Shown here: in pieces, positions 1 through 64,000 of the stretch
Layout: every line of letters starts with the position of its first letter
Numbering within the stretch: the first letter of the stretch is position 1
Source: an uncultured Rhodospirillaceae bacterium
GTDB taxonomy: Bacteria; Pseudomonadota; Alphaproteobacteria; MPNO01; UBA2964
Length of the DNA stretch: 64,000 nucleotides
Direction: 5' to 3'
Assembly: GCA_964499275.1 (NCBI GenBank)
Contig: CAZCKO010000001.1
Coordinates: 14,739 to 78,738, forward strand
The notes under the pieces: generated by a model
Database searches by the model: none
What the model was told of the DNA's origin: nothing
Seen by the model: the letters and a program-made list of their open reading frames with translations, nothing else
Made by a program: the position numbers and the translations under genes

Positions 1-72
1 CAAAAAGGGTGAGTATTTGAAATACTTAAAAACCTAATGACCCTGTGCTAAACTATACAGGGAGGAAAAAGA

Positions 73-1119
73 ATGACGGAAACAAATGCAAAATTTCTAA
101 AAAATGCTTGGTATGCGGCGATTTGGGCACCCGACCTCCCACCCGCCACTCCAATCGCTAAAATCTTCCTTAACGAACCAGTTGTCCTTTTCCGAACGGA
201 AGATGGAGAGCCGGTTGCTTTGGAAGATAAATGCTGTCATCGCGCAGCACCACTATCGGTCGGCGAATGCATAGGTGACACAATCCAGTGTGGCTATCAC
301 GGCTTAAGGTTCAATCCTGCGGGGGCTTGTGTGGAAATTCCCGGTCAATCAAAAATTCCACGGAACGCAATGGTCCGATCCTACCCCGTAATTGAACGCT
401 GGAACATGGTATGGATATGGATGGGTGCCTCAGAAAAGGCAGACGAAGCAACTATACCTGAATATTTTTGGCTAAAAGATGATGGCTGGAAATCCGCCAC
501 CGGCTATATTCCAATGAAAGGTAATTACCAGTTGCTGGTCGACAATCTCCTCGATTTCACTCACGTGACTTATCTCCACAAAAATACTTTATCCGCCGAT
601 CCAGAGGAAGCTAAGGTCCCCGTAAAAGTGGTACGAGACGAAAAATCGGTCTCTGTTTCTCGGTGGATATTTGGACATAACGCCCCACCGTTATTTGCAA
701 AAGCGGGCGGTTTTAACGGAAAGGTAGACCGTTGGCAAACAACCACCTGGTTGGCCCCCTCTACACTCGCTTTTGATGTTGGTTGTGCAAAGGCTAATAC
801 CGGTGCAGTCGACGGCGACCGCTCGCAAGGTATCTCGATCTGGTCTACTCACTTAATTACACCAGAGACTGATACTACGACCCATTATAATTGGGCCTAT
901 GTAAGAAATTTTTCTTTGGAAGACGATCATATGACCGAAACACTGCATAAAGGCGCCAAGGCAACATTTGAGGAAGATGTTGTAATGATAGAAGCACAGC
1001 AGAACAGACTAGGTGGTGTAAGCTTCGATGGTTTGATTGATATAAACGCCGATAACCCACCCCTCCAGATGCGCAGGATTATGGATGAGTTAATTACAGC
1101 GGAGTTGGCGGGTGGATAG
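73..1119 (+). CDS. Rieske [2Fe-2S] non-heme iron oxygenase, VanA-like (vanillate O-demethylase or phthalate dioxygenase family) oxygenase subunit
   Basis: 348-aa ORF with a Rieske motif C-C-H-x16-C-G-Y-H (CCHRAAPLS...QCGYHGLRF) near the N-terminus. Size and layout match single-component VanA-type oxygenases. An RBS-like GGAGG lies upstream. Confidence 0.75.
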   Translation: MTETNAKFLKNAWYAAIWAPDLPPATPIAKIFLNEPVVLFRTEDGEPVALEDKCCHRAAPLSVGECIGDTIQCGYHGLRFNPAGACVEIPGQSKIPRNAMVRSYPVIERWNMVWIWMGASEKADEATIPEYFWLKDDGWKSATGYIPMKGNYQLLVDNLLDFTHVTYLHKNTLSADPEEAKVPVKVVRDEKSVSVSRWIFGHNAPPLFAKAGGFNGKVDRWQTTTWLAPSTLAFDVGCAKANTGAVDGDRSQGISIWSTHLITPETDTTTHYNWAYVRNFSLEDDHMTETLHKGAKATFEEDVVMIEAQQNRLGGVSFDGLIDINADNPPLQMRRIMDELITAELAGG

Positions 1120-1202
1120 TCAAAATTTTTTAACTGAGTTTTTGGCGTTAAGTAATGCCCAACCATTAATTATGGTTTTGTTTTGAAGTTTCGAATGTAT
1201 AA

Positions 1203-1400
1203 TCTCCAACTGATGGTTCCCCATCGGGATTAAAAGGGAACGCGGTGAGTCTTTGGCCTATAAAAAATTAGTCCTCACAATGCCGTGGCTGCCCTCGCAA
1301 CTGTAAGTGGGAAATTGATGTCCATATATGTCACTGCTTAAGCGGGAAGGCGGATGTCAGTATAGATCCACGAGCCAGGAAACCTGCCGTCGCAATTGTC
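1203..1400 (+). promoter_or_regulatory. Cobalamin (B12) riboswitch in the btuB leader
   Basis: Conserved cobalamin-riboswitch core blocks are present: GGTTCC...GGGATTAAAAGGGAACGCGGTGAGTC...GCCGTGGCTGCCCTCGCAACTGTAAGTGGG...GTCACTG...GCGGGAAGGC. The B12-box-like GAGCCAGGAAACCTGCCG sits around 1371–1390. It lies upstream of a TonB-dependent receptor. Confidence 0.85.
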
Positions 1401-1596
1401 ACCTATCCGTTGGGCGAGGAGACCAAGGGGGGCGGGCTCTCCGTTTTTGGTGACACAGGTATTTACCTTGTGGAAAGAACCAAAATGGATCTAATAGCTG
1501 ATCAATCCCTTCGTTCAAAACATCGTCCTTCAGCGCGTTGTATAATCCGCGAGTGCAGATACCTGTCTTTACCATTCGTCAAAGACGGAATCAGGA

Positions 1597-3687
1597 ATGC
1601 ACAAAATAATAAACTTCTTAACAATTAGACGGGTTTGCTTTCTTGCAGTTATAATCTGGTGTTTTTGCTCTTTGGGCGGAGATAGTGTTGGTCAAACTAA
1701 ACATACTTTGCCGACTGTAGTCGTAACCACATCCCGCATAGCAAATGATGTCGACAGCCTATCTTTGGCTAGTTCGGTTGGTGCCTTCACTACCATCATA
1801 ACCAACGACAAAATTAAGCAATCCCTGGAAAAAACTTTACCTGAAATTTTATCATTTGAAGCCGGTATCCAATTCCAAGACTTGTATGGCAGCACTAATG
1901 GAGCCGGTCAAACTATTGATATGCGTGGATTTGGGGAACCCGCAACCGCCAATACCCTGATCCTCATCAACGGAAGGAGACTTACCGATTTGGATTTGGC
2001 AGCAGTCGACTTTTCTTCAATTCCGCGGGAGAGTATCGACCGTATAGAAATTACACGGGGAAATGTTGGGGGTGTCCTTTATGGTGGTGGGGCCGAAGGG
2101 GGCGCGATTAACATTATCACAAAATCAAATACAAAGCCTGGCTGGCATAGTAAAGCAAATGGTGGCTTAGGCTCCGATGGATATCGAGAATATAATTTGT
2201 CATCAACCCTAAATAAAGATGGCCTTTCCATAAGCAGCTATGGCAATCGGGTCTTCAGCGACGGATATCGTGATAACAACTATTTAAAACAAAAGAATCT
2301 GACATTTGAAATTCGTCGCCACCTGACAAAAGGCAGTATATTTTTGAATTTCAACTTAGACGATCAAAAGCTCGGATTACCTGGAGGCAGAATTGTGCAA
2401 CCGAGTAACGGGACAAATGATCTGAACGACCCACGAGGTGCCCAAACACCGAATGATTACGCCCTGGAAAATGGGATGGCAACGTATCTCGGTGGATCCT
2501 ACGATCTCAACGATTTTGCCGAGATCATTCTCGATGCGAGCCTCCGCCGAAAAGACCAAGATAGCGATTTTCGCAATCAAGATGAGGCTCGGGATACAGT
2601 ACTTACCACATGGGGTTTGACGCCACGTATACTCATTGATACCTATCTTGCGGGTAGAATTCTAACGAGTACCACTGGGTTGGATCTTTATTATGTAGAC
2701 TATAATTCGGACAGAAAAAGAAAACCAAACACCGCACCATTTACTCGGGTCAAAGCGTATCAATACTCAACCGGTGTCTATAACCAATCATCAATAAAAT
2801 TAACCAATAATTTCTCTACAAGTTTTGGTTTACGCCTTGAGAAGATTAGATTCCAAATTGGGGATACGGCATACCCGGGAAACCCCGGTTCATTTGGATG
2901 GCCACAGACCACTTTCAAACCAACCCTTACCGATTCTGAAAACGAATATGCACTTAACGCTGGTTTCGAATTTAAACTCACTGATTTAATAAAATTTTAC
3001 GGACATATTGGCCGTGGTTATCGAACACCAACATTGGACGAACGGTCGGGGACAGCATACGCTCTTAATAGTTTTGAATTGAAAAATCAGTCATCAAAGG
3101 AAGTGCAAGGTGGAACACAGTTTCTATTGGGTAATACCTTTATTGATGCTCGGGCGTATTTCTCTAAAACTCGTGATGAAATTCGTTTCAACCCCGACGA
3201 CTCCACAAATTTTGGCGCAAACGAAAATGTAGGTCCTGTTTATCGGTATGGACTTGAAAGCACTTTAAGTCGTAAATTTTCAGAGGCTATTAGCATTAAG
3301 GGTAACCTAACTTTGCTGAAAGCAGAATTTGCGGATGGTCAGTTTGATGGTCAGGACGTTCCACTTGTACCTAATATTACGGCAAGTGCAGGCATAAACT
3401 GGAAAATAAAACCATGGCTAAATCTTAATACGGTAATCACTTACGAAGGAGAACGGCGTTTGGCAAATGACGAGCAAGGCCATTTTAACAAACTCTCCGA
3501 CTTCACGTTATGGGATTTAGATTTAAAGGGTGGGTATAGGTCATTTACTTGGTCAGCTTCGGTAAACAACTTATTAGACAAAGATCACCAAACCTTTGGA
3601 ACAGCGAGCGATACTACACCGGGGAAATATTCTGTTCAGACCCTACCCGGACGCACCTATTTTATCAGAGTAGGTCTAAAACTCTAG
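1597..3687 (+). CDS. btuB: TonB-dependent outer-membrane receptor, BtuB-like (vitamin B12 transporter)
   Basis: 696-aa ORF with a signal peptide and a TonB-box-like TLPTVVVTTSR. Plug-domain motifs and a C-terminal beta-barrel are present. It is preceded by a cobalamin riboswitch and followed by tonB. Confidence 0.8.
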   Translation: MHKIINFLTIRRVCFLAVIIWCFCSLGGDSVGQTKHTLPTVVVTTSRIANDVDSLSLASSVGAFTTIITNDKIKQSLEKTLPEILSFEAGIQFQDLYGSTNGAGQTIDMRGFGEPATANTLILINGRRLTDLDLAAVDFSSIPRESIDRIEITRGNVGGVLYGGGAEGGAINIITKSNTKPGWHSKANGGLGSDGYREYNLSSTLNKDGLSISSYGNRVFSDGYRDNNYLKQKNLTFEIRRHLTKGSIFLNFNLDDQKLGLPGGRIVQPSNGTNDLNDPRGAQTPNDYALENGMATYLGGSYDLNDFAEIILDASLRRKDQDSDFRNQDEARDTVLTTWGLTPRILIDTYLAGRILTSTTGLDLYYVDYNSDRKRKPNTAPFTRVKAYQYSTGVYNQSSIKLTNNFSTSFGLRLEKIRFQIGDTAYPGNPGSFGWPQTTFKPTLTDSENEYALNAGFEFKLTDLIKFYGHIGRGYRTPTLDERSGTAYALNSFELKNQSSKEVQGGTQFLLGNTFIDARAYFSKTRDEIRFNPDDSTNFGANENVGPVYRYGLESTLSRKFSEAISIKGNLTLLKAEFADGQFDGQDVPLVPNITASAGINWKIKPWLNLNTVITYEGERRLANDEQGHFNKLSDFTLWDLDLKGGYRSFTWSASVNNLLDKDHQTFGTASDTTPGKYSVQTLPGRTYFIRVGLKL

Positions 3688-3700
3688 CGGTAACCTTTTC

Positions 3701-4582
3701 ATGATTGGACAAATACTTCCATTAAAACAACTTAGATTTAGTAGGTTTGAAAGGTGGGTATACCCCCTGTCAATTTCATTAATCGCGCATGTTGCTTTAA
3801 TCGTCTTAATTTTTTTGAACGATGCGGATATTTCTGAACCAATTTTACCGAAAACATTTAAAGTCGAGATAGTCACAGAGCAAAAGAGCTGGCAACAGGA
3901 ACCCATTCCAGAAAACTCCAAAAATTCAATCGAATCAACTTCAGCTATCAATTTAATTTCCGACGAAGCTCGGCCCAAGGAAATACTAAAACGAAAGAAA
4001 AATTTACACCCTTCGAAACACCCTCCTCAGAAAGCAGAAAATCCTATTTACGCACCGCTTCCCAAGCGTAAGCCTGTACTTGCATCAATGAGGTTAAGCT
4101 ATCAAAACATCAAAAATCCGCGGTTACAGCAACCATATACCGAAGACAAGTTATTTATTAATTTAGATACTCCAGTTAAGCAGAAAACTTACTCAGAGAC
4201 AGATAAGTCAACCAAAGTCCCCTTTTTATCAACACCACCAAATCTCAAAGGTGGGGGGGCCAAAACCCCAGTCATACGAACTAAACCTCCAAGACCCGAC
4301 TCTGAGGCAAACAATCCATACCCGCAGTACCCCAATCGCGCTCGAAGACGAGGACTAGAGGGAGGGCTCATCCTTAGAGTAACGGTAAATATTAAAGGAG
4401 CACCGTCTGCTATTGAAGTCATAAAAACGAGTGGTCACGAAATTCTCGACAGGGCTGCTGTCAAAGCAGTGCGTAATTGGCAATTTCAACCCGCCAAAAA
4501 GGGAGAAAAGCCGGTGAAAGCTAGCGTTAATCTGCCCGTAGAATTTCGTCTCCGAGAAAAACCAGATGACAATAGTGAGTAA
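3701..4582 (+). CDS. tonB: Energy transducer TonB
   Basis: N-terminal TM anchor, Pro/Lys-rich central linker and a C-terminal TonB domain (PYPQYPNRARRRGLEGGLILRVTVNIKGAPSAIEVIKTSGHEILDRAAVKAVRNWQFQPA). It starts 14 nt after the btuB stop. Confidence 0.85.
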   Translation: MIGQILPLKQLRFSRFERWVYPLSISLIAHVALIVLIFLNDADISEPILPKTFKVEIVTEQKSWQQEPIPENSKNSIESTSAINLISDEARPKEILKRKKNLHPSKHPPQKAENPIYAPLPKRKPVLASMRLSYQNIKNPRLQQPYTEDKLFINLDTPVKQKTYSETDKSTKVPFLSTPPNLKGGGAKTPVIRTKPPRPDSEANNPYPQYPNRARRRGLEGGLILRVTVNIKGAPSAIEVIKTSGHEILDRAAVKAVRNWQFQPAKKGEKPVKASVNLPVEFRLREKPDDNSE

Positions 4583-4615
4583 CTCACCTCCTTGCATAGC
4601 TTACTGATTTCACCT

Positions 4616-4667
4616 TTAAAACTATTTGGTGTTTCACACCATACTCGGAAACATCAAATAGTTTTAA
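4616..4667 (+). repeat. Perfect 13-bp inverted repeat (TTAAAACTATTTG / CAAATAGTTTTAA) enclosing a 5-bp GC hairpin (GGTGTttcACACC)
   Basis: Read directly in the sequence about 34 nt downstream of the tonB stop. A nested hairpin with no T-tract after it. Confidence 0.6.
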
Positions 4668-4948
4668 GTTCCTGCGTTTAGTGCTGCCAGGTCAATGGGC
4701 CCAACATTTTGTTCGATATAATTTCAGTTTTTCTAACTAACAGACTATCCGTTATGTCCAAACCCAGGGGTACACCCTCGCCGCTAAAATCGGATGCCGA
4801 TTCGACAAGAATATGCAGTTTGGATTCGGTCCGTTAACTCACTACCACTTTCCAGCCACGCCTGGCTCATTCTAGCGAAACTACCCTGCCGATACCGGTA
4901 CCTGCACCTATAATCCACACTATAGCATTTCGTCCGGTCGCATATTGA

Positions 4949-5025
4949 TGGTGCGCCCGGCAGGATTCGAACCTGCGACCCCAGGATTAGGAATCCTGTG
5001 CTCTATCCTACTGAGCTACGGGCGC
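4949..5025 (-). tRNA. tRNA-Arg (anticodon CCT)
   Basis: Minus-strand 77-nt cloverleaf GCGCCCGTAGCTCAGTAGGATAGAGCACAGGATTCCTAATCCTGGGGTCGCAGGTTCGAATCCTGCCGGGCGCACCA. Anticodon loop TTCCTAA. T-arm GGTTCGAATCC. Encoded CCA. Confidence 0.85.
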
Positions 5026-5142
5026 AATTTTTCCTAACAAAATAATTTTAGTTCCTACCCTCTCATATCAGAGAGATAAAGTGAATCTCTAATCAACTAA
5101 GGATGCCCTTGGCTTAAATTCATTGTAGGACAACAAGTGCTA

Positions 5143-6612
5143 TTAAACCTTTGGGGCTGGTGTAAATGCCTGAGTACCCATTTTATCGCGTAAAATCTTT
5201 TCACGACCACCATGAAATTCAATCATTGCATTTTGGTCATCCTTAGCGTGTCGATCAGCGGCTTCTGGATTTAGGATATTACGCAATAGGCCCTCATATT
5301 CTTTACAAATGTTGGCATATGCGGGGTCACTCGCCAGGTCCCTTTCTTCGCCTGGGTCAGCCCGAAGATCAAAAAGCTCCGGCTGATAGCCGACATAATA
5401 ATTGAATTTGAATTTATCCTTACGGATCATAAATCCACCTGATGGTGACGCACTAGCATGGTACTGGGCAAATATTAATCGCTCTGTATTAGTTTCCCCA
5501 GCAGCAATATCAATCAAGCACCGACCGGGGAGATCCTTATCCTCTGGCATAACCTCAGCGCCAGTAGCCTCAACGATTGTTGGATGAACATCAACGAGTG
5601 AGACAGGCGTATCACACACCACACCGCGAGCTACGTCGGGGCCAGAAATTAACATCGGAATACCGGCGCTTTCTTCGTATAATACCGATTTCCCCCAAAG
5701 CCCACGCGCGCCCGCATTTTCGCCGTGATCACTGGTATAGATAATCCGCGTATTATCTCGTAGTCCGGCAGCTTCGAGACTATCCAACACTCGGCCAATC
5801 TGATTATCAATAAACGAGCATAAACCAAGATACGCAGCCAGTGCTGCGCGTGATTTTTCAGGTGTCAAGCAATTAGCATGAGGTTGACGCACCGCTACCA
5901 CGTCAACCCAAGGATGGCGTTTATAACCAGTCTCTGGGTTGAGTTTTGGATCTGGCATGTCCGTTGGTTTGTACATACTAAAATAAGGTTCCGGCACGGT
6001 CAGCGGATAGTGTGGCGATAAAAAACTAACAAACAAACACCACGGTTTACCTTTATCCGCCTTTCCCATGGCTTGTAACCACTGGGTAGAAAGATCACCA
6101 ACCCTTACATCGTATCTCGTATAGTCGGACTCACCTGAACAAGCTTTAGCAGCAAATCCTGGCTTCTTCTTGGACTCAGGATCAAAAGGCGGCATCGGAT
6201 CCCTAATCGCTGCGGTAATCGAGCCAACACCATCTTTGATGTACATAGGCACTTGTCGTTGATCAAAGCCGAGCGGGTCATCATCTTTTCGATAATGAAG
6301 TTTACCAATAGATTCTACTGGGACACCTGACTCCTGAAGGCGGTGTCCCCATCCAGCAACTCGGCCATCATAAGCGGTGGCATTATCCCAATATCGAATT
6401 TCGTTATTATATCGTCCAGTAGCTAGCGATGCCCGCGCCGGCACGCAAATAGGGCAATTCGTATAAGCATTAGTGAACCGAGTGCCCGTCTCCGCCAATG
6501 CGTCGAGGTTGGGGGTTTTAACATGGGGATGACCACTACAACCCATCATGGAGCGGTTATGCTCATCGGCCATTATAAAAAGCAAATTGGATGACGTCAT
6601 ATCTATCCTCAC
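5143..6612 (-). CDS. Type I sulfatase (Cys-type formylglycine), possibly choline or aryl sulfatase family
   Basis: 489 aa. Sulfatase signature C-x-P-x-R-x4-TG (NCPICVPARASLATGRY). N-terminal LFIMADEHN metal-binding motif. Confidence 0.8.
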   Translation of the reverse strand: MRIDMTSSNLLFIMADEHNRSMMGCSGHPHVKTPNLDALAETGTRFTNAYTNCPICVPARASLATGRYNNEIRYWDNATAYDGRVAGWGHRLQESGVPVESIGKLHYRKDDDPLGFDQRQVPMYIKDGVGSITAAIRDPMPPFDPESKKKPGFAAKACSGESDYTRYDVRVGDLSTQWLQAMGKADKGKPWCLFVSFLSPHYPLTVPEPYFSMYKPTDMPDPKLNPETGYKRHPWVDVVAVRQPHANCLTPEKSRAALAAYLGLCSFIDNQIGRVLDSLEAAGLRDNTRIIYTSDHGENAGARGLWGKSVLYEESAGIPMLISGPDVARGVVCDTPVSLVDVHPTIVEATGAEVMPEDKDLPGRCLIDIAAGETNTERLIFAQYHASASPSGGFMIRKDKFKFNYYVGYQPELFDLRADPGEERDLASDPAYANICKEYEGLLRNILNPEAADRHAKDDQNAMIEFHGGREKILRDKMGTQAFTPAPKV

Positions 6613-6635
6613 GCAGTTTCATTCAACGGGGCAAG

Positions 6636-7349
6636 TCACCAAGAAAAGGGTATCGAATAGCTAAGACTGAGCACCTCTGTACCGGGGTTGTTATCCGAGA
6701 GACTGGCATTAGAAAGATGATAAAACATTAACCCTAAGCGATGAAGGTTTTTAAACTCATATGCTACTTCTAATGCAGAACGAAATTCGATGGCGTGACC
6801 CAAGTCTTTACCATCGCCATTTACATAAAGCCCAGCAGCAAAAGAAGGGGTTATGATAAAATCTCTATAAACCCAATCAAGAGCGATACCTCCATAACCA
6901 TAAAATGCCTTATCTCCTGTACTCATGAGACCCACAAAGGTTTGAAAAAACTGAAATGATTTATCAAGCCGTTGTTCTAATCTCAGTTCAACGGTGCTTT
7001 TGTTATCGTTGATATCATAATAGCCAACTCCAAGGCTTAAATAACCTGGATTATTGTTTCGTACACGACTTGGAACTGTTTGTGCAGGTGGGTTTTTATT
7101 TATAGGGATTAAGACCCGACCCATAGGCTTTTCTTTTACAAGTGGCTTTATTTTAGTACCCGGCTGGCTTCGTTGATTTTGTCCAACAATTGTTGAGGTA
7201 TCCCGATTTGAAGTGTTACCGAAAGGATGCGGTTTAAACAACAATTGCTCCAAATCGTAAGACTTGGTACCCGCGGAAAGTGGCTTCACCACAAATAACG
7301 CCGCAATCACTATATATGAAGCATAACAAAAATATGTTTTTTTTCTCAA
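6636..7349 (-). CDS. Outer-membrane PagL-like lipid A deacylase / acyloxyacyl hydrolase family protein with a long low-complexity linker
   Basis: Signal peptide, then a roughly 90-aa Pro/Asn/Ser-rich linker, then a C-terminal beta-barrel ending in aromatic ...SYSIPFSW. H-x-S-N motif (FYHLSNASL) as in the PagL family. Confidence 0.45.
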   Translation of the reverse strand: MRKKTYFCYASYIVIAALFVVKPLSAGTKSYDLEQLLFKPHPFGNTSNRDTSTIVGQNQRSQPGTKIKPLVKEKPMGRVLIPINKNPPAQTVPSRVRNNNPGYLSLGVGYYDINDNKSTVELRLEQRLDKSFQFFQTFVGLMSTGDKAFYGYGGIALDWVYRDFIITPSFAAGLYVNGDGKDLGHAIEFRSALEVAYEFKNLHRLGLMFYHLSNASLSDNNPGTEVLSLSYSIPFSW

Positions 7350-7435
7350 ATCGGAGGACCTATTTTTTATATTTATACCTATTTTAATTTTACAAATGAG
7401 TGCTCAAGCTGCAAGTAAGAACCTCGATCATCGCC

Positions 7436-8392
7436 TCAACGCCGATGTTTTAATCGTTCAGTGGCTCTAACTAAAGCAGCACGGATCCCGGGTTCCATTG
7501 CTGAATGTCCAGCGTCCGGGACTATCACGTACTCAGCTTCTGGCCAGACTTCGTGCAAAGAATTTGCGGTAGTCACAGGACAAACCATGTCATAACGCCC
7601 CTGAATAATTATTCCTGGTAAATGGCGTATTTTATCCACTCCTTTGAGCAGAGACCCTTCTTCCATGAACAAATCATTGACAAAATAATGGGTTTCAATA
7701 CTCGCAAGTGCATATGCTAAAACGTCGCTACTAAAAGCCGCAACTGTCTCGGGGCTGGGTAGCAAGGTTGAACATGCCCCTTCAAAAGCACTCCAAGCCC
7801 TCGCTGCAGGCAGATGTACCGCCGGGTCTTTATTCATTAATCGCCGGTGGTAGGCTGACAGAATATCACGACGCTCTGTTTCAGTAAGCAGTCCGACCAA
7901 ACGATCCCAGTTTTCTGGAAACACTGTCTTCATTCCATAGAGAAACCAGTCTAACTCTTGCTGCCGGCCAAGAAAAATACCCCGAAGGATAAAGCCTATG
8001 CAACGATCGGGATGTGCTTGACCATAGGCCAGCCCGAGAGTACTACCCCAAGAACCACCAAAAATAACCCACCGTTCGATGCCAAGATGTACACGTAAAG
8101 CTTCAATATCGTTAATAAGGTGCTGCGTAGTATTGTTGGTTAATTCCCCCTGCGGCTCTGACCGCCCTGCGCCCCTTTGATCATATATTATAATTCGATA
8201 TGCGCCTGGATCGAAGAACCGTCGATGAACGGGTGTAGCGCCAGCCCCTGGGCCGCCGTGCAAAAACACTACGGGAACACCTTTAGGATTACCCGATTGT
8301 TCCCAATACATGTTGTGTAAGCTATCTAGCTCTAGGCCACCGGTAACATAGGGGCTGATGGGCGGAAAAAGTTGCTCGCGGGTCATTAACAC
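7436..8392 (-). CDS. pip: Prolyl aminopeptidase (proline iminopeptidase, S33)
   Basis: 318 aa. PVVFLHGGPGAG...IIYDQRGAGRS...GGSWGSTL motifs typical of proline iminopeptidase. Confidence 0.85.
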   Translation of the reverse strand: MLMTREQLFPPISPYVTGGLELDSLHNMYWEQSGNPKGVPVVFLHGGPGAGATPVHRRFFDPGAYRIIIYDQRGAGRSEPQGELTNNTTQHLINDIEALRVHLGIERWVIFGGSWGSTLGLAYGQAHPDRCIGFILRGIFLGRQQELDWFLYGMKTVFPENWDRLVGLLTETERRDILSAYHRRLMNKDPAVHLPAARAWSAFEGACSTLLPSPETVAAFSSDVLAYALASIETHYFVNDLFMEEGSLLKGVDKIRHLPGIIIQGRYDMVCPVTTANSLHEVWPEAEYVIVPDAGHSAMEPGIRAALVRATERLKHRR

Positions 8393-8514
8393 AGGCTCTA
8401 GCCTCTACTTTACAGTATCCCAATTACAAAAAAGGAATTGGGGACGAAAAGAATTATGACCATTCTATATCCGACTAATTTATCGAAGAAAAGTCATGGA
8501 CTCTCATTGAAAAA

Positions 8515-9042
8515 TTAAGCTGCTTTAACGAGCATATCTTCGAGTTTCTGTGTTGCAGCATCTAACTCTAATTTTTCAACCAATGCTAATTCTAGCGCTA
8601 ATCGATTAATTGCCGCCTCATACATTTGGCGTTCGCTATAAGATTGATCTGGTTGATCTGGGGGCCTATGCAAATCGCGAACGACTTCGGCTATAGCAAC
8701 GGGGTCTCCGCTATTTATTTTGGCTTCATATTCTTGAGCCCGACGGCTCCACATCGTTCTTTTAGCCCGTGCCCGGCCCTTGAGAGTACCCACGGCAACC
8801 TGCATTTTATCTTTGCTACTGATTTTTCTTAGTCCAGCTTCCTTCACTTTACCCACAGGAACCCGGAGAGTCATTTTTTCTGCAGCAAACCTTATGACAA
8901 ACAATTGCAGTTTAAATCCTGCCACCTCTTCTTTCGCAATATCAATCACCTGCCCAACCCCATGTGTTGGGTAAACTACGTAGTCTTTGACCGAAAATGG
9001 CAATTTTTTTGCCTTCGGTTTAGCTTTTACCGTCCTCGCCAT
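8515..9042 (-). CDS. carD: CarD/CdnL family RNAP-binding transcriptional regulator
   Basis: 175 aa. N-terminal FSVKDYVVYPTHGVGQV (CarD_TRCF RNAP-interacting domain) with a short Lys-rich N-terminal extension. Confidence 0.8.
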   Translation of the reverse strand: MARTVKAKPKAKKLPFSVKDYVVYPTHGVGQVIDIAKEEVAGFKLQLFVIRFAAEKMTLRVPVGKVKEAGLRKISSKDKMQVAVGTLKGRARAKRTMWSRRAQEYEAKINSGDPVAIAEVVRDLHRPPDQPDQSYSERQMYEAAINRLALELALVEKLELDAATQKLEDMLVKAA

Positions 9043-9308
9043 AAATTTCTCTCACTTAAAAGGCGGATAACTTATAAGTTTTACCGACTTTGGATTTCCA
9101 AAAAGCCTATTTTCTTAAACAGAACTTGGCTTAATAACTGCCCCCTCCAAACCAACACTCCTATTTTTATATGGGGCGATATTTTTTAAAATCAAAGAGG
9201 AGGCTATGTATCCTGTTAATTCTCAGTAATATAACATAAATTTACTAAAAGGGACAGGAATGTTTACCAAATGAAGGAATAACCCAGAAAAATCTAAAAA
9301 ATTTTGAT

Positions 9309-9659
9309 TTATTCCCCTGATGCTGGGTTTTCACTGAAATGGTCTTCAAACTTATTCGCGACGTCTTTCCAATCATCCGCATCAGCGGGCTGATCACCTT
9401 TGCGAGTAATATTGGGCCATTCTTCAGCGTATTTTGTGTTTATTTCAAGAAACTTCTCTGTACCACTTTCGGTATCAGGCTGAATAGCCTCAGCTGGACA
9501 TTCCGGCTCGCAAACACCGCAGTCAATACATTCGTCAGGGTGAATGACTAACATATTTTCACCCTCGTAGAAGCAATCTACCGGGCAAACTTCAACGCAA
9601 TCCATAAATTTACATTTAATACAGTTTTCCGTGACGACGTATGTCATACTTGTCTCCAA
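9309..9659 (-). CDS. fdxA: 7Fe ferredoxin (ferredoxin I)
   Basis: 116 aa. [29 protein letters not shown]...[12 protein letters not shown], the classic [3Fe-4S][4Fe-4S] FdxA cysteine pattern. Confidence 0.9.
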
Positions 9660-9833
9660 TCAATACTCGCTGCCCTTCTTTGGAGGGCACAACCTTCAGA
9701 ATCACCAAATTATTAGTGTAATATGGTTCCTGTACTATTTCAGAGCGATTGGCGCAACGCTATTGTTGCAATAATTTGTATAATTTAGAAAGAGTCATGT
9801 AAACCAAACACTTTAAAATCTCAATATTCTAGA

Positions 9834-10295
9834 CTAATTATCCGTCAGTTTCTCTATTGCTCTTTTACGCGCCTCTCCCCGGTCGCGATCCGTCACGTAG
9901 ATTAATTCCCCAATACGGCGCATTAACTGGTCTTCAAATGGGTCTGCCTCGCCATCGGCATAGGCGACCATCCAAAGGTATTCCATCAACTCGACGCGAT
10001 CCTTATAATCCAAACCATTTCGTAATGCCTTGGTAACTCCGTATAATTGTACTGACCCCTCCACTTCAGCTTCGGCTTTTGCTATTAATTTTTGGGCGAC
10101 CTTGTCTTCTAAACAGAACTTTTCCTTTACGTATTCAAGAATCTTTGCACGCTCACCTAATTCGAATTTTTTATCAACCATTGCCACTTCAATAAGCAGT
10201 GCTGCTGCTGCATGCCCAATTTGATCTGAGTCATTTATTTCAACCAATTCTTTGTCTTCTAAACCTAAAAAATCTTTGAGTTTTTTTATCACCAT
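9834..10295 (-). CDS. TerB-family (tellurite-resistance-like) protein
   Basis: 153-aa acidic helical protein with a TerB-like layout (…AAALLIEVAMVD…MEYLWMVAYADGEADPFE…). It overlaps the hsp15 start by 7 nt. Confidence 0.55.
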   Translation of the reverse strand: MVIKKLKDFLGLEDKELVEINDSDQIGHAAAALLIEVAMVDKKFELGERAKILEYVKEKFCLEDKVAQKLIAKAEAEVEGSVQLYGVTKALRNGLDYKDRVELMEYLWMVAYADGEADPFEDQLMRRIGELIYVTDRDRGEARKRAIEKLTDN

Positions 10296-10648
10296 ACATC
10301 CCTATTTCGATCACGTTTATGCCACTTACTTACTGGTTTAGGACTCACCCCCCTTATTTGTGGCACCCGTGTGGTCTCATCGGACATATCCTGATAGAGG
10401 CCTGACGCTTCTAACACGGGCCCACGGCGCGACCCAAGTTCCAGAACTTTGACAACTCGAATCCGATGGGCTTGTGGAAAGGTAACAACTTGCCCAACTC
10501 TGACATTGTAATGTGCTTTTTCAACCAAAACACCATCGACACGTATACGACCCGAAATACAAACCTTGCCTGCGAGAGAACGCGACCGGAAAAATCTTGC
10601 AAACCATAGCCATTTATCAATCCTGATAGCGGAATTGATACTTGTCAA
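10289..10648 (-). CDS. hslR: RNA-binding S4-domain protein, ribosome-associated heat-shock protein Hsp15-like
   Basis: 119 aa. IRIDKWLWFARFFRSRSLAGKVCISGRIRVDG S4 fold. A 4-nt ATGA overlap with the upstream helicase. Confidence 0.75.
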   Translation of the reverse strand: MTSINSAIRIDKWLWFARFFRSRSLAGKVCISGRIRVDGVLVEKAHYNVRVGQVVTFPQAHRIRVVKVLELGSRRGPVLEASGLYQDMSDETTRVPQIRGVSPKPVSKWHKRDRNRDVW

Positions 10649-13149
10649 AATTCAAGCTCTTTCAGTTTTGCAAATGGTGAGATACTTCCTTTAGTTTTTG
10701 AAAGAGCCCGCGATTTTGGTTGAAGAGCTTTTTGTTCCAAAGTATTTAGTCTCCGAAGAGTTTTGGATATTCTTTTCTTTTTAGCTCTCTCAGGATGAAA
10801 GGTATAACCCAACTCTGCGATAACTAGCTCTGTATCTTCCATACTCAAACCTAACATTGATGGAATTTCTTTGGTCAGTTTAGAATTCTCGGATTTTGCG
10901 GATTTTATTAAAGTGACTGCTATGCGATCCAAAATATCAATACGAACAAATCGGTTACCAAGCAATGAATAGCCGATCGCGGCAAAAAATTCGGCGTTCG
11001 CTTCTTCAGTAGCAAGTAGCGTAGTAATCCCGGGTGGTGGCAACGTCGGAGGCGACAAATCATTCCAAATGGCCCATAGAATGGAACGAACATTAACAAC
11101 TTTGGGCTTCAACAGAGATTTAACAAAAATTGTTTGAGGTCCGATTTTAATATTCGATAATTTCAGAATTTTCCTATCTGTTTTACTTAACTCACTGATT
11201 TGTTCGCGGACTTCACAACGGTCAATAGAACCGAGATTCTCACGAAGTTGAAATATTAAACCTCGCGCCGGACCAGAAAGTTTTTGTAAAGGTAAATTAA
11301 AAAGAGGAGTGAAACGACGTTCAATAAACGAGTTGGACCACTTAGTTAGACGCTTCACCACCCTGTCCCTTAGAAGGGCTGGCAAGATCGAACTATTAGG
11401 CACTTGAGGTTGGGGCGTCATTATTGTTCTTCCCCTTTTTAAACTCCCCAGCTTTTGAGATCTCCATTGAATAGTTCCGTCTTCAAAAACAATAAAATGG
11501 TCATCTGACGCTTTCTCTATTGCAGTAACACGTCGTAAAATTTCAGGGTGCAATCCCCGATGTGCAGCGGCAGACAACAAACGCCTGTCACCTGTTTTTG
11601 CTGACATGTCCGGAATGAAGTTCAACCCCATTAATTGACCGACAAGCATACCCTCAACAAAAACCTCGTGATCCCCACTAACATCAGCCTCTAAATTTTT
11701 CCCGCGTGAGCGAACGAGTGTGGTACTTCGACGATCTACAAAGCGTTGGGTCAAACGGTCATGCAGGGCATCTGAAAGACGGTCTTCAAGAAGGCGCGCG
11801 CGCGCTTGCCAGTCGGCGGCGTCGTCAATCCACTCTGTTCGATGCGATATATAAGTCCAGGTTCTTGTGTGTGCTATTCGTGCCATAAGGGTGTCAATAT
11901 CGCCATCAACCCGCTCAAGACGTCCCATCTGGCCGGCAACCCAGTCTATAGGTAACCGACCACCCGCTTCTGCTAAATAATGATAAATTGTTCCTAGCAG
12001 GCGTGCATGCATATCAGCCAATGTTTTCCTAAAATCTGGGATTTGGCAAACTTCCCACAATAATTTAACCATATCAGGGTTAATCGCTAAATCAGCAACC
12101 GATTTATCATGCGATAGCTGCCGGAGTACCGCCTGATCTCCTGCTTCACGGACCCGCTTTAAAACTGGCGATGGGGGGCGTTCGTCAAGACTATCAAGTA
12201 AGTTTTTTAAACTCTGAAAGTTAAGCTGATTATTGCGCCACCAAATGCTCTTTTTCTTTTGAAAGCGATGATTCTCTACGGCATCGATAACTGCCGGCTC
12301 GAGTGGGCCCGCATCAACCGAGGTTCCAAATGTGCCATCCTGCATGAAACGCCCTGCTCGCCCAGCTATTTGGGCTATTTCTTCAAGTGCTAGAGGCCGT
12401 CTTCGAAGACCATCAAATTTATTCAGCTGCCAAAGTGCTACGTGGTCAATGCTCATATTAAGACCCATTCCAATAGCGTCTGTAGCAACGAGATAATCAA
12501 CTTCGCCTTCCTGATACATTTGAACCTGGGCATTTCGTGTCCGAGGGCTCAAAGCACCAAGCACGACTGCAGCACCTCCAGATGTGCGGCGTATTTGTTC
12601 CGCTAACGCATAAACATCACCAGCGGAAAACGCGACTATTGCGCTTCGCCGTTTTATTCGGGTAAGTTTTTGGGGTCCACTATAACTTAAATTCGAAAAA
12701 CGCGGCCGGGTAATAAAGTCTGCATCTGGCACGAGCTGGCGTAGTACTGGTTTTACACTTTCAGATCCAAGGAACATTGTCTCCGCCTGACCACGCGCAC
12801 GCAATAACCTGTCTGTAAATAAATGCCCCCGCTCCGGGTCAGCACACAATTGAATTTCATCAACGCATAGAAAATCAACGAGTCTTGTAACCGGCATTGA
12901 CTCCACTGTGCAAAGAAAATATCGGGCCGTGGAAGGTAAAATCTTTTCTTCGCCGGTTACCAAAGCTACTTTGGGTTTACCAACTAACCCTACCACACGG
13001 TCATAATTTTCTCGTGCTAAAAGCCTTAATGGAAAACCCATCATACCGGTGCGGTGACCCAGCATGCGTTCAATAGCAAGGTAGGTTTTTCCCGTATTTG
13101 TTGGACCCAAAACAGCCGTTATTTTATTTGAGTACAGCGCCATAGACAT
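10645..13149 (-). CDS. Suv3-like ATP-dependent RNA helicase (superfamily 2)
   Basis: 834 aa. Walker A GPTNTGKT. DExH-like LCVDEIQL. The conserved alphaproteobacterial arrangement next to hsp15. Confidence 0.75.
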   Translation of the reverse strand: MSMALYSNKITAVLGPTNTGKTYLAIERMLGHRTGMMGFPLRLLARENYDRVVGLVGKPKVALVTGEEKILPSTARYFLCTVESMPVTRLVDFLCVDEIQLCADPERGHLFTDRLLRARGQAETMFLGSESVKPVLRQLVPDADFITRPRFSNLSYSGPQKLTRIKRRSAIVAFSAGDVYALAEQIRRTSGGAAVVLGALSPRTRNAQVQMYQEGEVDYLVATDAIGMGLNMSIDHVALWQLNKFDGLRRRPLALEEIAQIAGRAGRFMQDGTFGTSVDAGPLEPAVIDAVENHRFQKKKSIWWRNNQLNFQSLKNLLDSLDERPPSPVLKRVREAGDQAVLRQLSHDKSVADLAINPDMVKLLWEVCQIPDFRKTLADMHARLLGTIYHYLAEAGGRLPIDWVAGQMGRLERVDGDIDTLMARIAHTRTWTYISHRTEWIDDAADWQARARLLEDRLSDALHDRLTQRFVDRRSTTLVRSRGKNLEADVSGDHEVFVEGMLVGQLMGLNFIPDMSAKTGDRRLLSAAAHRGLHPEILRRVTAIEKASDDHFIVFEDGTIQWRSQKLGSLKRGRTIMTPQPQVPNSSILPALLRDRVVKRLTKWSNSFIERRFTPLFNLPLQKLSGPARGLIFQLRENLGSIDRCEVREQISELSKTDRKILKLSNIKIGPQTIFVKSLLKPKVVNVRSILWAIWNDLSPPTLPPPGITTLLATEEANAEFFAAIGYSLLGNRFVRIDILDRIAVTLIKSAKSENSKLTKEIPSMLGLSMEDTELVIAELGYTFHPERAKKKRISKTLRRLNTLEQKALQPKSRALSKTKGSISPFAKLKELEF

Positions 13150-13227
13150 GCCTGAAGAATGGCGCTTCCATTAGCCGGAAACAAGAGAATATGGTAATAT
13201 AAGAACAAAAAAATAATTGCACAGAAT

Positions 13228-13257
13228 ACTTGCAGAGTTCGACGACAAGCCACATAT
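13228..13257 (+). promoter_or_regulatory. Candidate sigma-32 (RpoH)-type heat-shock promoter upstream of htpG
   Basis: CTTGCAG-N14-CCACATAT resembles the RpoH consensus CTTGAAA-N13-15-CCCCATNT. It lies 45–75 nt upstream of the htpG ATG. Confidence 0.3.
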
Positions 13258-13301
13258 TCTGGATTTTGAGTCTAATTGTAACAAAGGTGAGACAACCGCG
13301 A

Positions 13302-15182
13302 ATGGCTGAAACTCTTAGCTTTCAAACCGAAGTTGGTAAAATTTTAAAAATCGTTGCCAACTCCCTATATAGTGATCGGCAAATATTTTTGCGAGAGCTT
13401 ATTTCAAATGCCTCCGATGCCTGCGACCGGCTCCGCTATTTGGCTATAACCGAACCTGCGTTGACTGCTGATGATACGGAATTCAGGGTAGAACTTTCAA
13501 TAGATAAAAAGGCCAAAACAATTACCGTTGCCGATAATGGAATCGGGATGAACCGGGAGTCCTTGATTGATGATTTAGGTACTATTGCACGATCTGGTTC
13601 ATCAGCATTCTTGGATGCATTAAATTCTGACAAAGACGACAGTGTTGCCTTGATCGGCCAGTTTGGTGTCGGTTTTTATTCCTGTTTCATGATTGCAGAT
13701 AAAGTAGAGGTAACAAGCCGGAGGGCAGGAGAGGGACAGGCATGGAAGTGGTCTTCCAATGGCGAAGGCGAATTCACAATCGAAGAGACGGAAAGAGAAG
13801 GCCGTGGAACTTCAATAGTAATGAAACTAAAGAAAGACGCGGCAGAGTTTTTAGAACCGTCGAGGCTGCGCCAAATTGTCTCTACTTATTCAGATCATAT
13901 TTCATTGCCCATCATGATGGAAATTGATGGAAATAAGGAGACATTAAATCAGGCCTCCGCTTTATGGACGCGGCAAAAGAAAGATATCAAGCAGGATCAA
14001 TATACCGAATTCTACCGTCATATCAGCCACGCCTTCGATGAGCCAGCGATGAATATCCATTGGAGGGCAGAGGGGCGTCTACAATATACCGGCCTTCTTT
14101 TTATCCCTTCTACAAGGCCCATGGATATTTTTTCACCAGAACGAAAGCACGGCGTAAAACTTTATGTAAAGCGTGTATTCATAACCGATGAATGCGAAGG
14201 GCTTTGCCCCGCATGGCTTCGGTTTGTCAAGGGACTGATTGATTCTGAGGACTTACCCTTAAATGTCAGCCGTGAAATGCTTCAAAATAACCCAGCACTT
14301 ACACGTATTAAATCGGCCTTGGTAAAGCGCGTCTTGGGTGAACTTAAGAAGTTAGCAGACAAAAAGCCTGATGAATATTCTAAGTTCTGGGAAAATTTTG
14401 GCGCCGTTCTGAAAGAAGGTATCTACGAGGACGTTGATAATCGTAGTGCAGTACTAAAACTCGCTCGTTTTCACACCACCCATGAGGATACCTTAACGAG
14501 CCTTGATGACTATATTAGCCGGATGAAAGAAGGACAGGAAGCAATTTACTATATTTCCGGCGAGGATGTTGGGGCACTTGCCAAAAGTCCACAGCTAGAA
14601 GGATTTCGATCCCGTGGAATTGAAGTTTTATTAATGACTGATCCAGTAGATGAGTTCTGGCTACCTGCAATCGGGGACTATGAAGAAAAACCATTACGTT
14701 CCGCAACTCGTTCAGGAACCGATCTGGACGGAATTGGCTCTGACAAAGAAAAAGGGGCTGATAGCGATGATAGTAAAAAGAAAACTTCTGGAGATACACC
14801 AGGTCTGGATGCACTCGTTGCGATGGTGAAACTGGAACTTGGAGATAATGTAAAAGACGTGCGCCTATCGAACCGGCTCACAGATAGTCCGGTCTGTCTT
14901 AGTGCTGACGAGGGCGACATTGATATTCGGCTGGAGCAACTCCTGCGACAGCACAATCAGCTCAATGAACAAGTCAGCCGGGTATTGGAGGTCAACGGAA
15001 AACATCCTTTGATAACAGCATTAGCGGGATTGACTGGCACCGATGGGGCGGGCAGTAAGGTCAGTGATGCCGCTTGGTTATTACTTGACCAGGCCCGTAT
15101 TTTAGAAGGTGAACCCCTTCCGGACCCGACTGCATTTATCCGGCGAATGGCAGATATAATGACCAAGGGTGTAAACGCTTGA
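13302..15182 (+). CDS. htpG: Molecular chaperone HtpG (Hsp90)
   Basis: LISNASDACDRLRY ATP-binding motif. Full-length Hsp90 architecture. The ATG at 13302 is preceded by AAGGTGA. The ORF-track start at 13230 is probably upstream read-through. Confidence 0.92.
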   Translation: MAETLSFQTEVGKILKIVANSLYSDRQIFLRELISNASDACDRLRYLAITEPALTADDTEFRVELSIDKKAKTITVADNGIGMNRESLIDDLGTIARSGSSAFLDALNSDKDDSVALIGQFGVGFYSCFMIADKVEVTSRRAGEGQAWKWSSNGEGEFTIEETEREGRGTSIVMKLKKDAAEFLEPSRLRQIVSTYSDHISLPIMMEIDGNKETLNQASALWTRQKKDIKQDQYTEFYRHISHAFDEPAMNIHWRAEGRLQYTGLLFIPSTRPMDIFSPERKHGVKLYVKRVFITDECEGLCPAWLRFVKGLIDSEDLPLNVSREMLQNNPALTRIKSALVKRVLGELKKLADKKPDEYSKFWENFGAVLKEGIYEDVDNRSAVLKLARFHTTHEDTLTSLDDYISRMKEGQEAIYYISGEDVGALAKSPQLEGFRSRGIEVLLMTDPVDEFWLPAIGDYEEKPLRSATRSGTDLDGIGSDKEKGADSDDSKKKTSGDTPGLDALVAMVKLELGDNVKDVRLSNRLTDSPVCLSADEGDIDIRLEQLLRQHNQLNEQVSRVLEVNGKHPLITALAGLTGTDGAGSKVSDAAWLLLDQARILEGEPLPDPTAFIRRMADIMTKGVNA

Positions 15183-16093
15183 TGAAGAGTTGGAACCAAA
15201 GCATTGATGCCTGCTCATTTGGATCAATTTCTATCAGCCGGATAATAGATATGGAAGATGCCGCTTTCCCGGCATCAGCGCTTTATGCCAACGCAACACC
15301 TGAACATATAAAAAACTTGAGTAAGCGGTTTGGACGTCAATATATCAACCCGGAGTCTCTAGAACTTTACCTCAGCTTCCATTCGTTTATCGTAAAAACC
15401 GAGCGGCACACAATCCTGGTAGATGCTTGTATAGGAAATGACAAGGAACGTCCCGGACGCCCTATGTGGACCAAAAGATCTGGTCCATTCCTAGACAACC
15501 TACAAAAACAGGGTTTCTCCCCCGAGGACGTAGATTATGTAATGTGTACTCACTTGCATGCAGATCATGTAGGCTGGAATACCAGATGTCTGAATGGTGA
15601 GTGGGTCCCCACCTTCCCCAATGCCCAATACCTATTTGGTGAAAGGGAATTCAATTTCTGGAAAGAATCCCAAGCCAAAAGCAAGGACCAAATTATGTAT
15701 GGTTCGCACGCCGACAGTGTCCTGCCAGTTATGAAGTCGGGACAGGGCTTCCTTATAGGGGAAAATCATGAAATAGTCAGTGGCGTTTTTACTGAGCCAG
15801 CCTACGGTCATACCCCTGGAAATTTAGTTCTCAATGTAACCAAAGGGAATAAAACTCATGCTGTAATTTGTGGGGATGTCATGCATCACCCCGTACAGCT
15901 TGCACACCCAGAATGGTCGAGTTGTTTTTGCGAAAATCCCCAAATGTCACGAGCGAGCCGGACTGAATTGCTAAATCGGTTTGCAGACAGCGATACTTTT
16001 TTATTGCCGGCTCATTTTCAATCGCCGGGGTATGGACCCGTGGAGAGAGACGGAAAAGGTTACCGAATGAAAGATGGCATCGGTGAAAAATAA
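15182..16093 (+). CDS. MBL-fold metallo-hydrolase (lactonase-like)
   Basis: HLHADHVGW (H-x-H-x-D-H) metallo-beta-lactamase motif. The ATG overlaps the htpG stop (TGATG). The ORF track begins 3 nt earlier at a TTG. Confidence 0.7.
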   Translation: MKSWNQSIDACSFGSISISRIIDMEDAAFPASALYANATPEHIKNLSKRFGRQYINPESLELYLSFHSFIVKTERHTILVDACIGNDKERPGRPMWTKRSGPFLDNLQKQGFSPEDVDYVMCTHLHADHVGWNTRCLNGEWVPTFPNAQYLFGEREFNFWKESQAKSKDQIMYGSHADSVLPVMKSGQGFLIGENHEIVSGVFTEPAYGHTPGNLVLNVTKGNKTHAVICGDVMHHPVQLAHPEWSSCFCENPQMSRASRTELLNRFADSDTFLLPAHFQSPGYGPVERDGKGYRMKDGIGEK

Positions 16094-16126
16094 AACCAGC
16101 GAGAATAATTCCTCGCTGGTTTTTAT
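16093..16126. terminator. Bidirectional intrinsic terminator between the MBL hydrolase and the convergent liv operon
   Basis: AAACCAGCGAG-aataattc-CTCGCTGGTTT, an 11-bp perfect stem flanked by A/T-tracts on both sides. Confidence 0.75.
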
Positions 16127-16142
16127 TAATTAGTCAAACTAT

Positions 16143-17327
16143 CTACTTTTTACACGGTAGTGCTGGAAATTTATCCAAAAGATGCCATTGCTTATTTTTC
16201 ATCGTCATAATATAGGCCGGCAACTGTGCATCACCGGTTTTCTCGAAACAAACATTACCTTGTACCAAATCAAAGTTCGTTTTTAAAAGCACGTCACGAA
16301 TGGCTGTACGCTCTGCTTTTACATTTTTAGGATTACCGGTAACTTTTGCTACTTCCATCGCCTTCTTAAAAACATATACAATATCGTACGCCGACGCATC
16401 TACATGGTGCGGCCATAACTTTTTTATACCCTGTTTGGCAGCGGCCTCTACAAATTTCTTGGCAAAATCACGAGTACGCTTATTAAGGTTATAGTAATAG
16501 GATGCGGCGAATACGGCACCATCACCATCCGCCCCCATTCCATGCACTATTTCAGGATCAGCCCAAATTTGAGCGCCAATTATGGGAACGTTAATTTTTT
16601 GCCGGCGCATTTCCTTTAAAACCCGAATGGCAATCGGCGTAATTCCTGCAAGACCTACATAATCAATCTTTTTACCTTTAAGCTGTGAAACCTGCGGTGA
16701 CACATCGAAAGCCTTAGTTGCAAATCCGATCGGACCAGTGATTTTTACTTTTTCTTTGGTAAGGATCGGCTTCATGATGTACATGCCTACGGCTTTGGAC
16801 ACTACATCATCTGTACCATACATAATAGCGACGGACTTTTTTAAAGCACCTCGCTTTTTCATAGTCTTGACAACCCGCATAAACTGCAAGTACTCGCTCT
16901 CTGTAAGGCGATAGGCATACGAAAATTTATCAGCTAATTTTGGTGCCGAGGAGGCATTCGGTATTTGAACAATCTTCTCTCGCTCTCCAGCCGCAAAGGC
17001 AACACGGGCTTCACTTGAAGAGAATGGCCCTATAACACCAAGGGCCTTGTCATCACGAGCGAATTTACGGACTGCAACCACTGCTTGTTTAGGGTCGCCG
17101 GCTGTATCGAATTTTACAACCCGAAGTTTTTTACCATTAACACCACCAGCTGCATTGATTTCATTAACAGCAATATCCACGGCAACCTCAGTGGTTTTAT
17201 TTATCGTGGAATAAAGTCCTGTTTTGCCAAAACTTAGACCGAGAACGACCTCATCTGCCGCCTGTCCCGGCACAGCTAATGTTAAACCAGCCAAGACAGC
17301 AGCCGTAAATCCTATTTTCATTTTCAT
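16143..17327 (-). CDS. ABC transporter substrate-binding protein, branched-chain amino acid (LivK/LivJ) family
   Basis: 394 aa. Signal peptide. Type I periplasmic binding-protein fold typical of Leu/Ile/Val-binding proteins. Confidence 0.8.
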   Translation of the reverse strand: MKMKIGFTAAVLAGLTLAVPGQAADEVVLGLSFGKTGLYSTINKTTEVAVDIAVNEINAAGGVNGKKLRVVKFDTAGDPKQAVVAVRKFARDDKALGVIGPFSSSEARVAFAAGEREKIVQIPNASSAPKLADKFSYAYRLTESEYLQFMRVVKTMKKRGALKKSVAIMYGTDDVVSKAVGMYIMKPILTKEKVKITGPIGFATKAFDVSPQVSQLKGKKIDYVGLAGITPIAIRVLKEMRRQKINVPIIGAQIWADPEIVHGMGADGDGAVFAASYYYNLNKRTRDFAKKFVEAAAKQGIKKLWPHHVDASAYDIVYVFKKAMEVAKVTGNPKNVKAERTAIRDVLLKTNFDLVQGNVCFEKTGDAQLPAYIMTMKNKQWHLLDKFPALPCKK

Positions 17328-17380
17328 AATTCAATTCCTCTTCCTTTTATAATTTAACGGTACCGCAATAACGCTTTTAG

Positions 17381-18082
17381 TCAATCTGAACCAAGATAGG
17401 CTTCTCCCAAGCGTTTATCCTCTTGAAGGGTTTTGGCTGTCCCCGATAATACTACATCACCAAGTTCCAGTACATATCCGCGATCAGCAGTTTGCAACGC
17501 CATGTGAGTATTTTGTTCTATCAATAATATGGTAAGACCTTTATTGTTCAGATCTTCAATAAGAGAAAATAATTGTTTAACAAGGATTGGGCTTAATCCA
17601 AGAGATGGTTCATCCAACATCATCAGTCGCGGCTTTGCAAGCATTGCACGGCTAATCGCAAGCATCTGCTGTTCTCCACCGGAGAGAACGGAAGCGGGCA
17701 TTTCTCTACGGGCTGCAAGATTAGGAAACCGTTCGTAAATCGCATCAATTTCTTTACCGACATCTTCGTGGCGGCAATATGCGCCCATTTGGAGATTTTC
17801 ATTAACCGTGAGGCTGACAAAAATCTGTCGACCTTCAGGTACCATCACCAATCCAGCACTTACACGGCGCGGCGCTGACCAACTACTAATATCGACACCA
17901 TCAAATATTACCGTCCCACTGGATTTCTCACTGCCTTGAATGGCCTTTAACAATGAACTTTTCCCGGCACCGTTAGCGCCGAGCACTGTCACTATCTCAC
18001 GTTCTTCCAAGGTCAAGTCGACAGATTTAACGGCATGGTTGCGACCATAACGAACATCGATGCTATTAACTTCAAGAAGCAC
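17381..18082 (-). CDS. livF: Branched-chain amino acid ABC transporter ATP-binding protein (LivF-like)
   Basis: Walker A GANGAGKSS, LSGGEQQ signature, MMLDEPS Walker B. Start chosen at the GTG at 18082, which has a GGAGG-N6 RBS and gives a 234-aa LivF-size product. The ORF track extends to 18184 and overlaps livG. Confidence 0.75.
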   Translation of the reverse strand: MLLEVNSIDVRYGRNHAVKSVDLTLEEREIVTVLGANGAGKSSLLKAIQGSEKSSGTVIFDGVDISSWSAPRRVSAGLVMVPEGRQIFVSLTVNENLQMGAYCRHEDVGKEIDAIYERFPNLAARREMPASVLSGGEQQMLAISRAMLAKPRLMMLDEPSLGLSPILVKQLFSLIEDLNNKGLTILLIEQNTHMALQTADRGYVLELGDVVLSGTAKTLQEDKRLGEAYLGSD

Positions 18083-18857
18083 TCTCTGCCTCCGATGGCT
18101 TCTCATCTGTACCGAGGTACGCCTCGAGTACGGCCGGATCACGATGTACTTCCTCCGGGGTCCCCTCAAATATCTTTCGACCAAAGTTGAGAACTACAAT
18201 ATGATCACAGAGATCTCGAACAAACTGCATATCGTGTTCCACAACCAAAATTGTAACACCCTGATCAGAAACTTTTTCTAATAGGGCCTGAAGTTTACCA
18301 GTTTCTGAAATATTTAGGCCAGCCGCCGGTTCGTCTAACAGTAAAAGTTTTGGATCAGAGACCATCGCTCTCACAACCTCAATCCTTTTCTGAATACCAT
18401 AAGGTAAGTTAGCGACAACCTCACCCGGATAGGTCCCAATCCCCGCTTTTTCAAGGGCTTCTTCGGCAGACTTCCTCCATTTATTCTCAGGAAACATGCC
18501 AAGAGGAAACATCAAATTCCTAAAAGACCGTGCGCGGGCATGCTGGCCCAGCATAACATTTTCAATTGTACTCAAGTGGGGCATTAATCGGATATTTTGA
18601 AAGCTGCGCGACATACCTACGGTCACTCTGTCTTCTGGCGCTATATTTGTGATGTCCTGTCCCTCGATTGTTATCATTCCAGCGTCAATCGGATATACAC
18701 CGGTTAATAAATTAAAAATTGTTGTTTTTCCCGCCCCATTTGGTCCAATCAACGCGGTCCGACTACCCAAACGAACATCAAAGGACACATCATCTATTAC
18801 CTTCAGCCCACCAAAGCTTTTATGCATGTCAGAAATTTCAAGAAGGGTTTGACTCAT
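18072..18857 (-). CDS. livG: Branched-chain amino acid ABC transporter ATP-binding protein (LivG-like)
   Basis: GPNGAGKTT Walker A. LPYGIQKRIEVVRAM signature region. LLLDEPAAG. Confidence 0.85.
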   Translation of the reverse strand: MSQTLLEISDMHKSFGGLKVIDDVSFDVRLGSRTALIGPNGAGKTTIFNLLTGVYPIDAGMITIEGQDITNIAPEDRVTVGMSRSFQNIRLMPHLSTIENVMLGQHARARSFRNLMFPLGMFPENKWRKSAEEALEKAGIGTYPGEVVANLPYGIQKRIEVVRAMVSDPKLLLLDEPAAGLNISETGKLQALLEKVSDQGVTILVVEHDMQFVRDLCDHIVVLNFGRKIFEGTPEEVHRDPAVLEAYLGTDEKPSEAESAS

Positions 18858-19759
18858 CGGCCACTCGCCGTTTCTTTGGAAGAGAAACGTTTATGACCCA
18901 ATAACCCTCCCCCAATTTTATCCTGCAAAGTTCTTGTAATAACCCCCTCAGGTCGAAAGACCATCAAAAGAACGATGAAAACACCAAACAATATGAAACG
19001 GCCTTCTGCGAGCCACTTTAGGCCAGCCGATTCTGCAATTTGACGCAATGCTTCAGGCACTACTACAAAAAAGGCTGCTCCTATGAGAGGTCCCCAGGCT
19101 GTCTGTGTGCCTCCCATTAAAACATAAAGAAGAATATAAATACTTAGCAGGACATTAAACGTTTGAGCTTCTATATAGTTATAATGATGTCCATAGAGTG
19201 AGCCACCAAGGCCCATCAACATTGCTCCCACGGTAAACGCCACAACCTTAGCCGTTCGAACATTAACACCGAATAGTGTCGATACGCTCTCATCATCATG
19301 GATCGAGCGAAGGGCTAAACCCAAACGAGTCGACATAAAGTAAAATGAAAACAGGATAACCAAAATCGTTACCGGAACGATTATACTCACGTCAGTATGA
19401 CCATCGACTGGAAACCCTGCTGCACCACCCACAAATTCTAAATTGATGGCTATCCCAGAGACCACTTCCGCGAATGCGAAAGTAGCTAATACCATGTAAA
19501 CACCCCTCGTCCTTAGAATTGGAAACGAGATAACAAAAGCTATGACGCCAGTAAAAACCATTGCCAAAATTATGCACAACCAGATCGGCAAACTTGCGCC
19601 GGTTCCAGCATTAAACCAAGCACTCGCATAAGCCCCCAGGGTAATGAAACCGGCGGCCCCTAAATTGAGCTGACCCGATGCTGCGGGGAGATATATGCCA
19701 TAGGCATAAATTATGCTCAGACATAATATAATAAGCTGCGCTTCAATATAACCGCTCAT
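18854..19759 (-). CDS. livM: Branched-chain amino acid ABC transporter permease (LivM-like)
   Basis: 301-aa polytopic membrane protein. A 4-nt overlap with livG. Confidence 0.8.
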   Translation of the reverse strand: MSGYIEAQLIILCLSIIYAYGIYLPAASGQLNLGAAGFITLGAYASAWFNAGTGASLPIWLCIILAMVFTGVIAFVISFPILRTRGVYMVLATFAFAEVVSGIAINLEFVGGAAGFPVDGHTDVSIIVPVTILVILFSFYFMSTRLGLALRSIHDDESVSTLFGVNVRTAKVVAFTVGAMLMGLGGSLYGHHYNYIEAQTFNVLLSIYILLYVLMGGTQTAWGPLIGAAFFVVVPEALRQIAESAGLKWLAEGRFILFGVFIVLLMVFRPEGVITRTLQDKIGGGLLGHKRFSSKETASGR

Positions 19760-20697
19760 TAGAATTTACCCTTCCCGATGAGCGTATGACCAAAAAGACC
19801 GGTGGGCTTAAATACTAATAAAAGTAGTAACAGACCCCAGATAGGGACTTTGGCAAAATCTGCACCAACAATATATATCGACATAACTTCAAGCATGCCG
19901 ATAAAAAGTCCTCCTACTATTGCACCCCAAACATTACCCAGCCCGCCTAGCACCATCCCAGCTATCGCTACTGTCGCCACTGTATCGCCGACATAGGCAT
20001 CTACCGTCGAGTAATTGATAGTAAATAACACACCTGAGATTGCACAAAGAAGTCCTGTAATAACATAAACAATAGGTACTATTCGCCCTACTTCGACACC
20101 CATAAGAATAGCGGTATCTGGTTTCTCCGCGATTGATCTCAACGCTCGACCCAGCTTAGTCGCTTTGAGCATAATACTTAGCATTACAACAACAATCAGT
20201 GATAGAAACAGGCTTACAATCTGCGGAATGCTAAAAATGATTGTCCCTATACTAAATGTACCCATTCCAAATGGAGACACACCGGTAAGTGGATCAGAGC
20301 CCCAGGTGCTTACCACCAAATGCTCAAAAATAATGAGAAACCCAAGCGAACTAACCAAAGGCAACGCATGCTCTGTTGCGTCACCGTATTTGGCCTTCAT
20401 ATAACGATATGTGAAGCGTTCAATAATTAAAGAAACCAGCGCAATTACTACAAGCGCGACGATGACCCCTGCCACCCAACGATATTCCACTCCGAAAATA
20501 GAGAGAATAATTTCATTTCCAAAGGGAAGTTGTCCCATCATGGTTGCATACATCAAAACAGCGGCGAACATGAATAATGCCGGAATGGTAAAATTAAGAA
20601 AATTCAGCATCCCAATAATGAGCGTGAAAGCCACAGCGACCATTACATAGACGCCGCCCAGCATTAATCCGTTAACGAGTTGTTGGATTACCAGCAT
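19759..20697 (-). CDS. livH: Branched-chain amino acid ABC transporter permease (LivH-like)
   Basis: Polytopic permease. Start placed at the ATG at 20697 (MLVIQQLVNGLMLGGVYV...), which aligns with LivH N-termini. The ORF track extends to 20817 (GTG). Confidence 0.75.
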   Translation of the reverse strand: MLVIQQLVNGLMLGGVYVMVAVAFTLIIGMLNFLNFTIPALFMFAAVLMYATMMGQLPFGNEIILSIFGVEYRWVAGVIVALVVIALVSLIIERFTYRYMKAKYGDATEHALPLVSSLGFLIIFEHLVVSTWGSDPLTGVSPFGMGTFSIGTIIFSIPQIVSLFLSLIVVVMLSIMLKATKLGRALRSIAEKPDTAILMGVEVGRIVPIVYVITGLLCAISGVLFTINYSTVDAYVGDTVATVAIAGMVLGGLGNVWGAIVGGLFIGMLEVMSIYIVGADFAKVPIWGLLLLLLVFKPTGLFGHTLIGKGKF

Positions 20698-21040
20698 TTG
20701 TATTCTTTTTTTCTTCCAAGCGACCAAAATACTCGAGTATATCAAAAAGAAACAAGTAAGCCTTGTCGTCAAAATTCTGGAATGGCGAATATCCAGAAGA
20801 TCGGCAGTAATTTCCACTAATGATGGAAATCATCCTTTTATTCACTCCATTTCTTTATTATTGCTCTCTCACTAAGCACCCAGGCAGTGCCTTGTGTGAC
20901 AGCTCCCTCCGCTGGTCTCAACCAGTTCAGGTTCGATGGGTTTTGTCTCAGTCCTCTCGGACACCCCAGGTCATCGTGTAGAAGTTAGTCTCTCCATGGC
21001 GACTGTCAAGTCTTTGACTTATATTTTCGATTAATTTTCA
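20698..21040 (-). other. Long (about 340 nt) structured 5' leader of the liv operon
   Basis: No credible ORF. Several GC-rich hairpins read on the minus strand (GTCCgagaGGAC; CTGGTtgagACCAG; GGAGGGAGCTGTC...). Confidence 0.35.
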
Positions 21041-21943
21041 TTAGAGAATATGAGTTGAGTGGTTTTCTAAATACCAGTCAGCAATTTCTTCGCGCGACGC
21101 CCACCAAACATCATCAAAGCTCTTGGCATATTTTAGAAATTCGCGGATGGCGCGGATACGAAAAGGATGGCCTGATACATGGGGGTGTAGCCCCACACTC
21201 ATTATTTTACCTGTTGTGGCACTCTCCTCGTAAAGCTGATCAAACTGCTCCTTAAGCATCTCAAGCGTCTGGGTAGTTGTAAAATTACGCCTTAAAAAAA
21301 ATCCGAAGTCATTAACTTCAATTGAATAGGGTATAGCAACAATCGGGCCGTTTTCAGTATCCATTAGATAAGGCTGTTCATCGTTCATATAGTCACAAAT
21401 GAACTTCATACCCTTCTTTGCAATAATTTCTGGGGTGTTTGGTGTGCTACGCAAAGAGGATGATAACCAACCAGGGGATTTTTTCCCAACGACGTCTTCA
21501 TAAACCTTCAGCGCGCTTTCAATAAGTTCCTCTTCTGCTAATGGATCAGATTGATAGTTAGTTAGCAAATCACCTTGCTCGTAATTATGGCAAACTAATT
21601 CCCAGCCTCTTTCTATTGCAGCATCAACGATCTCTCGGCGCTCGAGGCATAATTTGGCATTAAGTGTACAACTAGAGGGAACGCCGACCTCATCAAACGT
21701 ATCAAATAAACGCCAAATCCCACTTCGTTGTCCGTATTCCCGCCAGCTATAATTTGGAACATCTAAAACATTTCCAGGCATCGGGTCCGGGAGCGCCGGA
21801 GGTCCGCCTGCGTAGTAGGGCTGATCACCCTCTTTGAGCATGTCCCAATACTCAAGATTGAGAGTTACCTGAACAACCAAACGCTTTCCGTTTGGCCATA
21901 CCAACTGCTCACGCATCGGTGGGGGAACAAATTTATATCGCAT
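21041..21943 (-). CDS. Polysaccharide deacetylase family protein (PuuE/allantoinase-like fold)
   Basis: 300 aa, NodB-like deacetylase architecture. Family-level call only. Confidence 0.5.
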   Translation of the reverse strand: MRYKFVPPPMREQLVWPNGKRLVVQVTLNLEYWDMLKEGDQPYYAGGPPALPDPMPGNVLDVPNYSWREYGQRSGIWRLFDTFDEVGVPSSCTLNAKLCLERREIVDAAIERGWELVCHNYEQGDLLTNYQSDPLAEEELIESALKVYEDVVGKKSPGWLSSSLRSTPNTPEIIAKKGMKFICDYMNDEQPYLMDTENGPIVAIPYSIEVNDFGFFLRRNFTTTQTLEMLKEQFDQLYEESATTGKIMSVGLHPHVSGHPFRIRAIREFLKYAKSFDDVWWASREEIADWYLENHSTHIL

Positions 21944-22024
21944 GGGACCAACCCAAGTTTACAAAAGGTTAAATACTAATATCTCTGAACTTATAAAATT
22001 CGTCAGAAACTAACAAAAGATCGA

Positions 22025-22396
22025 TCAAACGACCGCGGCTGATTGATCAGAATAATTTATTGTCACTGTAAAGCTACCCTCATTCATTGACCAATTCCAA
22101 ATTTCATATTCGCGCAAACCAGCAGCATGGAACGGGTCCGCTTTTGCAATTTCATCTGCTTCTTCGAATGAACTAGCCCGAACAATTATCATACCAGTTC
22201 GCACCTTATCCTCATCCCTCGATTCCATTGGTCCGGCAGCAAATAGAACACCTTGTTTTTCTAATTCAACCTGCCGCGCGAGATGTTGTGGAAGCAACTT
22301 CATAAGCTCTTCACGGGGCGCAACAGGCCGTGTAAAAATTACATATAGCTCTTTTTGCAACATTTTAACTGTATCAGTGGTACCAGTTACGGCCAT
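22025..22396 (-). CDS. YciI-like protein
   Basis: 123-aa alpha+beta protein with a YciI-like pattern. Low certainty. Confidence 0.4.
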   Translation of the reverse strand: MAVTGTTDTVKMLQKELYVIFTRPVAPREELMKLLPQHLARQVELEKQGVLFAAGPMESRDEDKVRTGMIIVRASSFEEADEIAKADPFHAAGLREYEIWNWSMNEGSFTVTINYSDQSAAVV

Positions 22397-22487
22397 TCTA
22401 AATCTCCTAAATTAATTTTCCATTATTGCCCTTGTTCCATTTAGCAAAAATTATCACGGGGTTTAACCCTATCGGTTTTCCAAACGA

Positions 22488-23555
22488 TTAAGCCGCAACT
22501 AACGGAGCATGAAGAACTGTTCCCTTTTCCTGGATTCCTTGAGCATGATCGCGAATAATATCTTCATGCAGTGGCCTTGCCCCATCAAAGCTCAGCCATA
22601 GACGCAGCAAATGACGTTTTCGGTCTTCCTCTGGCCAGTCCTCATAACGAGTCCGTGAATGTAAATTGACATAGTTTTGCACGATGGAAATATCACCAGG
22701 CTCAAAACTGACATCCATTGCCATTTCAGAGGCAATCTCATTGTAAACCTTTATTGCCTCTCGCTGCCCATCAGTGAGTTCAGGCACACCGGGCATTCCT
22801 TGTGATCGCATAATTGTACTGCTAGCCCCACGCGCTGAAAAATACCCATCAGTAACACTAAAGACCGGTTGACGTGTCCATGGTTCGGCCTCGCCCGCCG
22901 GAAGCTCCCCTCGTCGTGAACGATAAAACCGAAATGCAAGTTCCTCAACTAATTCCGGTGACCGTTCGAGCATTTTATTATGGACCGTTACCGAACTACA
23001 CATCCTATGTTGTCCCCCAGACTTTGAAGTCTTTAAGGCACACAGACTAAAAATATCACAGCTATCAGCATGAAAGCCAAGCTGAGAGGCAGAGTTATAA
23101 CCACGCCCCGTCGGTGATGTAATTTTTTCTCCTAGGTCTTTCACATGACCTAGCAAGTGCCCCTTACCGTTTTGGGAAACGGCTCGGCCAAAGTGACAAC
23201 CAAGCCCCCAAAAAGCTAACGCTGTCTGGTAGAGCGAGCGGCCCTCAGTCGGCAACCCACGCAAAAACACAAACCCGCGCCCATTTATTACCTCCCGACG
23301 CAGGTCCTCCAATACAGAACCAAAAATTGGTAAATTGAAATCTTCCTGCGTCACTTCGTGTAAGTTGGGGGAATCTCTTTCGATTCTTTCGACGATACCA
23401 AATATTTCAGAAATTTCTGCAGCCGATAGCAGGTACAGATAGGATCTCGAAACTTCTAGTTCCTCTCTTGTCCACGCGGAAGAATTATTTATAGGCTCCA
23501 ACAAATTTGAGGAGATATGTTGCCTATCAGTTGGTTTCCAAGGATTGGCACTCAT
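22488..23555 (-). CDS. TauD/TfdA-family Fe(II)/2-oxoglutarate-dependent dioxygenase
   Basis: 355 aa. H-x-D (GFHADS) and distal His (NLHSRT) in clavaminate-synthase-like spacing. Confidence 0.5.
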   Translation of the reverse strand: MSANPWKPTDRQHISSNLLEPINNSSAWTREELEVSRSYLYLLSAAEISEIFGIVERIERDSPNLHEVTQEDFNLPIFGSVLEDLRREVINGRGFVFLRGLPTEGRSLYQTALAFWGLGCHFGRAVSQNGKGHLLGHVKDLGEKITSPTGRGYNSASQLGFHADSCDIFSLCALKTSKSGGQHRMCSSVTVHNKMLERSPELVEELAFRFYRSRRGELPAGEAEPWTRQPVFSVTDGYFSARGASSTIMRSQGMPGVPELTDGQREAIKVYNEIASEMAMDVSFEPGDISIVQNYVNLHSRTRYEDWPEEDRKRHLLRLWLSFDGARPLHEDIIRDHAQGIQEKGTVLHAPLVAA

Positions 23556-23616
23556 TTGTTATCCCCTGCATACACCTTTTTTAGACCAGCAAACCAAATT
23601 TATAAAGATCTTCAAT

Positions 23617-26301
23617 CTATGCGGCCTCTTTTGCGATATTTCGAAGAACATATTGAAGGATTCCACCGTGCCGATAATATTCGACCTCATCCAGCGTATC
23701 GATCCTACACCTGGTAATAATTTCATCACTTTGCCCATCAGCTCTGGTAATCTTCACAGGTATATCCATACCTGGCGTGATACCACCTGAGATGCCGGTA
23801 ATATCAAAAATTTCGGTCCCATTTAAGTTTAGGGTATCCCGGTTTTGGTCATTGGTGAACTCCAAAGGCATAACACCCATACCAATGAGATTAGACCGGT
23901 GAATCCTTTCAAAGCTCTCTACAATTGCTGCACGAATGCCTAGCAAATTTGGGCCCTTAGCCGCCCAATCCCGCGATGATCCCATACCATAATCCTTCCC
24001 CGCCACAACAACCAGTGGGATACCGTCCTTTTGGTATAGCATCGAAGCTTCATAAACCGACATTTCCTTCCCATCCGGTAAATGCCGTGTGAAGCCGCCT
24101 TCAGTTCCCGGCACCATCTCATTACGGATACGAATATTTGCGAAGGTCCCGCGGGTCATCACCTCAAAATTTCCACGGCGGGCGCCATAGGAATTAAATT
24201 CATCTGGCCTAATTTGTCGTTCTAGAAGAAAGTCGCCTGCAGGGCTGGCTTTAGGAAACCCGCCGGCCGGTGAAATATGATCAGTTGTCACAGAGTCCCC
24301 CATTTTGAGCAAGACACGTGCATTATTGATATCATTCAAAGGAGCAGGCTCTGGTCCCATTCCCTCAAAGAAGGGGGGATACTGAACATAGGTTGATCCT
24401 GAATTCCACGCATAAGTCTCCCCTTGAGGAATGCCCATGCTATTCCAAGCTTCAGAGCCATTACCGACGTTATCATAGCGATCTCGAAACATCTGCGGCG
24501 TAATACTCGAGCGGATAGTGTCTTGGATTTCATCATTGCTGGGCCAGATATCTTTAAGATAGACCGGTTTGCCCTCTAAATCTTCCCCTAAAGAATCAGT
24601 CGACAAATTGATTTTTAAAGAGCCAGCTAGGGCATAGGCCACCACTAACGGTGGGGAGGCCAAATAATTGGCTTTAACTTGCTGATGAACGCGCCCCTCA
24701 AAATTTCGATTTCCAGAAAGAACAGCACCTGCAACCAAATTTCCTTCGTCAATTGCATCTGCTACAGGGCCTATCAACGGCCCAGAATTACCAATACAGG
24801 TCGTACAACCGTAACCCACAACATTAAATCCTAACGTATCAAGGTCGTCTTGAAGTCCTGCAGCACTAAGGTAATCCGAAACCACCTGACTGCCAGGCGC
24901 TAGTGAGGTCTTCACCCAGGGCTTTACTTTCATCCCCTTACTAACAGCATTTCGCGCAACCAACCCTGCCGCTATTAAAACCGATGGGTTCGAAGTATTG
25001 GTGCAACTGGTAATCGCTGCTATAGCGACAGCGCCATCATCCAAGGTGTAATTTTCCCGTTCGACAGCAACTTTTCCTTTACTAACATCCCAGCTTGGTA
25101 ATTCATTGGCAAAATTATCTGGCATCTCGGAAAGACTGACGCGGTCTTGCGGCCGGCGTGGCCCTGCAAGACTGGGCTCAACCGTCGAAATATCGAGCTC
25201 GAGTGTATCTGTGAAAATTGGATCAGCTGACGTCGCGTCGCGCCACATGCCCTGCTCCTTGGCATAACCTTCTACCAATGCCACTTGATCTTCCTCACGT
25301 CCCGTCGACTTTAGAAAGTTAATTGTCTCAGAGTCGATTGGGAAAAATCCGCAAGTCGCCCCGTATTCTGGCGCCATATTTCCGATAGTCGCCCGGTCCG
25401 GAAGACTCAGATTATCAACGCCAGGACCAAAAAATTCGACAAACTTGGAAACTACTCCCTTAGCCCGCAGCATTTGAGTAACTGTAAGTACTAAATCGGT
25501 TGCTGTCGTACCCTCAGTGAGCGCCCCAGTCAGTTTAAATCCTATGACTTGTGGTAATAACATTGAAATAGGCTGACCTAACATTGCCGCTTCCGCCTCG
25601 ATTCCACCGCAACCCCAGCCTAAAACTGCAAGACCATTGACCATCGTCGTGTGGCTATCTGTTCCAACCAAAGTGTCAGGATATGCGATAACCTTTCCAT
25701 TTTCTTCGGTAGTCCAAACAGCCCTTGCCAAGTACTCGAGGTTTACCTGATGGCATATTCCCATTCCAGGCGGGACAACTCGGAAGTTTGAAAACGCTTT
25801 TTGTCCCCACCGCAGAAATTCATAACGTTCCTGATTGCGTGAAAATTCCAATTCGACATTTTGCTCAAAAGCATCCGGTGTTCCAAAATTATCAATCATC
25901 ACCGAATGATCAATGACCAAGTCGACAGGGCAAAGAGGATTAATTTTTTGAACATCTCCACCTATTTTAACCATGGCCTCGCGCATAGCGGCAAGGTCAA
26001 CGATGGCGGGCACTCCTGTGAGGTCTTGGAGTAAAACCCTGGCAGGGCGAAAGGCAATCTCATTAGCCGCGCTCGAAGTACCATCCCATGATGCAGCAGC
26101 TTTAATATTTTCGCCGGTGACAGATCGACCGTCTTCATACCGCAAAAGATTTTCTAACAAAACTTTCATTGAATAAGGTAAACGCGAAATATTTCCAACG
26201 CCCTTTGCCTCAGCGACTTTAAGGCTAAAATAATCGTAATTATTACCGCCTATAGTAAGCGTGCTGCGCACACCTAAGCTGTCTTTTCCGGTAACCCCCA
26301 C
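23617..26301 (-). CDS. acnA: Aconitate hydratase A
   Basis: 894 aa, full-length aconitase/IRP family with 4Fe-4S Cys ligands in CTNTSN and [13 protein letters not shown] start with AGGGAGAG RBS. Confidence 0.92.
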
Positions 26302-26562
26302 GGCGCTCTCCCTATGTTATTGGGTTTTATGGATCTATATTATGAATTTGGCGCATAAATAACGTGCAAACGCTATAACTCTCAAGAGAAACGTTCTGTG
26401 AATTTCCCTTAAATCATATTAACTACAAGTATTATCATAAAATTGCCTTAATTCCGACCTTGGTTTAACAAAATATTTTTTAGAATAGCATTACCTAACC
26501 TCTGATAGGACACATTCTCCATGGCGTCCAACTAGTCATAAATACCGACTGGTAACACTTAA

Positions 26563-26594
26563 GGTCGTCGGGTAGAATCCGGCGACCTTTTGTT
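26563..26594 (+). terminator. Intrinsic-terminator-like hairpin with a T-tract about 30–55 nt upstream of the ccmA start
   Basis: GGTCGTCGG-gtagaat-CCGGCGACC (9-bp stem with one G·U), then TTTTGTT. Terminator-like only on the plus strand. Confidence 0.55.
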
Positions 26595-26650
26595 ATCCTG
26601 AAAACAACGTTATATCCAAACCTGGGTTGCTGCGCCTTTCATCAGGAAAA

Positions 26651-27325
26651 ATGAATAAACTTACGCTAAGTTATATAACAATGCGATTTTTTGGGGAAAA
26701 TATATCTTGCATACGTGGACAACGGCTAGTTTTTTCTAATCTAGATTTTAGCGTTGAACCGGGGAATGCATTAATTATTACTGGCAATAATGGGTCTGGC
26801 AAAACGAGCCTTCTCCGCCTTATGGCAGGCCTGTCGAGGCCAGCTTCTGGCCATATCAATTGGCAAGGTGGAGCCATTTGGGACGATCCAGAAACACATC
26901 GCGTCCGTCTCCACTTTATTGGACATCTAAATGCTCTTAAATCAACCCTTTCGGTAAAAGAAAACTTAGAAACCTGGTCACATCTTCACGGCGGTAGAAA
27001 GAAAGATATTGTTGAGACGATCAAAAAATTAAAACTAGAGGGTCTGGAAGATACCCATTGTCAGAATTTATCAGCAGGCCAGAAGCAACGGGCATCGTTA
27101 GCGCGTTTAGCTACCAATGATGCCCCACTGTGGTTACTAGACGAGCCAACAACCGCACTTGATGCAATGTCAGTCGACCTCCTCAACTCAATGATTAAAA
27201 CACATATTAAAGGGGGTGGTACCTGTGTAATCGCAACCAATACTGCTCTAAATATGGAGAACTGCCTCGAACTAAATATGCAAAACTTCGCTGCTGAGCC
27301 AAAACACCGCAGGGAATTTTTATGA
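26651..27325 (+). CDS. ccmA: Heme exporter ATP-binding protein CcmA
   Basis: Walker A GNNGSGKTS, LSAGQKQR signature, LLDEPTTALD Walker B. Start set at the ATG at 26651 (AGGA RBS). The ORF track begins at a TTG at 26627. Confidence 0.85.
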   Translation: MNKLTLSYITMRFFGENISCIRGQRLVFSNLDFSVEPGNALIITGNNGSGKTSLLRLMAGLSRPASGHINWQGGAIWDDPETHRVRLHFIGHLNALKSTLSVKENLETWSHLHGGRKKDIVETIKKLKLEGLEDTHCQNLSAGQKQRASLARLATNDAPLWLLDEPTTALDAMSVDLLNSMIKTHIKGGGTCVIATNTALNMENCLELNMQNFAAEPKHRREFL

Positions 27326-27990
27326 TGAATTTCCTGAGATTATTATTACTTCGGGAAGTTTGTATTGCGCATAAGAATTTGGGTGATAACGCAATTATTG
27401 TATTATTCTTTTTACTTGCCGCTATCTTATTTCCATTGGGCGTTGGGCCTGAGCCAAAACTCCTGGCGATTATGGGGCCAGGAATTTTATGGGTAATCGC
27501 ATTATTGGCCAGTTTGCTCTCTTTTGGAAAATTATTTTCCAGTGATTTCGAGGATGGCAGCCTCGAACAACTAGCCCTCACTCCAGCACCACTCGAATTG
27601 GTGGCATTAGCAAAGGCAACCGCCCACTGGCTAACCACCGGAATACCGCTAATGATTTTAGCTCCACTAATCGCTGTATTATACCAAATGCCTTACTCAG
27701 GTTACGTTACACTCTTTATCACCTTGGCGATGGGTACCCCCACAATCAGCTTAATTGGAACGGTGGGTGCCTCACTAATTTTAGGTTCAAAGAGGGGAAG
27801 TGTGTTGATTTCCTTACTTGTGGTTCCGCTTATCATTCCGATTTTGATTTTTGGAACGACGGCAATTGAGGCTTCAATTAACGGATCCGCCACGGGACAA
27901 CATCTGATGTTCTTAGGGGCTTGTTTTCTTATCGCACTCGTTTTTGGCCCGGTTGCCACTGCTGCTTCACTTCGCCAAGCACTTGAATAA
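27322..27990 (+). CDS. ccmB: Heme exporter membrane protein CcmB
   Basis: 222 aa, six-TM CcmB-like. A 4-nt overlap with ccmA. Confidence 0.85.
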   Translation: MMNFLRLLLLREVCIAHKNLGDNAIIVLFFLLAAILFPLGVGPEPKLLAIMGPGILWVIALLASLLSFGKLFSSDFEDGSLEQLALTPAPLELVALAKATAHWLTTGIPLMILAPLIAVLYQMPYSGYVTLFITLAMGTPTISLIGTVGASLILGSKRGSVLISLLVVPLIIPILIFGTTAIEASINGSATGQHLMFLGACFLIALVFGPVATAASLRQALE

Positions 27991-28157
27991 ATCGGTTGTT
28001 AATACAATTTCTGAATTAATGTTCTGGAAACACAAATTATGATAATTGACAACGTATCTCGATATAATTTTTATGATTGGCAATCGAATTTTAGGTCTAT
28101 TTTTTATAGAAACTCCCATGATTGATGAGCGTAACAAATTAAACCGGTTTATAGAGA

Positions 28158-28895
28158 ATGATGATAACGCATTACGCCAACCCTGCCCGTTTTAATCGTC
28201 TTTCAGCAGGATTAATCCCCTGGCTCGCATGGCCTGCCGGATTGCTGATTTTATTAGGTCTTTATTTTGGCCTGTTCAATTCACCGCCGGATTATCAACA
28301 AGGTGAGACCGTCCGAATAATGTACGTGCATGTACCATCGGCTTGGATGGCACTGTTTATTTATACAACAATCGCCATTGCGTGTGCCACAGGACTTATT
28401 TGGAGACACCCGCTAGCATTTATTGCTGCCAGGGCCGCCGCGCCTATTGGCGCATGTTTTACATTCATATGTTTGCTGACTGGCTCTCTATGGGGAAAAA
28501 CAATGTGGGGTGCGTGGTGGGTTTGGGATGCTAGACTGACATCAGTCTTAATTCTTTTCTTTCTCTACATTGGATTTATTGCTCTGCATCAAGCCTTTGA
28601 CGATCCTGCAAGAGGTGAACGCTCCGCAGCAATCTTAGCAATTATCGGCTTTATCAATATCCCAATCATCAAATTTTCAGTAGATTGGTGGAATACTCTT
28701 CATCAACCCGCCAGCATAATCAAAATAGCAGGCCCATCTATCCACTCAACAATGCTTTATCCACTGTTCACGATGGGCCTTGGATTCATACTTTATTTCA
28801 CCGTATTACTACTATTTAGGATGAGAACTTTAATGCTAGAGCGTCGCTTGCGAATCATGAGAATGAATGAACTTCATCAGAACGGCACGGATTAG
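28158..28895 (+). CDS. ccmC: Heme exporter protein CcmC
   Basis: WGAWWVWDARLTS tryptophan-rich WWD motif. Conserved His residues present. Confidence 0.9.
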   Translation: MMITHYANPARFNRLSAGLIPWLAWPAGLLILLGLYFGLFNSPPDYQQGETVRIMYVHVPSAWMALFIYTTIAIACATGLIWRHPLAFIAARAAAPIGACFTFICLLTGSLWGKTMWGAWWVWDARLTSVLILFFLYIGFIALHQAFDDPARGERSAAILAIIGFINIPIIKFSVDWWNTLHQPASIIKIAGPSIHSTMLYPLFTMGLGFILYFTVLLLFRMRTLMLERRLRIMRMNELHQNGTD

Positions 28896-28905
28896 GAGTA
28901 CTTAA

Positions 28906-29121
28906 ATGCAAATTATTTTTGATTTTCTTTCAATGGGTGGTTATTGGGCCTTTGTATGGTCTGCCTATAGTGTGGCCGCTGTCATCCTTGCGGGTCTTTT
29001 GTATTTATCTCTTCGAAATTGGCGAATAATCAAGGGTGAGATGATCAAACTAGAAGCAAAATCAACACAAACCAACTCTTCGGGTGGGGTGGGTGAGAGC
29101 GGAGTGCAGCTTGAGACCTAA
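28906..29121 (+). CDS. ccmD: Heme exporter protein CcmD
   Basis: 71-aa single-TM protein directly after ccmC. Confidence 0.75.
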   Translation: MQIIFDFLSMGGYWAFVWSAYSVAAVILAGLLYLSLRNWRIIKGEMIKLEAKSTQTNSSGGVGESGVQLET

Positions 29122-29572
29122 AAAACGCCGTTTTTATTTCTTGATATCGGGCGTAATAATAATAGGCCTAGCTATGGCCTTAGTTTTGACCGCACTCGAA
29201 GACAAAGTCATTTTTTTTTACAGTCCCACGGATCTAGCCACGAAAAACAATATTCCGACAGAAAAACAAATACGAATTGGCGGATTAGTAAAAAAAGACA
29301 CCTGGCAAAAACCGGGATCTGATGTTACCCATAAATTCACTATCACAGATCTGAATCATGACATTTTAACTTCCTTCAAAGGGATTATGCCGGATATTTT
29401 TCGGGAAGGTCAGGGTGTAGTAGTTTTGGGCAGAATTGGAGAGAACGGTATTTTCGAGGCGGATGAAGTTCTGGCCAAACATGATGAGAGGTATATGCCA
29501 CCAGAAGTGGCAGAGGCTTTAAAAAAGTCGGGTAGGTGGGAAGACTATAAGGTTAAGAAAAATGGTCCCTGA
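29111..29572 (+). CDS. ccmE: Cytochrome c-type biogenesis heme chaperone CcmE
   Basis: LAKHDERYMPPEV heme-binding His motif. Start placed at the TTG at 29111 (GGAG RBS), giving MRPKKRRFYFL, which aligns with canonical CcmE N-termini. It overlaps the end of ccmD. Confidence 0.85.
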   Translation: MRPKKRRFYFLISGVIIIGLAMALVLTALEDKVIFFYSPTDLATKNNIPTEKQIRIGGLVKKDTWQKPGSDVTHKFTITDLNHDILTSFKGIMPDIFREGQGVVVLGRIGENGIFEADEVLAKHDERYMPPEVAEALKKSGRWEDYKVKKNGP

Positions 29573-31580
29573 AATCGGACATTTTGCACTTATACTCGCT
29601 CTGGTGATTAGCGGCATTCAAGCGGCACTGCCACTTGCCGGTATAGAGATGCGTCGCTCTCATTGGATCGCGGTTGCTCAACCAGCCGCTCGGGGTCAGT
29701 TTTTGTTTGTTATTATAGCGTTCCTATGTCTCATGTATGCATATGTGACATCCGACTTCTCCGTAGCAAATGTAGCCTACAATTCCCACACGCTTAAGCC
29801 TCTTCTCTATAAGGTCTCCGGTGTCTGGGGAAATCATGAGGGCTCAATGTTACTTTGGGTATCGATCCTCTCCCTTTTTGGATTAGCTGTAGCAGAACTA
29901 GGAAAAGGGCTACCACCGCCATTACGAGCGCGTGTACTCGCCGTTCAAGGACTGATTGGTGGTGTCTTTTTAGCATTCATAATTTTTACTTCTAACCCGT
30001 TTGAGCGGCTCCACCCCGCACCATGGGAGGGGCAGGGCCTCAACCCGGTTCTACAAGATCCTGGCCTCGCCTTTCATCCTCCCTTGCTTTACCTCGGTTA
30101 TGTCGGGTTCTCCATAGTATTTTCTTTCGCCGTGGCTGCCCTCATGGAAGGACGCGTTGACCCGGCCTGGGCCCGCTGGGTCCGACCTTGGGCATTAACC
30201 TCGTGGTGTGCTCTCACCGCCGGTATAGCCCTTGGCAGTTGGTGGGCATATTACGAATTAGGCTGGGGCGGATGGTGGTTCTGGGATCCTGTGGAAAATG
30301 CATCCTTTATCCCATGGTTGGTTGGGACTGCATTGCTTCATTCAGCTATAGTTGTCGAAAAACGTAATGCGCTGAAAAGCTGGACTATTTTACTCGCAAT
30401 TCTAGCATTTTCGATGTCCTTACTGGGTACCTTTTTAGTGCGTTCAGGAATTCTTACATCGGTTCATACATTCGCCAGCGACCCGGAACGGGGTGTCTTT
30501 ATTCTTTTCCTATTGGTTTTTTTAATAGGCGGCTCACTTACCCTATATGCAATAAGGGCACCAAGTCTCAAGGGAGGGGGGTTGTTCGCGCCAATATCAC
30601 GGGAAAGCAGTCTTGTCCTCAACAACCTCCTCCTAACAACGAGTGCGGCTGTGGTGTTGTTGGGTACGTTATATCCATTAATTCTAGATGCATTGGGTGG
30701 GGGTAAGGTTTCAGTTGGTGCGCCTTTTTTTAATGCTACTTTTATACCGCTAATAGTGCCAGCTATGCTTGCAGCGGTTGTTGGTGCAATGCTGACCTGG
30801 AAACGCGCCGATCTTGGCGCTGTCCTTTCTCGTCTAAAAGTTGCCTTGTTAAGTGCTGTAATTGTAACACTATCTAGCGCGTGGATATCTGGTAGTTTGA
30901 GTGATATCATCGCCGCGGTGGGTTTAGGAATTTCTGCTTGGCTAATTATTGGTAGTGCCACAGAACTCGCAGAACGAATATATTTATTTCGTTCCCCACT
31001 TCCCAAGAGCTTACGCCGAGCAGCAGATTTACCGCGATCATTTTGGGGCATGATTATTGCGCATAGTGCCCTCGGAATAATTGTTGCTGGCATTACCGCT
31101 TCATCTGCTTGGAAAGTTGAAAAAATCCAGCTTATGGGATTGGGTGATACCGTTAGCGTGGCCGGGTACGAGGTTAAGTTTGAAGCGACCCGGTTGATTA
31201 ACGGCCCCAACTACAGAGCCGAACGTGGCATATTCGTTGTTTCCAAGTCGGGAAAGACTTTGATGTCACTTATGCCAGAAAAAAGGGAATATCCTGCAGA
31301 ACGCGGTCAGACTACCGAAGCTGGAATAAAAACTATGTTCATGGGTGATCTCTATATAGTGCTTGGGGAAAAGAGCACAGCATCAAGTAGGGATGGTGAT
31401 AAATGGAGTACTCGCATTTATTTCAACCCGCTGGTGGCCTGGATATGGGGTGGTGCCATTTTATTAGCTTTAGGCGGCATAATTTCACTAACCGACCGGC
31501 GACATCGTACTGGGATCCCAACAACGGCAAAGAAAATTAAATTAAGACAGGGTCCTGTAGCTGGATCAAAAGGTGGATAA
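29562..31580 (+). CDS. ccmF: Cytochrome c-type biogenesis heme lyase CcmF
   Basis: 672 aa. WGGWWFWDPVENASF WWD domain. N-terminus MVPEIGHFAL as in CcmF. Confidence 0.9.
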   Translation: MVPEIGHFALILALVISGIQAALPLAGIEMRRSHWIAVAQPAARGQFLFVIIAFLCLMYAYVTSDFSVANVAYNSHTLKPLLYKVSGVWGNHEGSMLLWVSILSLFGLAVAELGKGLPPPLRARVLAVQGLIGGVFLAFIIFTSNPFERLHPAPWEGQGLNPVLQDPGLAFHPPLLYLGYVGFSIVFSFAVAALMEGRVDPAWARWVRPWALTSWCALTAGIALGSWWAYYELGWGGWWFWDPVENASFIPWLVGTALLHSAIVVEKRNALKSWTILLAILAFSMSLLGTFLVRSGILTSVHTFASDPERGVFILFLLVFLIGGSLTLYAIRAPSLKGGGLFAPISRESSLVLNNLLLTTSAAVVLLGTLYPLILDALGGGKVSVGAPFFNATFIPLIVPAMLAAVVGAMLTWKRADLGAVLSRLKVALLSAVIVTLSSAWISGSLSDIIAAVGLGISAWLIIGSATELAERIYLFRSPLPKSLRRAADLPRSFWGMIIAHSALGIIVAGITASSAWKVEKIQLMGLGDTVSVAGYEVKFEATRLINGPNYRAERGIFVVSKSGKTLMSLMPEKREYPAERGQTTEAGIKTMFMGDLYIVLGEKSTASSRDGDKWSTRIYFNPLVAWIWGGAILLALGGIISLTDRRHRTGIPTTAKKIKLRQGPVAGSKGG

Positions 31581-32133
31581 TATGGGGTCTAACTTTCGCT
31601 GGAGTTATTTTTTACCCGTAGTCATTATCCTCAGCCTAGCCGCCTTATTCTGGTTTTATTTAGATGAAATAAAAAGTGGAAAATCCATACAGGACTTACC
31701 CTCGGTACTCATTAATAAACCCATCCCCACCTTCCAGCTTCCGGGGATTGAAAATAAGGACAAGGGATTTAACAGCGAGGCCCTAATAGGAAAGGTTGCG
31801 CTAGTAAATATATGGTCTAGTTGGTGTCCTCCTTGTCGCGCAGAACACAGGTTTTTAATGAAGCTCGCTGAGAAAGGAATCCCAATTTATGGTATAAATT
31901 ATAAAGACAACCCCTACGATGCTAAGAAGTTTTTAACCCAACTCGGGAACCCATATAAATCGATTGGAGCTGACCGTAATGGCAGAGTAACAATTGATTG
32001 GGGCGTATACGGATACCCTGAGACCTTTATAATCGACAAGATTGGATATATTCGCTATCGGCATATAGGGCCGATCATGGAAGATGACCTCACTCATAAA
32101 ATACGCCCAATTATTAAGGCGCTCAGCAAATGA
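31573..32133 (+). CDS. ccmG: Thiol:disulfide interchange protein CcmG/DsbE
   Basis: Thioredoxin fold with WCPPC active site. N-terminal TM anchor. Confidence 0.85.
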   Translation: MDNMGSNFRWSYFLPVVIILSLAALFWFYLDEIKSGKSIQDLPSVLINKPIPTFQLPGIENKDKGFNSEALIGKVALVNIWSSWCPPCRAEHRFLMKLAEKGIPIYGINYKDNPYDAKKFLTQLGNPYKSIGADRNGRVTIDWGVYGYPETFIIDKIGYIRYRHIGPIMEDDLTHKIRPIIKALSK

Positions 32134-32612
32134 AAATTGGTTCAACCCTTGTAATTATTTTTGTGACGCTTTACTCAATAGCTCCAGTGGCTGCTGTAGA
32201 GCCAGAAGAAATTCTGAAGGACCCCAAATTAGAGCAGCGCGCACGATCATTAAGTCAAGGGCTACGCTGCTTGGTATGCCAAAACCAATCTATCGATGAC
32301 TCAAATGCTGACCTCGCCCGCGATCTGCGTGCAGTCGTGCGTGAACGCCTCAAATTGGGCTATACGGATGCCCAGGTATTAGACTATGTCGTTGCTCGTT
32401 ATGGAGAGTTTGTTTTATTAAATCCTCGATTAAATTCTCGAACCGCACTGCTCTGGCTTGGTCCCATCCTTATTCTTTCCTTCGGCATAATCGGAATCCT
32501 CATATGGTTCCGCCGAAGGAATATAGCGGATACTAATCTTTTGACCATCAAAGAAGAAAAACAGTTTTCAAGCCTGACAACTCAGAATCCTGAAAAAGAG
32601 AACGACGGGTGA
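32130..32612 (+). CDS. ccmH: Cytochrome c-type biogenesis protein CcmH
   Basis: LRCLVCQNQS (LRCxxCQ) motif. C-terminal TM. Confidence 0.85.
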   Translation: MKIGSTLVIIFVTLYSIAPVAAVEPEEILKDPKLEQRARSLSQGLRCLVCQNQSIDDSNADLARDLRAVVRERLKLGYTDAQVLDYVVARYGEFVLLNPRLNSRTALLWLGPILILSFGIIGILIWFRRRNIADTNLLTIKEEKQFSSLTTQNPEKENDG

Positions 32613-32622
32613 GGGCCACCTA

Positions 32623-33525
32623 ATGTTGTGGATAATTTTTACGGGCATGGTAACCATTGCGTTGTTCATCATTTTGCTACCGCTATTAAGACCAAAAGGC
32701 AAAAATCATGAAAGGGCAGATCACTTTACCCTGTTTTATCAAGGCCAGCTGAAAGAACTGGAAAGTGAAATTACACAGGGGATGATTAGTGAAGACGACG
32801 CCCAAATCTCTCGTACAGAAATAGCGCGAAACTTACTCGCGGCCAGTGGGGGTGAGAGCAAAGAGCCGAAAAAGGTTTCAAAACTCTCTATAAAATTTAT
32901 CACCGCCGTGATTGGATTTACTATTCCGATTTTAAGCTTCGGACTTTATGCGATGATTGGATCACCCAACTTGCCCAGTCAGAAATATGGCACCCCTCAA
33001 GAAATTTCTATGGCTAAAACGGGTTCTTTAGAGTCGTCGTCAGGCGCTCTCGTTTCCCAACTTGCCAGCCGCTTACAACGAAACCCAAATGATTTTGAGA
33101 ATTGGCGGTTATATGCTCGATCTCTAGTGCTCCTGCGCCGTTTTACCGATGCTATTGCCGCCTACAACCAGGCTATACCTTTATCACCAAAAGGAAGCAA
33201 CCTTTTGTCAGAGTTGGCAGAGGCCCAAATTAATGCTGCTGATGGTGTCGTTAATAGTAACGCACTTAAAACTCTGGAGAGATCCCTACTCATAAACCCA
33301 AAAGAACCACGCACCAGGTATTATGTAGGGTTAGCAGCCAAACAAGCCGGCAGACCAAAACACGCCCTAGAAATCTGGTTAAACCTCCAACGCGACTCAA
33401 CTCCAAATGCCCCCTGGAGTAAAACTCTCAGCGAACAAGTCAGCATACTATCAAAGACGATGGGTATCTCGGCGGGGACCTTAGCTACCATGCGTAAAAA
33501 GATTCGGAGCCAAACCCAAAAGTAG
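32623..33525 (+). CDS. ccmI: Cytochrome c-type biogenesis protein CcmI (CycH), TPR-containing
   Basis: N-terminal TM hairpin followed by TPR-like helical repeats. Terminal position in the ccm operon. Confidence 0.75.
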   Translation: MLWIIFTGMVTIALFIILLPLLRPKGKNHERADHFTLFYQGQLKELESEITQGMISEDDAQISRTEIARNLLAASGGESKEPKKVSKLSIKFITAVIGFTIPILSFGLYAMIGSPNLPSQKYGTPQEISMAKTGSLESSSGALVSQLASRLQRNPNDFENWRLYARSLVLLRRFTDAIAAYNQAIPLSPKGSNLLSELAEAQINAADGVVNSNALKTLERSLLINPKEPRTRYYVGLAAKQAGRPKHALEIWLNLQRDSTPNAPWSKTLSEQVSILSKTMGISAGTLATMRKKIRSQTQK

Positions 33526-33570
33526 ATAAGTGGACATGATTTGGGCCCTTAAAACATATTTGGTAGTCAA

Positions 33571-34524
33571 TTACCCACCTTGTATTTTCTTATGGAGCAA
33601 TGTTTCTCCCATACCTTCGCCAAGGCTCCATTCCGCAAAATTTTCTGGGGTTGATTCCCATTCACGTGGTTCCCAATTATCATCGACTACATCAGAATCA
33701 AAATCATATTCTGCCGCTCCACCACATGGGTTTTTAAAGTACCAGAAATAACAGGAAGATATGGGATGACGACCTGGCCCAATCATGGTTTCCCAGCCTT
33801 TACGGGTCATATTATTTCCACCCCCGAAAAGCTCATGAATTGATCCAAGCTCAAACGCTAGATGATGGAAACCGCGTTGTCCTTTCCCTGGATCAAGCAA
33901 AAAAACGTTGTGATGGTTGTTAGCATCAGCACACCGAAAAAAATAACCGCGCCCTGGATAGGAATCCGTTAATTTAAAACCTAATCCATCAATATAAAAA
34001 TCTTTGTGCTTTTCCAGAGCGTCGGTCATAAAAACTATATGCGAGATCACTAAGGGTGACGCACAGCTATAAGCTGGCCCACGCTGATTAAGCCTATTGG
34101 CATTCCCCGGAACATTGATTTCGACTTCGGGCGCATTAGCTTGCGCACATTGTGTTGGTCTAAAAGCAATCCCAAAGCCCAATGGATCAACGCCGTGGAG
34201 TGTCCCGTCTTCGTCTATAATCACTCTTCCCTCAGCGGCCAGAATTGGTTCTAAAGCGTCGATGTCAGTGATTGAGTTTACGCCGAAGGTTACCTCCCGC
34301 ATTGTGGCAGTCTTATTTGGCCCAACGGGCGGTGGTAAATTAGGAGAATTTGGGGGAACTATCTCAATTTCCGCTCCATTTTGAGCAGAAAATACCGCCT
34401 GGTTATCTTTAACGTTTTTTAAAACGAGACCAAAATCTTTCCAGAACTTACATGCACCGTCCAGATCTTCAACGCCATATGTTACTCTCTCAATACCGGT
34501 ATGGTGCACCCTATACTCTCCCAA
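33571..34524 (-). CDS. Two-domain VOC-family extradiol ring-cleavage dioxygenase (catechol 2,3-dioxygenase-like)
   Basis: 317 aa. Duplicated glyoxalase-fold modules. HHLAFE metal-ligand motif in the C-terminal module. Confidence 0.7.
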   Translation of the reverse strand: MGEYRVHHTGIERVTYGVEDLDGACKFWKDFGLVLKNVKDNQAVFSAQNGAEIEIVPPNSPNLPPPVGPNKTATMREVTFGVNSITDIDALEPILAAEGRVIIDEDGTLHGVDPLGFGIAFRPTQCAQANAPEVEINVPGNANRLNQRGPAYSCASPLVISHIVFMTDALEKHKDFYIDGLGFKLTDSYPGRGYFFRCADANNHHNVFLLDPGKGQRGFHHLAFELGSIHELFGGGNNMTRKGWETMIGPGRHPISSCYFWYFKNPCGGAAEYDFDSDVVDDNWEPREWESTPENFAEWSLGEGMGETLLHKKIQGG

Positions 34525-34588
34525 TCAATTATAGTTTTTATATTTCTTATCTATTTTTTTGGAATGCCTTTAACAATTATTTTGGAAA

Positions 34589-35440
34589 TCACGGATTTGC
34601 AATAGTATCCACACCGGCCAGCTCGTCGCCCGGATTAACAATAAATGCCTCTCCACGAGAGAAAAAATCTCGTATAAGCGCGACAAACCTATCCGGTTGG
34701 TCAACCTCGATATTGTGTCCTGCATCGTATACATAAAGGAGCTTGGCTCTCGGGATCTCCCGCATCAGAAGCTGTCCACTTTCTGGTGGCATCATACCAT
34801 CCTTAGTTCCCTGCATGATAAGTGTCTGGCATTTTATGTTCTCAAGGTTTGAGACTAATGTTTCATCGAGCCCTATCGACTGATGATAATAGTTAGCCCA
34901 TTTACGACTTTCTGAAAGTTGCTTAGATGTTTTCTCACCTTCCGGAATACGCTCTGGATGGGCAAACATACGAGCTTGCATTTCCTCTGGGTTATCTGCC
35001 GGCCTATAGGGAATGTTTTTAGGCCGGAAGCCTGAGGGACATTGTGGAACCAAAAAACCTACCTTGTCTGCATGACGTACCGTAAACCACACTGATAGAA
35101 AACCCCCAAAAGATTGGCCAATAACATCGACTTTCTCGCCAATAACCTCATCCACAAAATCCGCTGCCAAATCAGCAAGGGCCGGCATGGTATCAATTCC
35201 ATCATGGGGCTTTGTGTTTTCAAAACCAGGAGCTACAAACATATAAATTCGGTAATTTTCAGCTAATTCATCTAATGCATAAGTAAACCTGATACCTCCA
35301 GCACTATGAAAATATAATATTGGCGGTCCATTGCCGGCGGCATAATAGGTCACGGGACCAGAAGAAAGATCGGCAATACATTTTTTAAAGACTCCGCCGG
35401 CCGGCCCTTCAATAATCATTTTGCTCCTTCCTTCTCCCAA
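34589..35440 (-). CDS. Alpha/beta hydrolase (meta-cleavage-product C–C hydrolase-like)
   Basis: GQSFGG nucleophile elbow. C-terminal DAGHNIEVDQPD His motif. Confidence 0.7.
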   Translation of the reverse strand: MGEGRSKMIIEGPAGGVFKKCIADLSSGPVTYYAAGNGPPILYFHSAGGIRFTYALDELAENYRIYMFVAPGFENTKPHDGIDTMPALADLAADFVDEVIGEKVDVIGQSFGGFLSVWFTVRHADKVGFLVPQCPSGFRPKNIPYRPADNPEEMQARMFAHPERIPEGEKTSKQLSESRKWANYYHQSIGLDETLVSNLENIKCQTLIMQGTKDGMMPPESGQLLMREIPRAKLLYVYDAGHNIEVDQPDRFVALIRDFFSRGEAFIVNPGDELAGVDTIANP

Positions 35441-35462
35441 GTGGTCCCGTTACCTCTTTCCT

Positions 35463-36509
35463 TTACTTCTTTTTCTTCTTTTTACCACGCAGGACTGAAC
35501 GGAATTTCTTACCCAATCGCGCTTCATTCTTCATCCGCCAATCATAGGGCACGTCGATTACTTTCTTACCCTGTACGTATTTATACATATCACCCGACTT
35601 AGTACTGATAAGAGAATAGCCCCTAACATCATGGATAGTCTTTTGGCCGGGCTGTGATACTACCCAATAGCCCCAAAGTTTAGCTATATTTGGAGATTTA
35701 GAGTCTTTTACAATATAGGCACCCCTAGCAGCTAAGATTACCATATCCATATCAGGATGTTTAACTGGTGCGCCTTTGCGGATTTCGGCCCAGGCATCTG
35801 TACCCAAACCTATGGCATATTCGCCCGCTATAATTCTAGAACGTACGTCAGGGTAACGCGGTAAGGTCTTAATCTTTTGTTTTTTGAGTAGCGCCTGCAA
35901 ATACTGCTCAGCCTTCTTTTCCCCAAATGCATAAGAATAATAGATCCAAGGCGACGGTGAGCGTGGCATCGCCAACTTACCTTTCCATTTAGGTTTTAGT
36001 AAATCACTGTAACTCTTAGGTGCATCAGCCGACTTTACTAATTTGGTATTAATGGTCACCATGGTAAGGTAACTGTCATGAGTTTTGATGCCATACTCCC
36101 CCTGCATCAAGCTTTTAGATAATCCAAATTCCTTGGACCAATTAAATTTCACTATTGCATTATTTTTAATCAAATAACGGGGGCTGGAAGTCCAAAATAG
36201 GTCAAGGCCTGTAGGTACATTATTCTTAAGGGCTCGAACAACCTCAACACGCTTACGGGTATGACGGCCTCCAACCTGATTCAGTTTAATTTTGGTACCA
36301 TAAAATGAGTTGAACCCGTCATTCATCATCTTAACTTGCCGAGGATTCATTGTAGTGCCAAAGACTGTAGCTTCACCTTCCTTCACGGCAGCTGGAACCA
36401 ATTTTTTTACCGAGTTGGGAAGTTCAGCCGCAACTGCAAAGGTTACTGTGCTGGTTAGAAGGGTTAACCCTCCTAAAACGGTAGATATTTTGATATTAAT
36501 ATTCTTCAT
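35463..36509 (-). CDS. ABC transporter substrate-binding protein, Fe3+/thiamine/polyamine (type II PBP) family, with a C-terminal poly-Lys tail
   Basis: Signal peptide. FbpA/PotD-like fold. Ends ...RGKKKKKK. Confidence 0.65.
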   Translation of the reverse strand: MKNINIKISTVLGGLTLLTSTVTFAVAAELPNSVKKLVPAAVKEGEATVFGTTMNPRQVKMMNDGFNSFYGTKIKLNQVGGRHTRKRVEVVRALKNNVPTGLDLFWTSSPRYLIKNNAIVKFNWSKEFGLSKSLMQGEYGIKTHDSYLTMVTINTKLVKSADAPKSYSDLLKPKWKGKLAMPRSPSPWIYYSYAFGEKKAEQYLQALLKKQKIKTLPRYPDVRSRIIAGEYAIGLGTDAWAEIRKGAPVKHPDMDMVILAARGAYIVKDSKSPNIAKLWGYWVVSQPGQKTIHDVRGYSLISTKSGDMYKYVQGKKVIDVPYDWRMKNEARLGKKFRSVLRGKKKKKK

Positions 36510-36570
36510 CTTTTTCCTCCTGTTTCATAAAATTTGCCATTTCCAGACCCGGTCTCTCGCCAGGCTTAAC

Positions 36571-38361
36571 TTATTCTCCTAAACCATGCCTTTGTTTTCG
36601 GGTGGAACCGATTAGGGTGATAGCTGAGGACCCAATATCAGAGAGCCATTGGCGAGTAGAGCGACGTCGCCTAACGTCCACGCCTCTTATCTCCTGCATT
36701 CCGGTAATTCGTCTTGCAAAAAGAGCAAGAAGAACCAAAACAAAAATCATATAAATTGCTACCGCAGCCGCTGCATTTTGTTCTCCATTTGTTTGTAGGT
36801 TAAAAATTAGCGTAGCAACGACCTCTGAATTTCCTGTGTTCATCACCAGCGGTAGCGTAAGATCACGTGCTGCCAACATTCCTACCATTAATGCCGAATA
36901 GAAGATAGCAGGTGCCATGAGGGGCAAAAAAATTCGGCGAAAAGTGTCCAGCTTTGAAACTCCAGATACATAGGCAGCTTCGTCGAGTTCAAACTGAATT
37001 TGTAACGACGTTGCATTCATAGTTCGTGTACAATAGGCCAACATTCGTGTGCCCATGGCTATGGCAACGAGCCAAATGGTTCCGAACAATGGGAGCCAAT
37101 GATAAATAGCGATCCCCATAAACTGAAAAGCGACACCAGTAACAATTGTGGGAACTGCCGGTGCAAGAAAAACAATACTGTCCGCCCAATGTGCGGCTTT
37201 GTGTCGGCTGCGTGTGACCAACCATGTAATACTGGTAGCCAAACTAGATGCGATAATGACCGAACCCGCCATTAAAATTAGAGTGTTTTTAAGTGGTTCG
37301 CCTATCCAGTCAAGGGCGTCATAAAAACTGTTAAGATTGACCGAACTTAGTGCCTGAATTGACGGTGGCTGGAAAAAGGGTACCAACGCGACCCAAATGA
37401 TGGTGATAACTGGAATAATGATACTGGCAAGAAGCCACACCCCTACACAGGCATAAGCCGCCCATTTCCAGCGCCCGAGTGGCTGAGGTGCTGAAGCGCG
37501 AACCTTCCCACCCACTACAGCATACTTTTTAGCCTGCTTTAAAAACCGCGCATAAAATGCGATAGCGCCACTACAAATTGCGAAGAGAACAACACCCGCA
37601 GCACCTGCAAATCCGAGGTTAGGCGGGCCATCGGATTCAGCGATTGCGTCATAAATCCAAAGTACCAAGACATCTCCGGGCATTCCGATAATTGCAACGA
37701 AATCAAACATCTCAACCCCGATTACAAAATAGAAAATCGAAACAGCGACCATACTGGGTCCGAGGAGAGGAAGTACAATACGTCCAACGGTATGCGACTT
37801 CGAAACACCACTTACCCATGCTGCTTCCTCAAGTGAAGCATCAAGATTACGAAAGGCTGGGAGCATCATGAAAACACCCCCGGGCACGAGAACAATACCC
37901 TGTAAAAAACATATCCAGGATAGCTGATAGACATCAAATAGTGCCCCACCGCTAAATTTGGTCATATCGAAAAGCTGATTAACCAAACCTGATGTTGGAT
38001 TGAACAACCAAACATAAGACATTGCTGTAATAAATCCAGGGATAGCGAGTTTGGCAGTAAGCAAAGAAAACAGTCCGGTCCTGTAACGAAAATCGGTGCG
38101 GGCCAACAACCAAGCGAATGGAAAGGAAAAGACAAACATCCAGAATACGGTACCCACGCCTAACACTATAGTTCGACCGGTCACCCCACCTAATGTATCC
38201 TGAGAAAATAATTCGAAGTAATTTGCCAGCGAATATCGATCAATATCGCCTTCTTCACTGAAACTGGTGACAACATTACCAAAAACAGAAATGCACACCA
38301 TGAACAACCCCACCCCAGAGAGTAGGAAGACCCATCCTATACCGTAGGATCTATTCAACAC
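36571..38361 (-). CDS. Fused two-domain ABC transporter permease (FbpB/ThiP-like, about 12 TM)
   Basis: Duplicated permease domains with EAA-like motifs. Start placed at the GTG at 38361 (GGGAGG RBS, 11-nt overlap with the upstream ATPase). The ORF track runs to 38466. Confidence 0.7.
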   Translation of the reverse strand: MLNRSYGIGWVFLLSGVGLFMVCISVFGNVVTSFSEEGDIDRYSLANYFELFSQDTLGGVTGRTIVLGVGTVFWMFVFSFPFAWLLARTDFRYRTGLFSLLTAKLAIPGFITAMSYVWLFNPTSGLVNQLFDMTKFSGGALFDVYQLSWICFLQGIVLVPGGVFMMLPAFRNLDASLEEAAWVSGVSKSHTVGRIVLPLLGPSMVAVSIFYFVIGVEMFDFVAIIGMPGDVLVLWIYDAIAESDGPPNLGFAGAAGVVLFAICSGAIAFYARFLKQAKKYAVVGGKVRASAPQPLGRWKWAAYACVGVWLLASIIIPVITIIWVALVPFFQPPSIQALSSVNLNSFYDALDWIGEPLKNTLILMAGSVIIASSLATSITWLVTRSRHKAAHWADSIVFLAPAVPTIVTGVAFQFMGIAIYHWLPLFGTIWLVAIAMGTRMLAYCTRTMNATSLQIQFELDEAAYVSGVSKLDTFRRIFLPLMAPAIFYSALMVGMLAARDLTLPLVMNTGNSEVVATLIFNLQTNGEQNAAAAVAIYMIFVLVLLALFARRITGMQEIRGVDVRRRRSTRQWLSDIGSSAITLIGSTRKQRHGLGE

Positions 38362-39520
38362 GGGATGCACCCTCCCCCGCAAGGCCACCTTCCAAATCCT
38401 CAGACAACAAATTTTGAGCGGGTGTGACAACAACAGTATGATCGGGTGGAAAACATAAACTAACATTATCCCCCTTTTTTACAAAAAACTTATGATGACA
38501 TTTGACACGAATTGATTCTTTACAGGCTTCAACGGTGTGAACAAATCCTTCACCCACATAATCAGAGGCGACAACAATGCCTTTTATGACGTTATTGGAT
38601 TCTTTGCTCTCTACACTATTGATCTGGATATCCTCAGGCCGAACACCGAGGATACATGAATCACCAACTACAAAACCAGCCCCACTCGTTGCATGAGCTT
38701 GTAAATCTCCAAATGGCGTACCAACCTCTACATGGCGACCGTTACTCCCTTTAAACTTTGCCGAAAATATATTCATGTCACCTAAAAACCTAGCGACAAA
38801 CTCATTTTCTGGATGATGGTAGATAGTTTGCGGATCGTCTAATTGAACTATTTTTCCTTGCTCCATTACCGCAATTCGATCTCCTGTCTCAAGTGCCTCC
38901 GCCTGATTATGAGTGACGTGGACTGTTGTAAGGCGCAATTCGTGCATCAGATCACGCATTTGTGCACGCAACCTAATTTGTAATTTGAGGTCCAGGTTGC
39001 TAAGTGGTTCGTCCATCAACAGGACCCTAGGCCGCAGCGCAAGAGCGCGGGCAAGCGCCACGCGCTGCTGTTGACCTCCACTCAACGTTATAACCGGTCG
39101 GCGGGCCATCTCACCCATACCAAGCATTTCGAGGACTTCACCTACGCGCACCCGAATTTCATCGTCTGCCATCTTGGTTCGACCGCGACGTAAGGGAAAA
39201 GCTATATTCTCATATACGTCCATGTGAGGCCAAATTGCATAGGACTGGAAAACCATAGCGATGGGTCTACGATCTGGCGGTATGAAAAGTCCTGCTGCGG
39301 AGTCGAAGACTGGTTCTCCATCAATATGAATTGACCCCAACGACGGTCGCTCCAACCCGGCGATTGAACGTAACATGGTTGTTTTCCCGCAACCGGAAGG
39401 CCCAAGTAGCACAAAGAATTCGCCTTCCTCTATTTCTAGATTTATACCACGCAAGGCATGCACAACGCTGTCCCGCAAATCAAACTTTGCTTCCAACTCT
39501 TGTGTTTTCAAAATAGCCAT
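38351..39520 (-). CDS. ABC transporter ATP-binding protein with a C-terminal TOBE domain (FbpC/PotA-like)
   Basis: GPSGCGKTT, LSGGQQQRVALARAL, LLMDEPLSNLD. C-terminal TOBE-like region. Confidence 0.85.
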   Translation of the reverse strand: MAILKTQELEAKFDLRDSVVHALRGINLEIEEGEFFVLLGPSGCGKTTMLRSIAGLERPSLGSIHIDGEPVFDSAAGLFIPPDRRPIAMVFQSYAIWPHMDVYENIAFPLRRGRTKMADDEIRVRVGEVLEMLGMGEMARRPVITLSGGQQQRVALARALALRPRVLLMDEPLSNLDLKLQIRLRAQMRDLMHELRLTTVHVTHNQAEALETGDRIAVMEQGKIVQLDDPQTIYHHPENEFVARFLGDMNIFSAKFKGSNGRHVEVGTPFGDLQAHATSGAGFVVGDSCILGVRPEDIQINSVESKESNNVIKGIVVASDYVGEGFVHTVEACKESIRVKCHHKFFVKKGDNVSLCFPPDHTVVVTPAQNLLSEDLEGGLAGEGASRVE

Positions 39521-39541
39521 ACGACGTATCTCTCTAATCTG

Positions 39542-40555
39542 CTATAGTGGTCGCGCGAAGACCCCTTGTTTTTGCAGCCGTTCAATTGTTGCTTTAGTAG
39601 TTTCTTTGGTTGCTGGCCCGGTATTGGTCTCCATGAAGGTCTGTTTAGCGAACTCTTGACCAAATAACTCTGATTTTATTTGCGCCGGGTAGTTCATAAA
39701 AACCTCGGTGCGTCGTTTTCGTAACCTCTCCACATCGATCGTGGAGACCAGAACTGATTCGCCTGCCCCATCGATTTCCGAATCCACATTACCGAGATAA
39801 TTGATAACTTTCGAACAACCACGCGATGCCTGTGCAGCAATATACTTACTCTTAATAGCCCCAGCGTTTGCCGAGGCAAGATAGACAAAATTTTCATAGG
39901 CCCGCGACCGACGAGCCTGATCCAAAGTTTGAACCATCGGCCCGTTCCATTCAGCGGTAGGATGCAAAAGAATTTCCGCGCCATGAAAGGTAAGGACGCG
40001 GGAGAGCTCAAAAAAATTCATGTCGTGTTCGACCATCAAGGCTAATCGCCCATATGGCGTATCAAGGACAGGGAATAATGAGCCCTCCCCATAGCGTTCA
40101 ATATAATCGCTATATACATCAGCAGGAGAGGCGTTAGGAATAAGTCCCTCAACATTATGTTCATGAATTTTTCGATATCGAAGTTCTACATCCCCAGAAG
40201 GGCCTATAATAAAACCGGTTGTGAACCAAATTTCTGGCCATTCAGGGTCCTGTTCAAATGCAGCAGTTGCGATATAAACCTGCTGTTCTTTGGCAAAATC
40301 TCCAATTCGTGACGTTTCAGGTCCCGGAATTTGTATGCAGATCTCCTTCCAATCAGCCTCTCGACGGGTGTGGTTAAACCCTTGCAGCCACGCTTCCGGA
40401 AATACTATGACTTTTGCTTCATCACGAAGGATGGCGGTTTCGGCAATATTTAAACCTCGTTCGATATTCCGGCCAATAACAGAATCTCGATCTACTGGAT
40501 CGTCGATAACCTCGATGGCTGCCTGAATGCACGCTAATTGATATTGTTTTGTCAT
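39542..40555 (-). CDS. Carbon–nitrogen hydrolase (AmiE/aliphatic-amidase-like) paralog lacking the catalytic cysteine (Cys→Glu)
   Basis: Conserved Glu (VFPEAW) and Lys (RYRKIH) of the E-K-C triad are present. The position aligned to ALINCYD of the neighbouring paralog reads ALMVEHD. Confidence 0.7.
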   Translation of the reverse strand: MTKQYQLACIQAAIEVIDDPVDRDSVIGRNIERGLNIAETAILRDEAKVIVFPEAWLQGFNHTRREADWKEICIQIPGPETSRIGDFAKEQQVYIATAAFEQDPEWPEIWFTTGFIIGPSGDVELRYRKIHEHNVEGLIPNASPADVYSDYIERYGEGSLFPVLDTPYGRLALMVEHDMNFFELSRVLTFHGAEILLHPTAEWNGPMVQTLDQARRSRAYENFVYLASANAGAIKSKYIAAQASRGCSKVINYLGNVDSEIDGAGESVLVSTIDVERLRKRRTEVFMNYPAQIKSELFGQEFAKQTFMETNTGPATKETTKATIERLQKQGVFARPL

Positions 40556-40557
40556 GA

Positions 40558-41715
40558 TTAAGTCAGCGCCGTATTCTGTTTTTCTGGCTCCCGATCGTTC
40601 CCTAATTCCTCTGGCGGAGCATAAACACCATCACGCAAATAACGCGCAATAACTGCTTCGGTATTCTGGCGAGCTTCAGATTTATGGGCTATGGGATTTT
40701 CTAACCAATGATTAATGCCTGTGGCCTGATGTTTTTTATATTCTTTCGCATAAATCTCGGTCCGACTTTGGGCCAATACATTACCACGTATCTCAGTCCG
40801 TTTCTCACGAAGTGCTTTAAGATCGACAGGACCAATCGCCAAGGCTTCCCCAGGGTTAGGAGATTGACCAACTATTTTACCGTTAAAATCAACAATTTCT
40901 GATCCACCATGCGAACGATGCAGCGGTGCTATTTCACCACTACGACGCTGCTGGAAATTAAGTCCGGGGGAGTCAGCAAATACATCGCCTGAAACTTGTG
41001 CAACATACCCCCCATGATTTGATGAGATCACATACATACAATTTTCAAAAGCACGTGTACGTCTACTCATCTCCCATGAATCACGATGTGGCCCATAGGG
41101 CTCGCCTGTACAATGCAACAGGATTTCTGCTCCATATTGCGCAAATGTCCGCGGCATTTCTGGGAAATTTATGTCATAGCAATTTATCAGTGCGAGCCTA
41201 CCGATCTCTGTATCTACTACCGGAAATACAGCATTCTCACCCCCCTCTTGTTTAACATAAAGATCGTAAAGTCCGGTCGGAGTAGAATAGGTCGCATGTC
41301 CCTGAACATCAGCACCGTTCACCTTACGATAACGAAGTTCCAAGTCGCCGGTGGGGCCGAATAAATAAGCAGAGTTAAACCACCGACCAGGATATGCCGG
41401 ATCATATTCCATCGTCCCACCCGCTACATAAGCCTTATTTTGCTTAGCAAAGTCAGCTAAGGGTTCTAACTCTGGTCCGGGCACCTGGATTGCAATTTCA
41501 CACCATTCCTCAACGGAACGTACATGCTCAACACCGGTTAGGGAAAATTCTGGTAAAACGTAAAGCTTAGCCTGTCCCCACCGGCAACTAACATAATCCA
41601 TCAGCGATAGGTAACGATTAATATTTTCGCGAACTATGGCTTCACGCCACTCTGGCTCCCGCACATGCCGGATGATAGTCTGGACCGCAACAGCTGTATA
41701 TTTTTCGACCATCAA
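40558..41715 (-). CDS. Carbon–nitrogen hydrolase (AmiE/aliphatic-amidase-like), catalytic triad intact
   Basis: LPEFSLTG (Glu), RYRKVN (Lys), LALINCYDINFPE (Cys). A roughly 60-aa C-terminal extension. Confidence 0.75.
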   Translation of the reverse strand: MMVEKYTAVAVQTIIRHVREPEWREAIVRENINRYLSLMDYVSCRWGQAKLYVLPEFSLTGVEHVRSVEEWCEIAIQVPGPELEPLADFAKQNKAYVAGGTMEYDPAYPGRWFNSAYLFGPTGDLELRYRKVNGADVQGHATYSTPTGLYDLYVKQEGGENAVFPVVDTEIGRLALINCYDINFPEMPRTFAQYGAEILLHCTGEPYGPHRDSWEMSRRTRAFENCMYVISSNHGGYVAQVSGDVFADSPGLNFQQRRSGEIAPLHRSHGGSEIVDFNGKIVGQSPNPGEALAIGPVDLKALREKRTEIRGNVLAQSRTEIYAKEYKKHQATGINHWLENPIAHKSEARQNTEAVIARYLRDGVYAPPEELGNDREPEKQNTALT

Positions 41716-41759
41716 TCAAGCCCCCCCTGCTTTCTGGTTAAATCGAATCTTTTTTGTTT

Positions 41760-42917
41760 TTATTCAGCAGCAGCAATACCTTGCTCTTCGCCAAGGTGTC
41801 GTACCGCTGGTATTACTTCATCACGTAATAGTCCTAGTGTTTGGTTTACTTTTTCATCTGGGATATTCCCAATTTTTATACTGAGATTAGTTACGCCGTG
41901 ACCAAACTCTTGATATAGCCGAGTAATCTGTTCAACAGCCATCTCTGGTGTTCCACACATTACTAATCCGCGTTCCATGCGTTCTTCTAATGTCAGCTGT
42001 TTATGTCGTTGTAGCTTTGCTGTCTGGCGCTCTGCATCCTGTTCGTCTTTAAAATACCGAGTTTTTTGTACGACTAATTTTTGTGCGGTCCGAATACCCC
42101 CACCGAGTACATTGAAAAAATAATCATAGCCCCCTTCAAGCGTCTTCATCGCCTCTTTTTTCGTCGGCGCAATTGAACAGTTCATCGCTAAAATTAAATT
42201 TCGGGAAGTTGGTTCCCAACCGTGCTTACGGGAATGCTCCTTGTAGACATCAATAGACCTATGGGCGGATTCGTAATTTTGAATACGCAAGACACCCATA
42301 GTGGCTTTATGTTCTGCGGCGAGTTTGGCAGATGCATCACTACTTGCAGACATTACAATTTCCGGATGAGGCTTTTGCACAGGTTTAGGCCAAATCGAAA
42401 CGGCACGAAATTGATAATGTTCCCCCTCCCAACCAAAGGGCTCGGGCTCGGTCCACGCTTTCTTAATTAATTCGATTGCCTCATTCATTCGCCCATAGGA
42501 TTCGCTCGGGGGCACATTATAAGCAACGTATTCATGAGGTATTCCGCGCATAAAGCCGGCTATTAGCCGGCCTTCCGAGATCATATCCAACATTGCGTAC
42601 TCTTCTGCAACTCTTAGCGGATTGACAATGGGTACAATATTCCCGGATTGGAGGATCATCGCTTTCTCTGTTCGCTCCGCAACACATGCCCCTATTAAAT
42701 TTGGATTTGGCATCAACCCGTAAGGACTCATATGGTGTTCATTATTTCCTATCCAGTCAAAACCACACTCCTCAGCGAAAACCTTATTGTCTATGCCGTT
42801 CCTAAAAATCTTTTGTCCTAATTCGACATCAAATTGTTTGTTGGGAACCGGCCAATCCTGATCCGCAGTTTCGACCCCCGTATACGGCATATGGTGCGTA
42901 TAGGAGAACTTCATCAT
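41760..42917 (-). CDS. LLM-class (bacterial luciferase-like) flavin-dependent monooxygenase
   Basis: 385-aa TIM-barrel LLM family (FDWIGNNEHH...). No flavin reductase in the window. Confidence 0.75.
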   Translation of the reverse strand: MMKFSYTHHMPYTGVETADQDWPVPNKQFDVELGQKIFRNGIDNKVFAEECGFDWIGNNEHHMSPYGLMPNPNLIGACVAERTEKAMILQSGNIVPIVNPLRVAEEYAMLDMISEGRLIAGFMRGIPHEYVAYNVPPSESYGRMNEAIELIKKAWTEPEPFGWEGEHYQFRAVSIWPKPVQKPHPEIVMSASSDASAKLAAEHKATMGVLRIQNYESAHRSIDVYKEHSRKHGWEPTSRNLILAMNCSIAPTKKEAMKTLEGGYDYFFNVLGGGIRTAQKLVVQKTRYFKDEQDAERQTAKLQRHKQLTLEERMERGLVMCGTPEMAVEQITRLYQEFGHGVTNLSIKIGNIPDEKVNQTLGLLRDEVIPAVRHLGEEQGIAAAE

Positions 42918-43057
42918 AGCCTCCGCTTCAGGGTAGCTTTACTACCCGCCTATTAATTCATCATAACAAAATCAACCTGGCGGGACGCACCGCCAAATGC
43001 CCTTTAATTTTGTGCGATTATTTACTTAACGCAATGGCTAATTACGTTATACCTGTT

Positions 43058-43073
43058 ATAGTTATATACTTAT
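43058..43073 (+). promoter_or_regulatory. Quasi-palindromic ATAGTTATATACTTAT (T-N11-A-type) candidate LysR box in the divergent promoter region
   Basis: Imperfect dyad (12/16) within a TTATA-repeat tract 30–45 nt upstream of the LysR ATG. Confidence 0.3.
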
Positions 43074-43102
43074 ATGTTAAAGACAAAGATGATATAAAGA
43101 AA

Positions 43103-44020
43103 ATGTACTCCATAACTTTACGACAGCTAGAAATATTCCGGACCGTCGTTGATGCTGGCTCGTTTAGTGCCGCCGCAGCTGCACTAAAAATTTCACAGCC
43201 CTCAGTTAGTATGCATATTAGGGCACTGGAGACACATTTACGGGAATTGGTTTTTGATCGTCATAAGGGTCAGTCTCCTGTTATTACTGATATCGGTCGC
43301 CGGGTTTATAACCACGCTGAGGAGATCCTTGCACAATCCAAACAAACGCTCTTAGATATTAAATCCCTCAAAACAGTTAAAGACAACGTGTTGTCATTTG
43401 CTGCCCATCGTTTTATTGGGAACCATCTTTTATCCAAACCATTAGCGAATTTTGCAAAACAAAATCCTGGAATCGAAATTATTGCTAATATTGGAGCACT
43501 TGATCAGGCAGTTGAAATGATCCGGAAGCGGGATGTAGACCTTGGTCTTTACCTAGCGAATGGACAAACAAAAGAGGTTATTTCAAAAATTTTAGGGCAT
43601 CAGAAGCTGGCCTTCATTGCTTCCGTCGATCACCCTTTAGCTTCTGGCCAAAACTTGCGTTATCGTGACCTTGCTGAGCACCCCTTCATTGGACCGGTAA
43701 GGGGCACGGATTATGCCAAATTGCTTCAAGGGGTTTTTTATGAGGCGGGTTTTACTAAACACAATACCATAACGCAGTCTCAAAATACTTTGATCCGACG
43801 CGAATTAATTTTATCAGGTGTTGGGTTTTCTTGTATTCTTCAATCTGGCTGGACTGATGATCTCAATATTGGACAATTAGTAGTTCTAGATATGGCTGAA
43901 AATACGCTCTCACTCGAAGTAAGGGTAGGTTCATTATTAGATCGAGAAATTAGCGCCGCATCCCAACAGTTTCTGGAGTATCTAAACCAACTTAGCATCG
44001 AAGGCTATTTCGATGGTTAA
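43103..44020 (+). CDS. LysR-family transcriptional regulator
   Basis: N-terminal HTH (LRQLEIFRTVVDAGSFSAAAAALKISQPSVSMHIRALE) and C-terminal substrate-binding domain. Start at the ATG at 43103. The ORF track starts 93 nt upstream. Confidence 0.85.
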   Translation: MYSITLRQLEIFRTVVDAGSFSAAAAALKISQPSVSMHIRALETHLRELVFDRHKGQSPVITDIGRRVYNHAEEILAQSKQTLLDIKSLKTVKDNVLSFAAHRFIGNHLLSKPLANFAKQNPGIEIIANIGALDQAVEMIRKRDVDLGLYLANGQTKEVISKILGHQKLAFIASVDHPLASGQNLRYRDLAEHPFIGPVRGTDYAKLLQGVFYEAGFTKHNTITQSQNTLIRRELILSGVGFSCILQSGWTDDLNIGQLVVLDMAENTLSLEVRVGSLLDREISAASQQFLEYLNQLSIEGYFDG

Positions 44021-44026
44021 GCATGT

Positions 44027-44806
44027 TCACATACCACAACGTTTTAAGCGAGATGACCAATCTTTTGCATAACTCCAATCTCTTACGTTACGTGCAAAAA
44101 TTTTTTGCTTATTAATTTGTTGAACACAACACAAAGCAAGACACAACATACAAGACAACACTAAAGGACCTGCATCGTTGGCAACATCTGCGATAGGCCT
44201 GAGGGTTGGCATGCCAGTGCCTAACAGTACGATTGCATCATGTTCTGGACCACGAAGGTGTGTTAATGCCTCAGACGCATTTTGAGCTCGCAAACTATAA
44301 ATGGGATGAAAATCACTTTGCTCGTTAAAAGCACTGACCACGTGACCAACCTCAAAACCATGGCTGGACCAGTATTCAGCACTTGCCTCCGTCAATTTCG
44401 GGGGATAGCAGGAAACAAATCCGATTTTCCGCGCCCCAATTGCATTGAGTGCTTCCACTACAGCTAGCCCCGTCGTTATAGCGGGAACGCCAGCACGATT
44501 ACTCCAACGTTCAACTAATTCTGCCTCACGGGCACGACCGACAAGGTATGACGCGCCCGTGCAACCGACTGCAATCGCATCAATAGGGGCATTAGCAAAC
44601 TGCCCGAGAGTGCTTTCCAACCCTTCATAATAATCAATTAATCGGGCTTCTATAGTATCTTCCGAACTAGTTAACCGGGCTGTTATAGTGCTGATGCCCC
44701 GGGGCATCAAAATTTGCATCTCTGGCTCGACTGTTGTGTTGGCTTGTGGCACCAGAACTCCGACCAAACCGCGGGGTGCATATTCCAAAGACAAGCAAAC
44801 CTCCAT
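44027..44806 (-). CDS. Arylmalonate decarboxylase / maleate isomerase / Asp-Glu-hydantoin racemase superfamily protein
   Basis: N-terminal GVLVPQANTTVEPE. First catalytic-site motif AVGCTGAS has Cys. Second pseudo-symmetric motif reads LLGTGMP (Gly, not Cys). Confidence 0.6.
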   Translation of the reverse strand: MEVCLSLEYAPRGLVGVLVPQANTTVEPEMQILMPRGISTITARLTSSEDTIEARLIDYYEGLESTLGQFANAPIDAIAVGCTGASYLVGRAREAELVERWSNRAGVPAITTGLAVVEALNAIGARKIGFVSCYPPKLTEASAEYWSSHGFEVGHVVSAFNEQSDFHPIYSLRAQNASEALTHLRGPEHDAIVLLGTGMPTLRPIADVANDAGPLVLSCMLCLALCCVQQINKQKIFARNVRDWSYAKDWSSRLKRCGM

Positions 44807-44884
44807 CTATGAAGTTATAATCAACTATAAAAGAAAATTACTCAGACTAAATAGCGGTGCAAACTAACTATAAATTAACCTAGA

Positions 44885-46096
44885 TTACAGTAGATCCGGA
44901 AACATATTTGTATCCGTCTCATGAGAATTACCGTCTTTGAACACCCTAGCAGGCACCCAAATTTTTGACGGCTTTATCTCTTCACCCTCCGAATCAGACA
45001 TTTTATGCCTGCTGGAATGCGGTTCCAAAATAGTCATATCTGCAACACTGCCTTTGGCCAAAGTACCTATTTCATTCTCTGAGTTTAGAATAACCGCGGG
45101 CGAGTAGGTTAAACACCTAACGGCCTCATTTAATGGAAGCCCTAACTCTATCAGCCTGTTAAATGCACCAGCGAGGCTATAGTCCAATTTTGAAAAATCA
45201 TGATACGCATTGAAGTCCCCATGCAGATCACTGCTAATCGTATGTGGCGGGTACCCCTTTTCTAACATCATACGAGCTATTCTATACGAAAAATTAATTC
45301 CGTATCCGACATCAAATTTGATTCCGCGGTCATATGCGGCGCTTACACAATCGGGAACGGCATTTGCTCCACCAACCACGCCATCTGGCATATTGCTGTA
45401 AACATGCGCTACGACATCACCAGGTCGCAAATATTGTAGCGTTTTTTCAACTACTGACCTGGGCTCAGGACGCTTCGCATCATCCACCGGGAATAATTCC
45501 CCTGTGTGAACATAAAGGGGTATATCACAGCGCTCTCCGGCCTCTATCGCCTGTTGAAGTACAACCGTATCCCAATGGGAAAGGCCACCAGATTCTCCGT
45601 GGGATTTAATCCCGCAAATCATATCAGGATGACGTTCATACGCATTTACGATTTCTTCAATGCGAGTCATTTGTGGCCCATGCAGGGTAGTCCCCTCCAT
45701 GCCGCCCATTAACGCCCCGGCAAGGTTCGCCGAAACGAAACACCTTACATCGGTAATCGCCTCTTTGCGGATATAGGCCTCAAACCCACCCGCTGTCCAG
45801 GGACCAGAGCTTCCTTGATCAACTACTGTTGTTGCTCCGGAATTAATCCCTGCCTTGTCGGCCGAAATACCAAAATTGGTTACCCATTCATAAACATGGA
45901 CATGCAAGTCTATAAATCCTGGGCAAACAACTTCACCAACAAAATCTATTTGTTCCTTGGATTGTAATGTTGAATCCAATTCCGTACTGAAATACTCAAT
46001 CCTGCCGTTTTTTATACCAATTATCGCCGGTCCAAAATAATCAATAGATGGATCACAAACCGTTTGAGCAGTTATCACCGTATCAAAAATTGTCAT
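44885..46096 (-). CDS. Dihydroorotase-like metal-dependent amidohydrolase (COG3964-type)
   Basis: PGFIDLHVHV metal-binding motif. Start at the ATG at 46096, forming an ATGA overlap with the upstream M20 gene. Confidence 0.65.
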   Translation of the reverse strand: MTIFDTVITAQTVCDPSIDYFGPAIIGIKNGRIEYFSTELDSTLQSKEQIDFVGEVVCPGFIDLHVHVYEWVTNFGISADKAGINSGATTVVDQGSSGPWTAGGFEAYIRKEAITDVRCFVSANLAGALMGGMEGTTLHGPQMTRIEEIVNAYERHPDMICGIKSHGESGGLSHWDTVVLQQAIEAGERCDIPLYVHTGELFPVDDAKRPEPRSVVEKTLQYLRPGDVVAHVYSNMPDGVVGGANAVPDCVSAAYDRGIKFDVGYGINFSYRIARMMLEKGYPPHTISSDLHGDFNAYHDFSKLDYSLAGAFNRLIELGLPLNEAVRCLTYSPAVILNSENEIGTLAKGSVADMTILEPHSSRHKMSDSEGEEIKPSKIWVPARVFKDGNSHETDTNMFPDLL

Positions 46097-47340
46097 AACA
46101 CTTCTTGCATGTTGGCCAACTGGACTAACGTGGTGCACAGCACCTTGGTACCTGCCAAAATGTCACTTTGATTGGTATATTCATTGATGTTGTGACTGAC
46201 CCCATCACATGACGGTACAAAGATCATACCCGAAGGACAAAAATAACTCATTTGACGCGCATCATGACCAGCACCTGAGAAAATACGTCGGCAGGGTAGA
46301 TCAAGATGTTTCGCCTCCTCTTCAATTGCCGAGATAACCTTCTCATTAAATTTAATGGTATCCGCCTCCGCAATACACCAAACATCTGATGAGCATTTCG
46401 ATACAGTTTGGGCCACTAAGTCTCTGACTTTTTTTTCACAATCCAATAGAACTTCGGAATCCGGGTGTCGTAAATCTATAGAAAAAACAACTTCGCTAGC
46501 AACAACTGAAGGCACATTTGGTTCTATTGTTAGCATACCGACTGTAAAACGAATGTCTTCAATAGTTGAAAACACTGTGTACATTTTTTCTATTGTTCTT
46601 GACGCCTCTTCAATCGCATCTTTTCTTAGATCGTAGGGTGTCGTCCCGGCATGGGCTTCATCTCCAATAATCTTCACCCGCATACGCCTGACCCCCTGTA
46701 TTCCGGTAACGGCACCAATGGGGATGCATTCTTTTTCTAGAATGGGACCTTGCTCAATATGTGCCTCTATAAAACAGTACACATCTCTTCCGAATGGAAC
46801 ATTTTTGATGCCCGGTAAATGATCTTGAAGTTTCAGGAGTTCATCCCCGACTGATACCCCTGTTTTATCCTTCACAGCCTTTATCTCTGATATTGGTTTG
46901 ACACCAACATATGCCTCGGATCCCATCATGCCAGGAGCAAACCGGGACCCCTCTTCGTTCATCCAGGCCACTATTTCGATACTTCTTCTGTGTTCTGTCC
47001 TTGAATTGATAATTGCCCGGGCCGCTTCTAGGCCTGCAAGGATACCAAAAGCACCATCAAACTTCCCACCGGTCGGCTGAGTATCAAGGTGCGAACCAGT
47101 CATAACTACCGGCAGATCGGGCTCATTCCCCTCAATGCGAAAAAAAAGGTTACCCACATCGTCGGCAGTTATTTTAAGCCCATATGCTTCTGCCCATGAT
47201 ATACAAAGATCACGTGCCGCAAATTCTTCCGAGGTAAGGGCTTGCCGATTAACCCCCCCGCCTTCAATGCCGCCAATTTCAGCTAGCTCCATCAAATTCG
47301 ACCAGAGCCTTTCAGATTCAATATATTCCGCAAGAGCCAT
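46093..47340 (-). CDS. M20-family Zn-hydrolase of the N-carbamoyl-L-amino-acid hydrolase / allantoate amidohydrolase / beta-ureidopropionase group
   Basis: 415 aa. GSHLDTQPTGGKFDGAFGILAGLEA signature of the AmaB/AllC family. Confidence 0.75.
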   Translation of the reverse strand: MALAEYIESERLWSNLMELAEIGGIEGGGVNRQALTSEEFAARDLCISWAEAYGLKITADDVGNLFFRIEGNEPDLPVVMTGSHLDTQPTGGKFDGAFGILAGLEAARAIINSRTEHRRSIEIVAWMNEEGSRFAPGMMGSEAYVGVKPISEIKAVKDKTGVSVGDELLKLQDHLPGIKNVPFGRDVYCFIEAHIEQGPILEKECIPIGAVTGIQGVRRMRVKIIGDEAHAGTTPYDLRKDAIEEASRTIEKMYTVFSTIEDIRFTVGMLTIEPNVPSVVASEVVFSIDLRHPDSEVLLDCEKKVRDLVAQTVSKCSSDVWCIAEADTIKFNEKVISAIEEEAKHLDLPCRRIFSGAGHDARQMSYFCPSGMIFVPSCDGVSHNINEYTNQSDILAGTKVLCTTLVQLANMQEVL

Positions 47341-47349
47341 GTGCCACTC

Positions 47350-48237
47350 TTAAATTTTTTTCAGTCCAGAAAGCAAAGCCGACTTTCCCAAGTAATCTTT
47401 CTTAGCTGACCAGTTACCCGACTCTGCCATAGCCAAAAACTCAGATAACATTAAATTGGTCAAAGTCGGCTCCTCTAAGTTGACGGTGTGCCCAGTGCGT
47501 GGCATCACACATAACCCTGACATTGGTAAGGTCCGTTTGAGATAAATTGACGGCTCAATGCACCACTCGTCTTCATCACCCACAATGATCAGGGCTGGGG
47601 CATTTACCTTAAGAATATCCTCTTCAAGGTCGTAAAGTGAAGGACGCTTTCGTTGTACACCTAGCATAGTCAGTGCAGCGCCTTGTTTCGAGTGACTGGC
47701 CAACCGGCCTTTGAATGCTTCCCATCCCTTGAAGTCTTTGGTTTTAAATTGTTGTCTAAATGCACCATTCGCATAAAGCTCGGCCATTTCCTCTGAACCA
47801 AGCTCAACGTATTTTTCAGCTAACATTTCTGCATCTTTGGCATATGCTTCCTGCTGGTCCTTGGGAGCGCCATAACCACATGAAATCAATGCTATAGATG
47901 AGGTTTTTTCTGGATACAAGATGGCAAAATGAAGGGCGGCAAAGCCTCCCATCGAACAGCCAATAATATGTGCCGATTTTAGTGAATACCCCTCAAGGAC
48001 TGAATTAATATCCTCAGCGGCAATTTTTTGGGAGTACAGTTCGGGATCCTCCGGTACATCTGATGGTGGATATCCGCGCGCATTGAACGTAATGCATTTG
48101 TATCGCCGCGAGAGAGCGGAAACTTGCATAGACCAGCTTTCAAGGTTATCAGCGAATTCATGAACAAATATGATCGCAGCGCCTTCTCCATACGCTTCCG
48201 TATAAAGCTTGGCACCATTAGCTTCAATTAAAGTCAT
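47350..48237 (-). CDS. Alpha/beta hydrolase
   Basis: GCSMGG nucleophile elbow. 295 aa. Confidence 0.65.
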   Translation of the reverse strand: MTLIEANGAKLYTEAYGEGAAIIFVHEFADNLESWSMQVSALSRRYKCITFNARGYPPSDVPEDPELYSQKIAAEDINSVLEGYSLKSAHIIGCSMGGFAALHFAILYPEKTSSIALISCGYGAPKDQQEAYAKDAEMLAEKYVELGSEEMAELYANGAFRQQFKTKDFKGWEAFKGRLASHSKQGAALTMLGVQRKRPSLYDLEEDILKVNAPALIIVGDEDEWCIEPSIYLKRTLPMSGLCVMPRTGHTVNLEEPTLTNLMLSEFLAMAESGNWSAKKDYLGKSALLSGLKKI

Positions 48238-48239
48238 AT

Positions 48240-49028
48240 TTAAATAGCCTTTACTTGTCCGCCATCTATATCGAAAGAAGCGCCGGTTATATAAGTCGCC
48301 CTATTAGAAGCTAAAAACACAACCAATGCTGCAAGCTCATCTGGCTCGCCATAACGCTTCAAAACTGTTTCCGCGGTCAATATAGCGGTTGCTTCTTTAA
48401 CAGAAATTTGATCCTCTTTCGCTTTTTCCTCTGCAAGATAGATCATTCGATCCGTAGCGAATGGGCCAGGGTTTATCACGTTACACAAAATACCATCTGG
48501 GGCACCTTCTTCTGAAAGTGCCTTACTAATATTTTGAAGAGCAGCGTTAGAAAATCCTGCAGTTATGGCATGAGCATGAGGCTGCCGGCCATGCGTTCCC
48601 GCCATAAAAAGGATACGCCCGCCATTACCTACCGACTGCATTACCCCAAATGCCTCACGTGCCAACCTGATTTGGGCGAATACTTTGGTCTCGGCAGCCT
48701 CGCGCCACATATCGTCTGTCATCTCTAGAAATGGTGCGGTAGCCGCACCGGCTGAATTTGCAATCAAGACGTCAAGTCCATGTTTCCTTGAAACCTCTTC
48801 AATCATGGAGATGGATTGTTCGGCTGATGTCACGTCGCATATGCAGCCTTCAACAACCCCGCAAGTTTCCGCATTCAAATTTTTAACTGCAAAATTGACC
48901 TTTTCCTCATTTCGCCCCGACAGCGTTACCGTTGCACCTTCCAACGCAAACATTCTCGCAATGGAATATCCCAAACCGCTACTAGCTGCACTGACGATGA
49001 CCGACTTTCCTTCAAGCCCCAATTCCAT
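48240..49028 (-). CDS. SDR-family NAD(P)-dependent oxidoreductase
   Basis: N-terminal SAASSGLG dinucleotide-binding motif. 262 aa. Confidence 0.75.
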   Translation of the reverse strand: MELGLEGKSVIVSAASSGLGYSIARMFALEGATVTLSGRNEEKVNFAVKNLNAETCGVVEGCICDVTSAEQSISMIEEVSRKHGLDVLIANSAGAATAPFLEMTDDMWREAAETKVFAQIRLAREAFGVMQSVGNGGRILFMAGTHGRQPHAHAITAGFSNAALQNISKALSEEGAPDGILCNVINPGPFATDRMIYLAEEKAKEDQISVKEATAILTAETVLKRYGEPDELAALVVFLASNRATYITGASFDIDGGQVKAI

Positions 49029-49061
49029 TATTAGCCTCGCTATAAGATATTTTAAATTATT

Positions 49062-50195
49062 TCACGAATGATTACCTTTGCTCGCACATTTTTCAAAGAC
49101 TTTCGGAAACTCTGAACAAAATAAACCAGCCCATTCCTCTGGTACTGTGGTCGAAATTTTAAGAAACAAATTTTTCAAAGTGTCACTATGATAGTCAGAG
49201 GTTCTAATAAAAAATCCCCGGTTGAGTAATTCGTCTGCAATAGAATTTGCAGAAACCCCGCTATCTTGGCAATCAACAGCTAAAAAATTCCCATTAGAAG
49301 GATATACAACGGGGCGTAGCCCCTCTAAGGGCTCTAGCATTCTATTAATCGATTCCTGATTTCGCCTTTGTACCAGGTTAACACCCTCCATCCACTCATC
49401 CTTTACCTCGAATGCCGCCACCGCAGCCAACTGCCCGAGAATATTTGAACCGAGGATATTGGGCTGATCTTCCATTAAATGCGTAAATATTTTCTTATCC
49501 GCTACTACAGCGCCAGTGCGCAGACCAGCGATACCAAGCCATTTACTGAAGCTATATGTCGTGATGGTCCTCTCAGGATAAAGATCTCGGACCAAAAAAT
49601 GATTAAAGGCGAAGTCGCGATAAGTGCAATCGTGTACAATTACAGCTCCGAATTTTCTTGCAGCATCTACGATTTCCGTCAACTCATCCAACCCATAGCA
49701 AGAACCAAGTGGATTAAGTGGGTCAATCAAATAAATAATAGCGTTATCACTAATGGAGAGTTGTTCTTCAAGTTCTCGGGCATCAATCTTATAATCCTTA
49801 CCCTCATCATAAATAGGTAACCGGCAGATATCAGCACCTTCATTCTGACTAAATTTCAGCGGCCATACCCAAGTGGGATCACTTGTAATCAGCGTTGTCG
49901 TCTTATTACTCATTCTCTTGCAAACGAGATACAAACCCTCGACTGCACCATCTGTTATAAGCACCTGTGTCTCCCCGGATGCCTCCGGCCCTATTAAATC
50001 GAGTAATATCTGTTCACGGAGTTTCTCTAAACCTTGCGGCGGCGCATAAAGGTTATAACTCTGGTCGTCGATACCTTTTATAAGCGCCTCTTTTACTAAC
50101 GGGTGGGCAGGCAAATGGTTGGTGTTTTGTCCCATCCAAAGCATGTCTTGGCTTCTATGCAGGGCATCAAAAGTTCGTGTGCTTTGAATTGTCAT
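49062..50195 (-). CDS. PLP-dependent aminotransferase, class I/II
   Basis: SFSKWLGIAGLRTG with the Schiff-base Lys. 377 aa. Confidence 0.75.
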   Translation of the reverse strand: MTIQSTRTFDALHRSQDMLWMGQNTNHLPAHPLVKEALIKGIDDQSYNLYAPPQGLEKLREQILLDLIGPEASGETQVLITDGAVEGLYLVCKRMSNKTTTLITSDPTWVWPLKFSQNEGADICRLPIYDEGKDYKIDARELEEQLSISDNAIIYLIDPLNPLGSCYGLDELTEIVDAARKFGAVIVHDCTYRDFAFNHFLVRDLYPERTITTYSFSKWLGIAGLRTGAVVADKKIFTHLMEDQPNILGSNILGQLAAVAAFEVKDEWMEGVNLVQRRNQESINRMLEPLEGLRPVVYPSNGNFLAVDCQDSGVSANSIADELLNRGFFIRTSDYHSDTLKNLFLKISTTVPEEWAGLFCSEFPKVFEKCASKGNHS

Positions 50196-50215
50196 ATCAG
50201 AAAAATGAGGCCTAC

Positions 50216-51016
50216 CTAAGACGCGTCTTTACCGGAAAATATTCGTAAGACGATAAATTCAACACAAACGAGACCAGTGAACAAAATCAATCCCACTATT
50301 AACAAAAAGGTTATTGCCGACAGTGCCAGTGCTGTCTCCAGACCAGAGGCCGCAAAGCTTATGAGATAACCTATTCCAGATTGGGCCGTTACAAACTCAC
50401 CAACGACTACTCCAATGATTGTGAGCGTCAGTCCAATTCTCAGTCCAGTAAAAATCATCGGAAGAGCAAAAGGCAATCTCACAGAGAAGAATGTTTGCCA
50501 TCTACCCGCTGTAAGTGATTCACAAAGCTTTAAATATGTAACACCAGTATTGAGCAACCCAGTTGATGATGCCACTACAATAGGGAAAAGAGCGAGACAC
50601 ATCCCGTAGGCTAGTCTCGCCTCTGTGCCAACTCCAAACCATAGAATGAATAGAGGGGCCAGTGCGATGGTGGGTATAAGGTTAAATAACACAAGATTAG
50701 GAAAAATCGCCCGACGCGCAATATAGGAGACTGTAATTAAACAGGATAAAGATAAACCCAAAATGGTAGAAAAAATAAAAGCCGCAAAACACTCATAAAG
50801 TGTGCCCAAAGCATGCCCCCACATAAATTTGCGCTGAGCTATGAAGAGGTCAACCACATCACCGGGTGGGGGTAATATGATTGTCGGTACAAATTTTTGA
50901 TCAACAAGGTGCTGCCACAAAAACACAATCACAGCAAAAAATGCGACCGGGAGAATGATCTGCCGGAAATTTGTGAAGATGTTCAGTCGCAACTTGTTTA
51001 AAATTAAATCGAGCAT
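50216..51016 (-). CDS. ABC transporter permease, NitT/TauT (SsuC-like) family
   Basis: 266 aa, six TM, binding-protein-dependent permease EAA region. Confidence 0.75.
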   Translation of the reverse strand: MLDLILNKLRLNIFTNFRQIILPVAFFAVIVFLWQHLVDQKFVPTIILPPPGDVVDLFIAQRKFMWGHALGTLYECFAAFIFSTILGLSLSCLITVSYIARRAIFPNLVLFNLIPTIALAPLFILWFGVGTEARLAYGMCLALFPIVVASSTGLLNTGVTYLKLCESLTAGRWQTFFSVRLPFALPMIFTGLRIGLTLTIIGVVVGEFVTAQSGIGYLISFAASGLETALALSAITFLLIVGLILFTGLVCVEFIVLRIFSGKDAS

Positions 51017-51050
51017 TCTTTCCTAAATTTCATTCCATAAGAGACACTGT

Positions 51051-51836
51051 TTATTGATTGCCAAACCAAACCTGTAAGCGGTAGCTCGCAAAAGCGATCA
51101 AGGAATAGAAAAAGAGACCCACGAAACACAGGAATAAAACCGTGGCTATCATTAAATCCGTTTGTAATTGGCCAAACGCTACCAAAATCAAAAATCCAAG
51201 TCCTTGTGAGGAAGTAATAAACTCACCCACAATTACTCCAATCATTGCCATGGTTATACTCATCTTCATTGCACTTATCAGATAGGGTAATGCAAAAGGA
51301 AATCTAACCAGAAACAAGGTTTGCAATTTTGACGCCGTTAAAGACTCACAAAGCTTTAAAAGACTGGGGTCGGTATTCTTTAGACCAGCGGTCATACTTA
51401 TAATTATCGGGAAAATACTTATAAAAACAGCAAAACCCAGGCGAGACTCAAATTCGATACCGAGCCAAAGAACAAACATGGGAGCCCACGCGATCTTGGG
51501 AACAATCTGAAAACCAACAATATTTGGATAGAGAGCATCCTTGGCCCACGGCGACCAAGTCATCAAAAGCGCTAAAAACAGACCAATAATACTTGCTAGG
51601 AGAAAACCGCCGAGCGCCACCGACGCCGTCGGTAAAATGTTCTTCGTTATAAGATCCCAATTATCAAAAATGGCAACTACAACCGCGCTTGGCCGTGGCA
51701 AAATTGATTTAGGATAATTTGTATACCAGGTAAAAAATTCCCAAATCCCAATCACTGACAAAAACAATAGAACCGGGAGGAAACTATCACGTACTCCGGT
51801 CAAAAACGAATTCTTAGGATTTGGCAAGGCACTCAT
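51051..51836 (-). CDS. ABC transporter permease, NitT/TauT (SsuC-like) family
   Basis: 261 aa, paralogous to the adjacent permease. Confidence 0.75.
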   Translation of the reverse strand: MSALPNPKNSFLTGVRDSFLPVLLFLSVIGIWEFFTWYTNYPKSILPRPSAVVVAIFDNWDLITKNILPTASVALGGFLLASIIGLFLALLMTWSPWAKDALYPNIVGFQIVPKIAWAPMFVLWLGIEFESRLGFAVFISIFPIIISMTAGLKNTDPSLLKLCESLTASKLQTLFLVRFPFALPYLISAMKMSITMAMIGVIVGEFITSSQGLGFLILVAFGQLQTDLMIATVLFLCFVGLFFYSLIAFASYRLQVWFGNQ

Positions 51837-51856
51837 CTACTAATTTTCTTTGATTG

Positions 51857-52669
51857 CTAATGCTGGGCGTCAATTTTCCCACGCAAATGGGCACAAATCT
51901 TGTTAAATTCTGGCGTTTCGACAAGAGAAAAATCTCTCGGGCGCTCAAATGGTACCACCAGATTTTCAATAATAGTTCCAGGGCGAGCACTCATCACCAA
52001 AACGCGATCAGACAGAAAAACTGCTTCTCTTATACTATGCGTTACAAATAGTCCGGTCTTTTTAAAGTCTTGCCATAGATCCATCAGAACCTGATTCATT
52101 TCGTCTCGAGTTATCGCGTCAAGCGCGCTGAATGGTTCGTCCATTAAAAGCAAAGAAGGATCATAGAGTAGGGCTCGACATATTGCGACCCGTTGTTTCA
52201 TTCCACCCGACAATTGTGCAGGTTTTTTGTCCAGAAATTGCTCGAGACCAACACGGCTCAAAAGATCTTCAGCGATTGGTAAATATTTTTTTCGGTCTCT
52301 ATTAAGAATCTTCACCGGAAAAAGAACATTTTCCAAGGATGTCTTCCAAGGCAGCAGGGTAGGGTCCTGGAACATCAATCCGATATCTTCTCGTGGCTTG
52401 ACCATCGGTTGACCACCGATTGTTACATTCCCTTTGGTGGGGTGTTCTAGGCCCGCAATCATCATCAATAGAGTGCTTTTTCCACACCCGCTAGGGCCCA
52501 GTAAAGAGACAAACTCCCCTTCCCCAACACCACAATCTATATGTTCAAGCGCTATCGTTTGATTGGGGCCAGGGTTAAATATTTTTTGAACGCCGTCCGC
52601 GTGCACATAACTATCCGACTGCAAAGCGGGTTCTCTTATAGCAAAAGACTCAGACATATTTAAACTCAA
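51857..52669 (-). CDS. ABC transporter ATP-binding protein, NitT/TauT family
   Basis: GPSGCGKST, LSGGMKQRVAICRAL, LLMDEPFSALD. Confidence 0.85.
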   Translation of the reverse strand: MSLNMSESFAIREPALQSDSYVHADGVQKIFNPGPNQTIALEHIDCGVGEGEFVSLLGPSGCGKSTLLMMIAGLEHPTKGNVTIGGQPMVKPREDIGLMFQDPTLLPWKTSLENVLFPVKILNRDRKKYLPIAEDLLSRVGLEQFLDKKPAQLSGGMKQRVAICRALLYDPSLLLMDEPFSALDAITRDEMNQVLMDLWQDFKKTGLFVTHSIREAVFLSDRVLVMSARPGTIIENLVVPFERPRDFSLVETPEFNKICAHLRGKIDAQH

Positions 52670-52723
52670 CGTAAAGGTTTGCAGAAAAATAGTTTAGTGA
52701 ACACGCGGACAACATCATAGGTT

Positions 52724-53842
52724 TTAACCGAGAGCCTTCGCCCCTGGTGCACCCAACTTCTTGATAAGCGCGAGTTCTTTGTCACTCACCTTGTATTTAT
52801 TAGTAACCATTTCATCCAAGTGCATGATTTTGCTCAAATCAGGAGCAGGGTCACCAGGCTTAGCAAGGTTTTTCACAACGAGGTCAACCATCTTTTGATA
52901 CTTAGCGGGATCAACACTACCCAGACCCGTCGTGGCCATTTCTTTTGTGGTATTGATGTAAGTGTAAAGGTCAATCTCGATGTCAAACTGCTTTCGCTTT
53001 GAAGCCGTAATCCCAGCTTCCGGCACTGCCTTGAAAAAGATCTCTTTAGCCTCGTCATGGTTGGTCATGTAGTACTTGATCCCCTCCATGATGGCTCCTG
53101 TCACATCCGCACACATTGCCTTTTCTTTTGCGTACATTTCAGGCTGGGTAATTATCATGTAGCCATAGAACGGCATATCGAAATCTTTATAAAGGAAAGT
53201 ACCAACGTCATACCCCTTGTTAACAACATCGGGGACAACTGATGAAGCAAAACAGGAAATAAAGTCGACTTTTTTCTGAAGCATAACACCGGTTCTGATT
53301 TTATTATCAACCTGAACGACATTAACTTTAGACCAATCAAACCCAGCATTTTGTCCAAAGATTGGCAAAAATGGATATTCTCCTGATTTAACAACAGAGC
53401 CACATTTTTTACCCTCAAGGTCCTTGGGTGTTTTGATGCCAGAAGATTTTAGAAAAACAATCCCCATCGCTGAGCTGTAGCTAGCGCAAGCTAGATAGGC
53501 TAACTTCATTCCTCTGACGGTCTGCAAAGACGCCGTCGGTGCAGATGAAATTCCGAAATTAAATTTGCCTTGCCCAATCGCTTGCGCAGATGCAGTGGAG
53601 CCGAAGCCGCGGCTTATTTTGACATCTAAACCAAGCTTCTTAAAAAAGCCCTTTCCAGCGGTGGTATAAATCCAGGCACTACCACCATTTGGAATCCACG
53701 ACTGCGTAAAGGTAATACTTCTCATTTTTTTTGCAAACGCCATTGGCGCGATACCACTGGCCAAAATGGATGCCATCCCCACACCGGTACCCCTAACAAA
53801 CTTCCGGCGACTGACACCTTTTAAAATTTTCTTCTTATCCAT
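52724..53842 (-). CDS. NMT1/THI5-like (NitT/TauT family) ABC substrate-binding protein with a twin-arginine signal
   Basis: N-terminal SRRKFVRG TAT motif followed by a hydrophobic stretch ending AFA. Periplasmic binding fold. Confidence 0.7.
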   Translation of the reverse strand: MDKKKILKGVSRRKFVRGTGVGMASILASGIAPMAFAKKMRSITFTQSWIPNGGSAWIYTTAGKGFFKKLGLDVKISRGFGSTASAQAIGQGKFNFGISSAPTASLQTVRGMKLAYLACASYSSAMGIVFLKSSGIKTPKDLEGKKCGSVVKSGEYPFLPIFGQNAGFDWSKVNVVQVDNKIRTGVMLQKKVDFISCFASSVVPDVVNKGYDVGTFLYKDFDMPFYGYMIITQPEMYAKEKAMCADVTGAIMEGIKYYMTNHDEAKEIFFKAVPEAGITASKRKQFDIEIDLYTYINTTKEMATTGLGSVDPAKYQKMVDLVVKNLAKPGDPAPDLSKIMHLDEMVTNKYKVSDKELALIKKLGAPGAKALG

Positions 53843-54216
53843 AAGTCTTATTCCTCCAGTTTATGATTAGTTGTCATATTTTAAATCTCTGAACTCAAAC
53901 AGTCATGACACCTTACATCATTATAGAATGCAAGACGCATGCCAAAGTGGCAATAGCCCCTATGTTTGACACCCGAGGGTCTAACCTAATACCCCCCCCT
54001 CGAATAAAAAAACGGGTTAATTAAACATTTCATTCGGAATCTAACAACCCACGAGATGCCCAAAACATTTTTCAAGGGTCTTCAAAAGATTGTATATATA
54101 TAAAAGTCTGAATTTTTAGCGCTTTGCTTAAAACTTAAATTTTGTAATGTTTTTTGCGATCATCTTCATGAGGAAGAACCTAGCGGTAGTATAACCCACC
54201 ATTGGGCATTAAGAGT

Positions 54217-54292
54217 TGGTGGAGGTAAGCGGAATTGAACCGCTGACCTTCTGATTGCGAACCAGACGCTCTCCCAACTGAGCTATACCCCC
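54217..54292 (-). tRNA. tRNA-Ala (anticodon CGC)
   Basis: 76-nt minus-strand cloverleaf GGGGGTATAGCTCAGTTGGGAGAGCGTCTGGTTCGCAATCAGAAGGTCAGCGGTTCAATTCCGCTTACCTCCACCA. G3:U70 Ala identity pair. Anticodon loop TTCGCAA. Encoded CCA. Confidence 0.85.
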
Positions 54293-54455
54293 TGAACAAA
54301 TGCGCCGAATTTGGTTGTCCACTACACCGTTGTCAAGATTACCATGGTTAGGATATTAGCCAAATCTTGAATTGAAGGAACAGGATTGTTAGAATTTATA
54401 AGACCTCGCGGGCAATGCCCGCAAAATTGTAAATCACCCGCGGAGATCTCTTACC

Positions 54456-54758
54456 ATGATCATTATCGACCCTCTAATTCGCGTCGCGATCATTGCCGTT
54501 GATCTCTATATTTGGATAATCATTATCGGCGCTATTTTAAGCTGGCTCGTGGCTTTTAATATAATCAATACATCAAACAGCATAGTTTATACTATTATCG
54601 ATTTCTTATACCGAATTACCGAACCGGCTCTAAGGCCAATCCGGCGAGTAATTCCAAATTTTGGGGGTATCGATATTTCACCAGTTATCTTGATTCTTGG
54701 TCTAATATTTTTACAGATGGTTTTAAGCAATCTCCATCGCGCATTAATAACTGGCTGA
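54456..54758 (+). CDS. yggT: YggT-family inner-membrane protein
   Basis: 100-aa two-TM protein with a YggT-like sequence (…RPIRRVIPNFGGIDISPV…). Confidence 0.75.
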   Translation: MIIIDPLIRVAIIAVDLYIWIIIIGAILSWLVAFNIINTSNSIVYTIIDFLYRITEPALRPIRRVIPNFGGIDISPVILILGLIFLQMVLSNLHRALITG

Positions 54759-54785
54759 CAAACCGTCAAATTTAGGAAGCTTCAA

Positions 54786-55673
54786 ATGACTGATGTTTGT
54801 ATTATTGACGGGAAAATTATTTCTGCGCAGCACCAAGATAAAATTCGCCACCGCACTGCGGTTTTAAAAAACCAACATGACATCGTACCTGGTCTCGCGA
54901 CTGTGCTAGTTGGTGAAGACCCTGCCAGTCAAATATATATTAAAAATAAAGAAAAAAGAACAAATGAAGTGGGAATGGCCTCTTATGGCCGGAGGCTGGC
55001 CACCGATATTTCAGAAGCTGACTTGCTGTCGGTGGTAAATGAACTAAATGAGGATCCTCAGGTCCATGGAATAATCGTGCAACTCCCTTTGCCAAGTCAT
55101 ATAAAAGAAAAAAACATTATCCAAGCCGTTGATTCTGCAAAGGATGTCGATGGCTTTCATCCAATGAATGTTGGGGCCCTTTCTAATGGGGAGAAGGGTC
55201 TAGTTCCCTGTACTCCACGGGGTTGCATGATATTGATTGAACACACACTCAATGACCTGACAGCTAAAAATGCTGTCATAGTGGGGCGCTCTAAAATTGT
55301 TGGCAAACCTCTAGCCCAATTGTTACTCGCAGCTAATTGCACCGTCACTATCGCACATTCTCATACGAAAAATATTGCGGATCTCTGCCGTACCGCCGAT
55401 ATATTGGTTGCGGCGGTAGGGAAAGCGGAAATGATAAAAGGGAGCTGGATCAAGCCAAACGCCACGGTAATTGATGTGGGCATTAACCGAAAAAAAGGTG
55501 CAGGAAACAAAGCCCATTTGGTTGGTGATGTGGACTTTAAAGAAGCGGTCCAAATTGCTGGTGCCATCACACCAGTACCCGGCGGAGTAGGGCCTATGAC
55601 CATTGCCTGCCTTTTAGAAAATACTTTGATGGCCTGCTGTCGTCAGAACGGGATTGAACTCCCCGACACCTGA
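54786..55673 (+). CDS. folD: Bifunctional methylenetetrahydrofolate dehydrogenase/cyclohydrolase FolD
   Basis: 295 aa. [18 protein letters not shown]-binding motif. [18 protein letters not shown]. Confidence 0.92.
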
Positions 55674-55676
55674 GCA

Positions 55677-56108
55677 CTAATCTCCTGTCTCTGGGAGTGG
55701 CCCATCTTTTCTAGCACCACCCCAACCTGTATGTGTAATATCGAAAATAGTACCATTGGGATCTAGAAACTTCATTTCATAGAAAACGCTATTGCCTTCC
55801 ATCTCACCCATAAACCACTGACCACCATTCTCTTCTATTTCTCTTTCACATTTTTCTACATCATCCACCCAAAATCCAAAGTGATGTACACCAAACCAAT
55901 CTTTTGTCTTACCCTCACCCATTGGACGGTCATCTTTATAACGCAACAAGGCCACGTTTATTGTACCGTCCGTAAGATAAATACCATCTGCCATTGGCGC
56001 CGACACCGACGTAACTTTTTCCATCCCAAATACAGACATATAAAATTCAGCAGTTTTTTCTGGGTCCTCAACGGATAAGGCCAGATGACGAAGTTTACCA
56101 CTTGCCAT
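55677..56108 (-). CDS. VOC-family (glyoxalase/bleomycin-resistance fold) protein
   Basis: 143-aa single VOC module. Confidence 0.6.
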   Translation of the reverse strand: MASGKLRHLALSVEDPEKTAEFYMSVFGMEKVTSVSAPMADGIYLTDGTINVALLRYKDDRPMGEGKTKDWFGVHHFGFWVDDVEKCEREIEENGGQWFMGEMEGNSVFYEMKFLDPNGTIFDITHTGWGGARKDGPLPETGD

Positions 56109-57238
56109 TAATTCGGTCCCTGTATGTGAAACATTTCAGCGGCATGGTCCCAAAGGACGCGCTGTTTAATTGCAGGATCTACACCCTCAAACATCTTGTT
56201 AATCGGAATTGAAACATCAGGCCAGGTCCCTTGAGGATGTGGGTAGTCGGAACCCCAAATAGCAACATCACCGAGATTACACCAATCGAGCTTCATCAAT
56301 TCACAACCAACATAATCTTCCTCAAAGGTAAATCCACAATTCCGTTTGGCATATTCGCTTGGAAGCATGGAAAGCGGAGCTGAGGGATCAGGAGCACGTT
56401 CCTCGACTTGGCGATCACACCATTCAATAGCAAAAGGCACCCAGCCTATTCTGCACTCCGAAAACAATACCTTTAGATTGGGATTACGTTCAAATGCACC
56501 ACAAAAGACGAGTTGTGAGAATGTATTGCAAAGATTAAAGGGTGCCGTTGCAAGAAAGGCTATTTGTGCACCGCGGTGGTATGGAGGCAACGGGGAGTCT
56601 GCCGCTCCGCCAATATGTATGCAAAGGGGCACACTTGCTTCGCTAGCCATAGACCAAAGTGGTTCCCACACTTCATCATAGACGGGCTTTGCAACATCAA
56701 ATGGCGGAAATTCAACTGCCTTTGCGCCTGCCTTAATCATGCGGCTGAATTCCCTAATGCACTCATCTGGATACTTGGTCGGCAAGGCGGGTAGGATAAA
56801 AATCCTATCAGGTTCAATTTTATTCATCTCCATCGCATAGTCATTAAATGCGCGGTAGACTGAAAATAACAACTCTGGGTCGCTGACATTCCATTTCCGC
56901 ACACTCGCGAAAATTATGCTCGACCACACTTTGGATTGATCCATATGATCCAGGAGTATTTTAGGGTCAGCTGGTGGAAGCGCCCCGTCAGGTAAATCAA
57001 CCCCATGGTCACGAAAGGGTTTTAAAAACTGAGCACTATTTGAACCGTCGGCCGATTTATCCCAAAGTTTACCTTCCCAAGTCCATTGAGAGCCATTTTC
57101 ACCTTCGACAACTCGAGGGCCAATTTCTTTATATTTTTTCGGCAATCGATCCTGCCACAGGTTTTTAGGGCACCAATGCGTATCAAGATGATTATCCGCC
57201 GAAATATAATGGTAATCACTCATCGAAAGCGTCTCCAA
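56108..57238 (-). CDS. Amidohydrolase-2 family protein (ACMSD/LigW-like decarboxylase or hydrolase)
   Basis: N-terminal ISADNHLDTH metal-binding motif. 376 aa. Confidence 0.7.
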   Translation of the reverse strand: METLSMSDYHYISADNHLDTHWCPKNLWQDRLPKKYKEIGPRVVEGENGSQWTWEGKLWDKSADGSNSAQFLKPFRDHGVDLPDGALPPADPKILLDHMDQSKVWSSIIFASVRKWNVSDPELLFSVYRAFNDYAMEMNKIEPDRIFILPALPTKYPDECIREFSRMIKAGAKAVEFPPFDVAKPVYDEVWEPLWSMASEASVPLCIHIGGAADSPLPPYHRGAQIAFLATAPFNLCNTFSQLVFCGAFERNPNLKVLFSECRIGWVPFAIEWCDRQVEERAPDPSAPLSMLPSEYAKRNCGFTFEEDYVGCELMKLDWCNLGDVAIWGSDYPHPQGTWPDVSIPINKMFEGVDPAIKQRVLWDHAAEMFHIQGPN

Positions 57239-57311
57239 GTTATTGCAAGGTTATTTGTTAAAGGTCGCTTAATGGTATTGTTACGTCAAGCTGGGTGACC
57301 CAGATTACATA

Positions 57312-58187
57312 TTAATTTTTGGCGGTGGTATATTTTTCTCGTCGAGTAATGATCAGCACTGCAAAAAAGATAAATCCTGCGCCAACCCATGTCTCTATAT
57401 CCGAAATTTCACCGAAAAGCATCCAACCAAAGGCAGCCGCTATAGGTAACCGCATAAAATCAACAGGTGCCAACAAACTCGCATCTGCCACCTTCATGCC
57501 TCGTGCTAGGAAAATATGAGCAAACGTTCCAAACACTCCTACCCCTAAAATCCAACCCAGCTGATGCCATTCTGGCCATATCCATTGGGGAATAGCGAGG
57601 ATCAATGTAAAGGGAATTAAAGTGAGATTTAAATAAAAGATCAGCACAGCGCCACTGATTTTTAGAGCAACATGTTTTGTAATGAGCTGGACTGATGCGT
57701 TCGACATCGCAGAGACTAAAATACAAAGGATGAGAGGGTTAAACGGGATATAGCCCGGTCGTATAATTATCAGCGCCCCCACAAAACCTAAAACGACTGC
57801 ACCCCAACGCCACCTATCGACATTTTCTCTTAGCACTAACGCCGCCCCTATCACCACAAAAAGAGGATGCGTCAACTGCACTGCCGTGACATCTGAAATA
57901 AGCATACCAGTAAGGGCCCAGAACCAACATAAGATACCAACAACCGAGATCAAACTGCGCCACAACACCAACTGCCATTGTTCAGGGGCCAATACTTCCG
58001 GCTCAAATCGGATAGTGCGCAGCAACCACGGCAGCAGGATAATCAACCCCATGAAGCCGCGAAAAAAAACTAGTTGGGGGGCAGAAAACCCCTCAAAACT
58101 GAGGTACCTAACCGCTGCCATCATCGCACACATAGAAGTGGTTTGTGCTAACATCCAGAGCAACCCACGGAAGTTGTGGGGTATCAT
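57312..58187 (-). CDS. DMT-superfamily (EamA) transporter
   Basis: 291 aa, 10 TM, duplicated EamA domains. Confidence 0.75.
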   Translation of the reverse strand: MIPHNFRGLLWMLAQTTSMCAMMAAVRYLSFEGFSAPQLVFFRGFMGLIILLPWLLRTIRFEPEVLAPEQWQLVLWRSLISVVGILCWFWALTGMLISDVTAVQLTHPLFVVIGAALVLRENVDRWRWGAVVLGFVGALIIIRPGYIPFNPLILCILVSAMSNASVQLITKHVALKISGAVLIFYLNLTLIPFTLILAIPQWIWPEWHQLGWILGVGVFGTFAHIFLARGMKVADASLLAPVDFMRLPIAAAFGWMLFGEISDIETWVGAGFIFFAVLIITRREKYTTAKN

Positions 58188-59053
58188 TATGCTTTGACTC
58201 GTTGTTCTATCCGCCTAGCCCACCAAGTATTATACCAGGCAGCAAGAAATATGACGGAAGCCCCCACGTAAGTCCAAAAATCTGAGACATCATTGAATAA
58301 AAAATAAGCTCCAAATGAACAGAGAACCAGGCGAAGGAAATCAATTGGCGCAAGTGCACTAGCATCTGCATGGCGCATTGCTTTCAATAAGCATGTGTGT
58401 GCTGTCGTGCCGGTGATACCCAGGACCATAATCCACCCCAGATGTTCCCAACCAGGCATTGACCAATGGAATGGTAAAGCTATTGCAGCACCTGGCAAAA
58501 TCAACAAGTTCATATAAAAGGCCGTTGCGTTAGGCGTTTCAGTACCAGACATGAACTTAGTTATGACATGATTGGCACCATAAAGAGCGCCGGAAAGCAA
58601 GACGAAATAATGTGCCCAGTCGATAATCTGAAACCCGGGCCGCAAAACAATTAACACGCCGGCGAATCCGATAATTGTGGACGTCCAACGCACCGCATCC
58701 ACTCTCTCGCGTAGAAAGATAGCGGCAAAAATAATCATGAAAAGTGGCAAAGTGAAGTGTAGAGCTATTGCATCGCCAAGGGGTAATAATCCAATCGCCG
58801 CGAACCACAAAATCATTCCAAAACCCATAAAACTTGCCCGGATAAGATGCTGGCTAAACTTGTTCGTTTTCAGTGCTTCCGTGCCTTCCTTTACGATCCA
58901 GGGAACGAAAAAAAGAACACCAAACAAGCAACGAATGAAAACAATTTGTACTGCCGACATATCGGGTGACAGAGCCCTAACGCTTATGCTCAGCGCAACA
59001 AATGAAAAGGTCGTCAATAACATCCAAAATGCGCCGAGATAAATAGGGGGCAA
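58187..59053 (-). CDS. DMT-superfamily (EamA) transporter
   Basis: 288 aa, a tandem paralog overlapping the downstream gene by 1 nt. Confidence 0.75.
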   Translation of the reverse strand: MPPIYLGAFWMLLTTFSFVALSISVRALSPDMSAVQIVFIRCLFGVLFFVPWIVKEGTEALKTNKFSQHLIRASFMGFGMILWFAAIGLLPLGDAIALHFTLPLFMIIFAAIFLRERVDAVRWTSTIIGFAGVLIVLRPGFQIIDWAHYFVLLSGALYGANHVITKFMSGTETPNATAFYMNLLILPGAAIALPFHWSMPGWEHLGWIMVLGITGTTAHTCLLKAMRHADASALAPIDFLRLVLCSFGAYFLFNDVSDFWTYVGASVIFLAAWYNTWWARRIEQRVKA

Positions 59054-59190
59054 GGTTTTGAGACTTTCTGTTAAAATTTTTTATAGGACATACACTAAAG
59101 AGTTTTCATCGAACTATCGACCCCACGGCTTTACCGGAATTGTAAGACATGGAATGCTATCACTAGGAAGAATCAGGAAGAGCTCTGAAC

Positions 59191-60159
59191 ATGTCCGGTT
59201 ACCGTATTGATGTGCACCATCACGTCCTGCCTGAATTTTATAAAGAAGCCCAACGTGCAGTTGGTATATCTGGCACCGCGTATCGCGGATTTCCTGACTG
59301 GACGCCTGAGAAATCGATAGCATTAATGGATATTCAGAAAATAAAGACCTCTATTTTATCGTTTACATCGCCGGGAATTTACTTCGGGGATTTAGCGAAG
59401 ACGCGTGACCTCGCATGCCAGTGCAACGACTACCTCGCTCAACTGACAATCGACCACCCAAACCGTTTTGGGGGTTTCGCGCTCCTGCCGCTACCGGATA
59501 TTGACGCGTCTCTCAGGGAACTTGAACGTGCGCTAGATGAACTGAAGCTAGACGGCCTCACGTTGCTGACATCGGTTGATGAAAAATATATTGGGCATCC
59601 AGACTTTGAACCAATTTATGAAGAAATAAACCGCCGTAAGGCCGTCACATTTATCCATCCCTGCTACCCACCTGGTTCCGAGGCAAAGGGTTGGGATATT
59701 CCTCGAATGATTATTGATTATCCATTCGAAACTACTCGGGTGGCTACAAACCTGATTTTCAATGGTGTTATCGAAAGAATGCCAGAAATTCCATTTATTC
59801 TTTCGCATTCCGGGGGGACTCTGCCATTCCTGGCCCACAGGATTGCTATTTTCGACAAAAAAACTAAATTCCAAGATATGTATCCCAAGGGCGCCTTGGC
59901 CTACATGAAATTATTTTACTTCGACACAGCCCTCTCAGGAGAAGGGGCTATTCTTAATGGGTTATCTAGCATTGTCGACGAGACACGCATTCTTTTTGGA
60001 TCAGACTACCCATATGTCTCCGAGGATGTAGTTGATAAGGAAACAGCTGGTTTAGACTCCTACGAGGGCTTCAACATTAACGCAATGACGGCAATAAACT
60101 ATAAAAATGCCGAAAAATTATTTCCCCGACTAATACACCCATCTGGAGATAACGAATAA
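59191..60159 (+). CDS. Amidohydrolase-2 family protein (ACMSD-like)
   Basis: MSGYRIDVHHHVLP N-terminal His-His motif. 322 aa. Confidence 0.75.
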   Translation: MSGYRIDVHHHVLPEFYKEAQRAVGISGTAYRGFPDWTPEKSIALMDIQKIKTSILSFTSPGIYFGDLAKTRDLACQCNDYLAQLTIDHPNRFGGFALLPLPDIDASLRELERALDELKLDGLTLLTSVDEKYIGHPDFEPIYEEINRRKAVTFIHPCYPPGSEAKGWDIPRMIIDYPFETTRVATNLIFNGVIERMPEIPFILSHSGGTLPFLAHRIAIFDKKTKFQDMYPKGALAYMKLFYFDTALSGEGAILNGLSSIVDETRILFGSDYPYVSEDVVDKETAGLDSYEGFNINAMTAINYKNAEKLFPRLIHPSGDNE

Positions 60160-60275
60160 CTGATTCAGATTGCCTGCCCTCGACGATTGATAAAGCTAAA
60201 TGTTAGATTTAATGAGGAAATAATTATCATTTTACGGCCTTAGTATCCGTCAAAAGGTCAAAAAGGGAGGAAACA

Positions 60276-61301
60276 GTGCCAACAATTGACTCAGATGCAC
60301 ATGTCATAGAATCCGATAAGACATGGAGCTACCTTCCAGATGACGAGAAACATTACGCCCCAATTGTTCTCCATAAGAGCGGTGAAAAACCAACACCCAG
60401 TAACCAATACTGGCTAAGCGGTGATAAAATCCAGCCTAAAGATAATGCTGACACCTTGTCGATGGATGAGACCTCTCGCGAAATGGGCAGTGTTGACGCA
60501 CGACTTAAACATATGGATGAGCTTAGTATTGATCTTCAAATTCTATATCCAACAATATTTTTGGTTCCCTGCGCAAATGACCCCTTACAACAAGCGGCTC
60601 AATATCGAGCGTATAATCGTTGGCTCGCTGACATTTGGAAATTAGCTGAAGGACGGCTTCGTTGGGCCGCTTGTGTCCCCACTTGGTCGATGCAGTTGGT
60701 GCGAGACGAACTCGAGTTCGCAAAGGAACATGGTGCATGTGCAATATTCATTCGCCCATATGAATGTGACAGGTACGTGGGTGATAACTATTTTGACCCC
60801 CTATTTAGGGCTGCCGGGGAATTAGATCTGGCGATAGCATTTCATTCTGCTAACGCCAGTTACCAAAACAACATCTTCCATGAACGCCATAACTTTGGCC
60901 GTTTTAAAATGGCGATGGTCTCACAGTTTCACTATCTTTTGGAGAACGAAATCCCACAAAAATTCCCTAATGTTCGCTGGGCATTTATTGAAGCTGCGGC
61001 CTCTTGGTTACCATACGCACTTCAAGATGTCGAAAGCCGATTATCCCGCAAAGGCAAGAAACTTCAACATAGCCCGCTAAAAGACAATAACATATGGGTC
61101 ACATTGGAAATGGCTGATGATATTCCATATCTCATAGATCGAGTGGGCGATGATAACTTCTTGATTGGCACAGATTATGGACATACGGATACCTCAGCGC
61201 AAATAGAGGCCCTCCGAATGTTGAGCGAAGACCCTAAAATACAGGCGAGGAGTGTTGACAAAATTTTAGGGGCCAACCCAACAAAGCTTTACCAATTATA
61301 A
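60276..61301 (+). CDS. Amidohydrolase-2 family protein
   Basis: MPTIDSDAHVIE N-terminal motif. 341 aa. Confidence 0.7.
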   Translation: MPTIDSDAHVIESDKTWSYLPDDEKHYAPIVLHKSGEKPTPSNQYWLSGDKIQPKDNADTLSMDETSREMGSVDARLKHMDELSIDLQILYPTIFLVPCANDPLQQAAQYRAYNRWLADIWKLAEGRLRWAACVPTWSMQLVRDELEFAKEHGACAIFIRPYECDRYVGDNYFDPLFRAAGELDLAIAFHSANASYQNNIFHERHNFGRFKMAMVSQFHYLLENEIPQKFPNVRWAFIEAAASWLPYALQDVESRLSRKGKKLQHSPLKDNNIWVTLEMADDIPYLIDRVGDDNFLIGTDYGHTDTSAQIEALRMLSEDPKIQARSVDKILGANPTKLYQL

Positions 61302-61391
61302 ATCGGTTCTTGTTTTGCCTTCACCGAAGTCCGCAAGGCCCATAACACTTTACGCTTAAGATTAACGATGACCTTATAAGTGAGAAATACT

Positions 61392-62360
61392 ATGAAAATT
61401 GTCGTGTATGGACCTGATAAACGTACTGGCGTTCTTAACGGAGATTTGATTATTGATATCGGGGGAGCAATTGCAAAACAAAACAATTATGCAAAAGGAG
61501 AATTATGTAATCTGGAAACACTGATAGAAGGTGGAAAGGCTGCGCTCGATGAAGTCCAAAAGGCTGTCGATAATTTAGGGGAAGCAGGCGATGAGATTAT
61601 CTTTCCGGCGGATAACATATTCCTTCATGCCCCCCGGACCCAATCTGGGCGTATTGCTTGTGCTGGGGGAAACTTTGCAGAACACGCTCTTTCTATGGCA
61701 CAGCGCCGTGTCGAACGCGGTGAAGATAACCCTATAAAAGGTGACCCCCGTAACTATGTTCGTGACAGAGGTTTTTGGGGTTTTTGGAAAGTGGGGCGTG
61801 AAAGTTTAGGACACGATGCAACCCTGCCATTTCCTTCAAGAGCGACCTACCTCGATTATGAGGGTGAGGTCGCTGTGGTTCTCGGAAAAACCGGTAAGAA
61901 CCTAAAGGAAGAAAATTTAAACAATTTTGTGTGGGGCGTCACACTTCTCGGTGATTGGAGTATCCGAATGTCGCCAGAACGGGGACCGATGAATTTTGCC
62001 ATGCAAAAAAATTTCGATAAAAGTTGTTCGATTGGTCCCTGTATTTTAGTTGGCGACATAGATTGCATGGAGATTGATCTTGAAACCCGGGTTAACGGTT
62101 CCGTACGCCAGCAATTTCGATCTGGAGATATGGCCTTTTCGTATGGTGAATATTTGGAATATTTAACGCGAGATTTTACCTTATTCCCGGGCGATATAAT
62201 CAGCGGCGGAACTGGTGCAGGCACTGCGGCAGATTCGTCTGGAACTGGGGCTGATGGCAAGCCCTTACGCGAGAGGTTTCTAAAACCCGGAGATATCGTT
62301 GAAATTTCTTCGCCACAAGTCGGTACACTTCGCACAGAAATTACGGCCAGTGAAATATAG
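61392..62360 (+). CDS. Fumarylacetoacetate hydrolase (FAH)-family protein
   Basis: FAH fold with the metal/substrate motifs YEGEVAVVLGKTG and GTGAGT. Start at the ATG at 61392. The ORF track starts at a GTG at 61380. Confidence 0.7.
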   Translation: MKIVVYGPDKRTGVLNGDLIIDIGGAIAKQNNYAKGELCNLETLIEGGKAALDEVQKAVDNLGEAGDEIIFPADNIFLHAPRTQSGRIACAGGNFAEHALSMAQRRVERGEDNPIKGDPRNYVRDRGFWGFWKVGRESLGHDATLPFPSRATYLDYEGEVAVVLGKTGKNLKEENLNNFVWGVTLLGDWSIRMSPERGPMNFAMQKNFDKSCSIGPCILVGDIDCMEIDLETRVNGSVRQQFRSGDMAFSYGEYLEYLTRDFTLFPGDIISGGTGAGTAADSSGTGADGKPLRERFLKPGDIVEISSPQVGTLRTEITASEI

Positions 62361-62398
62361 TTACCCAAAGGGATTGAACCAGGACTAGTGACTTCAAA

Positions 62399-63550
62399 AT
62401 GAAAATAGCAGACCAAGTAATAAATATTTTAAACGATCTAATAAAGATACCGTCGAGTTTTCCGCCTGGGAATACAGAGGAAATCTCGTCCTATGCGGCC
62501 AAACGTTTGAAATCGGCTGGGTATCAAACAAAAATTTATACCCGCACCCCCCCCATCGATAACATCGTAGCCAAGATGGGCAGTGGCAAACCATCAATTG
62601 TGTTTAATGCCCATTCTGACACCATCGCCGTCGGCAATGAAAAAGAGTGGGTCACAGACCCCTTCGTGGCAACGATCACCGACGACTGCGTTTATGGTGT
62701 CGGCGCCGGTAATTGTAAGGGGTCAATGGCAGTACAGATTTGGCTCGCTGAGGAAATCTCTAGGCGCGGAGGACCAAAAACCGGCGAAGTTGTATTTACC
62801 TTCGTAGGAGATGAGGAAAATCTTGGTCCCGATGGTTTGTCCTATTTACGCAAAGCAGAATTCGTTCAACCCGACGTACTTATTTGTGGTGCCCAGACCC
62901 AATTGCAAGCCATTTTCGAGGAACGCGGGGTCATCTGGGTTGAGTTAATGACAAATGGTACTGGGGCCCACGCAGGCGAACCTGAAAACGGAGATAACGC
63001 CATAAATCGAATGGTTCGAATGATTAACCATATAGAGGAAAAACTGGTTCCGCGGATCGCGAAGCGTCGCCGGGGAGCACTTCGATCTACTATAAATATA
63101 GGCACAATTAACGGTGGAACTAACACAAATGCAGTTCCCAGCCAGTGTCGGATTGAAATTGATAGGCGTCTGCTGCCGGAGGAAACGATCAGCGACGCTG
63201 TTAATGAAATTCAAGAAATATTGTCAGCATCAAATGAACCTAGGAATACCTGGTCAATTAAATTGTTAACTGGCACCAAAGGGTTCGCATCACCGAACGA
63301 CGCGCCAAGCGTAAAAGCATTTCACACTGCAATTGCCAGCATCACCAATCAGCCTATCAGGGACGTTGTTGCTATTGGCGCGAGCGACGCACGCTACTTT
63401 GTAGATGATAATATAGTTGCCCTTACATTTGGACCGGGCCACGCCAAAGACGGTCACAAACCGAATGAGTTCGTGCCGGTAGATGAACTAGTAAAAGCGG
63501 CTCAGATTCAGCTTTCTGTTATTGAGGAGATGCTAGGACTTGATGATTAA
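62399..63550 (+). CDS. M20-family peptidase (ArgE/DapE-like deacylase)
   Basis: AHSDTIAVGNEKEW, GAGNCKG. 383 aa. Confidence 0.75.
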   Translation: MKIADQVINILNDLIKIPSSFPPGNTEEISSYAAKRLKSAGYQTKIYTRTPPIDNIVAKMGSGKPSIVFNAHSDTIAVGNEKEWVTDPFVATITDDCVYGVGAGNCKGSMAVQIWLAEEISRRGGPKTGEVVFTFVGDEENLGPDGLSYLRKAEFVQPDVLICGAQTQLQAIFEERGVIWVELMTNGTGAHAGEPENGDNAINRMVRMINHIEEKLVPRIAKRRRGALRSTINIGTINGGTNTNAVPSQCRIEIDRRLLPEETISDAVNEIQEILSASNEPRNTWSIKLLTGTKGFASPNDAPSVKAFHTAIASITNQPIRDVVAIGASDARYFVDDNIVALTFGPGHAKDGHKPNEFVPVDELVKAAQIQLSVIEEMLGLDD

Positions 63551-64000
63551 AATCGTGGCGATTTAATAATTTCATCCATAGATTTTTCTATATTTCTTGG
63601 CTCCGGATCTGGCATTTTTTGTTCCACCTTCTTGCCCCACCCTTCCTCACCGACCAAAATGCCTTCTTCAACAACTGGATAACCTCGCACAAGTGTCCAG
63701 TCCACAGTCGCTGTAGTCTCATAACCATGCCAAACGGTCATCTTGCTTTTTGAATGCAATTTTTCACGATCGATTATATTGCCCTGGTTAAGGTTTACGA
63801 TCGCTATATCAGCGTCGGAACCAGGTTGAATAACGCCCTTGTTAGGATAACAACCCCACGCATGGGCTGGCGCATGAGCCGACCATTGCACATATTGGTT
63901 TAGTGTCATCCTGCCAGCGTTGACTTGGGTCAGCATGACTGGCATTTGTGTCTCGACACCAGGAAAACCGCAGTCACATTCCCAAATATTTTCGGATTCC
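63547..64000 (-). CDS. Amidohydrolase-family protein, partial (N-terminus beyond the window edge)
   Basis: C-terminal amidohydrolase-like fragment (…GSDADIAIVNLN…) with its stop at 63547. The ORF stays open to the window end. Confidence 0.5.
   Translation of the reverse strand, partial: ESENIWECDCGFPGVETQMPVMLTQVNAGRMTLNQYVQWSAHAPAHAWGCYPNKGVIQPGSDADIAIVNLNQGNIIDREKLHSKSKMTVWHGYETTATVDWTLVRGYPVVEEGILVGEEGWGKKVEQKMPDPEPRNIEKSMDEIIKSPRF

Follow-up and report, generated by a model that had tools for sequence, protein, structure and literature searches.

The window analyzed here, by which we mean the whole 64,000-nt stretch of DNA from an uncultured Rhodospirillaceae bacterium, contains the aconitase gene acnA at positions 23617–26301 of the minus strand (NCBIfam AcnA, 1419.8 bits) and, divergent from it, the genes ccmA, ccmB, ccmC, ccmD, ccmE and ccmF, all of which were found on the plus strand by NCBIfam. 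The head of this ccmABCDEF operon, ccmA, was located at 26681–27325 (+) (TIGR01189, 221 bits). Its start codon is most likely ATG 26681, rather than 26627 or 26651: translation from 26681 gives a product with 100% identity to a database protein of 214 amino acids (P0001), close relatives (CcmA identity 88–90%) have AGG in place of the ATG at 26651, and the sequence ATG CGA TTT TTT GGG at 26681 is kept in relatives of the same CcmA identity. On the acnA side, a putative acnA promoter (CTTGAG at 26386–26381, N17, GTTATT at 26363–26358, minus strand) lies in a block that is kept in all clades described below. Between the two units, a hairpin followed by a T-rich tract is present on the plus strand at 26561–26594 (AAGGTCGTCGGGT-AGA-ATCCGGCGACCTT, then TTGTT), and no plus-strand gene lies upstream of it, acnA being divergent, as the initial annotation had stated.

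This hairpin (stem-loop 3) was evaluated as a Rho-independent terminator. The 9-bp core GGTCGTCGG/CCGGCGACC and its loop of 7 nt, both described earlier, proved correct on re-reading the sequence, and the helix extends further to 13 bp including 7 G-C pairs, with a folding energy of −19.6 kcal/mol (z = −5.35 versus shuffles) and a U-tract of UUUUGUU. A GC-rich stem, a short loop, a 3′ U-tract and a conserved promoter-like element ~100 nt upstream were thus all found in the sequence. A consensus terminator scan of the region 25900–27100 returned the hairpin as the sole terminator-like site; however, the generic terminator pattern occurred at chance level in this 1.2-kb region (1 found versus 1.4 expected), so that a stricter rule was applied: the stem had to be 9 bp or longer and contain 6 or more G-C pairs, the loop had to measure 3–8 nt, and no fewer than 5 of the 8 bases that follow had to be T. 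Only two sites in the 64-kb window satisfied this rule, one at 16095–16120 and the other being the hairpin upstream of ccmA, compared to a mean of 0.15 sites in 20 block-wise dinucleotide shuffles of the window. The fold energy and the strict scan together confirm the earlier designation of the hairpin as a canonical intrinsic terminator on the plus strand. Its distance from ccmA, given as 30–55 nt in the initial annotation, has to be corrected, since with the start at 26681 (identity of P0001 and conservation of the ATG) the U-tract ends 87 nt 5′ of ccmA.

Syntenic acnA/ccmA spacers were gathered from the contigs of CcmA homologues and by one pattern scan of metagenome contigs, in which 5 true matches, all located upstream of ccmA, were obtained along with 5 chance matches in unrelated DNA. 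The spacers are referred to below by clade: A (the window, L081–83 and L105; CcmA identity to the window ~90%), B (L084–88; 61–64%), C (L089–92, L099, L100 and L104; ~61%), D (L093–95 and L098; 60%), E (L096–97; 57%), F (L108–110; 55–56%) and G (L112; 51%). A unit homologous to that of the window was found at the same position of the spacer in five of them (A, C, D, E and G; CcmA identity 51–90%), the carriers being uncultured marine Rhodospirillales-like alphaproteobacteria. The initial annotation had made its reading depend on conservation of the hairpin in orthologous intergenic regions, and the hairpin is indeed kept with compensatory changes in all five clades. The unit was always co-oriented with and directly upstream of ccmA, an arrangement that also fits a leader.

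The conserved unit includes a promoter-like element. A predicted −35 element, CTTGGT, is located at 26459–26464 (+) within the motif TTCMGNCCTTSG, and a predicted −10 element, TAGAAT, follows 16 nt past it at 26481–26486 (+). The −35 element in alphaproteobacteria has the consensus CTTGAC, which CTTGGT resembles. The block TTCMGNCCTTSG occupies the same position in clades A–E, and the aligned position in clade G reads CTTTAT; at the −10 position, CATTAA, CATCTT or CAACTA is seen in other clades. The sigma70-like arrangement TTGGTT-N15-TAGAAT proposed earlier does exist at 26460–26486, but it is weak relative to the E. coli consensus and was not flagged by a sigma-70 scan, and CTTGGT-N16-TAGAAT is the better parse. 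From this element, transcription is predicted to start at about 26492–26494. Directly 5′ of the −35 element, another conserved block (ATTAYCAYAAAATTGCCTTAWTTCMG, 26428–26458, +) is present in clades A–E and recognizable in clade G, while the flanking spacer varies; in the window the block occurs once. It might be a transcription-factor site or an UP-like element for the promoter of the RNA, and no Fur, Irr or FnrL box was recognized in it by eye.

Downstream of this promoter-like element, the terminator hairpin closes a unit of ~100 nt (approximately 26490–26594) with three hairpins. Its 5′ end is a single-stranded segment, AUUACCUAACCUCUGAUA (26490–26507, +), which contains the motif CUARCCYC, is unpaired in the minimum-free-energy folds of the window, L089, L093 and L112, and is a candidate seed. 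CUARCCYC is the most conserved unpaired motif of the unit, with columns C6, T7, A8, C10, C11 and C13 being invariant in alignment A3. Stem-loop 1 (26508–26529, +) is formed by GGACAC and GCGUCC in the folds, with support from the covariation of helix 1, and carries a CU-rich loop, AUUCUCCAUG; the corresponding loop is C-rich in relatives (clades C and D, C7–C9; clades E and G, C5). Stem-loop 2 (26531–26553, +), formed by CUAGUC and GACUGG, is likewise seen in the folds and in the covariation of helix 2. A linker, UAACACU (26554–26560, +), which is single-stranded according to our alignments and the Rfam suhB alignments, connects it to the terminator; this linker is UCUCCCCUU in clades C, D and E and UUGCCUCCCC in clade G. 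The loop of the terminator reads UUCCCCCC in the relatives of clades C and D. The three-hairpin folds of the window, L089, L093 and L112 gave z-scores of −4.7, −5.9, −6.3 and −4.0, respectively. Clades C, D, E and G have C-rich unpaired parts, and in most relatives the 5′ end, the loop of stem-loop 1, the linker and the terminator loop are rich in C or in C and U and resemble anti-Shine-Dalgarno sequences. On the other hand, the loops of the window copy are AUUCUCCAUG, AUAAAUACC and AGA/GUAGAAU, those of hairpins 2 and 3 being AU-rich: clade A has lost most of the C-rich motifs, and the CU-rich sequence still present is limited to CCUAACCUCU in the 5′ end and UUCUCC in the loop of stem-loop 1, so that an anti-Shine-Dalgarno mechanism is weakest for the window copy. 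Neither ARAGORN nor Rfam revealed a tRNA- or tmRNA-like element at this locus, and no open reading frame for a small protein was conserved across the clades on either strand.

The conservation of this structure was then evaluated with a covariance model, R1, which was trained on clades A, C, D and G. R1 scored the window at 89.6 bits and clade E, on which it had not been trained, at 60.6 bits. In alignment A5, which covers ~5 lineages and, being fitted to R1, leans its way, 94.5% of cells were paired, and two-sided changes were observed in 9 of 27 pairs, compared to 2.3 ± 1.1 in shuffles (0 of 500 reached 9) and at most 4 in slid controls. All three helices contributed to this signal. Taking them separately, 89.8% of cells were paired in helix 1, with two-sided changes in 3 of 8 pairs, and 92.6% in helix 2, with two-sided changes in 4 of 9 pairs (e.g. 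U-A, U-G and C-G); helix 3, the terminator, was 100% paired and showed exchanges from U-A to C-G between clades.

The distribution of the unit is narrow. R1 found a single copy in the 64-kb window, and neither R1 nor blastn gave a match outside the lineage among 80 AcnA-anchored loci of alphaproteobacterial genomes, ~12 of which share the acnA/ccmA arrangement (Caulobacter, Phenylobacterium, Parvularculaceae, Puniceispirillum and others). Clades B and F gave no R1 match even with filters off: in clade B the −35 block and scattered bits of sequence remain, with no stable fold (z ~0), and clade F keeps ccmA, the T-run and the block downstream of it but is missing the promoter block and stem-loops 1 and 2. 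The outcome of the R1 searches, the loss in clade F and the decay in clade B indicate that the element is lineage-restricted and dispensable. A sixth lineage may be added in part. The AcnA-anchored set includes one close relative, L001 (an uncultured Rhodospirillaceae MAG with 80% AcnA identity), whose spacer has exactly 100 N followed by ...ACCCACCGGCGGTCTTTTTTC, which is homologous to the 3′ half of the terminator, and the contig of L111, of the same lineage, starts just past the terminator; in this lineage only the 3′ half of the terminator is thus seen, beside an assembly gap. The 100 N are more likely an assembly gap in a poly-C, hairpin-rich stretch, where assemblies evidently break, since the gap of L001 and the break of L111 are at one place; a deliberate mask is less likely, L111 breaking at the same position.

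Judged by these features, the locus has a real and conserved RNA gene that is probably functional, and we favor, with moderate confidence, the explanation that the hairpin is the terminator of an uncatalogued, stand-alone gene for a trans-acting sRNA with its own predicted promoter. Transcription would start at this promoter near 26492 and stop at 26590–26594, giving an RNA of ~100 nt. Its single-stranded 5′ end would carry CUARCCYC and be followed by two hairpins, which a short linker would join to the terminator hairpin and its U-tail. By analogy with alphaR8 (MmgR, SuhB and SisA–D), ar14 (NfeR1) and ar15 (AbcR), the RNA would most likely pair in trans with the ribosome-binding regions of mRNAs, whose translation would be repressed, and, by the same kind of analogy, Hfq would probably bind the terminator and the U-tail. 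We infer transcription, action in trans, Hfq dependence and the seed regions alike.

An Rfam search of the whole window at the gathering threshold returned nothing other than two tRNAs and riboswitches of the cobalamin and TPP classes, and E-value scans of the locus gave no meaningful match; the RNA family is absent from Rfam 15 at curated thresholds. Below these thresholds, two known families resemble it. The first is alphaR8 (Rfam RF00519, suhB; gathering score 41), represented by MmgR of Sinorhizobium meliloti, SuhB of Sphingopyxis granuli and SisA–D of Caulobacter crescentus. Its RNAs have a terminator and, after a weak hairpin, an internal single-stranded 10-mer, UUUCCUCCCU, and are usually encoded beside the N-formylglutamate amidohydrolase (FGase) gene (PMC12559287). 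The 10-mer is an anti-Shine-Dalgarno seed, by which translation is repressed at Shine-Dalgarno regions with Hfq (PMC12559287; bioRxiv 10.64898/2025.12.09.693200). Both this family and the unit described here are alphaproteobacterial and have a short hairpin, a C-rich anti-Shine-Dalgarno stretch (in the relatives of the window) and a GC-rich terminator with a U-tail, whereas the window RNA has an extra 5′ hairpin and a 5′ tail and is longer (~100 versus ~77 nt).

It is possible, though rather doubtful, that the unit is a divergent alphaR8 paralogue which moved to the acnA/ccmA spacer, had a 5′ hairpin added and lost the 10-mer in the clade of the window; this proposal concerns ancestry and is compatible with a stand-alone sRNA gene. 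RF00519 aligned with the relatives in clades C, D and G over its full length (model positions 1–77) at 24.3–28.1 bits, with a best E-value of 0.001 in a 661-nt search, and the parts were in register, stem-loop 2, the C-rich linker and the terminator falling on the hairpin, the anti-Shine-Dalgarno stretch and the terminator of the model, respectively. Moreover, 8 of the 10 positions of the 10-mer UUUCCUCCCU agree with the clade G linker UUGCCUCCCC, and alphaR8 paralogues at unlinked loci have been documented in Caulobacter (PMC12559287). Against this, all scores stay below the gathering score of 41, and the window copy (26536–26602) reached only 10.7 bits (E = 6.3) with the anti-Shine-Dalgarno segment deleted, the 10-mer being missing and the linker region reading GGUAACACUUAAGG; a scan of the 1.4-kb locus with RF00519 gave no match. 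Nor does the locus lie beside an N-formylglutamate amidohydrolase gene, every copy being flanked by acnA and ccmA.

A further point against descent from alphaR8 is that ar14 matches about equally well, so that the resemblance may be generic, i.e. that of any short hairpin, C-rich stretch and GC-rich terminator. The ar14 family (Rfam RF02344; NfeR1 and the ‘cuckoo’ RNAs; gathering score 58.8) has three hairpins, a length of ~100–120 nt, anti-Shine-Dalgarno motifs unpaired in loops, and variable stems (PMC7143759). It aligned end to end with clades C and D at 22–24 bits, below 58.8, and gave no match in the window. Clades C and D share with ar14 the C-rich loops in hairpin 1 and the terminator, and the C-rich linker; unlike ar14, the unit has no CCUCCUCCC anti-Shine-Dalgarno motif, and loops 2 and 3 of the window copy are AU-rich. 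In addition, ar14 has been described from Rhizobiaceae, Brucellaceae and Phyllobacteriaceae, often in multiple copies, whereas the element of the window is single-copy. Given the 10.7 bits of the window copy and its CU-rich sequence being confined to the 5′ end and the loop of stem-loop 1, we regard the RNA as working like alphaR8 and ar14 but not as a member of either.

An unlikely alternative to the stand-alone gene is a cis-acting leader or attenuator, in which ccm would be transcribed from the promoter at 26459–26486, the hairpin would be a conditional terminator, and read-through would set the expression of ccmABCDEF, with the short RNA being a by-product or a dual-function 5′-UTR sRNA like UpsM. 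UpsM of Rhodobacter sphaeroides is an abundant, 5′-UTR-derived sRNA whose 3′ end is set by a terminator preceding the dcw/mraZ cluster, and its read-through into the operon and its processing have been shown experimentally. The predicted window RNA is similar in that it would be short and would end at an intrinsic terminator that immediately precedes an operon of the same orientation. Such a leader would also agree with the invariable co-orientation with ccmA at a distance of 75–90 nt (~320 nt in clade G, owing to an insertion), with the interrupted U-tract of the window, UUUUGUU, which makes some read-through plausible, and with the absence of an obvious Shine-Dalgarno sequence from the ccmA genes of clade A.

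Several observations, however, argue against it. No conserved alternative pairing was found by inspection: an antiterminator CCGAC/GUCGG, which would be possible in the window, is absent from clades C and D. The loops and the linker vary freely between clades (UUCUCC versus C7–C9; AUAAAUACC versus CCCAU versus GCAA), unlike those of a leader that binds a ligand or a protein. The best match of the element and its relatives to any cis-regulatory or riboswitch family of Rfam was 6C RNA, with 15.9 bits versus a gathering score of 47. Clade F, devoid of the promoter and the two hairpins, still keeps ccmA and the downstream block, and this loss, together with the decay in clade B with ccmA retained, fits a dispensable gene and not an obligatory leader. 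Finally, 3′ of the terminator there is a block CTTTAYTAAGGTG ... TWAYGGTYAA, of which CTTTAYTAAGGTG was found in clades C–H and F, and the motif TWAYGGTYAA, ~40 nt before ccmA, occurs again before ccmC (clades C, D and E). This motif common to the regions upstream of ccmA and ccmC lies past the terminator. It suggests that ccm has a promoter or regulatory site apart from that of the RNA, a difference from UpsM, and would fit separate ccmAB and ccmC... transcription units controlled from such sites of their own, as reported for Magnetospirillum (PMC9549626). Neither CTTTAYTAAGGTG nor TWAYGGTYAA is recognizable in clade A, a point in favor of the leader as far as the window is concerned; here, TTGCTG-N18-ATGAAT at 26627–26656 (+) might, speculatively, be a weak ccmA promoter. 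Regarding the two options offered by the initial annotation, an sRNA gene or a leader attenuator, the former is supported by the conservation of the promoter, the three covarying hairpins and the terminator as one ~100-nt module, and the latter is not supported in view of this module, the losses with ccmA kept, the lack of a conserved antiterminator and the motif downstream, though it would be least improbable in clade A.

The remaining alternatives would leave the upstream RNA with no function or the hairpin with no role. The hairpin lies between two divergent units and is the best-conserved part of the element, as might be expected of an insulating terminator that only stops stray plus-strand transcription from the divergent acnA promoter region; we consider this very improbable, as two more covarying hairpins, the invariant 5′ motif, and the positioned −35 element and upstream blocks would be left unexplained. 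That the hairpin arose by chance and has no biological role, for which only the unenriched generic pattern in the 1.2-kb region could speak, is effectively refuted by the covariation, seen as compensatory changes in the five carrier clades, and by the strict terminator scan.

Pairing of each sRNA with the initiation regions of its own acnA and ccmA was evaluated by RNAduplex, and z-scores versus shuffles ranged from −2.25 to +1.09 with no consistent signal; seed scans of the window gave matches of unremarkable rank, none of them at the starts of acnA or ccmA. RsaE/RoxS and FsrA in Firmicutes and RyhB in enterobacteria are base-pairing sRNAs that target ribosome-binding sites with their unpaired regions, which are C-rich in RsaE/RoxS and FsrA, and aconitase belongs to their regulons along with further functions that depend on iron or haem. 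The position of the window RNA beside acnA and ccm is suggestive in the light of these regulons, although there is no sequence relation between them and the comparison is an analogy only. A quite unlikely extension would be a dual-function riboregulator that couples the two flanking iron-dependent units. In clade A, with its interrupted U-tract and no recognizable ccm promoter motif past the terminator, read-through would set the transcription of ccmABCDEF, and the released ~100-nt RNA would act in trans on genes for iron and haem functions or on that of aconitase, using loop 1 and the CU-rich 5′ end.

Full-text literature searches gave no report of an sRNA or attenuator belonging to a ccm operon or to the acnA/ccmA spacer, in agreement with the statement of the initial annotation that neither had been described for ccm operons. 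The novelty is nevertheless smaller than was implied there, because the RNA belongs to a well-known type, that of alphaproteobacterial sRNAs of ~100 nt whose unpaired regions are CU-rich and which end in an intrinsic terminator. For the annotation of the window, the start of ccmA is moved to 26681, and a terminator that would otherwise be an orphan is explained. If expressed, the RNA would add an uncatalogued sRNA family to a poorly studied, uncultured marine lineage of alphaproteobacteria, in which the drift of an anti-Shine-Dalgarno sRNA can be seen, from C-rich loops in GC-rich relatives to largely AU-rich ones in the clade of the window. Its interest is modest unless a link to the regulation of ccm or aconitase is shown. 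Its fixed place, with aconitase on one side and the haem-export/cytochrome c maturation operon on the other, makes it a concrete candidate for RNA control of iron/haem metabolism; were the dual-function reading true, marine alphaproteobacteria would have in it an iron-sparing regulator like RyhB or FsrA, and control at the RNA level would be described for the first time for an operon of cytochrome c maturation.

By scanning the 64-kb window for strong intrinsic terminators (stem of at least 9 bp with at least 6 G-C pairs, loop of 3–8 nt and at least 5 T in the next 8 nt), a single match besides the terminator of the sRNA was found, at positions 16095–16120. Its hairpin is a perfect palindrome (ACCAGCGAG...CTCGCTGGT) and T-runs flank it on both strands, so it is likely to be a bidirectional terminator, as read from the sequence. 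Other structured RNAs in the window were a cobalamin riboswitch (1197–1405, plus strand, 110.5 bits), a TPP riboswitch (20887–20978, minus strand, 55.3 bits, barely over the gathering score of 54.3), tRNA-Arg(CCT) (4949–5025, minus strand) and tRNA-Ala(CGC) (54217–54292, minus strand).

Within the sRNA element, the closest genome, represented by the MAG locus L001, carries exactly 100 N at 3879–3978. Assembly probably failed here because of the poly-C runs and hairpins; deliberate masking is the less likely origin of the N stretch. L111 is a second, independent contig from this lineage, and its position 1 lies directly 3' of the terminator. The poly-C run in the loop of the first hairpin, SL1, also varies among near-identical contigs (C8 versus C9 in the clade D loci L093 and L094; C7 with or without flanking bases in the clade C loci L089, L090 and L104), reflecting either homopolymer sequencing error or true length variation in the putative seed.

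Around the element, the clade G locus L112 bears an insertion of approximately 280 nt (about 2222–2500), which separates the sRNA terminator from ccmA and is MITE-like, its ends being terminal inverted repeats (GCTAGAGCCCAATCGGACCAAATGGAA / TTCCATTTGGTCCGATAGTGCTCTAG). In the acnA/ccmA spacer of L009, an uncultured Rickettsiales MAG, a long G-rich/C-rich inverted repeat was observed at about 3790–3900 when read on the ccmA strand. Its 3' arm, CCCCUAGUCCCUAGCCCCUAAUCCC, is similar to the conserved 5' motif of the sRNA, UCCUAGCCCC; the covariance model of the sRNA element, R1, gave no match to this repeat. At window positions 26350–26395, a block GCGCATAAATAACG ... TCTCAAGAGAAACGTT is kept in all clades, including F and G, and its minus strand reads as a putative acnA promoter, CTTGAG-N17-GTTATT.

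On the ccm side, clades C, D and E (represented by L089, L093 and L096, respectively) carry the motif TWAYGGTYAA twice, approximately 40 nt 5' of ccmA (2459–2470) and approximately 120 nt 5' of ccmC (3858–3868). From its sequence, it looks like a ccm promoter or regulator site common to both positions. The clade of the window has merely a loose counterpart, ATGAWTAA, the window regions being about 26649–26660 and the ccmB-ccmC spacer. This spacer spans 167 nt in the window (27991–28157) and about 150–175 nt across all clades. An ORF on the plus strand (28046–28195) overlaps it, and gene callers placed a 44–49-aa ORF in the spacer of relatives (L081 of clade A and L084 of clade B), which may be a genuine small protein or else a regulatory region.

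Follow-up and report, generated by a model that had tools for sequence, protein, structure and literature searches.

A catabolic gene block between the ccm operon and tRNA-Ala(CGC) of an uncultured marine alphaproteobacterium is probably an inherited mosaic and not a tRNA-integrated island

The 20.7 kb block between the ccm operon and tRNA-Ala(CGC) in the window analysed here (the whole stretch of 64,000 nt, from an uncultured Rhodospirillaceae bacterium) is in our judgement quite probably a chromosomal, vertically inherited mosaic composed of three or more pieces, each with a history of its own, situated in a long-lived variable interval between conserved anchors, with no site-specific integration at the tRNA in its present structure. 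The anchors would be acnA-ccmA-I on one side and tRNA-Ala-yggT-folD with its downstream genes on the other, and this part of the chromosome would change slowly. One piece, the extradiol dioxygenase gene b01, would belong to the ccm side, while b11-b19 would belong to the tRNA side and would already have been in place in the common ancestor with a relative of ~71% FolD identity. The third piece, b02-b10, comprises operon 1 except b01, together with the LysR gene and an Amdase-like gene; those two lineages would differ in it because it was either inserted in one or deleted in the other, at a distance from the tRNA. The result is mainly a negative one: catabolic genes beside a tRNA, between housekeeping genes, are insufficient for calling a genomic island.

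Both anchors are well defined (Table 1). The preliminary description of this DNA had placed ccmA-I upstream of the block, which we confirm: ccmA, B, C, E, F, G and I are each recognised above cut-off by the NCBIfam model of that name. For ccmH the one match is to the related nrfF model and falls short of the cut-off (89 bits against 159), but its relatives carry the Pfam CcmH domain; ccmD is a candidate ORF. CcmI has 300 aa in the window and 486-498 aa in more distant relatives. On the other side, tRNA-Ala(CGC) lies beside yggT at the same position in all lineages examined, with 74-76 of its 76 nt kept. As had been described, this tRNA is on the minus strand and its 3' end (54217) faces the block; the block, at lower coordinates, is located 3' of the tRNA gene. 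Housekeeping genes had also been reported beyond the tRNA; yggT and folD are indeed there, but they extend over only ~1.2 kb, after which the genes are catabolic again (glyoxalase, three Amidohydro_2, two EamA, FAH, M20 and hydantoinase).

Table 1. Coordinates of the block, its parts and its flanks in the window
Feature	Position	Strand	Basis or remark
ccmA, B, C, D, E, F, G (dsbE), H, I	26627..33525	+	left conserved anchor
ccmD candidate, 71 aa	28906-29121		ORF
b01, two-domain extradiol (VOC/glyoxalase-fold) dioxygenase	33571..34524	-	weak HpaD / catechol 2,3-dioxygenase matches; Pfam Glyoxalase
Lineage-specific internal segment b02-b10, ~10.4 kb	34525..44884		tblastn, blastn
Operon 1 (b02-b08)	34589..42917	-	NCBIfam, Pfam
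Divergent regulatory region, b08 to LysR gene	42918..43102		~185 nt
GC-rich inverted repeat	42975-42998		inside the b08/LysR regulatory region
b09, LysR-type transcriptional regulator	43010..44020	+	many LysR-family models, E 1e-34 to 1e-14
b10, Asp/Glu/hydantoin-racemase-fold protein (Amdase family)	44027..44806	-	Pfam Amdase, Asp_Glu_race (weak match)
Operon 2 (b11-b19)	44885..53842	-	NCBIfam
Leader/promoter region of operon 2	53843..54216		between substrate-binding protein gene and tRNA 3' end
tRNA-Ala(CGC)	54217-54292	-	ARAGORN, Rfam
yggT	54456-54758	+	Pfam CCB3_YggT
folD	54786-55673	+	right anchor with yggT
Glyoxalase, Amidohydro_2, EamA, two more Amidohydro_2 (FAH follows beyond)	after folD to ~61300

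The block holds 19 ORFs. The LysR gene is the only one on the plus strand; the other 18 are on the minus strand and form two co-directional runs. No intergenic gap is larger than 374 nt. All 19 could be assigned with NCBIfam and Pfam to transporter, regulator or enzyme families, which bears out the earlier reading of the block as transporters, a LysR regulator and catabolic enzymes in two operons. Gene b01 is convergent with ccmI, from which it is separated by 45 nt. In order of transcription, operon 1 encodes an LLM flavin monooxygenase, two nitrilase-superfamily C-N hydrolases, an ABC ATPase, a fused double permease, a substrate-binding protein and an alpha/beta hydrolase, and is followed by b01. 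The start of b08 at 42917 (-) faces the LysR start at 43010 or 43103 (+), so that the regulator gene is divergent from operon 1. The true start of b09 is likely 43103, since LysR alignments begin at residue 34-37 of the ORF that opens at 43010 and an in-frame ATG at 43103 gives MYSITLRQL; no LysR equivalog model reaches its cut-off. Gene b10, whose matches to arylmalonate decarboxylase and EutA models are below cut-off, ends operon 2 in the window lineage only and is absent in L093, L094, L096 and L101 (L numbers denote the relatives compared). Operon 2 encodes, again in order of transcription, an NMT1-type substrate-binding protein, an ABC ATPase, two permeases, a PLP aminotransferase, an SDR, an alpha/beta hydrolase, an M20 carbamoylase-family amidase and a metal amidohydrolase. 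Within it, b12 scores 396.6 bits against TIGR01879 (M20 hydantoinase/carbamoylase family; cut-off 204), PRK06225 is matched with 398 bits (cut-off 351), and b11 reaches 287.5 bits against PRK09237, below the cut-off of 371, and only ~30 bits against hydantoinase models.

Judged from these family assignments, operon 1 would form a divergently LysR-controlled module for uptake and degradation, comprising a putative ABC importer, flavin monooxygenase, two C-N hydrolases, alpha/beta hydrolase and ring-cleavage dioxygenase, and its substrate probably contains nitrogen and is possibly aromatic. By the same kind of assignment, operon 2 may import a small organic nitrogen compound through a NitT/TauT-type ABC transporter and process it with the predicted amidohydrolase, carbamoylase-family amidase, aminotransferase, SDR and hydrolase, in a manner that would resemble hydantoin or cyclic-amide utilisation.

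The block does not stand out from its surroundings in composition. A scan of GC, k-mers and codon usage had been proposed as a check on an island origin, and it revealed no deviation: GC is 0.445 in the block and 0.447 outside, GC3 is 0.403 vs 0.406 (p=0.48), the codon-usage distance of the block is no higher than that outside, and its tetranucleotide profile is in range. Two observations of the preliminary description were upheld, the lack of an integrase (a profile search of the 19 ORFs gave no integrase, transposase or phage family) and the lack of a direct repeat derived from the tRNA 3' end (a 25-mer and a 16-mer with up to 3 mismatches match the tRNA alone). The degenerate copy of the tRNA 3' end that it had thought worth searching for was not found, even with 3 mismatches, and a repeat scan of 32500-55500 detected no flanking repeat above chance and none related to the tRNA. 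Plasmid and phage collections contained no near DNA match, the best plasmid protein matches of b07 being below 31% identity, and viral contigs contained no exact match to the 3' end of the native tRNA or to the foreign tRNA-Ala of L095 described below. An Rfam scan of the block returned nothing apart from the tRNA, and a promoter/terminator consensus scan gave counts at or below those of shuffled sequence.

Close relatives mostly carry the same arrangement where their contigs overlap the block. Lineage relationships were judged here by comparing how similar a small number of proteins are between metagenome contigs, and not from a genome phylogeny; a GTDB scan with FolD returned no close genome (best match 59-60% identity), and the loci it gave did not serve for a synteny comparison. 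In six contigs of the same species, at 99.9% identity, operon 2 adjoins the tRNA, and the sister lineage L092 is collinear with the window from ccmF to b05, with amino acid identities of 99% for b01 and 97-99% for b02-b05. Wherever contigs at 99.9% and at 93-96% identity overlap the block, its gene content is the same, apart from a replacement of 1.17 kb in L095. Gene order is likewise unchanged in the overlapping contigs of the same species and of the ~95% sister lineages, L095 excepted, and together with the host-like composition this counts against the old island that had been proposed.

The block genes of L092 are more similar to the window (97-99% aa) than are its ccmG/H/I (88-92%), which hinted at a recombination boundary at the ccmI/b01 junction. 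Nucleotide identity is, in fact, a uniform 94-97% across that junction, with only ccmI lower (91%), so we discarded the boundary and attribute the amino acid contrast to protein constraint.

Two local events were observed at the tRNA-proximal end of the block. In the sister lineage L095, positions 54154-54253 of the window, which reach into the tRNA, are replaced by 1167 nt that bring a foreign tRNA-Ala and a hydrolase gene; half of the native tRNA is lost and a dead 5' half is left. In b19, an inter-lineage recombination tract of ~1.1 kb has 88-91% nucleotide identity vs 72-79% in its neighbours.

More distant relatives reveal that the block is not one unit. The ccm anchor is collinear in L092, L093, L094, L104-L106 and L110. 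In L093 and L094 the order is TauD-acnA-ccmA-I-b01-b11..b19, and L096 carries ccmH-ccmI-b01-b11..b19-tRNA-Ala-yggT-folD on one stretch of 12.9 kb; in all three, 113 nt separate b01 from b11 in place of b02-b10. Block proteins are 74-96% identical to those of these three relatives, a range that the flanking core proteins share (AcnA 91%, CcmF 81%, FolD 71%), and in L093 the block genes are at 74-91% aa identity vs 53-91% for flanking core genes. The operon 2 orthologues (b11-b19, 74-96%) keep their order in all three, and this tRNA-proximal half is the part of the block most conserved in position; in L090, three operon 2 enzyme genes adjoin tRNA-Ala. Orthologues of b01 (75-76%) directly follow ccmI in L093, L094 and L096, and one at 72% lies ~2.3 kb past ccmI in L106/L108, where the 5-7.5 kb that was read beyond ccmI showed no other block gene. 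Linkage of b01 to ccm is seen in three lineages, and its neighbours differ in each.

The interval itself varies greatly. In the distant L110 (GC 0.64), ccmI and tRNA-Ala-yggT-folD are linked, with unrelated genes across the 4.4 kb between them, so that the interval has a length of 4.4, 10.6 and 20.7 kb in L110, L096 and the window, respectively. Most genes to the right of folD are syntenic at 62-91% aa identity in L087, L089, L090 and partly in L110; the FAH gene recurs in two of the relatives syntenic for this flank, and L089/L090 lack a close counterpart of one of the two EamA genes. Past the 3' end of the tRNA, L087, L089 and L090 have other genes, and synteny breaks exactly there. L105 ends, and L089 begins, within a gene for a TPP enzyme of 625/628 aa, in compatible orientation, which hints that the interval of that lineage is ~18 kb long and differently filled; the ccm-to-folD distance was also sought in the 4.1 Mb contig of L089 and in WLWZ01000002.1, and the CcmF entry matching L089 was not found among the cluster members. 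For the lineage of L087 and L106, in which ccm and folD are on separate scaffolds of the same sample, the interval would be at least ~30 kb. Based on the different contents in L096, L110 and the other relatives, we regard the interval as one that has long varied in content while its anchors were conserved. None of the relatives compared shows an empty site: L096 keeps b01 and b11-b19, and L110 has other genes.

These comparisons allow the competing explanations to be weighed. The island reading of the preliminary description stands insofar as the interval varies among relatives while its flanks are kept; integration of some 20 kb at the tRNA as an island is not supported, and the presence/absence comparison it had recommended showed that the only difference from the nearest informative relative is the internal segment b02-b10, whose bounds are b01 and b11 and not the tRNA. 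It is highly improbable that a tyrosine integrase once placed all 20.7 kb in the 3' end of tRNA-Ala(CGC) as an island, now old, that has since lost integrase and att repeats and whose composition has ameliorated to that of the host. The tRNA 3' end does face the block, different cargo lies on that side in L087, L089, L090 and L110, and a real insertion or replacement occurred at this tRNA in L095. Against this, integrase, repeat and compositional signal are all missing, b01 is linked to ccm alone, operon 2 is syntenic without b02-b10, and the divergence of the block genes tracks that of the flanks; rescuing the idea needs an event before order-level divergence, which is then indistinguishable from ordinary gene-order evolution. 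A narrower acquisition fares much better, and we give it somewhat less than an even chance: b02-b10 alone, a LysR-regulated catabolic cassette of 10.4 kb, would have been acquired horizontally by the ancestor of the window and L092 and placed between b01 and b11 through illegitimate or homology-assisted recombination. The segment is present in the window and, as b02-b05, in the part of L092 that was read, it is missing from L093, L094 and L096, three lineages each have b01 beside different genes, and the segment is self-contained, with regulator, transporter and enzymes. Its GC of 0.449 is, however, that of the host (0.447 outside the block), its junctions have neither repeats nor mobile-element genes, its divergence from L092 equals that of the ccm genes, and a deletion in the L093/L096 lineage fits the data equally well.

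Recombination without an integrase is a further candidate. The interval could be an exchange hotspot, an 'additive flexible island' in which cassettes are swapped by homologous recombination through the ccm and tRNA-Ala-yggT-folD anchors, and the conserved anchors with variable content in a clade spanning 42-64% GC, the tract confined to b19 and the foreign tRNA-Ala and hydrolase that replace half of the native tRNA in L095 would all suit such a process. We nevertheless consider it unlikely, given that gene content does not vary in overlapping contigs at the species or 93-96% level (except for the L095 replacement), that cassettes are not near-identical across divergent backgrounds, unlike in additive flexible islands (PMC4898812), and that turnover is seen only at genus-to-order distances, for which ordinary rearrangement suffices. 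Extending the proposal to an order-level clade of marine Rhodospirillaceae-like bacteria that spans 42-64% GC, with cargo entering by flank-anchored recombination and sometimes accompanied by a replacement tRNA-Ala that leaves a dead native 5' half, is more doubtful still. It should be noted that a variable interval and a synteny break at the tRNA 3' side are also expected of an integration hotspot, that the replacement in L095 struck the tRNA itself, and that b19 carries an inter-lineage recombination tract; these points weigh against the inherited mosaic, which we still prefer.

Beyond the question of origin, this analysis documents that an uncultured clade of marine alphaproteobacteria keeps ccm and tRNA-Ala-yggT-folD as a pair of conserved anchors around catabolic cargo that is specific to the lineage, and it draws attention to two putative substrate-uptake operons. 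The tRNA replacement in L095 may be worth more than the block itself.

tRNA-targeted genomic islands, prophages and ICEs are elements with tyrosine integrases (in some cases serine integrases) that repeat a 3' segment of the tRNA as attL and attR; compositional deviation is typical of recent islands and not obligatory, and integrative elements reportedly have preferences for particular sublocations within tRNA genes. The block resembles such islands in adjoining the 3' end of a tRNA, in its accessory catabolic and transport cargo and in content that varies among relatives. It differs from them in having no integrase, duplicated tRNA segment or compositional deviation and no empty site in relatives, and in its mosaic make-up, in which the half next to the tRNA keeps its position best. 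The additive flexible genomic islands (fGIs) of marine bacteria vary from strain to strain within a species, frequently retain part of the tRNA as a repeat, and have as their hallmark cassettes that are nearly identical even between divergent genomes (Lopez-Perez and Rodriguez-Valera 2016, PMC4898812). The present locus is like additive fGIs in that synteny breaks at a tRNA in a marine bacterium and different lineages have different cassettes; it is unlike them in that, except for the 1.17 kb of L095, content is constant at 99.9% and 93-96% identity, that the block lacks a repeat, and that cassettes diverge in step with the core, the b19 tract excepted.

In functional terms, the block recalls LTTR-controlled catabolic operons, with its LysR gene divergent from operon 1 over ~185 nt and an importer, an oxygenase and hydrolases; b09 is assigned to the LysR family by models of which none reaches an equivalog cut-off, and the regulation is predicted. 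Clusters for the utilisation of hydantoins and N-carbamoyl amino acids combine a hydantoinase, a carbamoylase and a racemase. Operon 2 departs from these in that its amidohydrolase matches PRK09237 (below cut-off) better than hydantoinase models, that the racemase-fold protein is Amdase-like, and that an aminotransferase, an SDR and an alpha/beta hydrolase are added that the classical pathway does not need. What it shares with them is a TIGR01879 M20 amidase that scores above cut-off; its metal amidohydrolase and, in the window lineage, a weakly matched racemase-fold protein may correspond as well.

Nineteen ORFs lie between the two flanks of the block, and all of them could be assigned: as the preliminary description had it, they encode transporters, a LysR regulator and catabolic enzymes in two operons, and no mobile-element genes, an integrase included, were found among them. 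The flanks also proved as described, with the ccm operon on the left, yggT-folD on the right and the 3' end of tRNA-Ala(CGC) facing the block, since this tRNA lies on the minus strand and its 3' end points toward lower coordinates. The ccm operon is complete; the models naming ccmA, B, C, E, F, G and I exceed their NCBIfam cut-offs, and the sole match of ccmH is the related nrfF model, under its cut-off. The gap between ccmI and b01, which are convergent, is 45 nt. The housekeeping part of the right flank consists of yggT-folD alone, and catabolic genes resume past folD. These accessory-looking genes (55677-64000) comprise a glyoxalase, Amidohydro_2, EamA and two further Amidohydro_2 genes, and the order of most of them is kept clade-wide in the relatives' loci L087, L089, L090 and L110 (62-91% amino acid identity), with Amidohydro_2_a at 90-91% even in the lineage of 64% GC.

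Features of the window and gene sets beside the tRNA in three relatives
Feature	Position	Strand	Description
Cobalamin riboswitch	1197-1405	plus	110.5 bits
TonB-dependent receptor	1597-3687		downstream of cobalamin riboswitch
TonB-C protein	3701-4582		downstream of cobalamin riboswitch
ABC transporter	16143-20817		two BPD_transp_2 permeases, two ATPases, Peripla_BP_6 binding protein
TPP riboswitch	20887-20978	minus	55.3 bits (gathering score 54.3)
acnA	23617-26301	minus	upstream of ccm operon
ccmA, B, C, E, F, G (dsbE), H, I	26627-33525	plus	NCBIfam
ccmD	28906-29121		71 aa
Operon 1	33571-42917	minus	b01-b08, low to high coordinates
b01	operon 1	minus	extradiol dioxygenase
b02	operon 1	minus	alpha/beta hydrolase
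b03	operon 1	minus	substrate-binding protein
b04	operon 1	minus	fused double permease
b05	operon 1	minus	ATPase
b06, b07	operon 1	minus	nitrilase-superfamily C-N hydrolases
b08	operon 1	minus	LLM-class flavin monooxygenase
b09	between operons	plus	LysR regulator
Operon 2	44027-53842	minus	b10-b19, low to high coordinates
b10	operon 2	minus	Amdase/racemase-fold protein
b11	operon 2	minus	metal amidohydrolase
b12	operon 2	minus	M20 carbamoylase-family amidase
b13	operon 2	minus	alpha/beta hydrolase
b14	operon 2	minus	SDR
b15	operon 2	minus	PLP aminotransferase
b16, b17	operon 2	minus	permeases
b18	operon 2	minus	ATPase
b19	operon 2	minus	NMT1-type binding protein
tRNA-Ala(CGC)	54217-54292	minus	ARAGORN, Rfam
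yggT	right flank		Pfam CCB3_YggT
folD	right flank, with yggT		
L087 genes	3' side of tRNA		ECH, lyase, TctCBA
L089 genes	3' side of tRNA		IclR, ADH, xanthine-dehydrogenase-type enzyme, TctCBA
L090 genes	3' side of tRNA		Rieske protein, b15/b14/b12 orthologues, TRAP transporter

Two riboswitches lie elsewhere in the window. The cobalamin riboswitch and its TonB genes form an ordinary BtuB-type arrangement. The TPP riboswitch barely passes its gathering score; the genes that it precedes encode an ABC transporter of the branched-chain-amino-acid type (LivHMGF-like), an unusual class behind a thiamine-responsive leader.

In the checks that the preliminary description proposed, the composition of the block is indistinguishable from that of its surroundings. 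GC is flat at ~0.42-0.47 over the whole window, per-gene GC is 0.447 both in the block and outside, GC3 is 0.403 vs 0.406 (Mann-Whitney P = 0.48), codon usage in the block is no more distant from the remainder of the window than codon usage outside it (0.135 vs 0.154), and its 5-kb tetranucleotide profiles fall inside the range found elsewhere in the window. The same holds within the block, where GC is 0.450 in b01, 0.449 in b02-b10 and 0.442 in b11-b19, against 0.447 outside. Nor was a degenerate attachment-site copy found: the 3' end of the tRNA (25 or 16 nt, up to three mismatches) matched only the tRNA itself, and a repeat scan of 32500-55500 returned short, chance-level pairs only. No near match to the block was found in plasmid and phage collections.

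The window matches contigs from marine metagenomes, and relatives' MAGs carry the submitters' label "Rhodospirillaceae bacterium" at NCBI; when FolD was scanned against GTDB, with each species represented by a single genome, the best identity was 59-60% and the top matches were all alphaproteobacterial. Six contigs that share the window's FolD sequence match the window at 99.9% identity, and in all six operon 2 adjoins the tRNA, within their reach. The sister lineage L092 is collinear with the window from ccmF to b05, and across the ccmI/b01 junction its nucleotide identity is uniform at 94-97%, with ccmI alone lower (91%); the left edge of the block is therefore not a boundary of recombination or acquisition. 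In the parts of the block covered by same-species and ~95% sister contigs, gene order is constant except for one replacement, in L095.

The informative relative is represented by three loci, L093 (GCA_002712335.1), L094 and the Tara contig L096, in which AcnA is 91%, CcmF 81%, CcmI 51-53% and FolD 71% identical to the window. Here TauD-acnA-ccmA-I is followed by b01 (75-76%) and then directly by b11-b19 (74-96%), ordered as in the window; in L096 the run extends through tRNA-Ala(CGC), yggT and folD as a single 12.9 kb stretch, with a ccmI-to-tRNA interval of 10.6 kb. The sole indel is internal, between b01 and b11: only b02-b10 (window 34525-44884) are missing, with 113 nt in their place. Block proteins and flanking core proteins are equally diverged from these loci. 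Thus the entire operon next to the tRNA, and with it about half of the block, is older than the lineage split.

Among the more distant relatives, L106 and L108 (CcmF 78% identical) have a ccmI of 488 aa followed by Sel1, LigA, LigB, CBS and a b01 orthologue (72%) in the same orientation, and then by unrelated genes, which makes b01 a ccm-side gene. CcmI has 300 aa in the window and L092-L094 vs 486-498 aa in L103-L106 and L110; given this shorter CcmI and the Sel1, LigAB and CBS genes between ccmI and b01 in L106/L108 (L106 13042-17847), the 45-nt ccmI/b01 junction of the window (within 32623-33570) looks like the scar of a ~3.3 kb deletion in which CcmI lost its C-terminal third. L087, L089 and L090 (FolD 71-72%) keep the tRNA (74-75/76 nt identical) and, to its right, yggT, folD, the glyoxalase, Amidohydro_2, EamA and two further Amidohydro_2 genes, and the gene set 3' of the tRNA differs in each. 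L110 (GC 0.64; CcmF 71%, FolD 64%) has ccmE-I, four unrelated genes (choice_anch_I, TauE, CBS, TctC), tRNA-Ala(CGC), yggT and folD, with 4.4 kb from ccmI to the tRNA. Three lineages, of 42% to 64% GC, thus have the ccm and tRNA-Ala anchors linked, with different content between them.

Based on these comparisons, we regard the ccm-to-tRNA interval as one that has long been variable, whereas the anchors on either side are conserved; its content may be called accessory in the comparative sense. None of the evidence favours the insertion of a 20 kb island at the tRNA by an integrase. The preliminary proposal of an old island there has partial support: the interval varies among relatives, but it is neither a tRNA-integrated element nor a single unit. 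Three pieces make up the block as a mosaic: b01 on the ccm side, the operon b11-b19 on the tRNA side and, between them, b02-b10, which is lineage-specific; all are of host composition and all diverge in step with the core. The internal part was either gained in the lineage of the window or lost in that of L093/L096.

Changes on a smaller scale are seen at the tRNA side. In the sister lineage L095 (93-96% nucleotide identity), only the 5' 39 nt of the native tRNA-Ala(CGC) are left, with the anticodon mutated, and a 1167-nt segment (1839-3005; reverse complement 3939-5105) stands in place of window 54154-54253, so that the 3' half of the tRNA is gone together with 63 nt of flank. Encoded on the segment are another, complete tRNA-Ala(CGC), 58/76 nt identical to the native one, and a 244-aa alpha/beta hydrolase; the segment's GC of 0.419 equals that of the host, and neither an integrase nor a match in viral contigs was found. 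In four other lineages the native tRNA is conserved at 74-76/76. The b19 gene (52724-53842) is 88-91% identical in nucleotides to L094/L096, with neighbouring genes at 72-79%, and 75-84% identical to L093, which indicates an inter-lineage recombination tract of ~1.1 kb confined to this gene. Together, the L095 replacement and the b19 tract show that the tRNA-side site is not inert.

The LysR gene and operon 1 are transcribed divergently, the classical layout of an LTTR and its catabolic operon. The true start of the LysR gene is likely the ATG at 43103, because alignments to the LysR family start only at residue 34-37 of the longer ORF. A GC-rich inverted repeat in the divergent region (CCTGGCGGGACGCACCGCCAAAT, 42975-42998) may act as an operator or form a leader hairpin. 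Operon functions are assigned by family membership only. The importer, flavin monooxygenase, two C-N hydrolases, hydrolase and ring-cleavage dioxygenase of operon 1 suggest degradation of an amide- or nitrile-bearing, possibly aromatic, compound. Operon 2, with a NitT/TauT-type importer, an aminotransferase (PRK06225, 398 bits vs cut-off 351), an SDR, a hydrolase, a carbamoylase-family amidase (TIGR01879, 396.6 bits vs cut-off 204) and a metal amidohydrolase, resembles a cyclic-amide or hydantoin utilisation operon, although it does not match hydantoinase models.

Overall, the block represents ordinary biology. When compared with tRNA-targeted islands, it was tested for an integrase, an att repeat, presence or absence as a unit and compositional deviation, none of which it shows, and it resembles them solely in orientation. 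Additive flexible genomic islands of marine bacteria occupy hotspots linked to tRNA, vary in content among strains within one species, often retain a partial tRNA repeat and carry near-identical cassettes across divergent genomes (PMC4898812); the one feature that the block shares with them is its location at a tRNA.

Follow-up and report, generated by a model that had tools for sequence, protein, structure and literature searches.

A putative enzyme/pseudoenzyme amidase pair in an uncharacterised bacterial catabolic operon

Two adjacent C-N hydrolase genes, designated A and B, were found on the minus strand of the window (the whole 64,000-nt stretch of DNA that was analysed, from an uncultured Rhodospirillaceae bacterium). 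Judged on comparative sequence evidence, their products probably form an obligate hetero-oligomeric amidase with a pseudoenzyme subunit, encoded in an uncharacterised catabolic operon; we put the probability of this reading at about 0.7. Gene A (40558..41712, 384 aa) encodes the presumed catalytic CN_hydrolase subunit with an intact E-K-C triad (Cys178, codon TGC at 41179-41181). Gene B (39542..40555, 337 aa) encodes a Cys-less paralogue with E54, K129 and E176 at the triad positions. The original prediction had offered two roles for this paralogue, a non-catalytic subunit or an enzyme of altered chemistry. The comparative evidence favours the non-catalytic subunit, because A precedes B in all 24 informative loci, the 2-nt spacer is conserved, B is under purifying selection, the tree of A is mirrored in that of B, paired sister clades have lost further triad residues, and natural fusions of the two domain types exist.

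Both open reading frames lie on the minus strand 2 nt apart, as first described. Gene A is listed as an ORF of 40558-41715 with a TTG start. The codon after this TTG is an ATG at 41712, which is preceded by AGGGGGGG, a Shine-Dalgarno-like run, and the N-termini of A orthologues (MVEKYTAV...) agree with a start at this ATG. The ATG at 41712 is therefore the most likely start, giving a protein of 384 aa. At the junction (40556..40560, minus strand) the TAA stop codon of A (40558-40560) is followed by the spacer TC (40556-40557) and by the ATG of B (from 40555), reading ...ACT TAA TC ATG ACA..., with a gap of exactly 2 nt. Inspection of the junction for a ribosome-binding site found no clear Shine-Dalgarno sequence ahead of B. 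Termination-reinitiation coupling at this junction is probable. A protein 100% identical to A (P0121) is found on public metagenome contigs. A and B are paralogues, sharing 34% aa sequence identity over 367 columns (BLASTP, E = 1e-75), and they score 132.3 and 96.6 bits, respectively, against Pfam CN_hydrolase (PF00795; cut-off 23.2 bits). The motif pairs reported earlier were all found: VFPEAW and VLPEFSL, RYRKIH and RYRKVN, and GRLALMVEHDMNFFE and GRLALINCYDINFPE.

The catalytic Glu-Lys-Cys triad is complete in A and incomplete in B. Glu54 (40394..40396, minus strand) and Lys129 (40169..40171, minus strand) of B are retained in the alignments. Glu176 (GAA, 40028..40030, minus strand) occupies the nucleophile-elbow site that is normally Cys and aligns to Cys178 of A. 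Independent HMMER alignments to solved structures pair Glu176 with the nucleophile Cys in mouse Nit2 (2w1v, '...gicyd...') and in B. cereus formamidase (5g3o, '...cichd...'). The AlphaFold (AF2) model of B has a pLDDT of 93.1 and a pTM of 0.92. In this model E176 opens a helix (176-180) right behind a strand (169-173), which is the nucleophile elbow. A Foldseek search with the model returned Nit2, AmiF, AmiE and other nitrilase-superfamily structures as top matches (probability 1.00), and B is thus predicted to keep the alpha-beta-beta-alpha sandwich together with the elbow. B is a nitrilase-superfamily member by descent and fold, and it is not a canonical enzyme. None of the three Cys of B (C9, C73 and C247) is at the nucleophile elbow; C73 is shared with Cys-containing relatives, and there is no conservation of C247. 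The claim that the triad Cys of the downstream paralogue is replaced by Glu is borne out by pairwise, multiple, HMM-to-PDB and model-based placement. A misaligned Cys site in B was considered and rejected since these four independent alignments agree.

Loss of the nucleophile goes together with purifying selection on B. E54, K129 and E176 are kept in 65 of 65 E-clade sequences (61 to 97% identity), in which only 22% of the columns are invariant; the chance of all three triad positions being invariant is about 0.01 if independence is assumed. The remnant pocket of B is therefore still constrained, which is easier to reconcile with a pocket that has kept some function, be it binding or chemistry, than with a mere scaffold; a role in ligand binding or altered chemistry stays conceivable. 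The Glu176 codon is GAA or GAG in the orthologues, so Glu has been retained through synonymous change. Intact, full-length B ORFs were found in at least 60 clusters (90% identity), down to 61% identity. Because dS was saturated (undefined) between the window and its nearest relatives, dN/dS was taken from closer Binatia pairs only; the unsaturated pairs gave 0.06 to 0.28 for B and 0.02 to 0.09 for A. The evolutionary rate of B exceeds that of A about 1.6-fold.

In every locus with enough upstream DNA (24/24), the gene immediately upstream of B is an A-type Cys gene, and B without an A partner was not found among these 24. The loci come from metagenome-assembled genomes (MAGs) labelled Rhodospirillaceae, Rhodospirillales, Pseudomonadota, Binatia, Deltaproteobacteria, Syntrophobacterales and Thermodesulfobacteriota. 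The clade has been seen solely in MAGs and metagenomes, mostly Binatia and Rhodospirillales-like. The 'stop NN ATG' 2-nt spacer is conserved over the E-clade loci and present in most loci. The A-B order is constant across distant lineages while the remaining neighbourhood varies. In a neighbour-joining domain tree (no support values) the B E clade, the G/Q clade and the second domains of the fusions P0222 and P0167 form one lineage, and their partners form a mirrored A lineage. Pairwise A distances correlate with B distances (r = 0.94), as is also expected for any two genes with a common genome history.

Further degeneration of the B partner is seen in related clades. A sister B clade (42 to 48% identity) carries Gly in place of the Cys and Gln in place of the Lys; this G/Q clade is still paired with an A-type gene, 53% identical to the A of the window, in a different neighbourhood. 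In another locus (L034) the partner that follows an A-lineage gene (52%) has 298 aa and K-L-G at the triad positions. Elsewhere in the B lineage and in fused partner domains the Cys site is D, G, K, N, A, V or Q, and the triad E and K are often lost too. P0167 is a natural fusion of an A-type E-K-C domain with a B-like S-R-D domain, P0222 is a fusion of an A-type and a B-type domain with E-K-C in both, and P0186, P0189, P0192 and P0201 are fusions with a degenerate N-domain and a catalytic C-domain. The AF2 model of P0167 (from an 8-sequence alignment) is a single compact body with an ordered inter-domain linker (pTM 0.88, pLDDT 85.7). Of the 150 best cluster representatives at 50% identity, about 44 are tandem fusions, and nearly all of these combine an E-K-C or E-K-S domain with a degenerate one. 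Degenerate proteins of a single domain account for about 50 more. Some degenerate relatives, P0219 (E-R-S) for example, are found alone, so degeneracy does not always imply a partner. The suggestion that a Cys-less partner would be unusual for the family holds for the characterised nitrilase superfamily; it does not hold within this clade, in which a degenerate partner is the rule.

From these data we infer physical association of A and B, translational coupling, a role in a pathway and, because the nucleophile is lost and sister clades have lost further triad residues, inactivity of B. The basic unit of this nitrilase-superfamily amidase would be an A:B pseudo-dimer, with the sole hydrolytic site (E-K-C) in A. 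B would be a pseudoenzyme, its thiol nucleophile gone (Cys to Glu176) and its fold retained, and would give the partner surface that is otherwise supplied by a second identical chain. Coupling of B translation to A through the 2-nt 'stop NN ATG' would yield the two proteins in amounts of about 1:1. The partnership probably arose by duplication of a homo-oligomeric enzyme, the state with two E-K-C halves being retained in P0222. The B lineage would then have lost its catalytic residues in various ways, to Glu here, to Gly plus Gln in the sister clade, and to Asp, Gly, Lys, Asn or Ala elsewhere. From the codons TGC, GGC and GAR at the Cys site, a succession of Cys, Gly and Glu is suggested. The invariant E54, K129 and E176 may form a charge network which either stabilises the vacant site or serves to bind a ligand or a moiety of the substrate.

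The two genes sit in what appears to be a LysR-controlled catabolic operon comprising an LLM monooxygenase, A, B, an ABC importer, an alpha/beta hydrolase and a VOC protein. The first gene encodes a luciferase-like (LLM) flavin monooxygenase (41760..42917, minus strand, PF00296), 47 nt upstream of the ATG at 41712. Its synteny with A-B is shared by E-clade loci of Rhodospirillaceae-like and Binatia MAGs. The ABC importer (35463..39520, minus strand) lies downstream of B, and directly 3' of B in E-clade loci too; its ATPase is PotA-like and carries a TOBE domain (38351-39520), its permease is a fused double one (36571-38466, as listed), and its substrate-binding protein is encoded at 35463-36509. 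At the end of the cluster lie the genes for the alpha/beta hydrolase (34589-35440, minus strand) and the VOC/glyoxalase-family protein (33571-34524, minus strand). In a Binatia locus (L001) the ABC genes are followed by the same alpha/beta hydrolase and VOC families as in the window. A divergent LysR-type gene (43010..44020, plus strand), whose position is shared with loci L006, L007 and L030-L033, is the probable regulator of the operon. The scores of the LLM monooxygenase, A, B, the binding protein and their neighbours against NCBIfam equivalogs were all below cut-off. The probable role of A/B is to hydrolyse an amide or carbamoyl intermediate derived from an imported nitrogenous compound.

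One alternative, though it is unlikely, is that B is an active enzyme of altered chemistry, the E54-K129-E176 site employing Glu176 as general base or nucleophile, or activating water, in another step of the pathway. A and B would in that case catalyse consecutive steps, whether or not they associate. The invariance of the triad positions in the 65 E-clade sequences, the retention of Glu through codon change, the strong purifying selection on B, and motif neighbours like those of active enzymes ('EHD' in B and 'CHD' in AmiF) are in its favour. However, in the sister clade, whose partner and gene order are the same, this site is Gly and the Lys is lost too, and the variety of residues at the Cys site elsewhere, often with E and K gone, points to a B-lineage role independent of triad catalysis; the faster evolution of B than of A also speaks against it. 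We know of no nitrilase-superfamily enzyme in which a carboxylate replaces the Cys, and none was found in the literature searched. It is unlikely, though conceivable, that Glu176 is a new catalytic residue and that E54-K129-E176 carries out thiol-independent chemistry on a pathway intermediate, for example general-base hydrolysis, hydration, or decarboxylation or tautomerisation of what the LLM monooxygenase or A produces. If Glu176 were catalytic, A/B would be a channelled two-activity enzyme, and the nitrilase superfamily would gain its first active site based on a carboxylate.

There is a similarly small chance that B is a regulatory, ligand-sensing subunit whose pocket binds a substrate, product or effector without turnover and controls A allosterically. 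This reading is a special case of the non-catalytic-partner model. The invariant E-K-E pocket and the obligatory pairing with A would suit it, and for beta-ureidopropionase, a member of the superfamily, one report describes cooperative regulation in which substrate and product act by way of changes in oligomeric state, loops and subunit interfaces (PMC10741476). Yet the G/Q, K-L-G and S-R-D partners persist with the pocket dismantled, so pocket regulation cannot be the general role of the lineage.

It is very improbable that A and B are independent homo-oligomers which are merely co-transcribed, B being a relic or an unrelated binding protein. Adjacency alone is no proof of interaction, and each solved structure of the nitrilase superfamily that was matched is a single-sequence entry. 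Against this stand the repeated fusion of catalytic and degenerate domains in both orders, the compact AF2 model of one fusion, the A-B order and 2-nt spacer that are conserved across distant lineages, and the mirrored A and B lineages in the tree. That B is a decaying pseudogene, as the lost Cys and the higher rate than A might suggest, is refuted by its full-length ORFs in at least 60 clusters, purifying dN/dS, invariant triad remnants and confident, well-folded AF2 model.

Models of mechanism and oligomerisation in the nitrilase superfamily presume equivalent active subunits, and the characterised enzymes matched here (Nit2, AmiF, AmiE and others) are assemblies of one chain type. The locus in the window points to an entire bacterial clade, so far uncharacterised, in which a live and a dead subunit together appear to make up the working unit, encoded by coupled genes or as a fused chain. 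If the enzyme/pseudoenzyme reading is confirmed, A/B would be the first such heteromer of the nitrilase superfamily, and the clade would offer a natural series from homomer to obligate heteromer to loss of one active site (as proposed, from two active halves through Gly to Glu, Asp or others). Automatic annotations such as 'amidohydrolase' or 'nitrilase-related' would then need correcting, because they count each gene as an enzyme. A expressed alone may fail, and biocatalysis mining of this clade would therefore need both genes.

In comparison with known systems, A and B share a common motif layout with Nit2, AmiF and AmiE, and B aligns residue-for-residue through the triad motifs. The fold of Nit2/omega-amidase (2w1v), AmiF (2dyu and 5g3o) and AmiE (2uxy and 2plq) is as in the model of B (Foldseek E about 1e-21 to 1e-23), at just 16 to 24% sequence identity to A and B. 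Orthology of A/B to AmiE or AmiF was rejected, the scores being far under the cut-offs: B and A reach 74.1 and 82.2 bits against the AmiF equivalog (NF009803, cut-off 406) and 37.2 and 54.5 bits against the AmiE equivalog (NF009802, cut-off 427). 'Amidase' is thus only a generic label for A/B. Nit2, AmiF and AmiE are built from one chain type with Cys in every subunit, whereas A/B has two co-evolving chains, one of them Cys-less. A literature search for heteromeric or Cys-less bacterial nitrilase-superfamily proteins found none, and returned only the plant NIT4A/B heteromers. In the grass nitrilases of Sorghum, NIT4A/B1 and NIT4A/B2, two paralogous subunits form a complex, and NIT4A/NIT4B were classed as branch-1 nitrilases and compared to the consensus around the E-K-C triad (PMC5154151). 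Like A/B, these are nitrilase-superfamily enzymes made from two paralogous subunits; unlike A/B they are eukaryotic, with genes neither operonic nor fused. Both NIT4 subunits have the Cys, and the heteromer shifts the substrate range and is not known to pair a live with a dead subunit. Parallels to such a pairing come from other families, in which an impaired paralogue is retained under selection. The trypanosomatid deoxyhypusine synthase is described as a hetero-oligomer with its dead paralogue (PMC3663545), and the plant paralogue PDX1.2 is reported to hetero-oligomerise with its active relative PDX1 (bioRxiv 10.1101/717082). Both differ from A/B in fold and chemistry, are eukaryotic and lie outside the nitrilase superfamily. 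In the case of A/B, activation of A by B is a hypothesis only.

Two adjacent C-N hydrolase genes, here called A and B, lie on the minus strand of the window. Gene A is listed at 40558-41715 with a TTG start. The codon next after this TTG is an ATG at 41712; given the AGGGGGGG run that precedes it and the orthologue N-termini (MVEKYTAV), gene A most likely encodes 384 aa (40558-41712). Gene B (39542-40555) is a 337-aa ORF. The A/B junction reads ACT-TAA-TC-ATG, which bears out the predicted 2-nt gap and has no evident ribosome-binding site; every motif quoted for the two proteins in the original prediction is present. Both match Pfam CN_hydrolase and they are paralogues with 34% identity (E = 1e-75). 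The A lineage carries an insertion of ~21 residues (VAQVSGDVFADSPGLNFQQRRSGEIAPLH, protein A residues ~237-265) and a longer C-terminal tail; B and the 357-aa relatives have neither.

The nucleophile site is GRLALINCYD (Cys178) in A and GRLALMVEHD in B, with Glu176 encoded by GAA at 40028-40030. HMMER alignments to solved structures pair Glu176 with the catalytic Cys of mouse Nit2 and Bacillus cereus formamidase. A confident AlphaFold model of B (103 homologues in the alignment; pLDDT 93.1, pTM 0.92) places it as the first residue of the helix after strand 169-173, i.e., at the nucleophile elbow. The Cys to Glu replacement noticed in the sequence is confirmed. Foldseek matches to the model include Nit2, AmiF, AmiE, carbamoylases and beta-ureidopropionase. 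Assignment of A or B as an AmiE/AmiF orthologue was rejected, as NCBIfam AmiE and AmiF scores were far below the cut-offs.

A search with B against 5.8 billion proteins found 162 relatives. Glu-Lys-Glu (E54, K129 and E176 in B) is kept at the triad positions in all 65 sequences of the E clade (B plus 64 database relatives with 61 to 97% identity), in which only 22% of alignment columns are invariant, all three triad positions among them. The Glu is encoded by both GAA and GAG. This invariance indicates that the remnant pocket of B is still constrained; we infer that it either houses a buried charge network stabilising the empty site, or binds a ligand or substrate. That B has altered chemistry is unlikely in our estimate, and a regulatory role of the pocket ranks just below it. 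The comparative evidence supports the interpretation preferred originally, in which B is probably a non-catalytic partner of A.

Loci were collected with a B-lineage profile scanned against prokaryotic genomes (one for each species), together with contig look-ups. They were found in MAGs labelled Rhodospirillaceae, Rhodospirillales, Pseudomonadota, Candidatus Binatia, Deltaproteobacteria, Syntrophobacterales and Thermodesulfobacteriota, and in no cultured organism. A Cys-bearing A-type gene is directly upstream of the B-type gene in 24/24 loci with enough upstream sequence, and Glu-clade loci repeat the spacing (stop, 2 nt, ATG). That A and B are independent proteins is poorly supported and very improbable. 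The Glu-clade operon runs in the order luciferase-like flavin monooxygenase (LLM), A, B, ABC ATPase, fused permease and binding protein; genes for an alpha/beta hydrolase and a VOC protein often come next. The importer belongs to the polyamine/2-aminoethylphosphonate/Fe(III) type of ABC system, and no NCBIfam equivalog fits any of the operon genes. The permease ORF as listed (36571-38466) overlaps the ABC ATPase ORF (38351-39520) by 116 nt (38351-38466); its listed start is probably too far upstream, since orthologue matches begin at residue ~25-42.

Beyond the divergent LysR gene, another block of catabolic genes, on the minus strand (44027-53842), encodes arylmalonate-decarboxylase/Asp-Glu-racemase-like, PRK09237-type amidohydrolase, M20 peptidase, alpha/beta hydrolase, SDR and class I/II aminotransferase proteins and another ABC importer. 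Only the first two of these accompany LLM-A-B, and they and LysR do so only in Rhodospirillaceae-like MAGs. The window has a G+C content of ~45%, and proteins identical to its A and B occur on public metagenome contigs up to 135 kb. The nearest relative in the genome collection is an uncultured Rhodospirillaceae MAG whose B is only 85% identical, so the source organism lacks a species-level representative there.

A pseudogene is the least credible explanation for B: purifying selection acts on it (dN/dS 0.06-0.28; 0.02-0.09 for A; orthologue pairs with unsaturated synonymous sites), the 65 E-clade sequences keep E-K-E and no decay is seen, although by protein distance B evolves ~1.6-fold faster than A.

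A phmmer search of 1.84 billion cluster representatives with B gave 2988 relatives (137 at E <= 1e-30). Among the best 150 of these, 54 were canonical single-domain E-K-C proteins, about 44 were tandem two-domain proteins and about 50 were single-domain proteins with a degenerate triad (E-R-C, E-K-A, E-R-S, E-K-S, E-K-G, Q-K-A, E-K-E, V-K-E and others). In nearly all tandem proteins of this set, an E-K-C (or E-K-S) domain is joined to a degenerate one, whose Cys site is most often Gly, with Lys, Asn, Asp, Ala, Val, Gln and Glu as further variants; both halves are intact in only two.

These relatives show that the A/B partnership is constant, not the Glu. In the sister clade of B (~341 aa, 42-48% identity) the Cys is replaced by Gly and the Lys by Gln, yet an A-type gene 53% identical to that of the window still lies upstream, in an unrelated neighbourhood. 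Another A-lineage gene (52% identity) precedes a partner of 298 aa whose triad positions are occupied by Lys, Leu and Gly. More distant pairs (loci L028, 6001-9377, and L029, 4055-6208) join a 357-aa E-K-C enzyme to a 350-358-aa partner that keeps the Cys but in which Arg replaces the catalytic Lys and CME replaces CYD; here degeneration took another path within an apparently identical two-subunit design. Natural fusions also occur. P0167 (624 aa) starts with an A-type E-K-C domain and continues with a B-like one carrying Ser, Arg and Asp; P0222 (713 aa) has an A-type (48% to A) and a B-type domain (43% to B) with E-K-C intact in both; in P0186, P0189, P0192 and P0201 the N-domain is degenerate and the C-domain catalytic.

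The 584-aa tandem CN_hydrolase fusions P0096, P0097 and P0230 (loci L004/L005, 8001-9755) lack the Cys in both domains: they carry a degenerate N-domain and a Glu-Lys-Ser C-domain 44-45% identical to B, with no neighbouring CN_hydrolase gene. In an entire clade of single-domain relatives, Glu-Arg-Ser replaces Glu-Lys-Cys; its member P0219 (L036/L037, 4001-5146) stands by itself beside an acyl-CoA dehydrogenase gene, and no further CN_hydrolase gene lies close by. Rather than a dead partner, this may represent a variant that uses Ser as its nucleophile.

In a neighbor-joining domain tree (no support values), B, the Gly/Gln clade and the second domains of P0222 and P0167 form one lineage, and their partners form a mirrored A lineage. 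In the simplest history, a homo-oligomeric enzyme would have duplicated, the copies would have become mutually dependent while both active, as in P0222, and the B copy would then have lost its chemistry in several ways. At the Cys site, Cys is encoded by TGC/TGT, Gly by GGC and Glu by GAR, which puts Gly between Cys and Glu as a one-step intermediate; the codons suggest the order Cys, Gly, Glu.

P0167 was modelled from an alignment of eight fusions (pLDDT 85.7). The inter-domain segment is ordered, and disorder is confined to the C-terminal tail and the A-lineage-specific insertion (239-265), the sole disordered internal region. A pTM of 0.88 over 624 residues would be unlikely unless both domains were confidently placed relative to each other. 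In the proposed mechanism, A would carry the sole thiol active site, and B, made in equal amounts through translational coupling, would supply the second half of the two-fold unit needed by these enzymes.

Public records label these proteins nitrilase-related carbon-nitrogen hydrolase, predicted amidohydrolase or hypothetical protein, and the full-text literature searched holds no description of bacterial heteromeric, tandem or Cys-less nitrilase-superfamily proteins. The closest solved relatives, Nit2, AmiF and AmiE (E ~1e-12 to 1e-20, 16-24% identity), are all single-sequence assemblies. The only heteromeric enzymes of the superfamily documented in that literature are the grass NIT4A/NIT4B complexes, whose paralogues were classed as branch-1 nitrilases via the consensus around the E-K-C triad (PMC5154151). 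Other families offer well-known cases of enzyme-pseudoenzyme heteromers. On comparative grounds, the A/B pair is best described not as a new class of system but as a putative pseudoenzyme partnership of the nitrilase superfamily that is widespread in one uncultured clade; specialists should find it surprising, and it can be tested directly.

Follow-up and report, generated by a model that had tools for sequence, protein, structure and literature searches.

A nine-gene operon joins an ABC importer and a COG3964-type amidohydrolase to a widespread four-gene cassette and probably strips nitrogen from a nucleobase-derived compound

Results

Nine co-conserved genes at the locus

We analyzed a 64,000-nucleotide stretch of DNA (the window, to which all coordinates refer) from an uncultured marine Rhodospirillales-like alphaproteobacterium. 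Ten open reading frames lie on its minus strand between 44027 and 53842, in the order given by the original prediction, and the first nine of them constitute an operon spanning 44885-53842. Read 5' to 3', the features are as follows (module B is the four-gene cassette described below):

53732..53842, minus strand: predicted TAT signal peptide of the binding protein (residues 1-37, read from the translation)
52724..53842, minus strand: periplasmic substrate-binding protein, NMT1/THI5-like, of a NitT/TauT-type ABC importer (PF09084, 119.4 bits)
51857..52657, minus strand: ABC ATPase, 266 amino acids from its ATG (PF00005; best NCBIfam matches ntrCD/SaoA/TauB/SsuB)
51051..51836, minus strand: ABC permease 1 (PF00528; best NCBIfam matches SaoP/SsuC/NtrB/TauC)
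50216..51016, minus strand: ABC permease 2 (PF00528; best NCBIfam matches TauC/SaoP/SsuC)
49062..50195, minus strand: PLP-dependent class I/II aminotransferase, PRK06225 family, module B gene 1 (NF004870)
48240..49028, minus strand: short-chain dehydrogenase/reductase (SDR), module B gene 2 (PF13561, 138 bits)
47350..48237, minus strand: alpha/beta-fold hydrolase, module B gene 3 (PF00561, 76.8 bits)
46093..47340, minus strand: M20 hydantoinase/carbamoylase-family amidase, module B gene 4 (TIGR01879)
44885..46096, minus strand: binuclear-metal amidohydrolase, COG3964/PRK09237 lineage, 403 amino acids, last gene of the operon (NF006689)
44027..44806, minus strand: Amdase/maleate-isomerase-like protein, outside the operon (PF17645, 52.4 bits)

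Gaps between the nine genes range from -4 to 66 nt, and the largest gap of the ten-gene run, 78 nt, separates the ninth gene from the tenth. An ATGA overlap (46093-46096) joins the stop codon of the M20 gene to the start codon of the amidohydrolase gene, as originally described, and couples the two genes translationally; independent gene callers use the same start, which gives the 403-residue amidohydrolase. A GGAGG lies 8 nt 5' of the binding-protein ATG, and the mechanical reading frame of the ATPase reaches a TTG at 52669, where gene callers take the 266-residue start. Promoter and terminator scans returned no more matches than in shuffled sequence, and no riboswitch, for xanthine or any other ligand, was found upstream of the operon or in 16 related loci scanned. 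Whereas module-B loci elsewhere mostly carry a GntR regulator, the nine-gene unit in the window contains no regulator gene.

Three other species-level genomes carry all nine genes in collinear arrangement, at 67-77% nucleotide identity (L008/L011, 77% over 8869 nt; L012, 71%; L013, 67%), and the set recurs in further metagenome contigs (L105, L107, L110 and L111), so the grouping goes beyond chance. Outside the nine genes, L012 and L013 have nothing in common with the window; an ATGA-type overlap between the M20 and amidohydrolase genes is also called in L008 and L013. Every relative with the other nine (L008, L011, L012 and L013) lacks the tenth gene, which is conserved in L095, L096, L098 and L099 with genes for a LysR protein, an LLM, two CN_hydrolases, an ABC system and an alpha/beta hydrolase. 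For these reasons, and because it follows the largest gap, we exclude it from the operon: it is the first gene of a neighboring cassette (34589-44806). The tight ten-gene operon first proposed thus holds for nine packed genes and fails for the tenth.

Family assignments of the encoded proteins

Profile searches bore out the families originally given for the binding protein, ATPase, permeases (BPD_transp_1 family), aminotransferase, SDR, hydrolase and M20 enzyme, and with them a dedicated, putatively TAT-exported NitT/TauT-type importer encoded together with five enzymes. The translated N-terminus of the binding protein reads S11-R-R-K-F-V16, followed by a hydrophobic stretch and then A-F-A and K, and the L013 orthologue has the twin-arginine motif in the form SRRQFV, which bears out the TAT signal originally described. 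Its nearest solved structures are ThiY, a formylaminopyrimidine-binding protein (3ix1, E=1e-15), and 4nmy; the ligands of its solved relatives are pyrimidines.

Judged by its sequence, the M20 protein is a true hydantoinase/carbamoylase-family amidase, passing TIGR01879 with 396.6 bits (cutoff 204), as the N-carbamoyl-amino-acid-hydrolase-type assignment had anticipated. It stays just under the cutoffs of two 'allantoate amidohydrolase' subfamily models (409 versus 452, and 396.7 versus 399). L-carbamoylases, N-carbamoyl-beta-alanine amidohydrolase and AllC are among its relatives with solved structures. The aminotransferase scores 398 bits against NF004870/PRK06225 (cutoff 351) and matches 2547 protein clusters at E<=1e-40; its best solved or named relative is 1v2d (E=9e-17), and it has no close structure. 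No NCBIfam model reached its own cutoff with the SDR, the alpha/beta hydrolase gave weak matches to MenH, PcaD and RutD, all far under cutoff, and none of the enzymes has a characterized orthologue.

The lineage of the amidohydrolase has a history of mis-annotation as dihydroorotase, and the original label of 'dihydroorotase-like cyclic amidohydrolase' has to be replaced by PRK09237/COG3964, although the match to the model of that family, NF006689, stays under its cutoff (287.5 bits, cutoff 371). Models for dihydroorotase, hydantoinase and allantoinase score just 30-50 bits, over the N-terminal part only (30.5 for D-hydantoinase, cutoff 393), and dihydropyrimidinase scores 31; these low scores rule out all four identities. 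The HxH, K, H, H and D motifs are invariant (H65, H67, K164, H197, H231 and D290 in A1) and align with those of the nearest structures (8wzy, 2ogj, 8je0 and 2ics), leaving the metal ligands intact. NCBI names the lineage 'amidohydrolase/deacetylase'. To our knowledge, the sole COG3964 member to have been studied is a deacetylase/esterase in vitro, not a ureide hydrolase.

The tenth protein belongs to the Asp/Glu/hydantoin racemase superfamily, as predicted, but scores below the Pfam threshold for PF01177 (Asp_Glu_race; 29.3 bits, cutoff 31) and matches Amdase (arylmalonate decarboxylase) and maleate isomerase better. The second catalytic Cys is absent in 121 of 121 subfamily sequences compared, its position being occupied by an invariant LGTGMPTL, and the protein is therefore not a two-base racemase.

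Two modules make up the operon

The nine genes fall into two separable modules that are fused here. Module A comprises the TAT-exported NMT1-type binding protein, the ATPase, the two permeases and the COG3964-type amidohydrolase; in 11 loci (L014, L018, L034, L056, L061-L065, L067 and L069), relatives of the amidohydrolase directly adjoin ABC genes of the NMT1 type and module B is missing. Module B, a widespread four-gene cassette, comprises the aminotransferase, SDR, alpha/beta hydrolase and M20 amidase. In 43-44 of 49 metagenome loci that are 8 kb or longer, the SDR, hydrolase and M20 genes flank the aminotransferase gene; the SDR adjoins it in 44 and the hydrolase likewise in 44. The amidohydrolase is missing beside the cassette in L091-L094, L101, L102 and about 38 of 43 metagenome loci. 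Elsewhere the cassette uses other transporters, of the Tct, BMP and SBP_bac_11 types, and only about 9 of about 75 species-level loci have an M20 gene close to the amidohydrolase. The amidohydrolase and the M20 cassette are thus mostly apart in other genomes and do not form an obligate pair. Amidohydrolase and module B are nevertheless neighbors, in other arrangements, in L007, L016, L029, L037 and L039, which argues for a functional link.

Genomic contexts of the relatives

Within a single closely related lineage set (L013, L100, L110 and L111), the operon lies inside a purine (urate/allantoin/oxalurate) island; L112 carries XPRT only. The island encodes allantoinase PuuE (509 bits, cutoff 425), allantoate amidohydrolase (519.5, cutoff 479), FdrA/AllF (483, cutoff 433), OHCU decarboxylase, xanthine phosphoribosyltransferase, Urate_ox_N, AllG, AllH, an XDH-family enzyme and a GGT-family protein. 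Oxalurate is consumed by AllFGH, the oxamic transcarbamylase (PMC11326118). The window and L008 lack it. In Rhizobium sp. CB3060, module B shares an operon with a PNP/UDP-family nucleoside phosphorylase and deoC, adjoining a BMP nucleoside ABC system, deoA (thymidine phosphorylase) and phosphopentomutase, and a nucleoside hydrolase lies near module B in Neorhizobium. Of 49 loci, 9-10 have cog0402 enzymes resembling 8-oxoguanine deaminase flanking module B, and 7 have xanthine dehydrogenase (XDH)-like enzymes there; L012 has a cog0402 enzyme directly upstream of its binding-protein gene. The amidohydrolase is adjoined by pcbC-like dioxygenases in 13 loci, and xanthine/urate riboswitches control gene sets with NMT1/tauA-type ABC systems, pcbC-like dioxygenases and amidohydrolases (PMC7373994). 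Together, these contexts point to nucleobase-derived nitrogen compounds as the substrate class.

Discussion

The reading we prefer, and to which we give an even chance, is that the nine-gene operon takes up a small nitrogen-rich compound and breaks it down. This compound would most likely be a ureide or cyclic amide derived from a nucleobase, with a purine-derived ureide slightly favored over a pyrimidine-derived one. The five enzymes would probably strip the nitrogen from it. We infer the following scheme, in its order, its substrate class and each of its reactions. The binding protein would capture the compound in the periplasm for uptake by the importer; the amidohydrolase would break an amide bond, opening a ring or removing one ureido or acyl group; the coupled M20 enzyme would release an N-carbamoyl (ureido) group in the form of CO2 and NH3, leaving a primary amine; the aminotransferase would turn this amine into a carbonyl; and the SDR would reduce or oxidize the product. 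The alpha/beta hydrolase may cut an ester, lactone or amide intermediate, with no fixed place in the order. The operon is best read as a variant of known ureide catabolism, itself not previously characterized. Mineralization of a cyclic ureide or amide, as first suggested, is still the most economical account and fits the relatives' contexts, but no longer by way of a hydantoinase-carbamoylase-racemase trio, since the racemase-like gene is part of a different conserved cassette.

Several observations weigh against the preferred reading: the enzymes' want of characterized orthologues, an amidohydrolase below its own family cutoff with a deacetylase/esterase as its studied relative, the rarity of the M20-amidohydrolase pairing, the absence of a riboswitch or regulator gene, and the restriction of the purine island to one lineage set. 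Moreover, allantoinase and allantoate amidohydrolase are already encoded in canonical form by the L013 island, so the operon's M20 enzyme and amidohydrolase are not simply those two.

PydB/PydC and the PydD/PydE extension belong to the reductive pyrimidine pathway, and known beta-alanine aminotransferases belong to a different PLP class from the operon's enzyme. PydD/PydE are mentioned in PMC7332683. It is possible, though unlikely, that the operon is a tail of this pathway, acting on an imported dihydropyrimidine or on uracil or thymine reduced by an enzyme encoded elsewhere: the amidohydrolase would open the ring, the M20 enzyme would be a beta-ureidopropionase, the aminotransferase would make the semialdehyde from beta-alanine or beta-aminoisobutyrate, and its reduction by the SDR would yield the 3-hydroxy acid. 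This gives four of the five enzymes a textbook role and agrees with the M20 scores against N-carbamoyl-beta-alanine amidohydrolase 8c46 (250 bits) and yeast beta-alanine synthase (206 bits), the pyrimidine-binding relatives of the binding protein, the thymidine phosphorylase, deoC and nucleoside phosphorylase genes by module B in Rhizobium, and the hydrolase's weak RutD-like N-terminal match (E=4e-16). However, no dihydropyrimidine dehydrogenase was found in the operon or among the neighbors scanned, the amidohydrolase is no dihydropyrimidinase, the aminotransferase is of the other class, and the sole strongly informative island context is purine.

That there is no single pathway, with the importer and amidohydrolase serving one substrate and the co-transcribed cassette another and the ATGA overlap an accident of recent fusion, we regard as quite improbable. 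The modules are apart far more often than joined, and module B works with other transporter types, but the fusion is kept down to 67% nucleotide identity, its overlap recurs, and the amidohydrolase and module B also meet in other arrangements.

Very improbable is a salvage role in which the amidohydrolase and M20 enzyme are N-deacylases (deformylase/deacetylase) acting on an N-acylated aminomethyl heterocycle such as formylaminopyrimidine, with the aminotransferase and SDR taking the aminomethyl group through the aldehyde to hydroxymethyl and bypassing TenA. ThiY as best solved relative of the binding protein, the 'deacetylase' in the lineage name and a TenA-like gene (113 bits, cutoff 130) adjoining module B in L102 would fit. 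Yet no TPP riboswitch lies upstream, though the genome has one 23 kb away (20887-20978), the M20 enzyme is of the carbamoylase subfamily rather than the ArgE/DapE deformylase type, nine genes with a high-capacity importer are lavish for salvaging a vitamin, and the purine-island and nucleoside contexts do not fit. Formylaminopyrimidine is a breakdown product of the thiamine pyrimidine.

A ten-gene operon in which a hydantoinase-like opener, an N-carbamoylase and a racemase process a 5-substituted hydantoin or dihydropyrimidine is the least credible account and is largely refuted by synteny. The ten genes share a strand, the 78 nt before the tenth hold no recognizable terminator, so that read-through is possible, and the carbamoylase-family and racemase-superfamily memberships are real, but the tenth gene is missing wherever else the nine are found and travels with its own cassette amid unrelated surroundings, and its product lacks the second Cys, which makes the trio a juxtaposition; nor is the amidohydrolase a hydantoinase. 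The neighboring cassette contains LysR, luciferase-like monooxygenase (LLM), nitrilase-type (CN_hydrolase) and ABC genes.

Gene content and extent of the operon

Ten consecutive open reading frames (ORFs) lie on the minus strand at 44027–53842, in the same order as in the original prediction, which took them for a single operon. Profile searches of the ten proteins (Pfam, NCBIfam) agreed with the broad families proposed there, and the ATGA overlap between the M20 stop codon and the amidohydrolase start codon is present at 46093–46096. This amidohydrolase start is used by gene callers in five independent metagenome assemblies. The features at issue are as follows:

44885–53842, minus strand: nine genes for an NMT1-type binding protein, an ATPase, two permeases, a class I/II aminotransferase, an SDR, an alpha/beta hydrolase, an M20 amidase and an amidohydrolase (the last at 44885–46096)
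44027–44806, minus strand: tenth gene, racemase-like
34589–44806: neighbouring cassette, conserved and apparently mobile, headed by the tenth gene; intact in L096, L098, L099 and L095, absent from the otherwise collinear L008 (L-numbers denote related loci from other genomes or metagenome contigs)

Intergenic distances among the first nine genes range from -4 to 66 nt, and the widest spacing, 78 nt, separates the ninth from the tenth. Scans for consensus promoters and terminators gave match counts no higher than in shuffled sequence and were therefore uninformative, so we drew no operon boundaries from them.

Marine metagenomes hold identical copies of the region, and its nearest named relatives are Rhodospirillaceae/Alphaproteobacteria metagenome-assembled genomes (MAGs). 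One relative (L008/L009/L011; 74–95% protein identity) is collinear with window positions 24567–56140 except for one block, 34509–45026, in whose place it carries ~255 bp. The missing block comprises the racemase-like gene, LysR, a luciferase-like monooxygenase, two nitrilase-superfamily genes, an ABC importer and an alpha/beta hydrolase. The more distant L012 and L013 have only 44895–53854 in common with the window, exactly the nine genes, which are also found in metagenome loci L105, L107, L110 and L111. A ten-gene unit was thus not borne out: the tenth gene is absent from the orthologous operons and is kept with another cassette. In MAG A_MB73 (L012), the ATPase and M20 genes of the orthologous operon (3606–5044 and 8750–10004) are each split into two ORFs, which are probably assembly frameshifts rather than pseudogenes.

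Homologues of the tenth gene (51–73% identity) head the same neighbouring cassette in L096, L098 and L099, in surroundings that are otherwise unrelated to the window and include transposases. There the racemase-like gene is followed by LysR, LLM, two CN_hydrolases, an ATPase, a fused permease, a binding protein and an alpha/beta hydrolase. In L095, the cassette lies ~230 kb away from the same genome's amidohydrolase. Because the tenth gene occurs in several of these cassettes and is absent from the nine-gene relatives, it is a member of the neighbouring cassette, and its position beside the amidohydrolase/M20 pair is a juxtaposition. In the window's copy, LysR is divergent, the two CN_hydrolases are adjacent paralogues and the ABC importer has a fused double permease.

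The tenth protein matches Pfam Amdase at 52 bits and solved maleate isomerases at E=1.6e-9; against PF01177 (Asp_Glu_race) it scores 29.3 bits, short of the threshold of 31. We compared 121 sequences of this Amdase-like subfamily at ≥51% identity. The first catalytic cysteine (Cys82, aligned to maleate isomerase) is present in 119 of them, and the second catalytic position falls in an invariant LGTGMPTL, with Gly/Thr in all 121. Since this motif replaces the second catalytic cysteine, a two-base racemase or isomerase mechanism seems unlikely for the whole subfamily. Arylmalonate decarboxylase keeps the second cysteine only, and the subfamily is its mirror image. No hydantoin racemase with two catalytic cysteines is conserved with the operon, and the hydantoinase/carbamoylase/racemase trio on which the original prediction was built is an artefact produced by the adjacency of two cassettes.

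The operon joins two modules

We searched the window proteins by tblastn against 80 species-representative loci holding relatives of the amidohydrolase. Because spurious long ORFs polluted de novo clustering in high-GC loci, neighbour counts were taken from marker-based tblastn tables only. The most frequent partners of the amidohydrolase were NMT1-type ABC genes, often adjoining it (L014, L018, L034, L056, L061–L065, L067, L069); the aminotransferase, SDR, hydrolase and M20 genes lay within 10 kb of it in only ~9 species of the 80 loci. Cultured Alloalcanivorax marinus and Hydrogenophaga laconesensis carry an NMT1 binding protein, the amidohydrolase, an IclR regulator and an unrelated alpha/beta hydrolase. 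In these two genera, the hydrolase encoded after the amidohydrolase is 19% identical to the operon's own and not orthologous to it.

The remaining four genes travel as a cassette of almost invariant composition. Searching from the aminotransferase, which has 2547 protein clusters at E≤1e-40, we found the cassette on plasmids of Rhizobium, Methylobacterium, Tistrella and Neorhizobium and in >559 metagenome stretches. It was present in 43–44 of 49 metagenome loci of ≥8 kb, almost always without a COG3964 enzyme, and its companions in these 49 were GntR (24), NMT1-type ABC genes (~15) and a TctC-type transporter (11). The literature searched on the COG3964 family, on 8je0/8wzy and on such pathways yielded no description of this cassette or of the operon's gene set.

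The window operon is a lineage-specific fusion of an importer–amidohydrolase module with the four-gene cassette. The fusion is stable down to 67% nucleotide identity, and both modules are neighbours, arranged otherwise, in five further genomes, which together argue that the two modules cooperate.

The amidohydrolase belongs to a COG3964-related clade

The original prediction called the ninth product a dihydroorotase-like cyclic amidohydrolase. Models for dihydroorotase, allantoinase, hydantoinase and dihydropyrimidinase all gave only 30–50 bits, confined to the N-terminal composite domain, and the label had to be dropped. An ordinary dihydroorotase was rejected (PyrC models, 35–50 bits, N-terminal part only). 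The hydantoinase/dihydropyrimidinase models TIGR02033 (30.5 bits, cutoff 393) and NF009941 (31.2, cutoff 647) matched residues ~17–109 only, and the allantoinase models TIGR03178 and NF004839 scored 33 bits (cutoff 358) and 32.5 (cutoff 631). A Pfam search of the operon found no Hydantoinase_A/B domains of the ATP-dependent HyuA/HyuB kind, and no polysaccharide-deacetylase-type PuuE occurred among the window genes scanned.

The best model was instead NF006689/PRK09237, 'amidohydrolase/deacetylase family metallohydrolase', at 287.5 bits, below its cutoff of 371; a paralogue in L013 reaches 381 bits on the same model. The window enzyme is of the COG3964 lineage and belongs to a sister clade. Its nearest solved structures are 8wzy, 2ogj, 8je0 and 2ics. 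With COG3964/PRK09237 proteins (Atu3266, 2ogj; EF0837, 2ics; BmulJ_04915) it has fold and binuclear-metal ligands in common, although PGAP-named members are only ~33% identical to it. One COG3964 member is reportedly 'an incorrectly annotated dihydroorotase', to go by the title of a 2013 paper. The clade holds at least 1394 protein clusters with gene neighbourhoods of their own. The metal ligands H65, H67, K164, H197, H231 and D290 (HxH, carboxylated Lys, His, His, Asp) show no variation among 14 clade members and align with the matching motifs of 8wzy, 2ogj and 8je0, and the enzyme is predicted to be a competent binuclear-metal hydrolase.

Three further observations concern the surroundings of this clade. 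A 143-aa VOC/glyoxalase-fold protein is encoded at 55677–56108, ~2 kb upstream of the operon, and its homologues (42–45% identity) lie immediately upstream of the COG3964-clade amidohydrolase in ~15 Defluviicoccus-like genomes (L010, L019, L021–L025, L028–L030, L035–L039), which hints at a functional link between the two proteins. In 11 Nostocales, which are heterocystous cyanobacteria (L071, L073, L074, L077–L081, L086–L088), a 455-aa ORF resembling, as judged by eye, a class V aminotransferase or cysteine desulfurase lies 47–550 bp upstream of the clade gene on the same strand, an arrangement unlike every proteobacterial context of the clade. Finally, a Burkholderiales MAG has an Rfam match to the 5' ureB sRNA (L041 4127–4410, 116.5 bits), which indicates urease genes ~6 kb from its amidohydrolase.

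A carbamoylase-type M20 enzyme and a NitT/TauT-family importer

The M20 protein scores 396.6 bits over its full length against TIGR01879, 'hydantoinase/carbamoylase family amidase' (cutoff 204), and 242–256 bits against solved L-carbamoylases, which makes it a predicted member of the N-carbamoyl-amino-acid amidohydrolase family. It scores 250 bits against 8c46 and 206 against yeast beta-alanine synthase; its sequence does not part beta- from L-carbamoylases. Allantoate amidohydrolase models gave lower values than their cutoffs: 267.7 bits on the AllC equivalog TIGR03176 (cutoff 597.75) and, only just short, 409 on NF006769 (452) and 396.7 on NF006771 (399), both subfamily models. On NF006775 (cutoff 479), a true AllC from L013 scores 519.5 and the window M20 291.6. 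An ArgE/DapE-type M20 peptidase was also rejected (TIGR01910, 30.5 bits, cutoff 217.6). The class I/II aminotransferase passes NF004870/PRK06225 (398 bits, cutoff 351).

The binding protein is of NMT1/THI5 type (PF09084, 119 bits). The best NCBIfam models for the two BPD_transp_1 permeases are TauC/SsuC/NtrB and for the ATPase ntrCD/TauB, all from the taurine/sulfonate/nitrate group and all below equivalog cutoffs. The expected twin-arginine (TAT) signal could be read by inspection: the binding protein starts MDKKKILKGVSRRKFVRGTG..., followed by a hydrophobic stretch and AFA, and its SRRKFV motif is SRRQFV in an orthologue. Together these genes would encode a NitT/TauT-family ABC importer with a twin-arginine binding protein.

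The solved proteins closest to the binding protein bind pyrimidines. The nearest structure is ThiY, from the FAMP importer ThiXYZ, which likewise combines an NMT1/THI5 fold with a NitT/TauT-type permease and ATPase; the match to ThiY reaches only E=1e-15. The operon's importer differs from ThiXYZ in its TAT signal, in lacking a TPP riboswitch and in being co-operonic with catabolic rather than salvage enzymes. Rfam searches of the whole window at gathering thresholds, of the 5' region at E≤1 and of 16 related loci found no xanthine (NMT1-motif), TPP or other element before the operon or its relatives.

Genomic contexts point to nucleobase-derived compounds

In L013, L100 and the metagenome loci L110 and L111, the orthologous operon sits in the middle of a purine-ureide island. 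On one side, upstream of the binding-protein gene, are AllH, AllF (FdrA model, 483 vs 433 bits), AllG and a directly adjoining GGT-family gene. On the other are an XDH-family molybdoenzyme, a canonical PRK09237 amidohydrolase, a second AllG, a xanthine phosphoribosyltransferase, a Urate_ox_N protein, PuuE (509 vs 425 bits), an OHCU decarboxylase and an allantoate amidohydrolase (519.5 vs 479 bits). AllFGH is the oxamic transcarbamylase and consumes oxalurate (PMC11326118; cf. PMC12625717). No urate, allantoin or oxalurate genes were found in the window, in L008 or in the 10 kb past the window's right end. The purine-ureide context is the most specific clue that we have, yet a single set of related lineages supplies it, and the window lacks it.

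The canonical amidohydrolase gene of this urate/allantoin island (L013 13642–14904, L100 15743–17005; 381 bits, cutoff 371) lies between the XDH-family molybdoenzyme and an AllG-like gene, and gives this orphan enzyme family a second, independent connection to purine catabolism.

Other contexts involve nucleosides and nucleobases more broadly. The four-gene cassette shares an operon with deoC and a PNP/UDP-family nucleoside phosphorylase gene in Rhizobium sp. CB3060, where genes for phosphopentomutase, thymidine phosphorylase and a BMP nucleoside ABC importer lie on its flanks; in Neorhizobium, a nucleoside hydrolase and a bicupin are nearby. In many loci, aminohydrolases of cog0402 (8-oxoguanine deaminase/SsnA/TRZ/ATZ-like) border the cassette or the amidohydrolase, and the binding-protein gene of L012 has one immediately upstream. 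Other recurrent neighbours are XDH-like enzymes, pcbC-like 2-oxoglutarate dioxygenases and UbiD decarboxylases. Xanthine/urate riboswitches are known to control NMT1/tauA-type transporters, pcbC-like dioxygenases, amidohydrolases and nucleoside transporters (PMC7373994). Taken together, these contexts point to nucleobase-derived nitrogen compounds as the substrate.

A proposed scheme and its alternatives

Starting from the observed gene content, coupling, conservation and modularity of the operon, we propose a general scheme. The substrate would be taken up by the TAT-exported binding protein and ABC system, and the binuclear-metal amidohydrolase would cleave an amide bond, either opening a ring or removing one ureido or acyl group. 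The translationally coupled M20 enzyme would then decarbamoylate the product to a primary amine, CO2 and NH3, the PLP enzyme would transaminate it, and the SDR would carry out a redox step; somewhere along the way, the alpha/beta hydrolase would act on an ester, lactone or amide intermediate. With a nucleobase-derived ureide or amide as substrate, we hold this scheme, in which we infer every reaction, with about even confidence. Purine and pyrimidine versions of it deserve roughly equal weight, and little each.

The purine version can be set against the aerobic/anaerobic allantoin pathways ALL/HPX (allantoinase, AllC, ureidoglycine aminotransferase/aminohydrolase, ureidoglycolate dehydrogenase and the oxamic transcarbamylase AllFGH), whose enzyme types match the operon's one-to-one: ring amidohydrolase, M20 ureide amidohydrolase, PLP aminotransferase and dehydrogenase. 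However, none of their canonical enzymes is orthologous to the operon's five (AllB, 33 vs 358 bits; AllC TIGR03176, 268 vs 598). The ureidoglycine aminotransferases known so far belong to class V, whereas ureidoglycolate dehydrogenase is of the Ldh_2 kind. In L013, the operon's neighbours already include a canonical allantoinase and AllC, and the probable target of the operon's two hydrolases is therefore another but related compound or step. An attractive idea is that the aminotransferase and SDR may supply AllFGH with oxalurate from ureidoglycine- or ureidoglycolate-type intermediates.

All ureide routes known so far use the proposed chemistry, and a close analogy to it is offered by the reductive uricolytic pathway of gut bacteria (XdhD, YgfK, SsnA, HyuA, YgeW/UacY, YgeY, YgeX), in which an amidohydrolase opens a hydantoin ring, two ureido groups are removed by the M20 hydrolase YgeY and, in C. 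difficile, the Amidohydro_3 enzyme UacY, and a PLP enzyme acts last, on the freed amino acid (PMC12507026, PMC12990295). The SsnA-like cog0402 and XDH-family enzymes that flank relatives of the operon recall this set. The operon nevertheless has no component orthologous to it: its M20 enzyme is of TIGR01879 rather than YgeY type, a class I/II aminotransferase stands in place of the diaminopropionate ammonia-lyase as PLP enzyme, YgfK and the carbamoyltransferase are missing, and the carriers are aerobic marine and soil Alphaproteobacteria.

More speculatively, and we think this rather less probable than its opposite, the four-gene cassette, fused here to the COG3964-clade amidohydrolase and the NitT/TauT importer, may encode a new aerobic route, hydrolytic and transaminative, that starts from a purine-derived (di)ureide or some other product of N-heterocycle ring cleavage. 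It might, for instance, provide AllFGH with oxalurate or parallel the diureidopropionate branch under aerobic conditions, and it would differ from the ALL/HPX, Pyd, Rut, xanthinase and reductive uricolytic pathways.

Alternatively, the operon could be the tail of reductive pyrimidine degradation, which we consider unlikely. Pyd with its beta-alanine extension runs from a ring-opening amidohydrolase through an M20-type beta-ureidopropionase and an aminotransferase to an SDR-type semialdehyde reductase, which resembles the order predicted for the operon, and this reading would give four enzymes neat roles. The operon's amidohydrolase is not PydB, though, its aminotransferase is of another family and its alpha/beta hydrolase is extra. 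The reading also has to do without a dihydropyrimidine dehydrogenase, a true dihydropyrimidinase or any pyrimidine-specific context beyond deoA; no dihydropyrimidine dehydrogenase or dihydropyrimidinase domains were found in the operon or the scanned neighbours, though such a gene may sit elsewhere in the genome. That the nine genes have no common pathway is possible given their modularity, but improbable, since it accounts badly for a fusion that is conserved and for modules that repeatedly lie close together. Salvage of thiamine pyrimidines, or a deacylase role, is very unlikely: in its favour are the likeness of the binding protein to ThiY and, at a single locus, a TenA-like neighbour, whereas the operon has no TPP riboswitch, though the genome uses one 23 kb away, and the M20 enzyme is of carbamoylase type.

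The ten-gene hydantoin/racemase operon is largely refuted and hardly credible now, being contradicted by synteny and by the absent second catalytic cysteine. Like hyu systems (hydantoinase, N-carbamoyl-amino-acid amidohydrolase, racemase, permease), the nine-gene operon couples a TIGR01879 M20 enzyme to a metal-dependent amidohydrolase and an importer, with the common logic of amide hydrolysis followed by decarbamoylation. It differs in that the amidohydrolase is no hydantoinase or dihydropyrimidinase, a racemase is lacking, uptake relies on an ABC NitT/TauT system instead of an NCS1 permease, and an aminotransferase, SDR and alpha/beta hydrolase are added.

The operon thus combines familiar superfamilies with a known logic of ureide breakdown and is nothing categorically new; it is a variant, however, whose catalytic components all lack a characterised orthologue. 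Several routes of purine and pyrimidine degradation were elucidated no earlier than 2023 (PMC12507026, PMC12990295, PMC11326118), and nucleobase cross-feeding now counts as an important flux of nitrogen in oceans and soils. The operon is a testable lead for nucleobase/ureide catabolism, drawn entirely from genomic context. Once known, the cassette's substrate would give a function to thousands of 'aminotransferase / SDR / hydrolase / Zn-dependent hydrolase' annotations and might bridge ureidoglycine-type intermediates and oxalurate. For genome scanning, the lesson is that a textbook-looking enzyme trio can arise from two adjoining cassettes.

Other features of the window

Several features outside the operon were recorded:

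56108–63550: dense catabolic set of three Amidohydro_2 proteins (decarboxylase/hydratase-type), two EamA transporters, an FAA-family hydrolase and a dimer-type M20 hydrolase
20887–20978, minus strand: TPP riboswitch (RF00059), 55.3 bits, just over the gathering score of 54.3
16143–20817: ORFs of the ABC operon downstream of the TPP riboswitch
1197–1405, plus strand: cobalamin riboswitch, 110.5 bits
1597–3687: TonB-dependent receptor
3701–4582: TonB-like gene

The catabolic set runs on past the window's end with a DHOase-like amidohydrolase, an SDR and a Rieske oxygenase (L103). The first ORF behind the TPP riboswitch encodes a permease of BPD_transp_2 (branched-chain/BMP-type), which is not the usual kind of transporter under thiamine-related control. 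The cobalamin riboswitch precedes the TonB-dependent receptor and the TonB-like gene.
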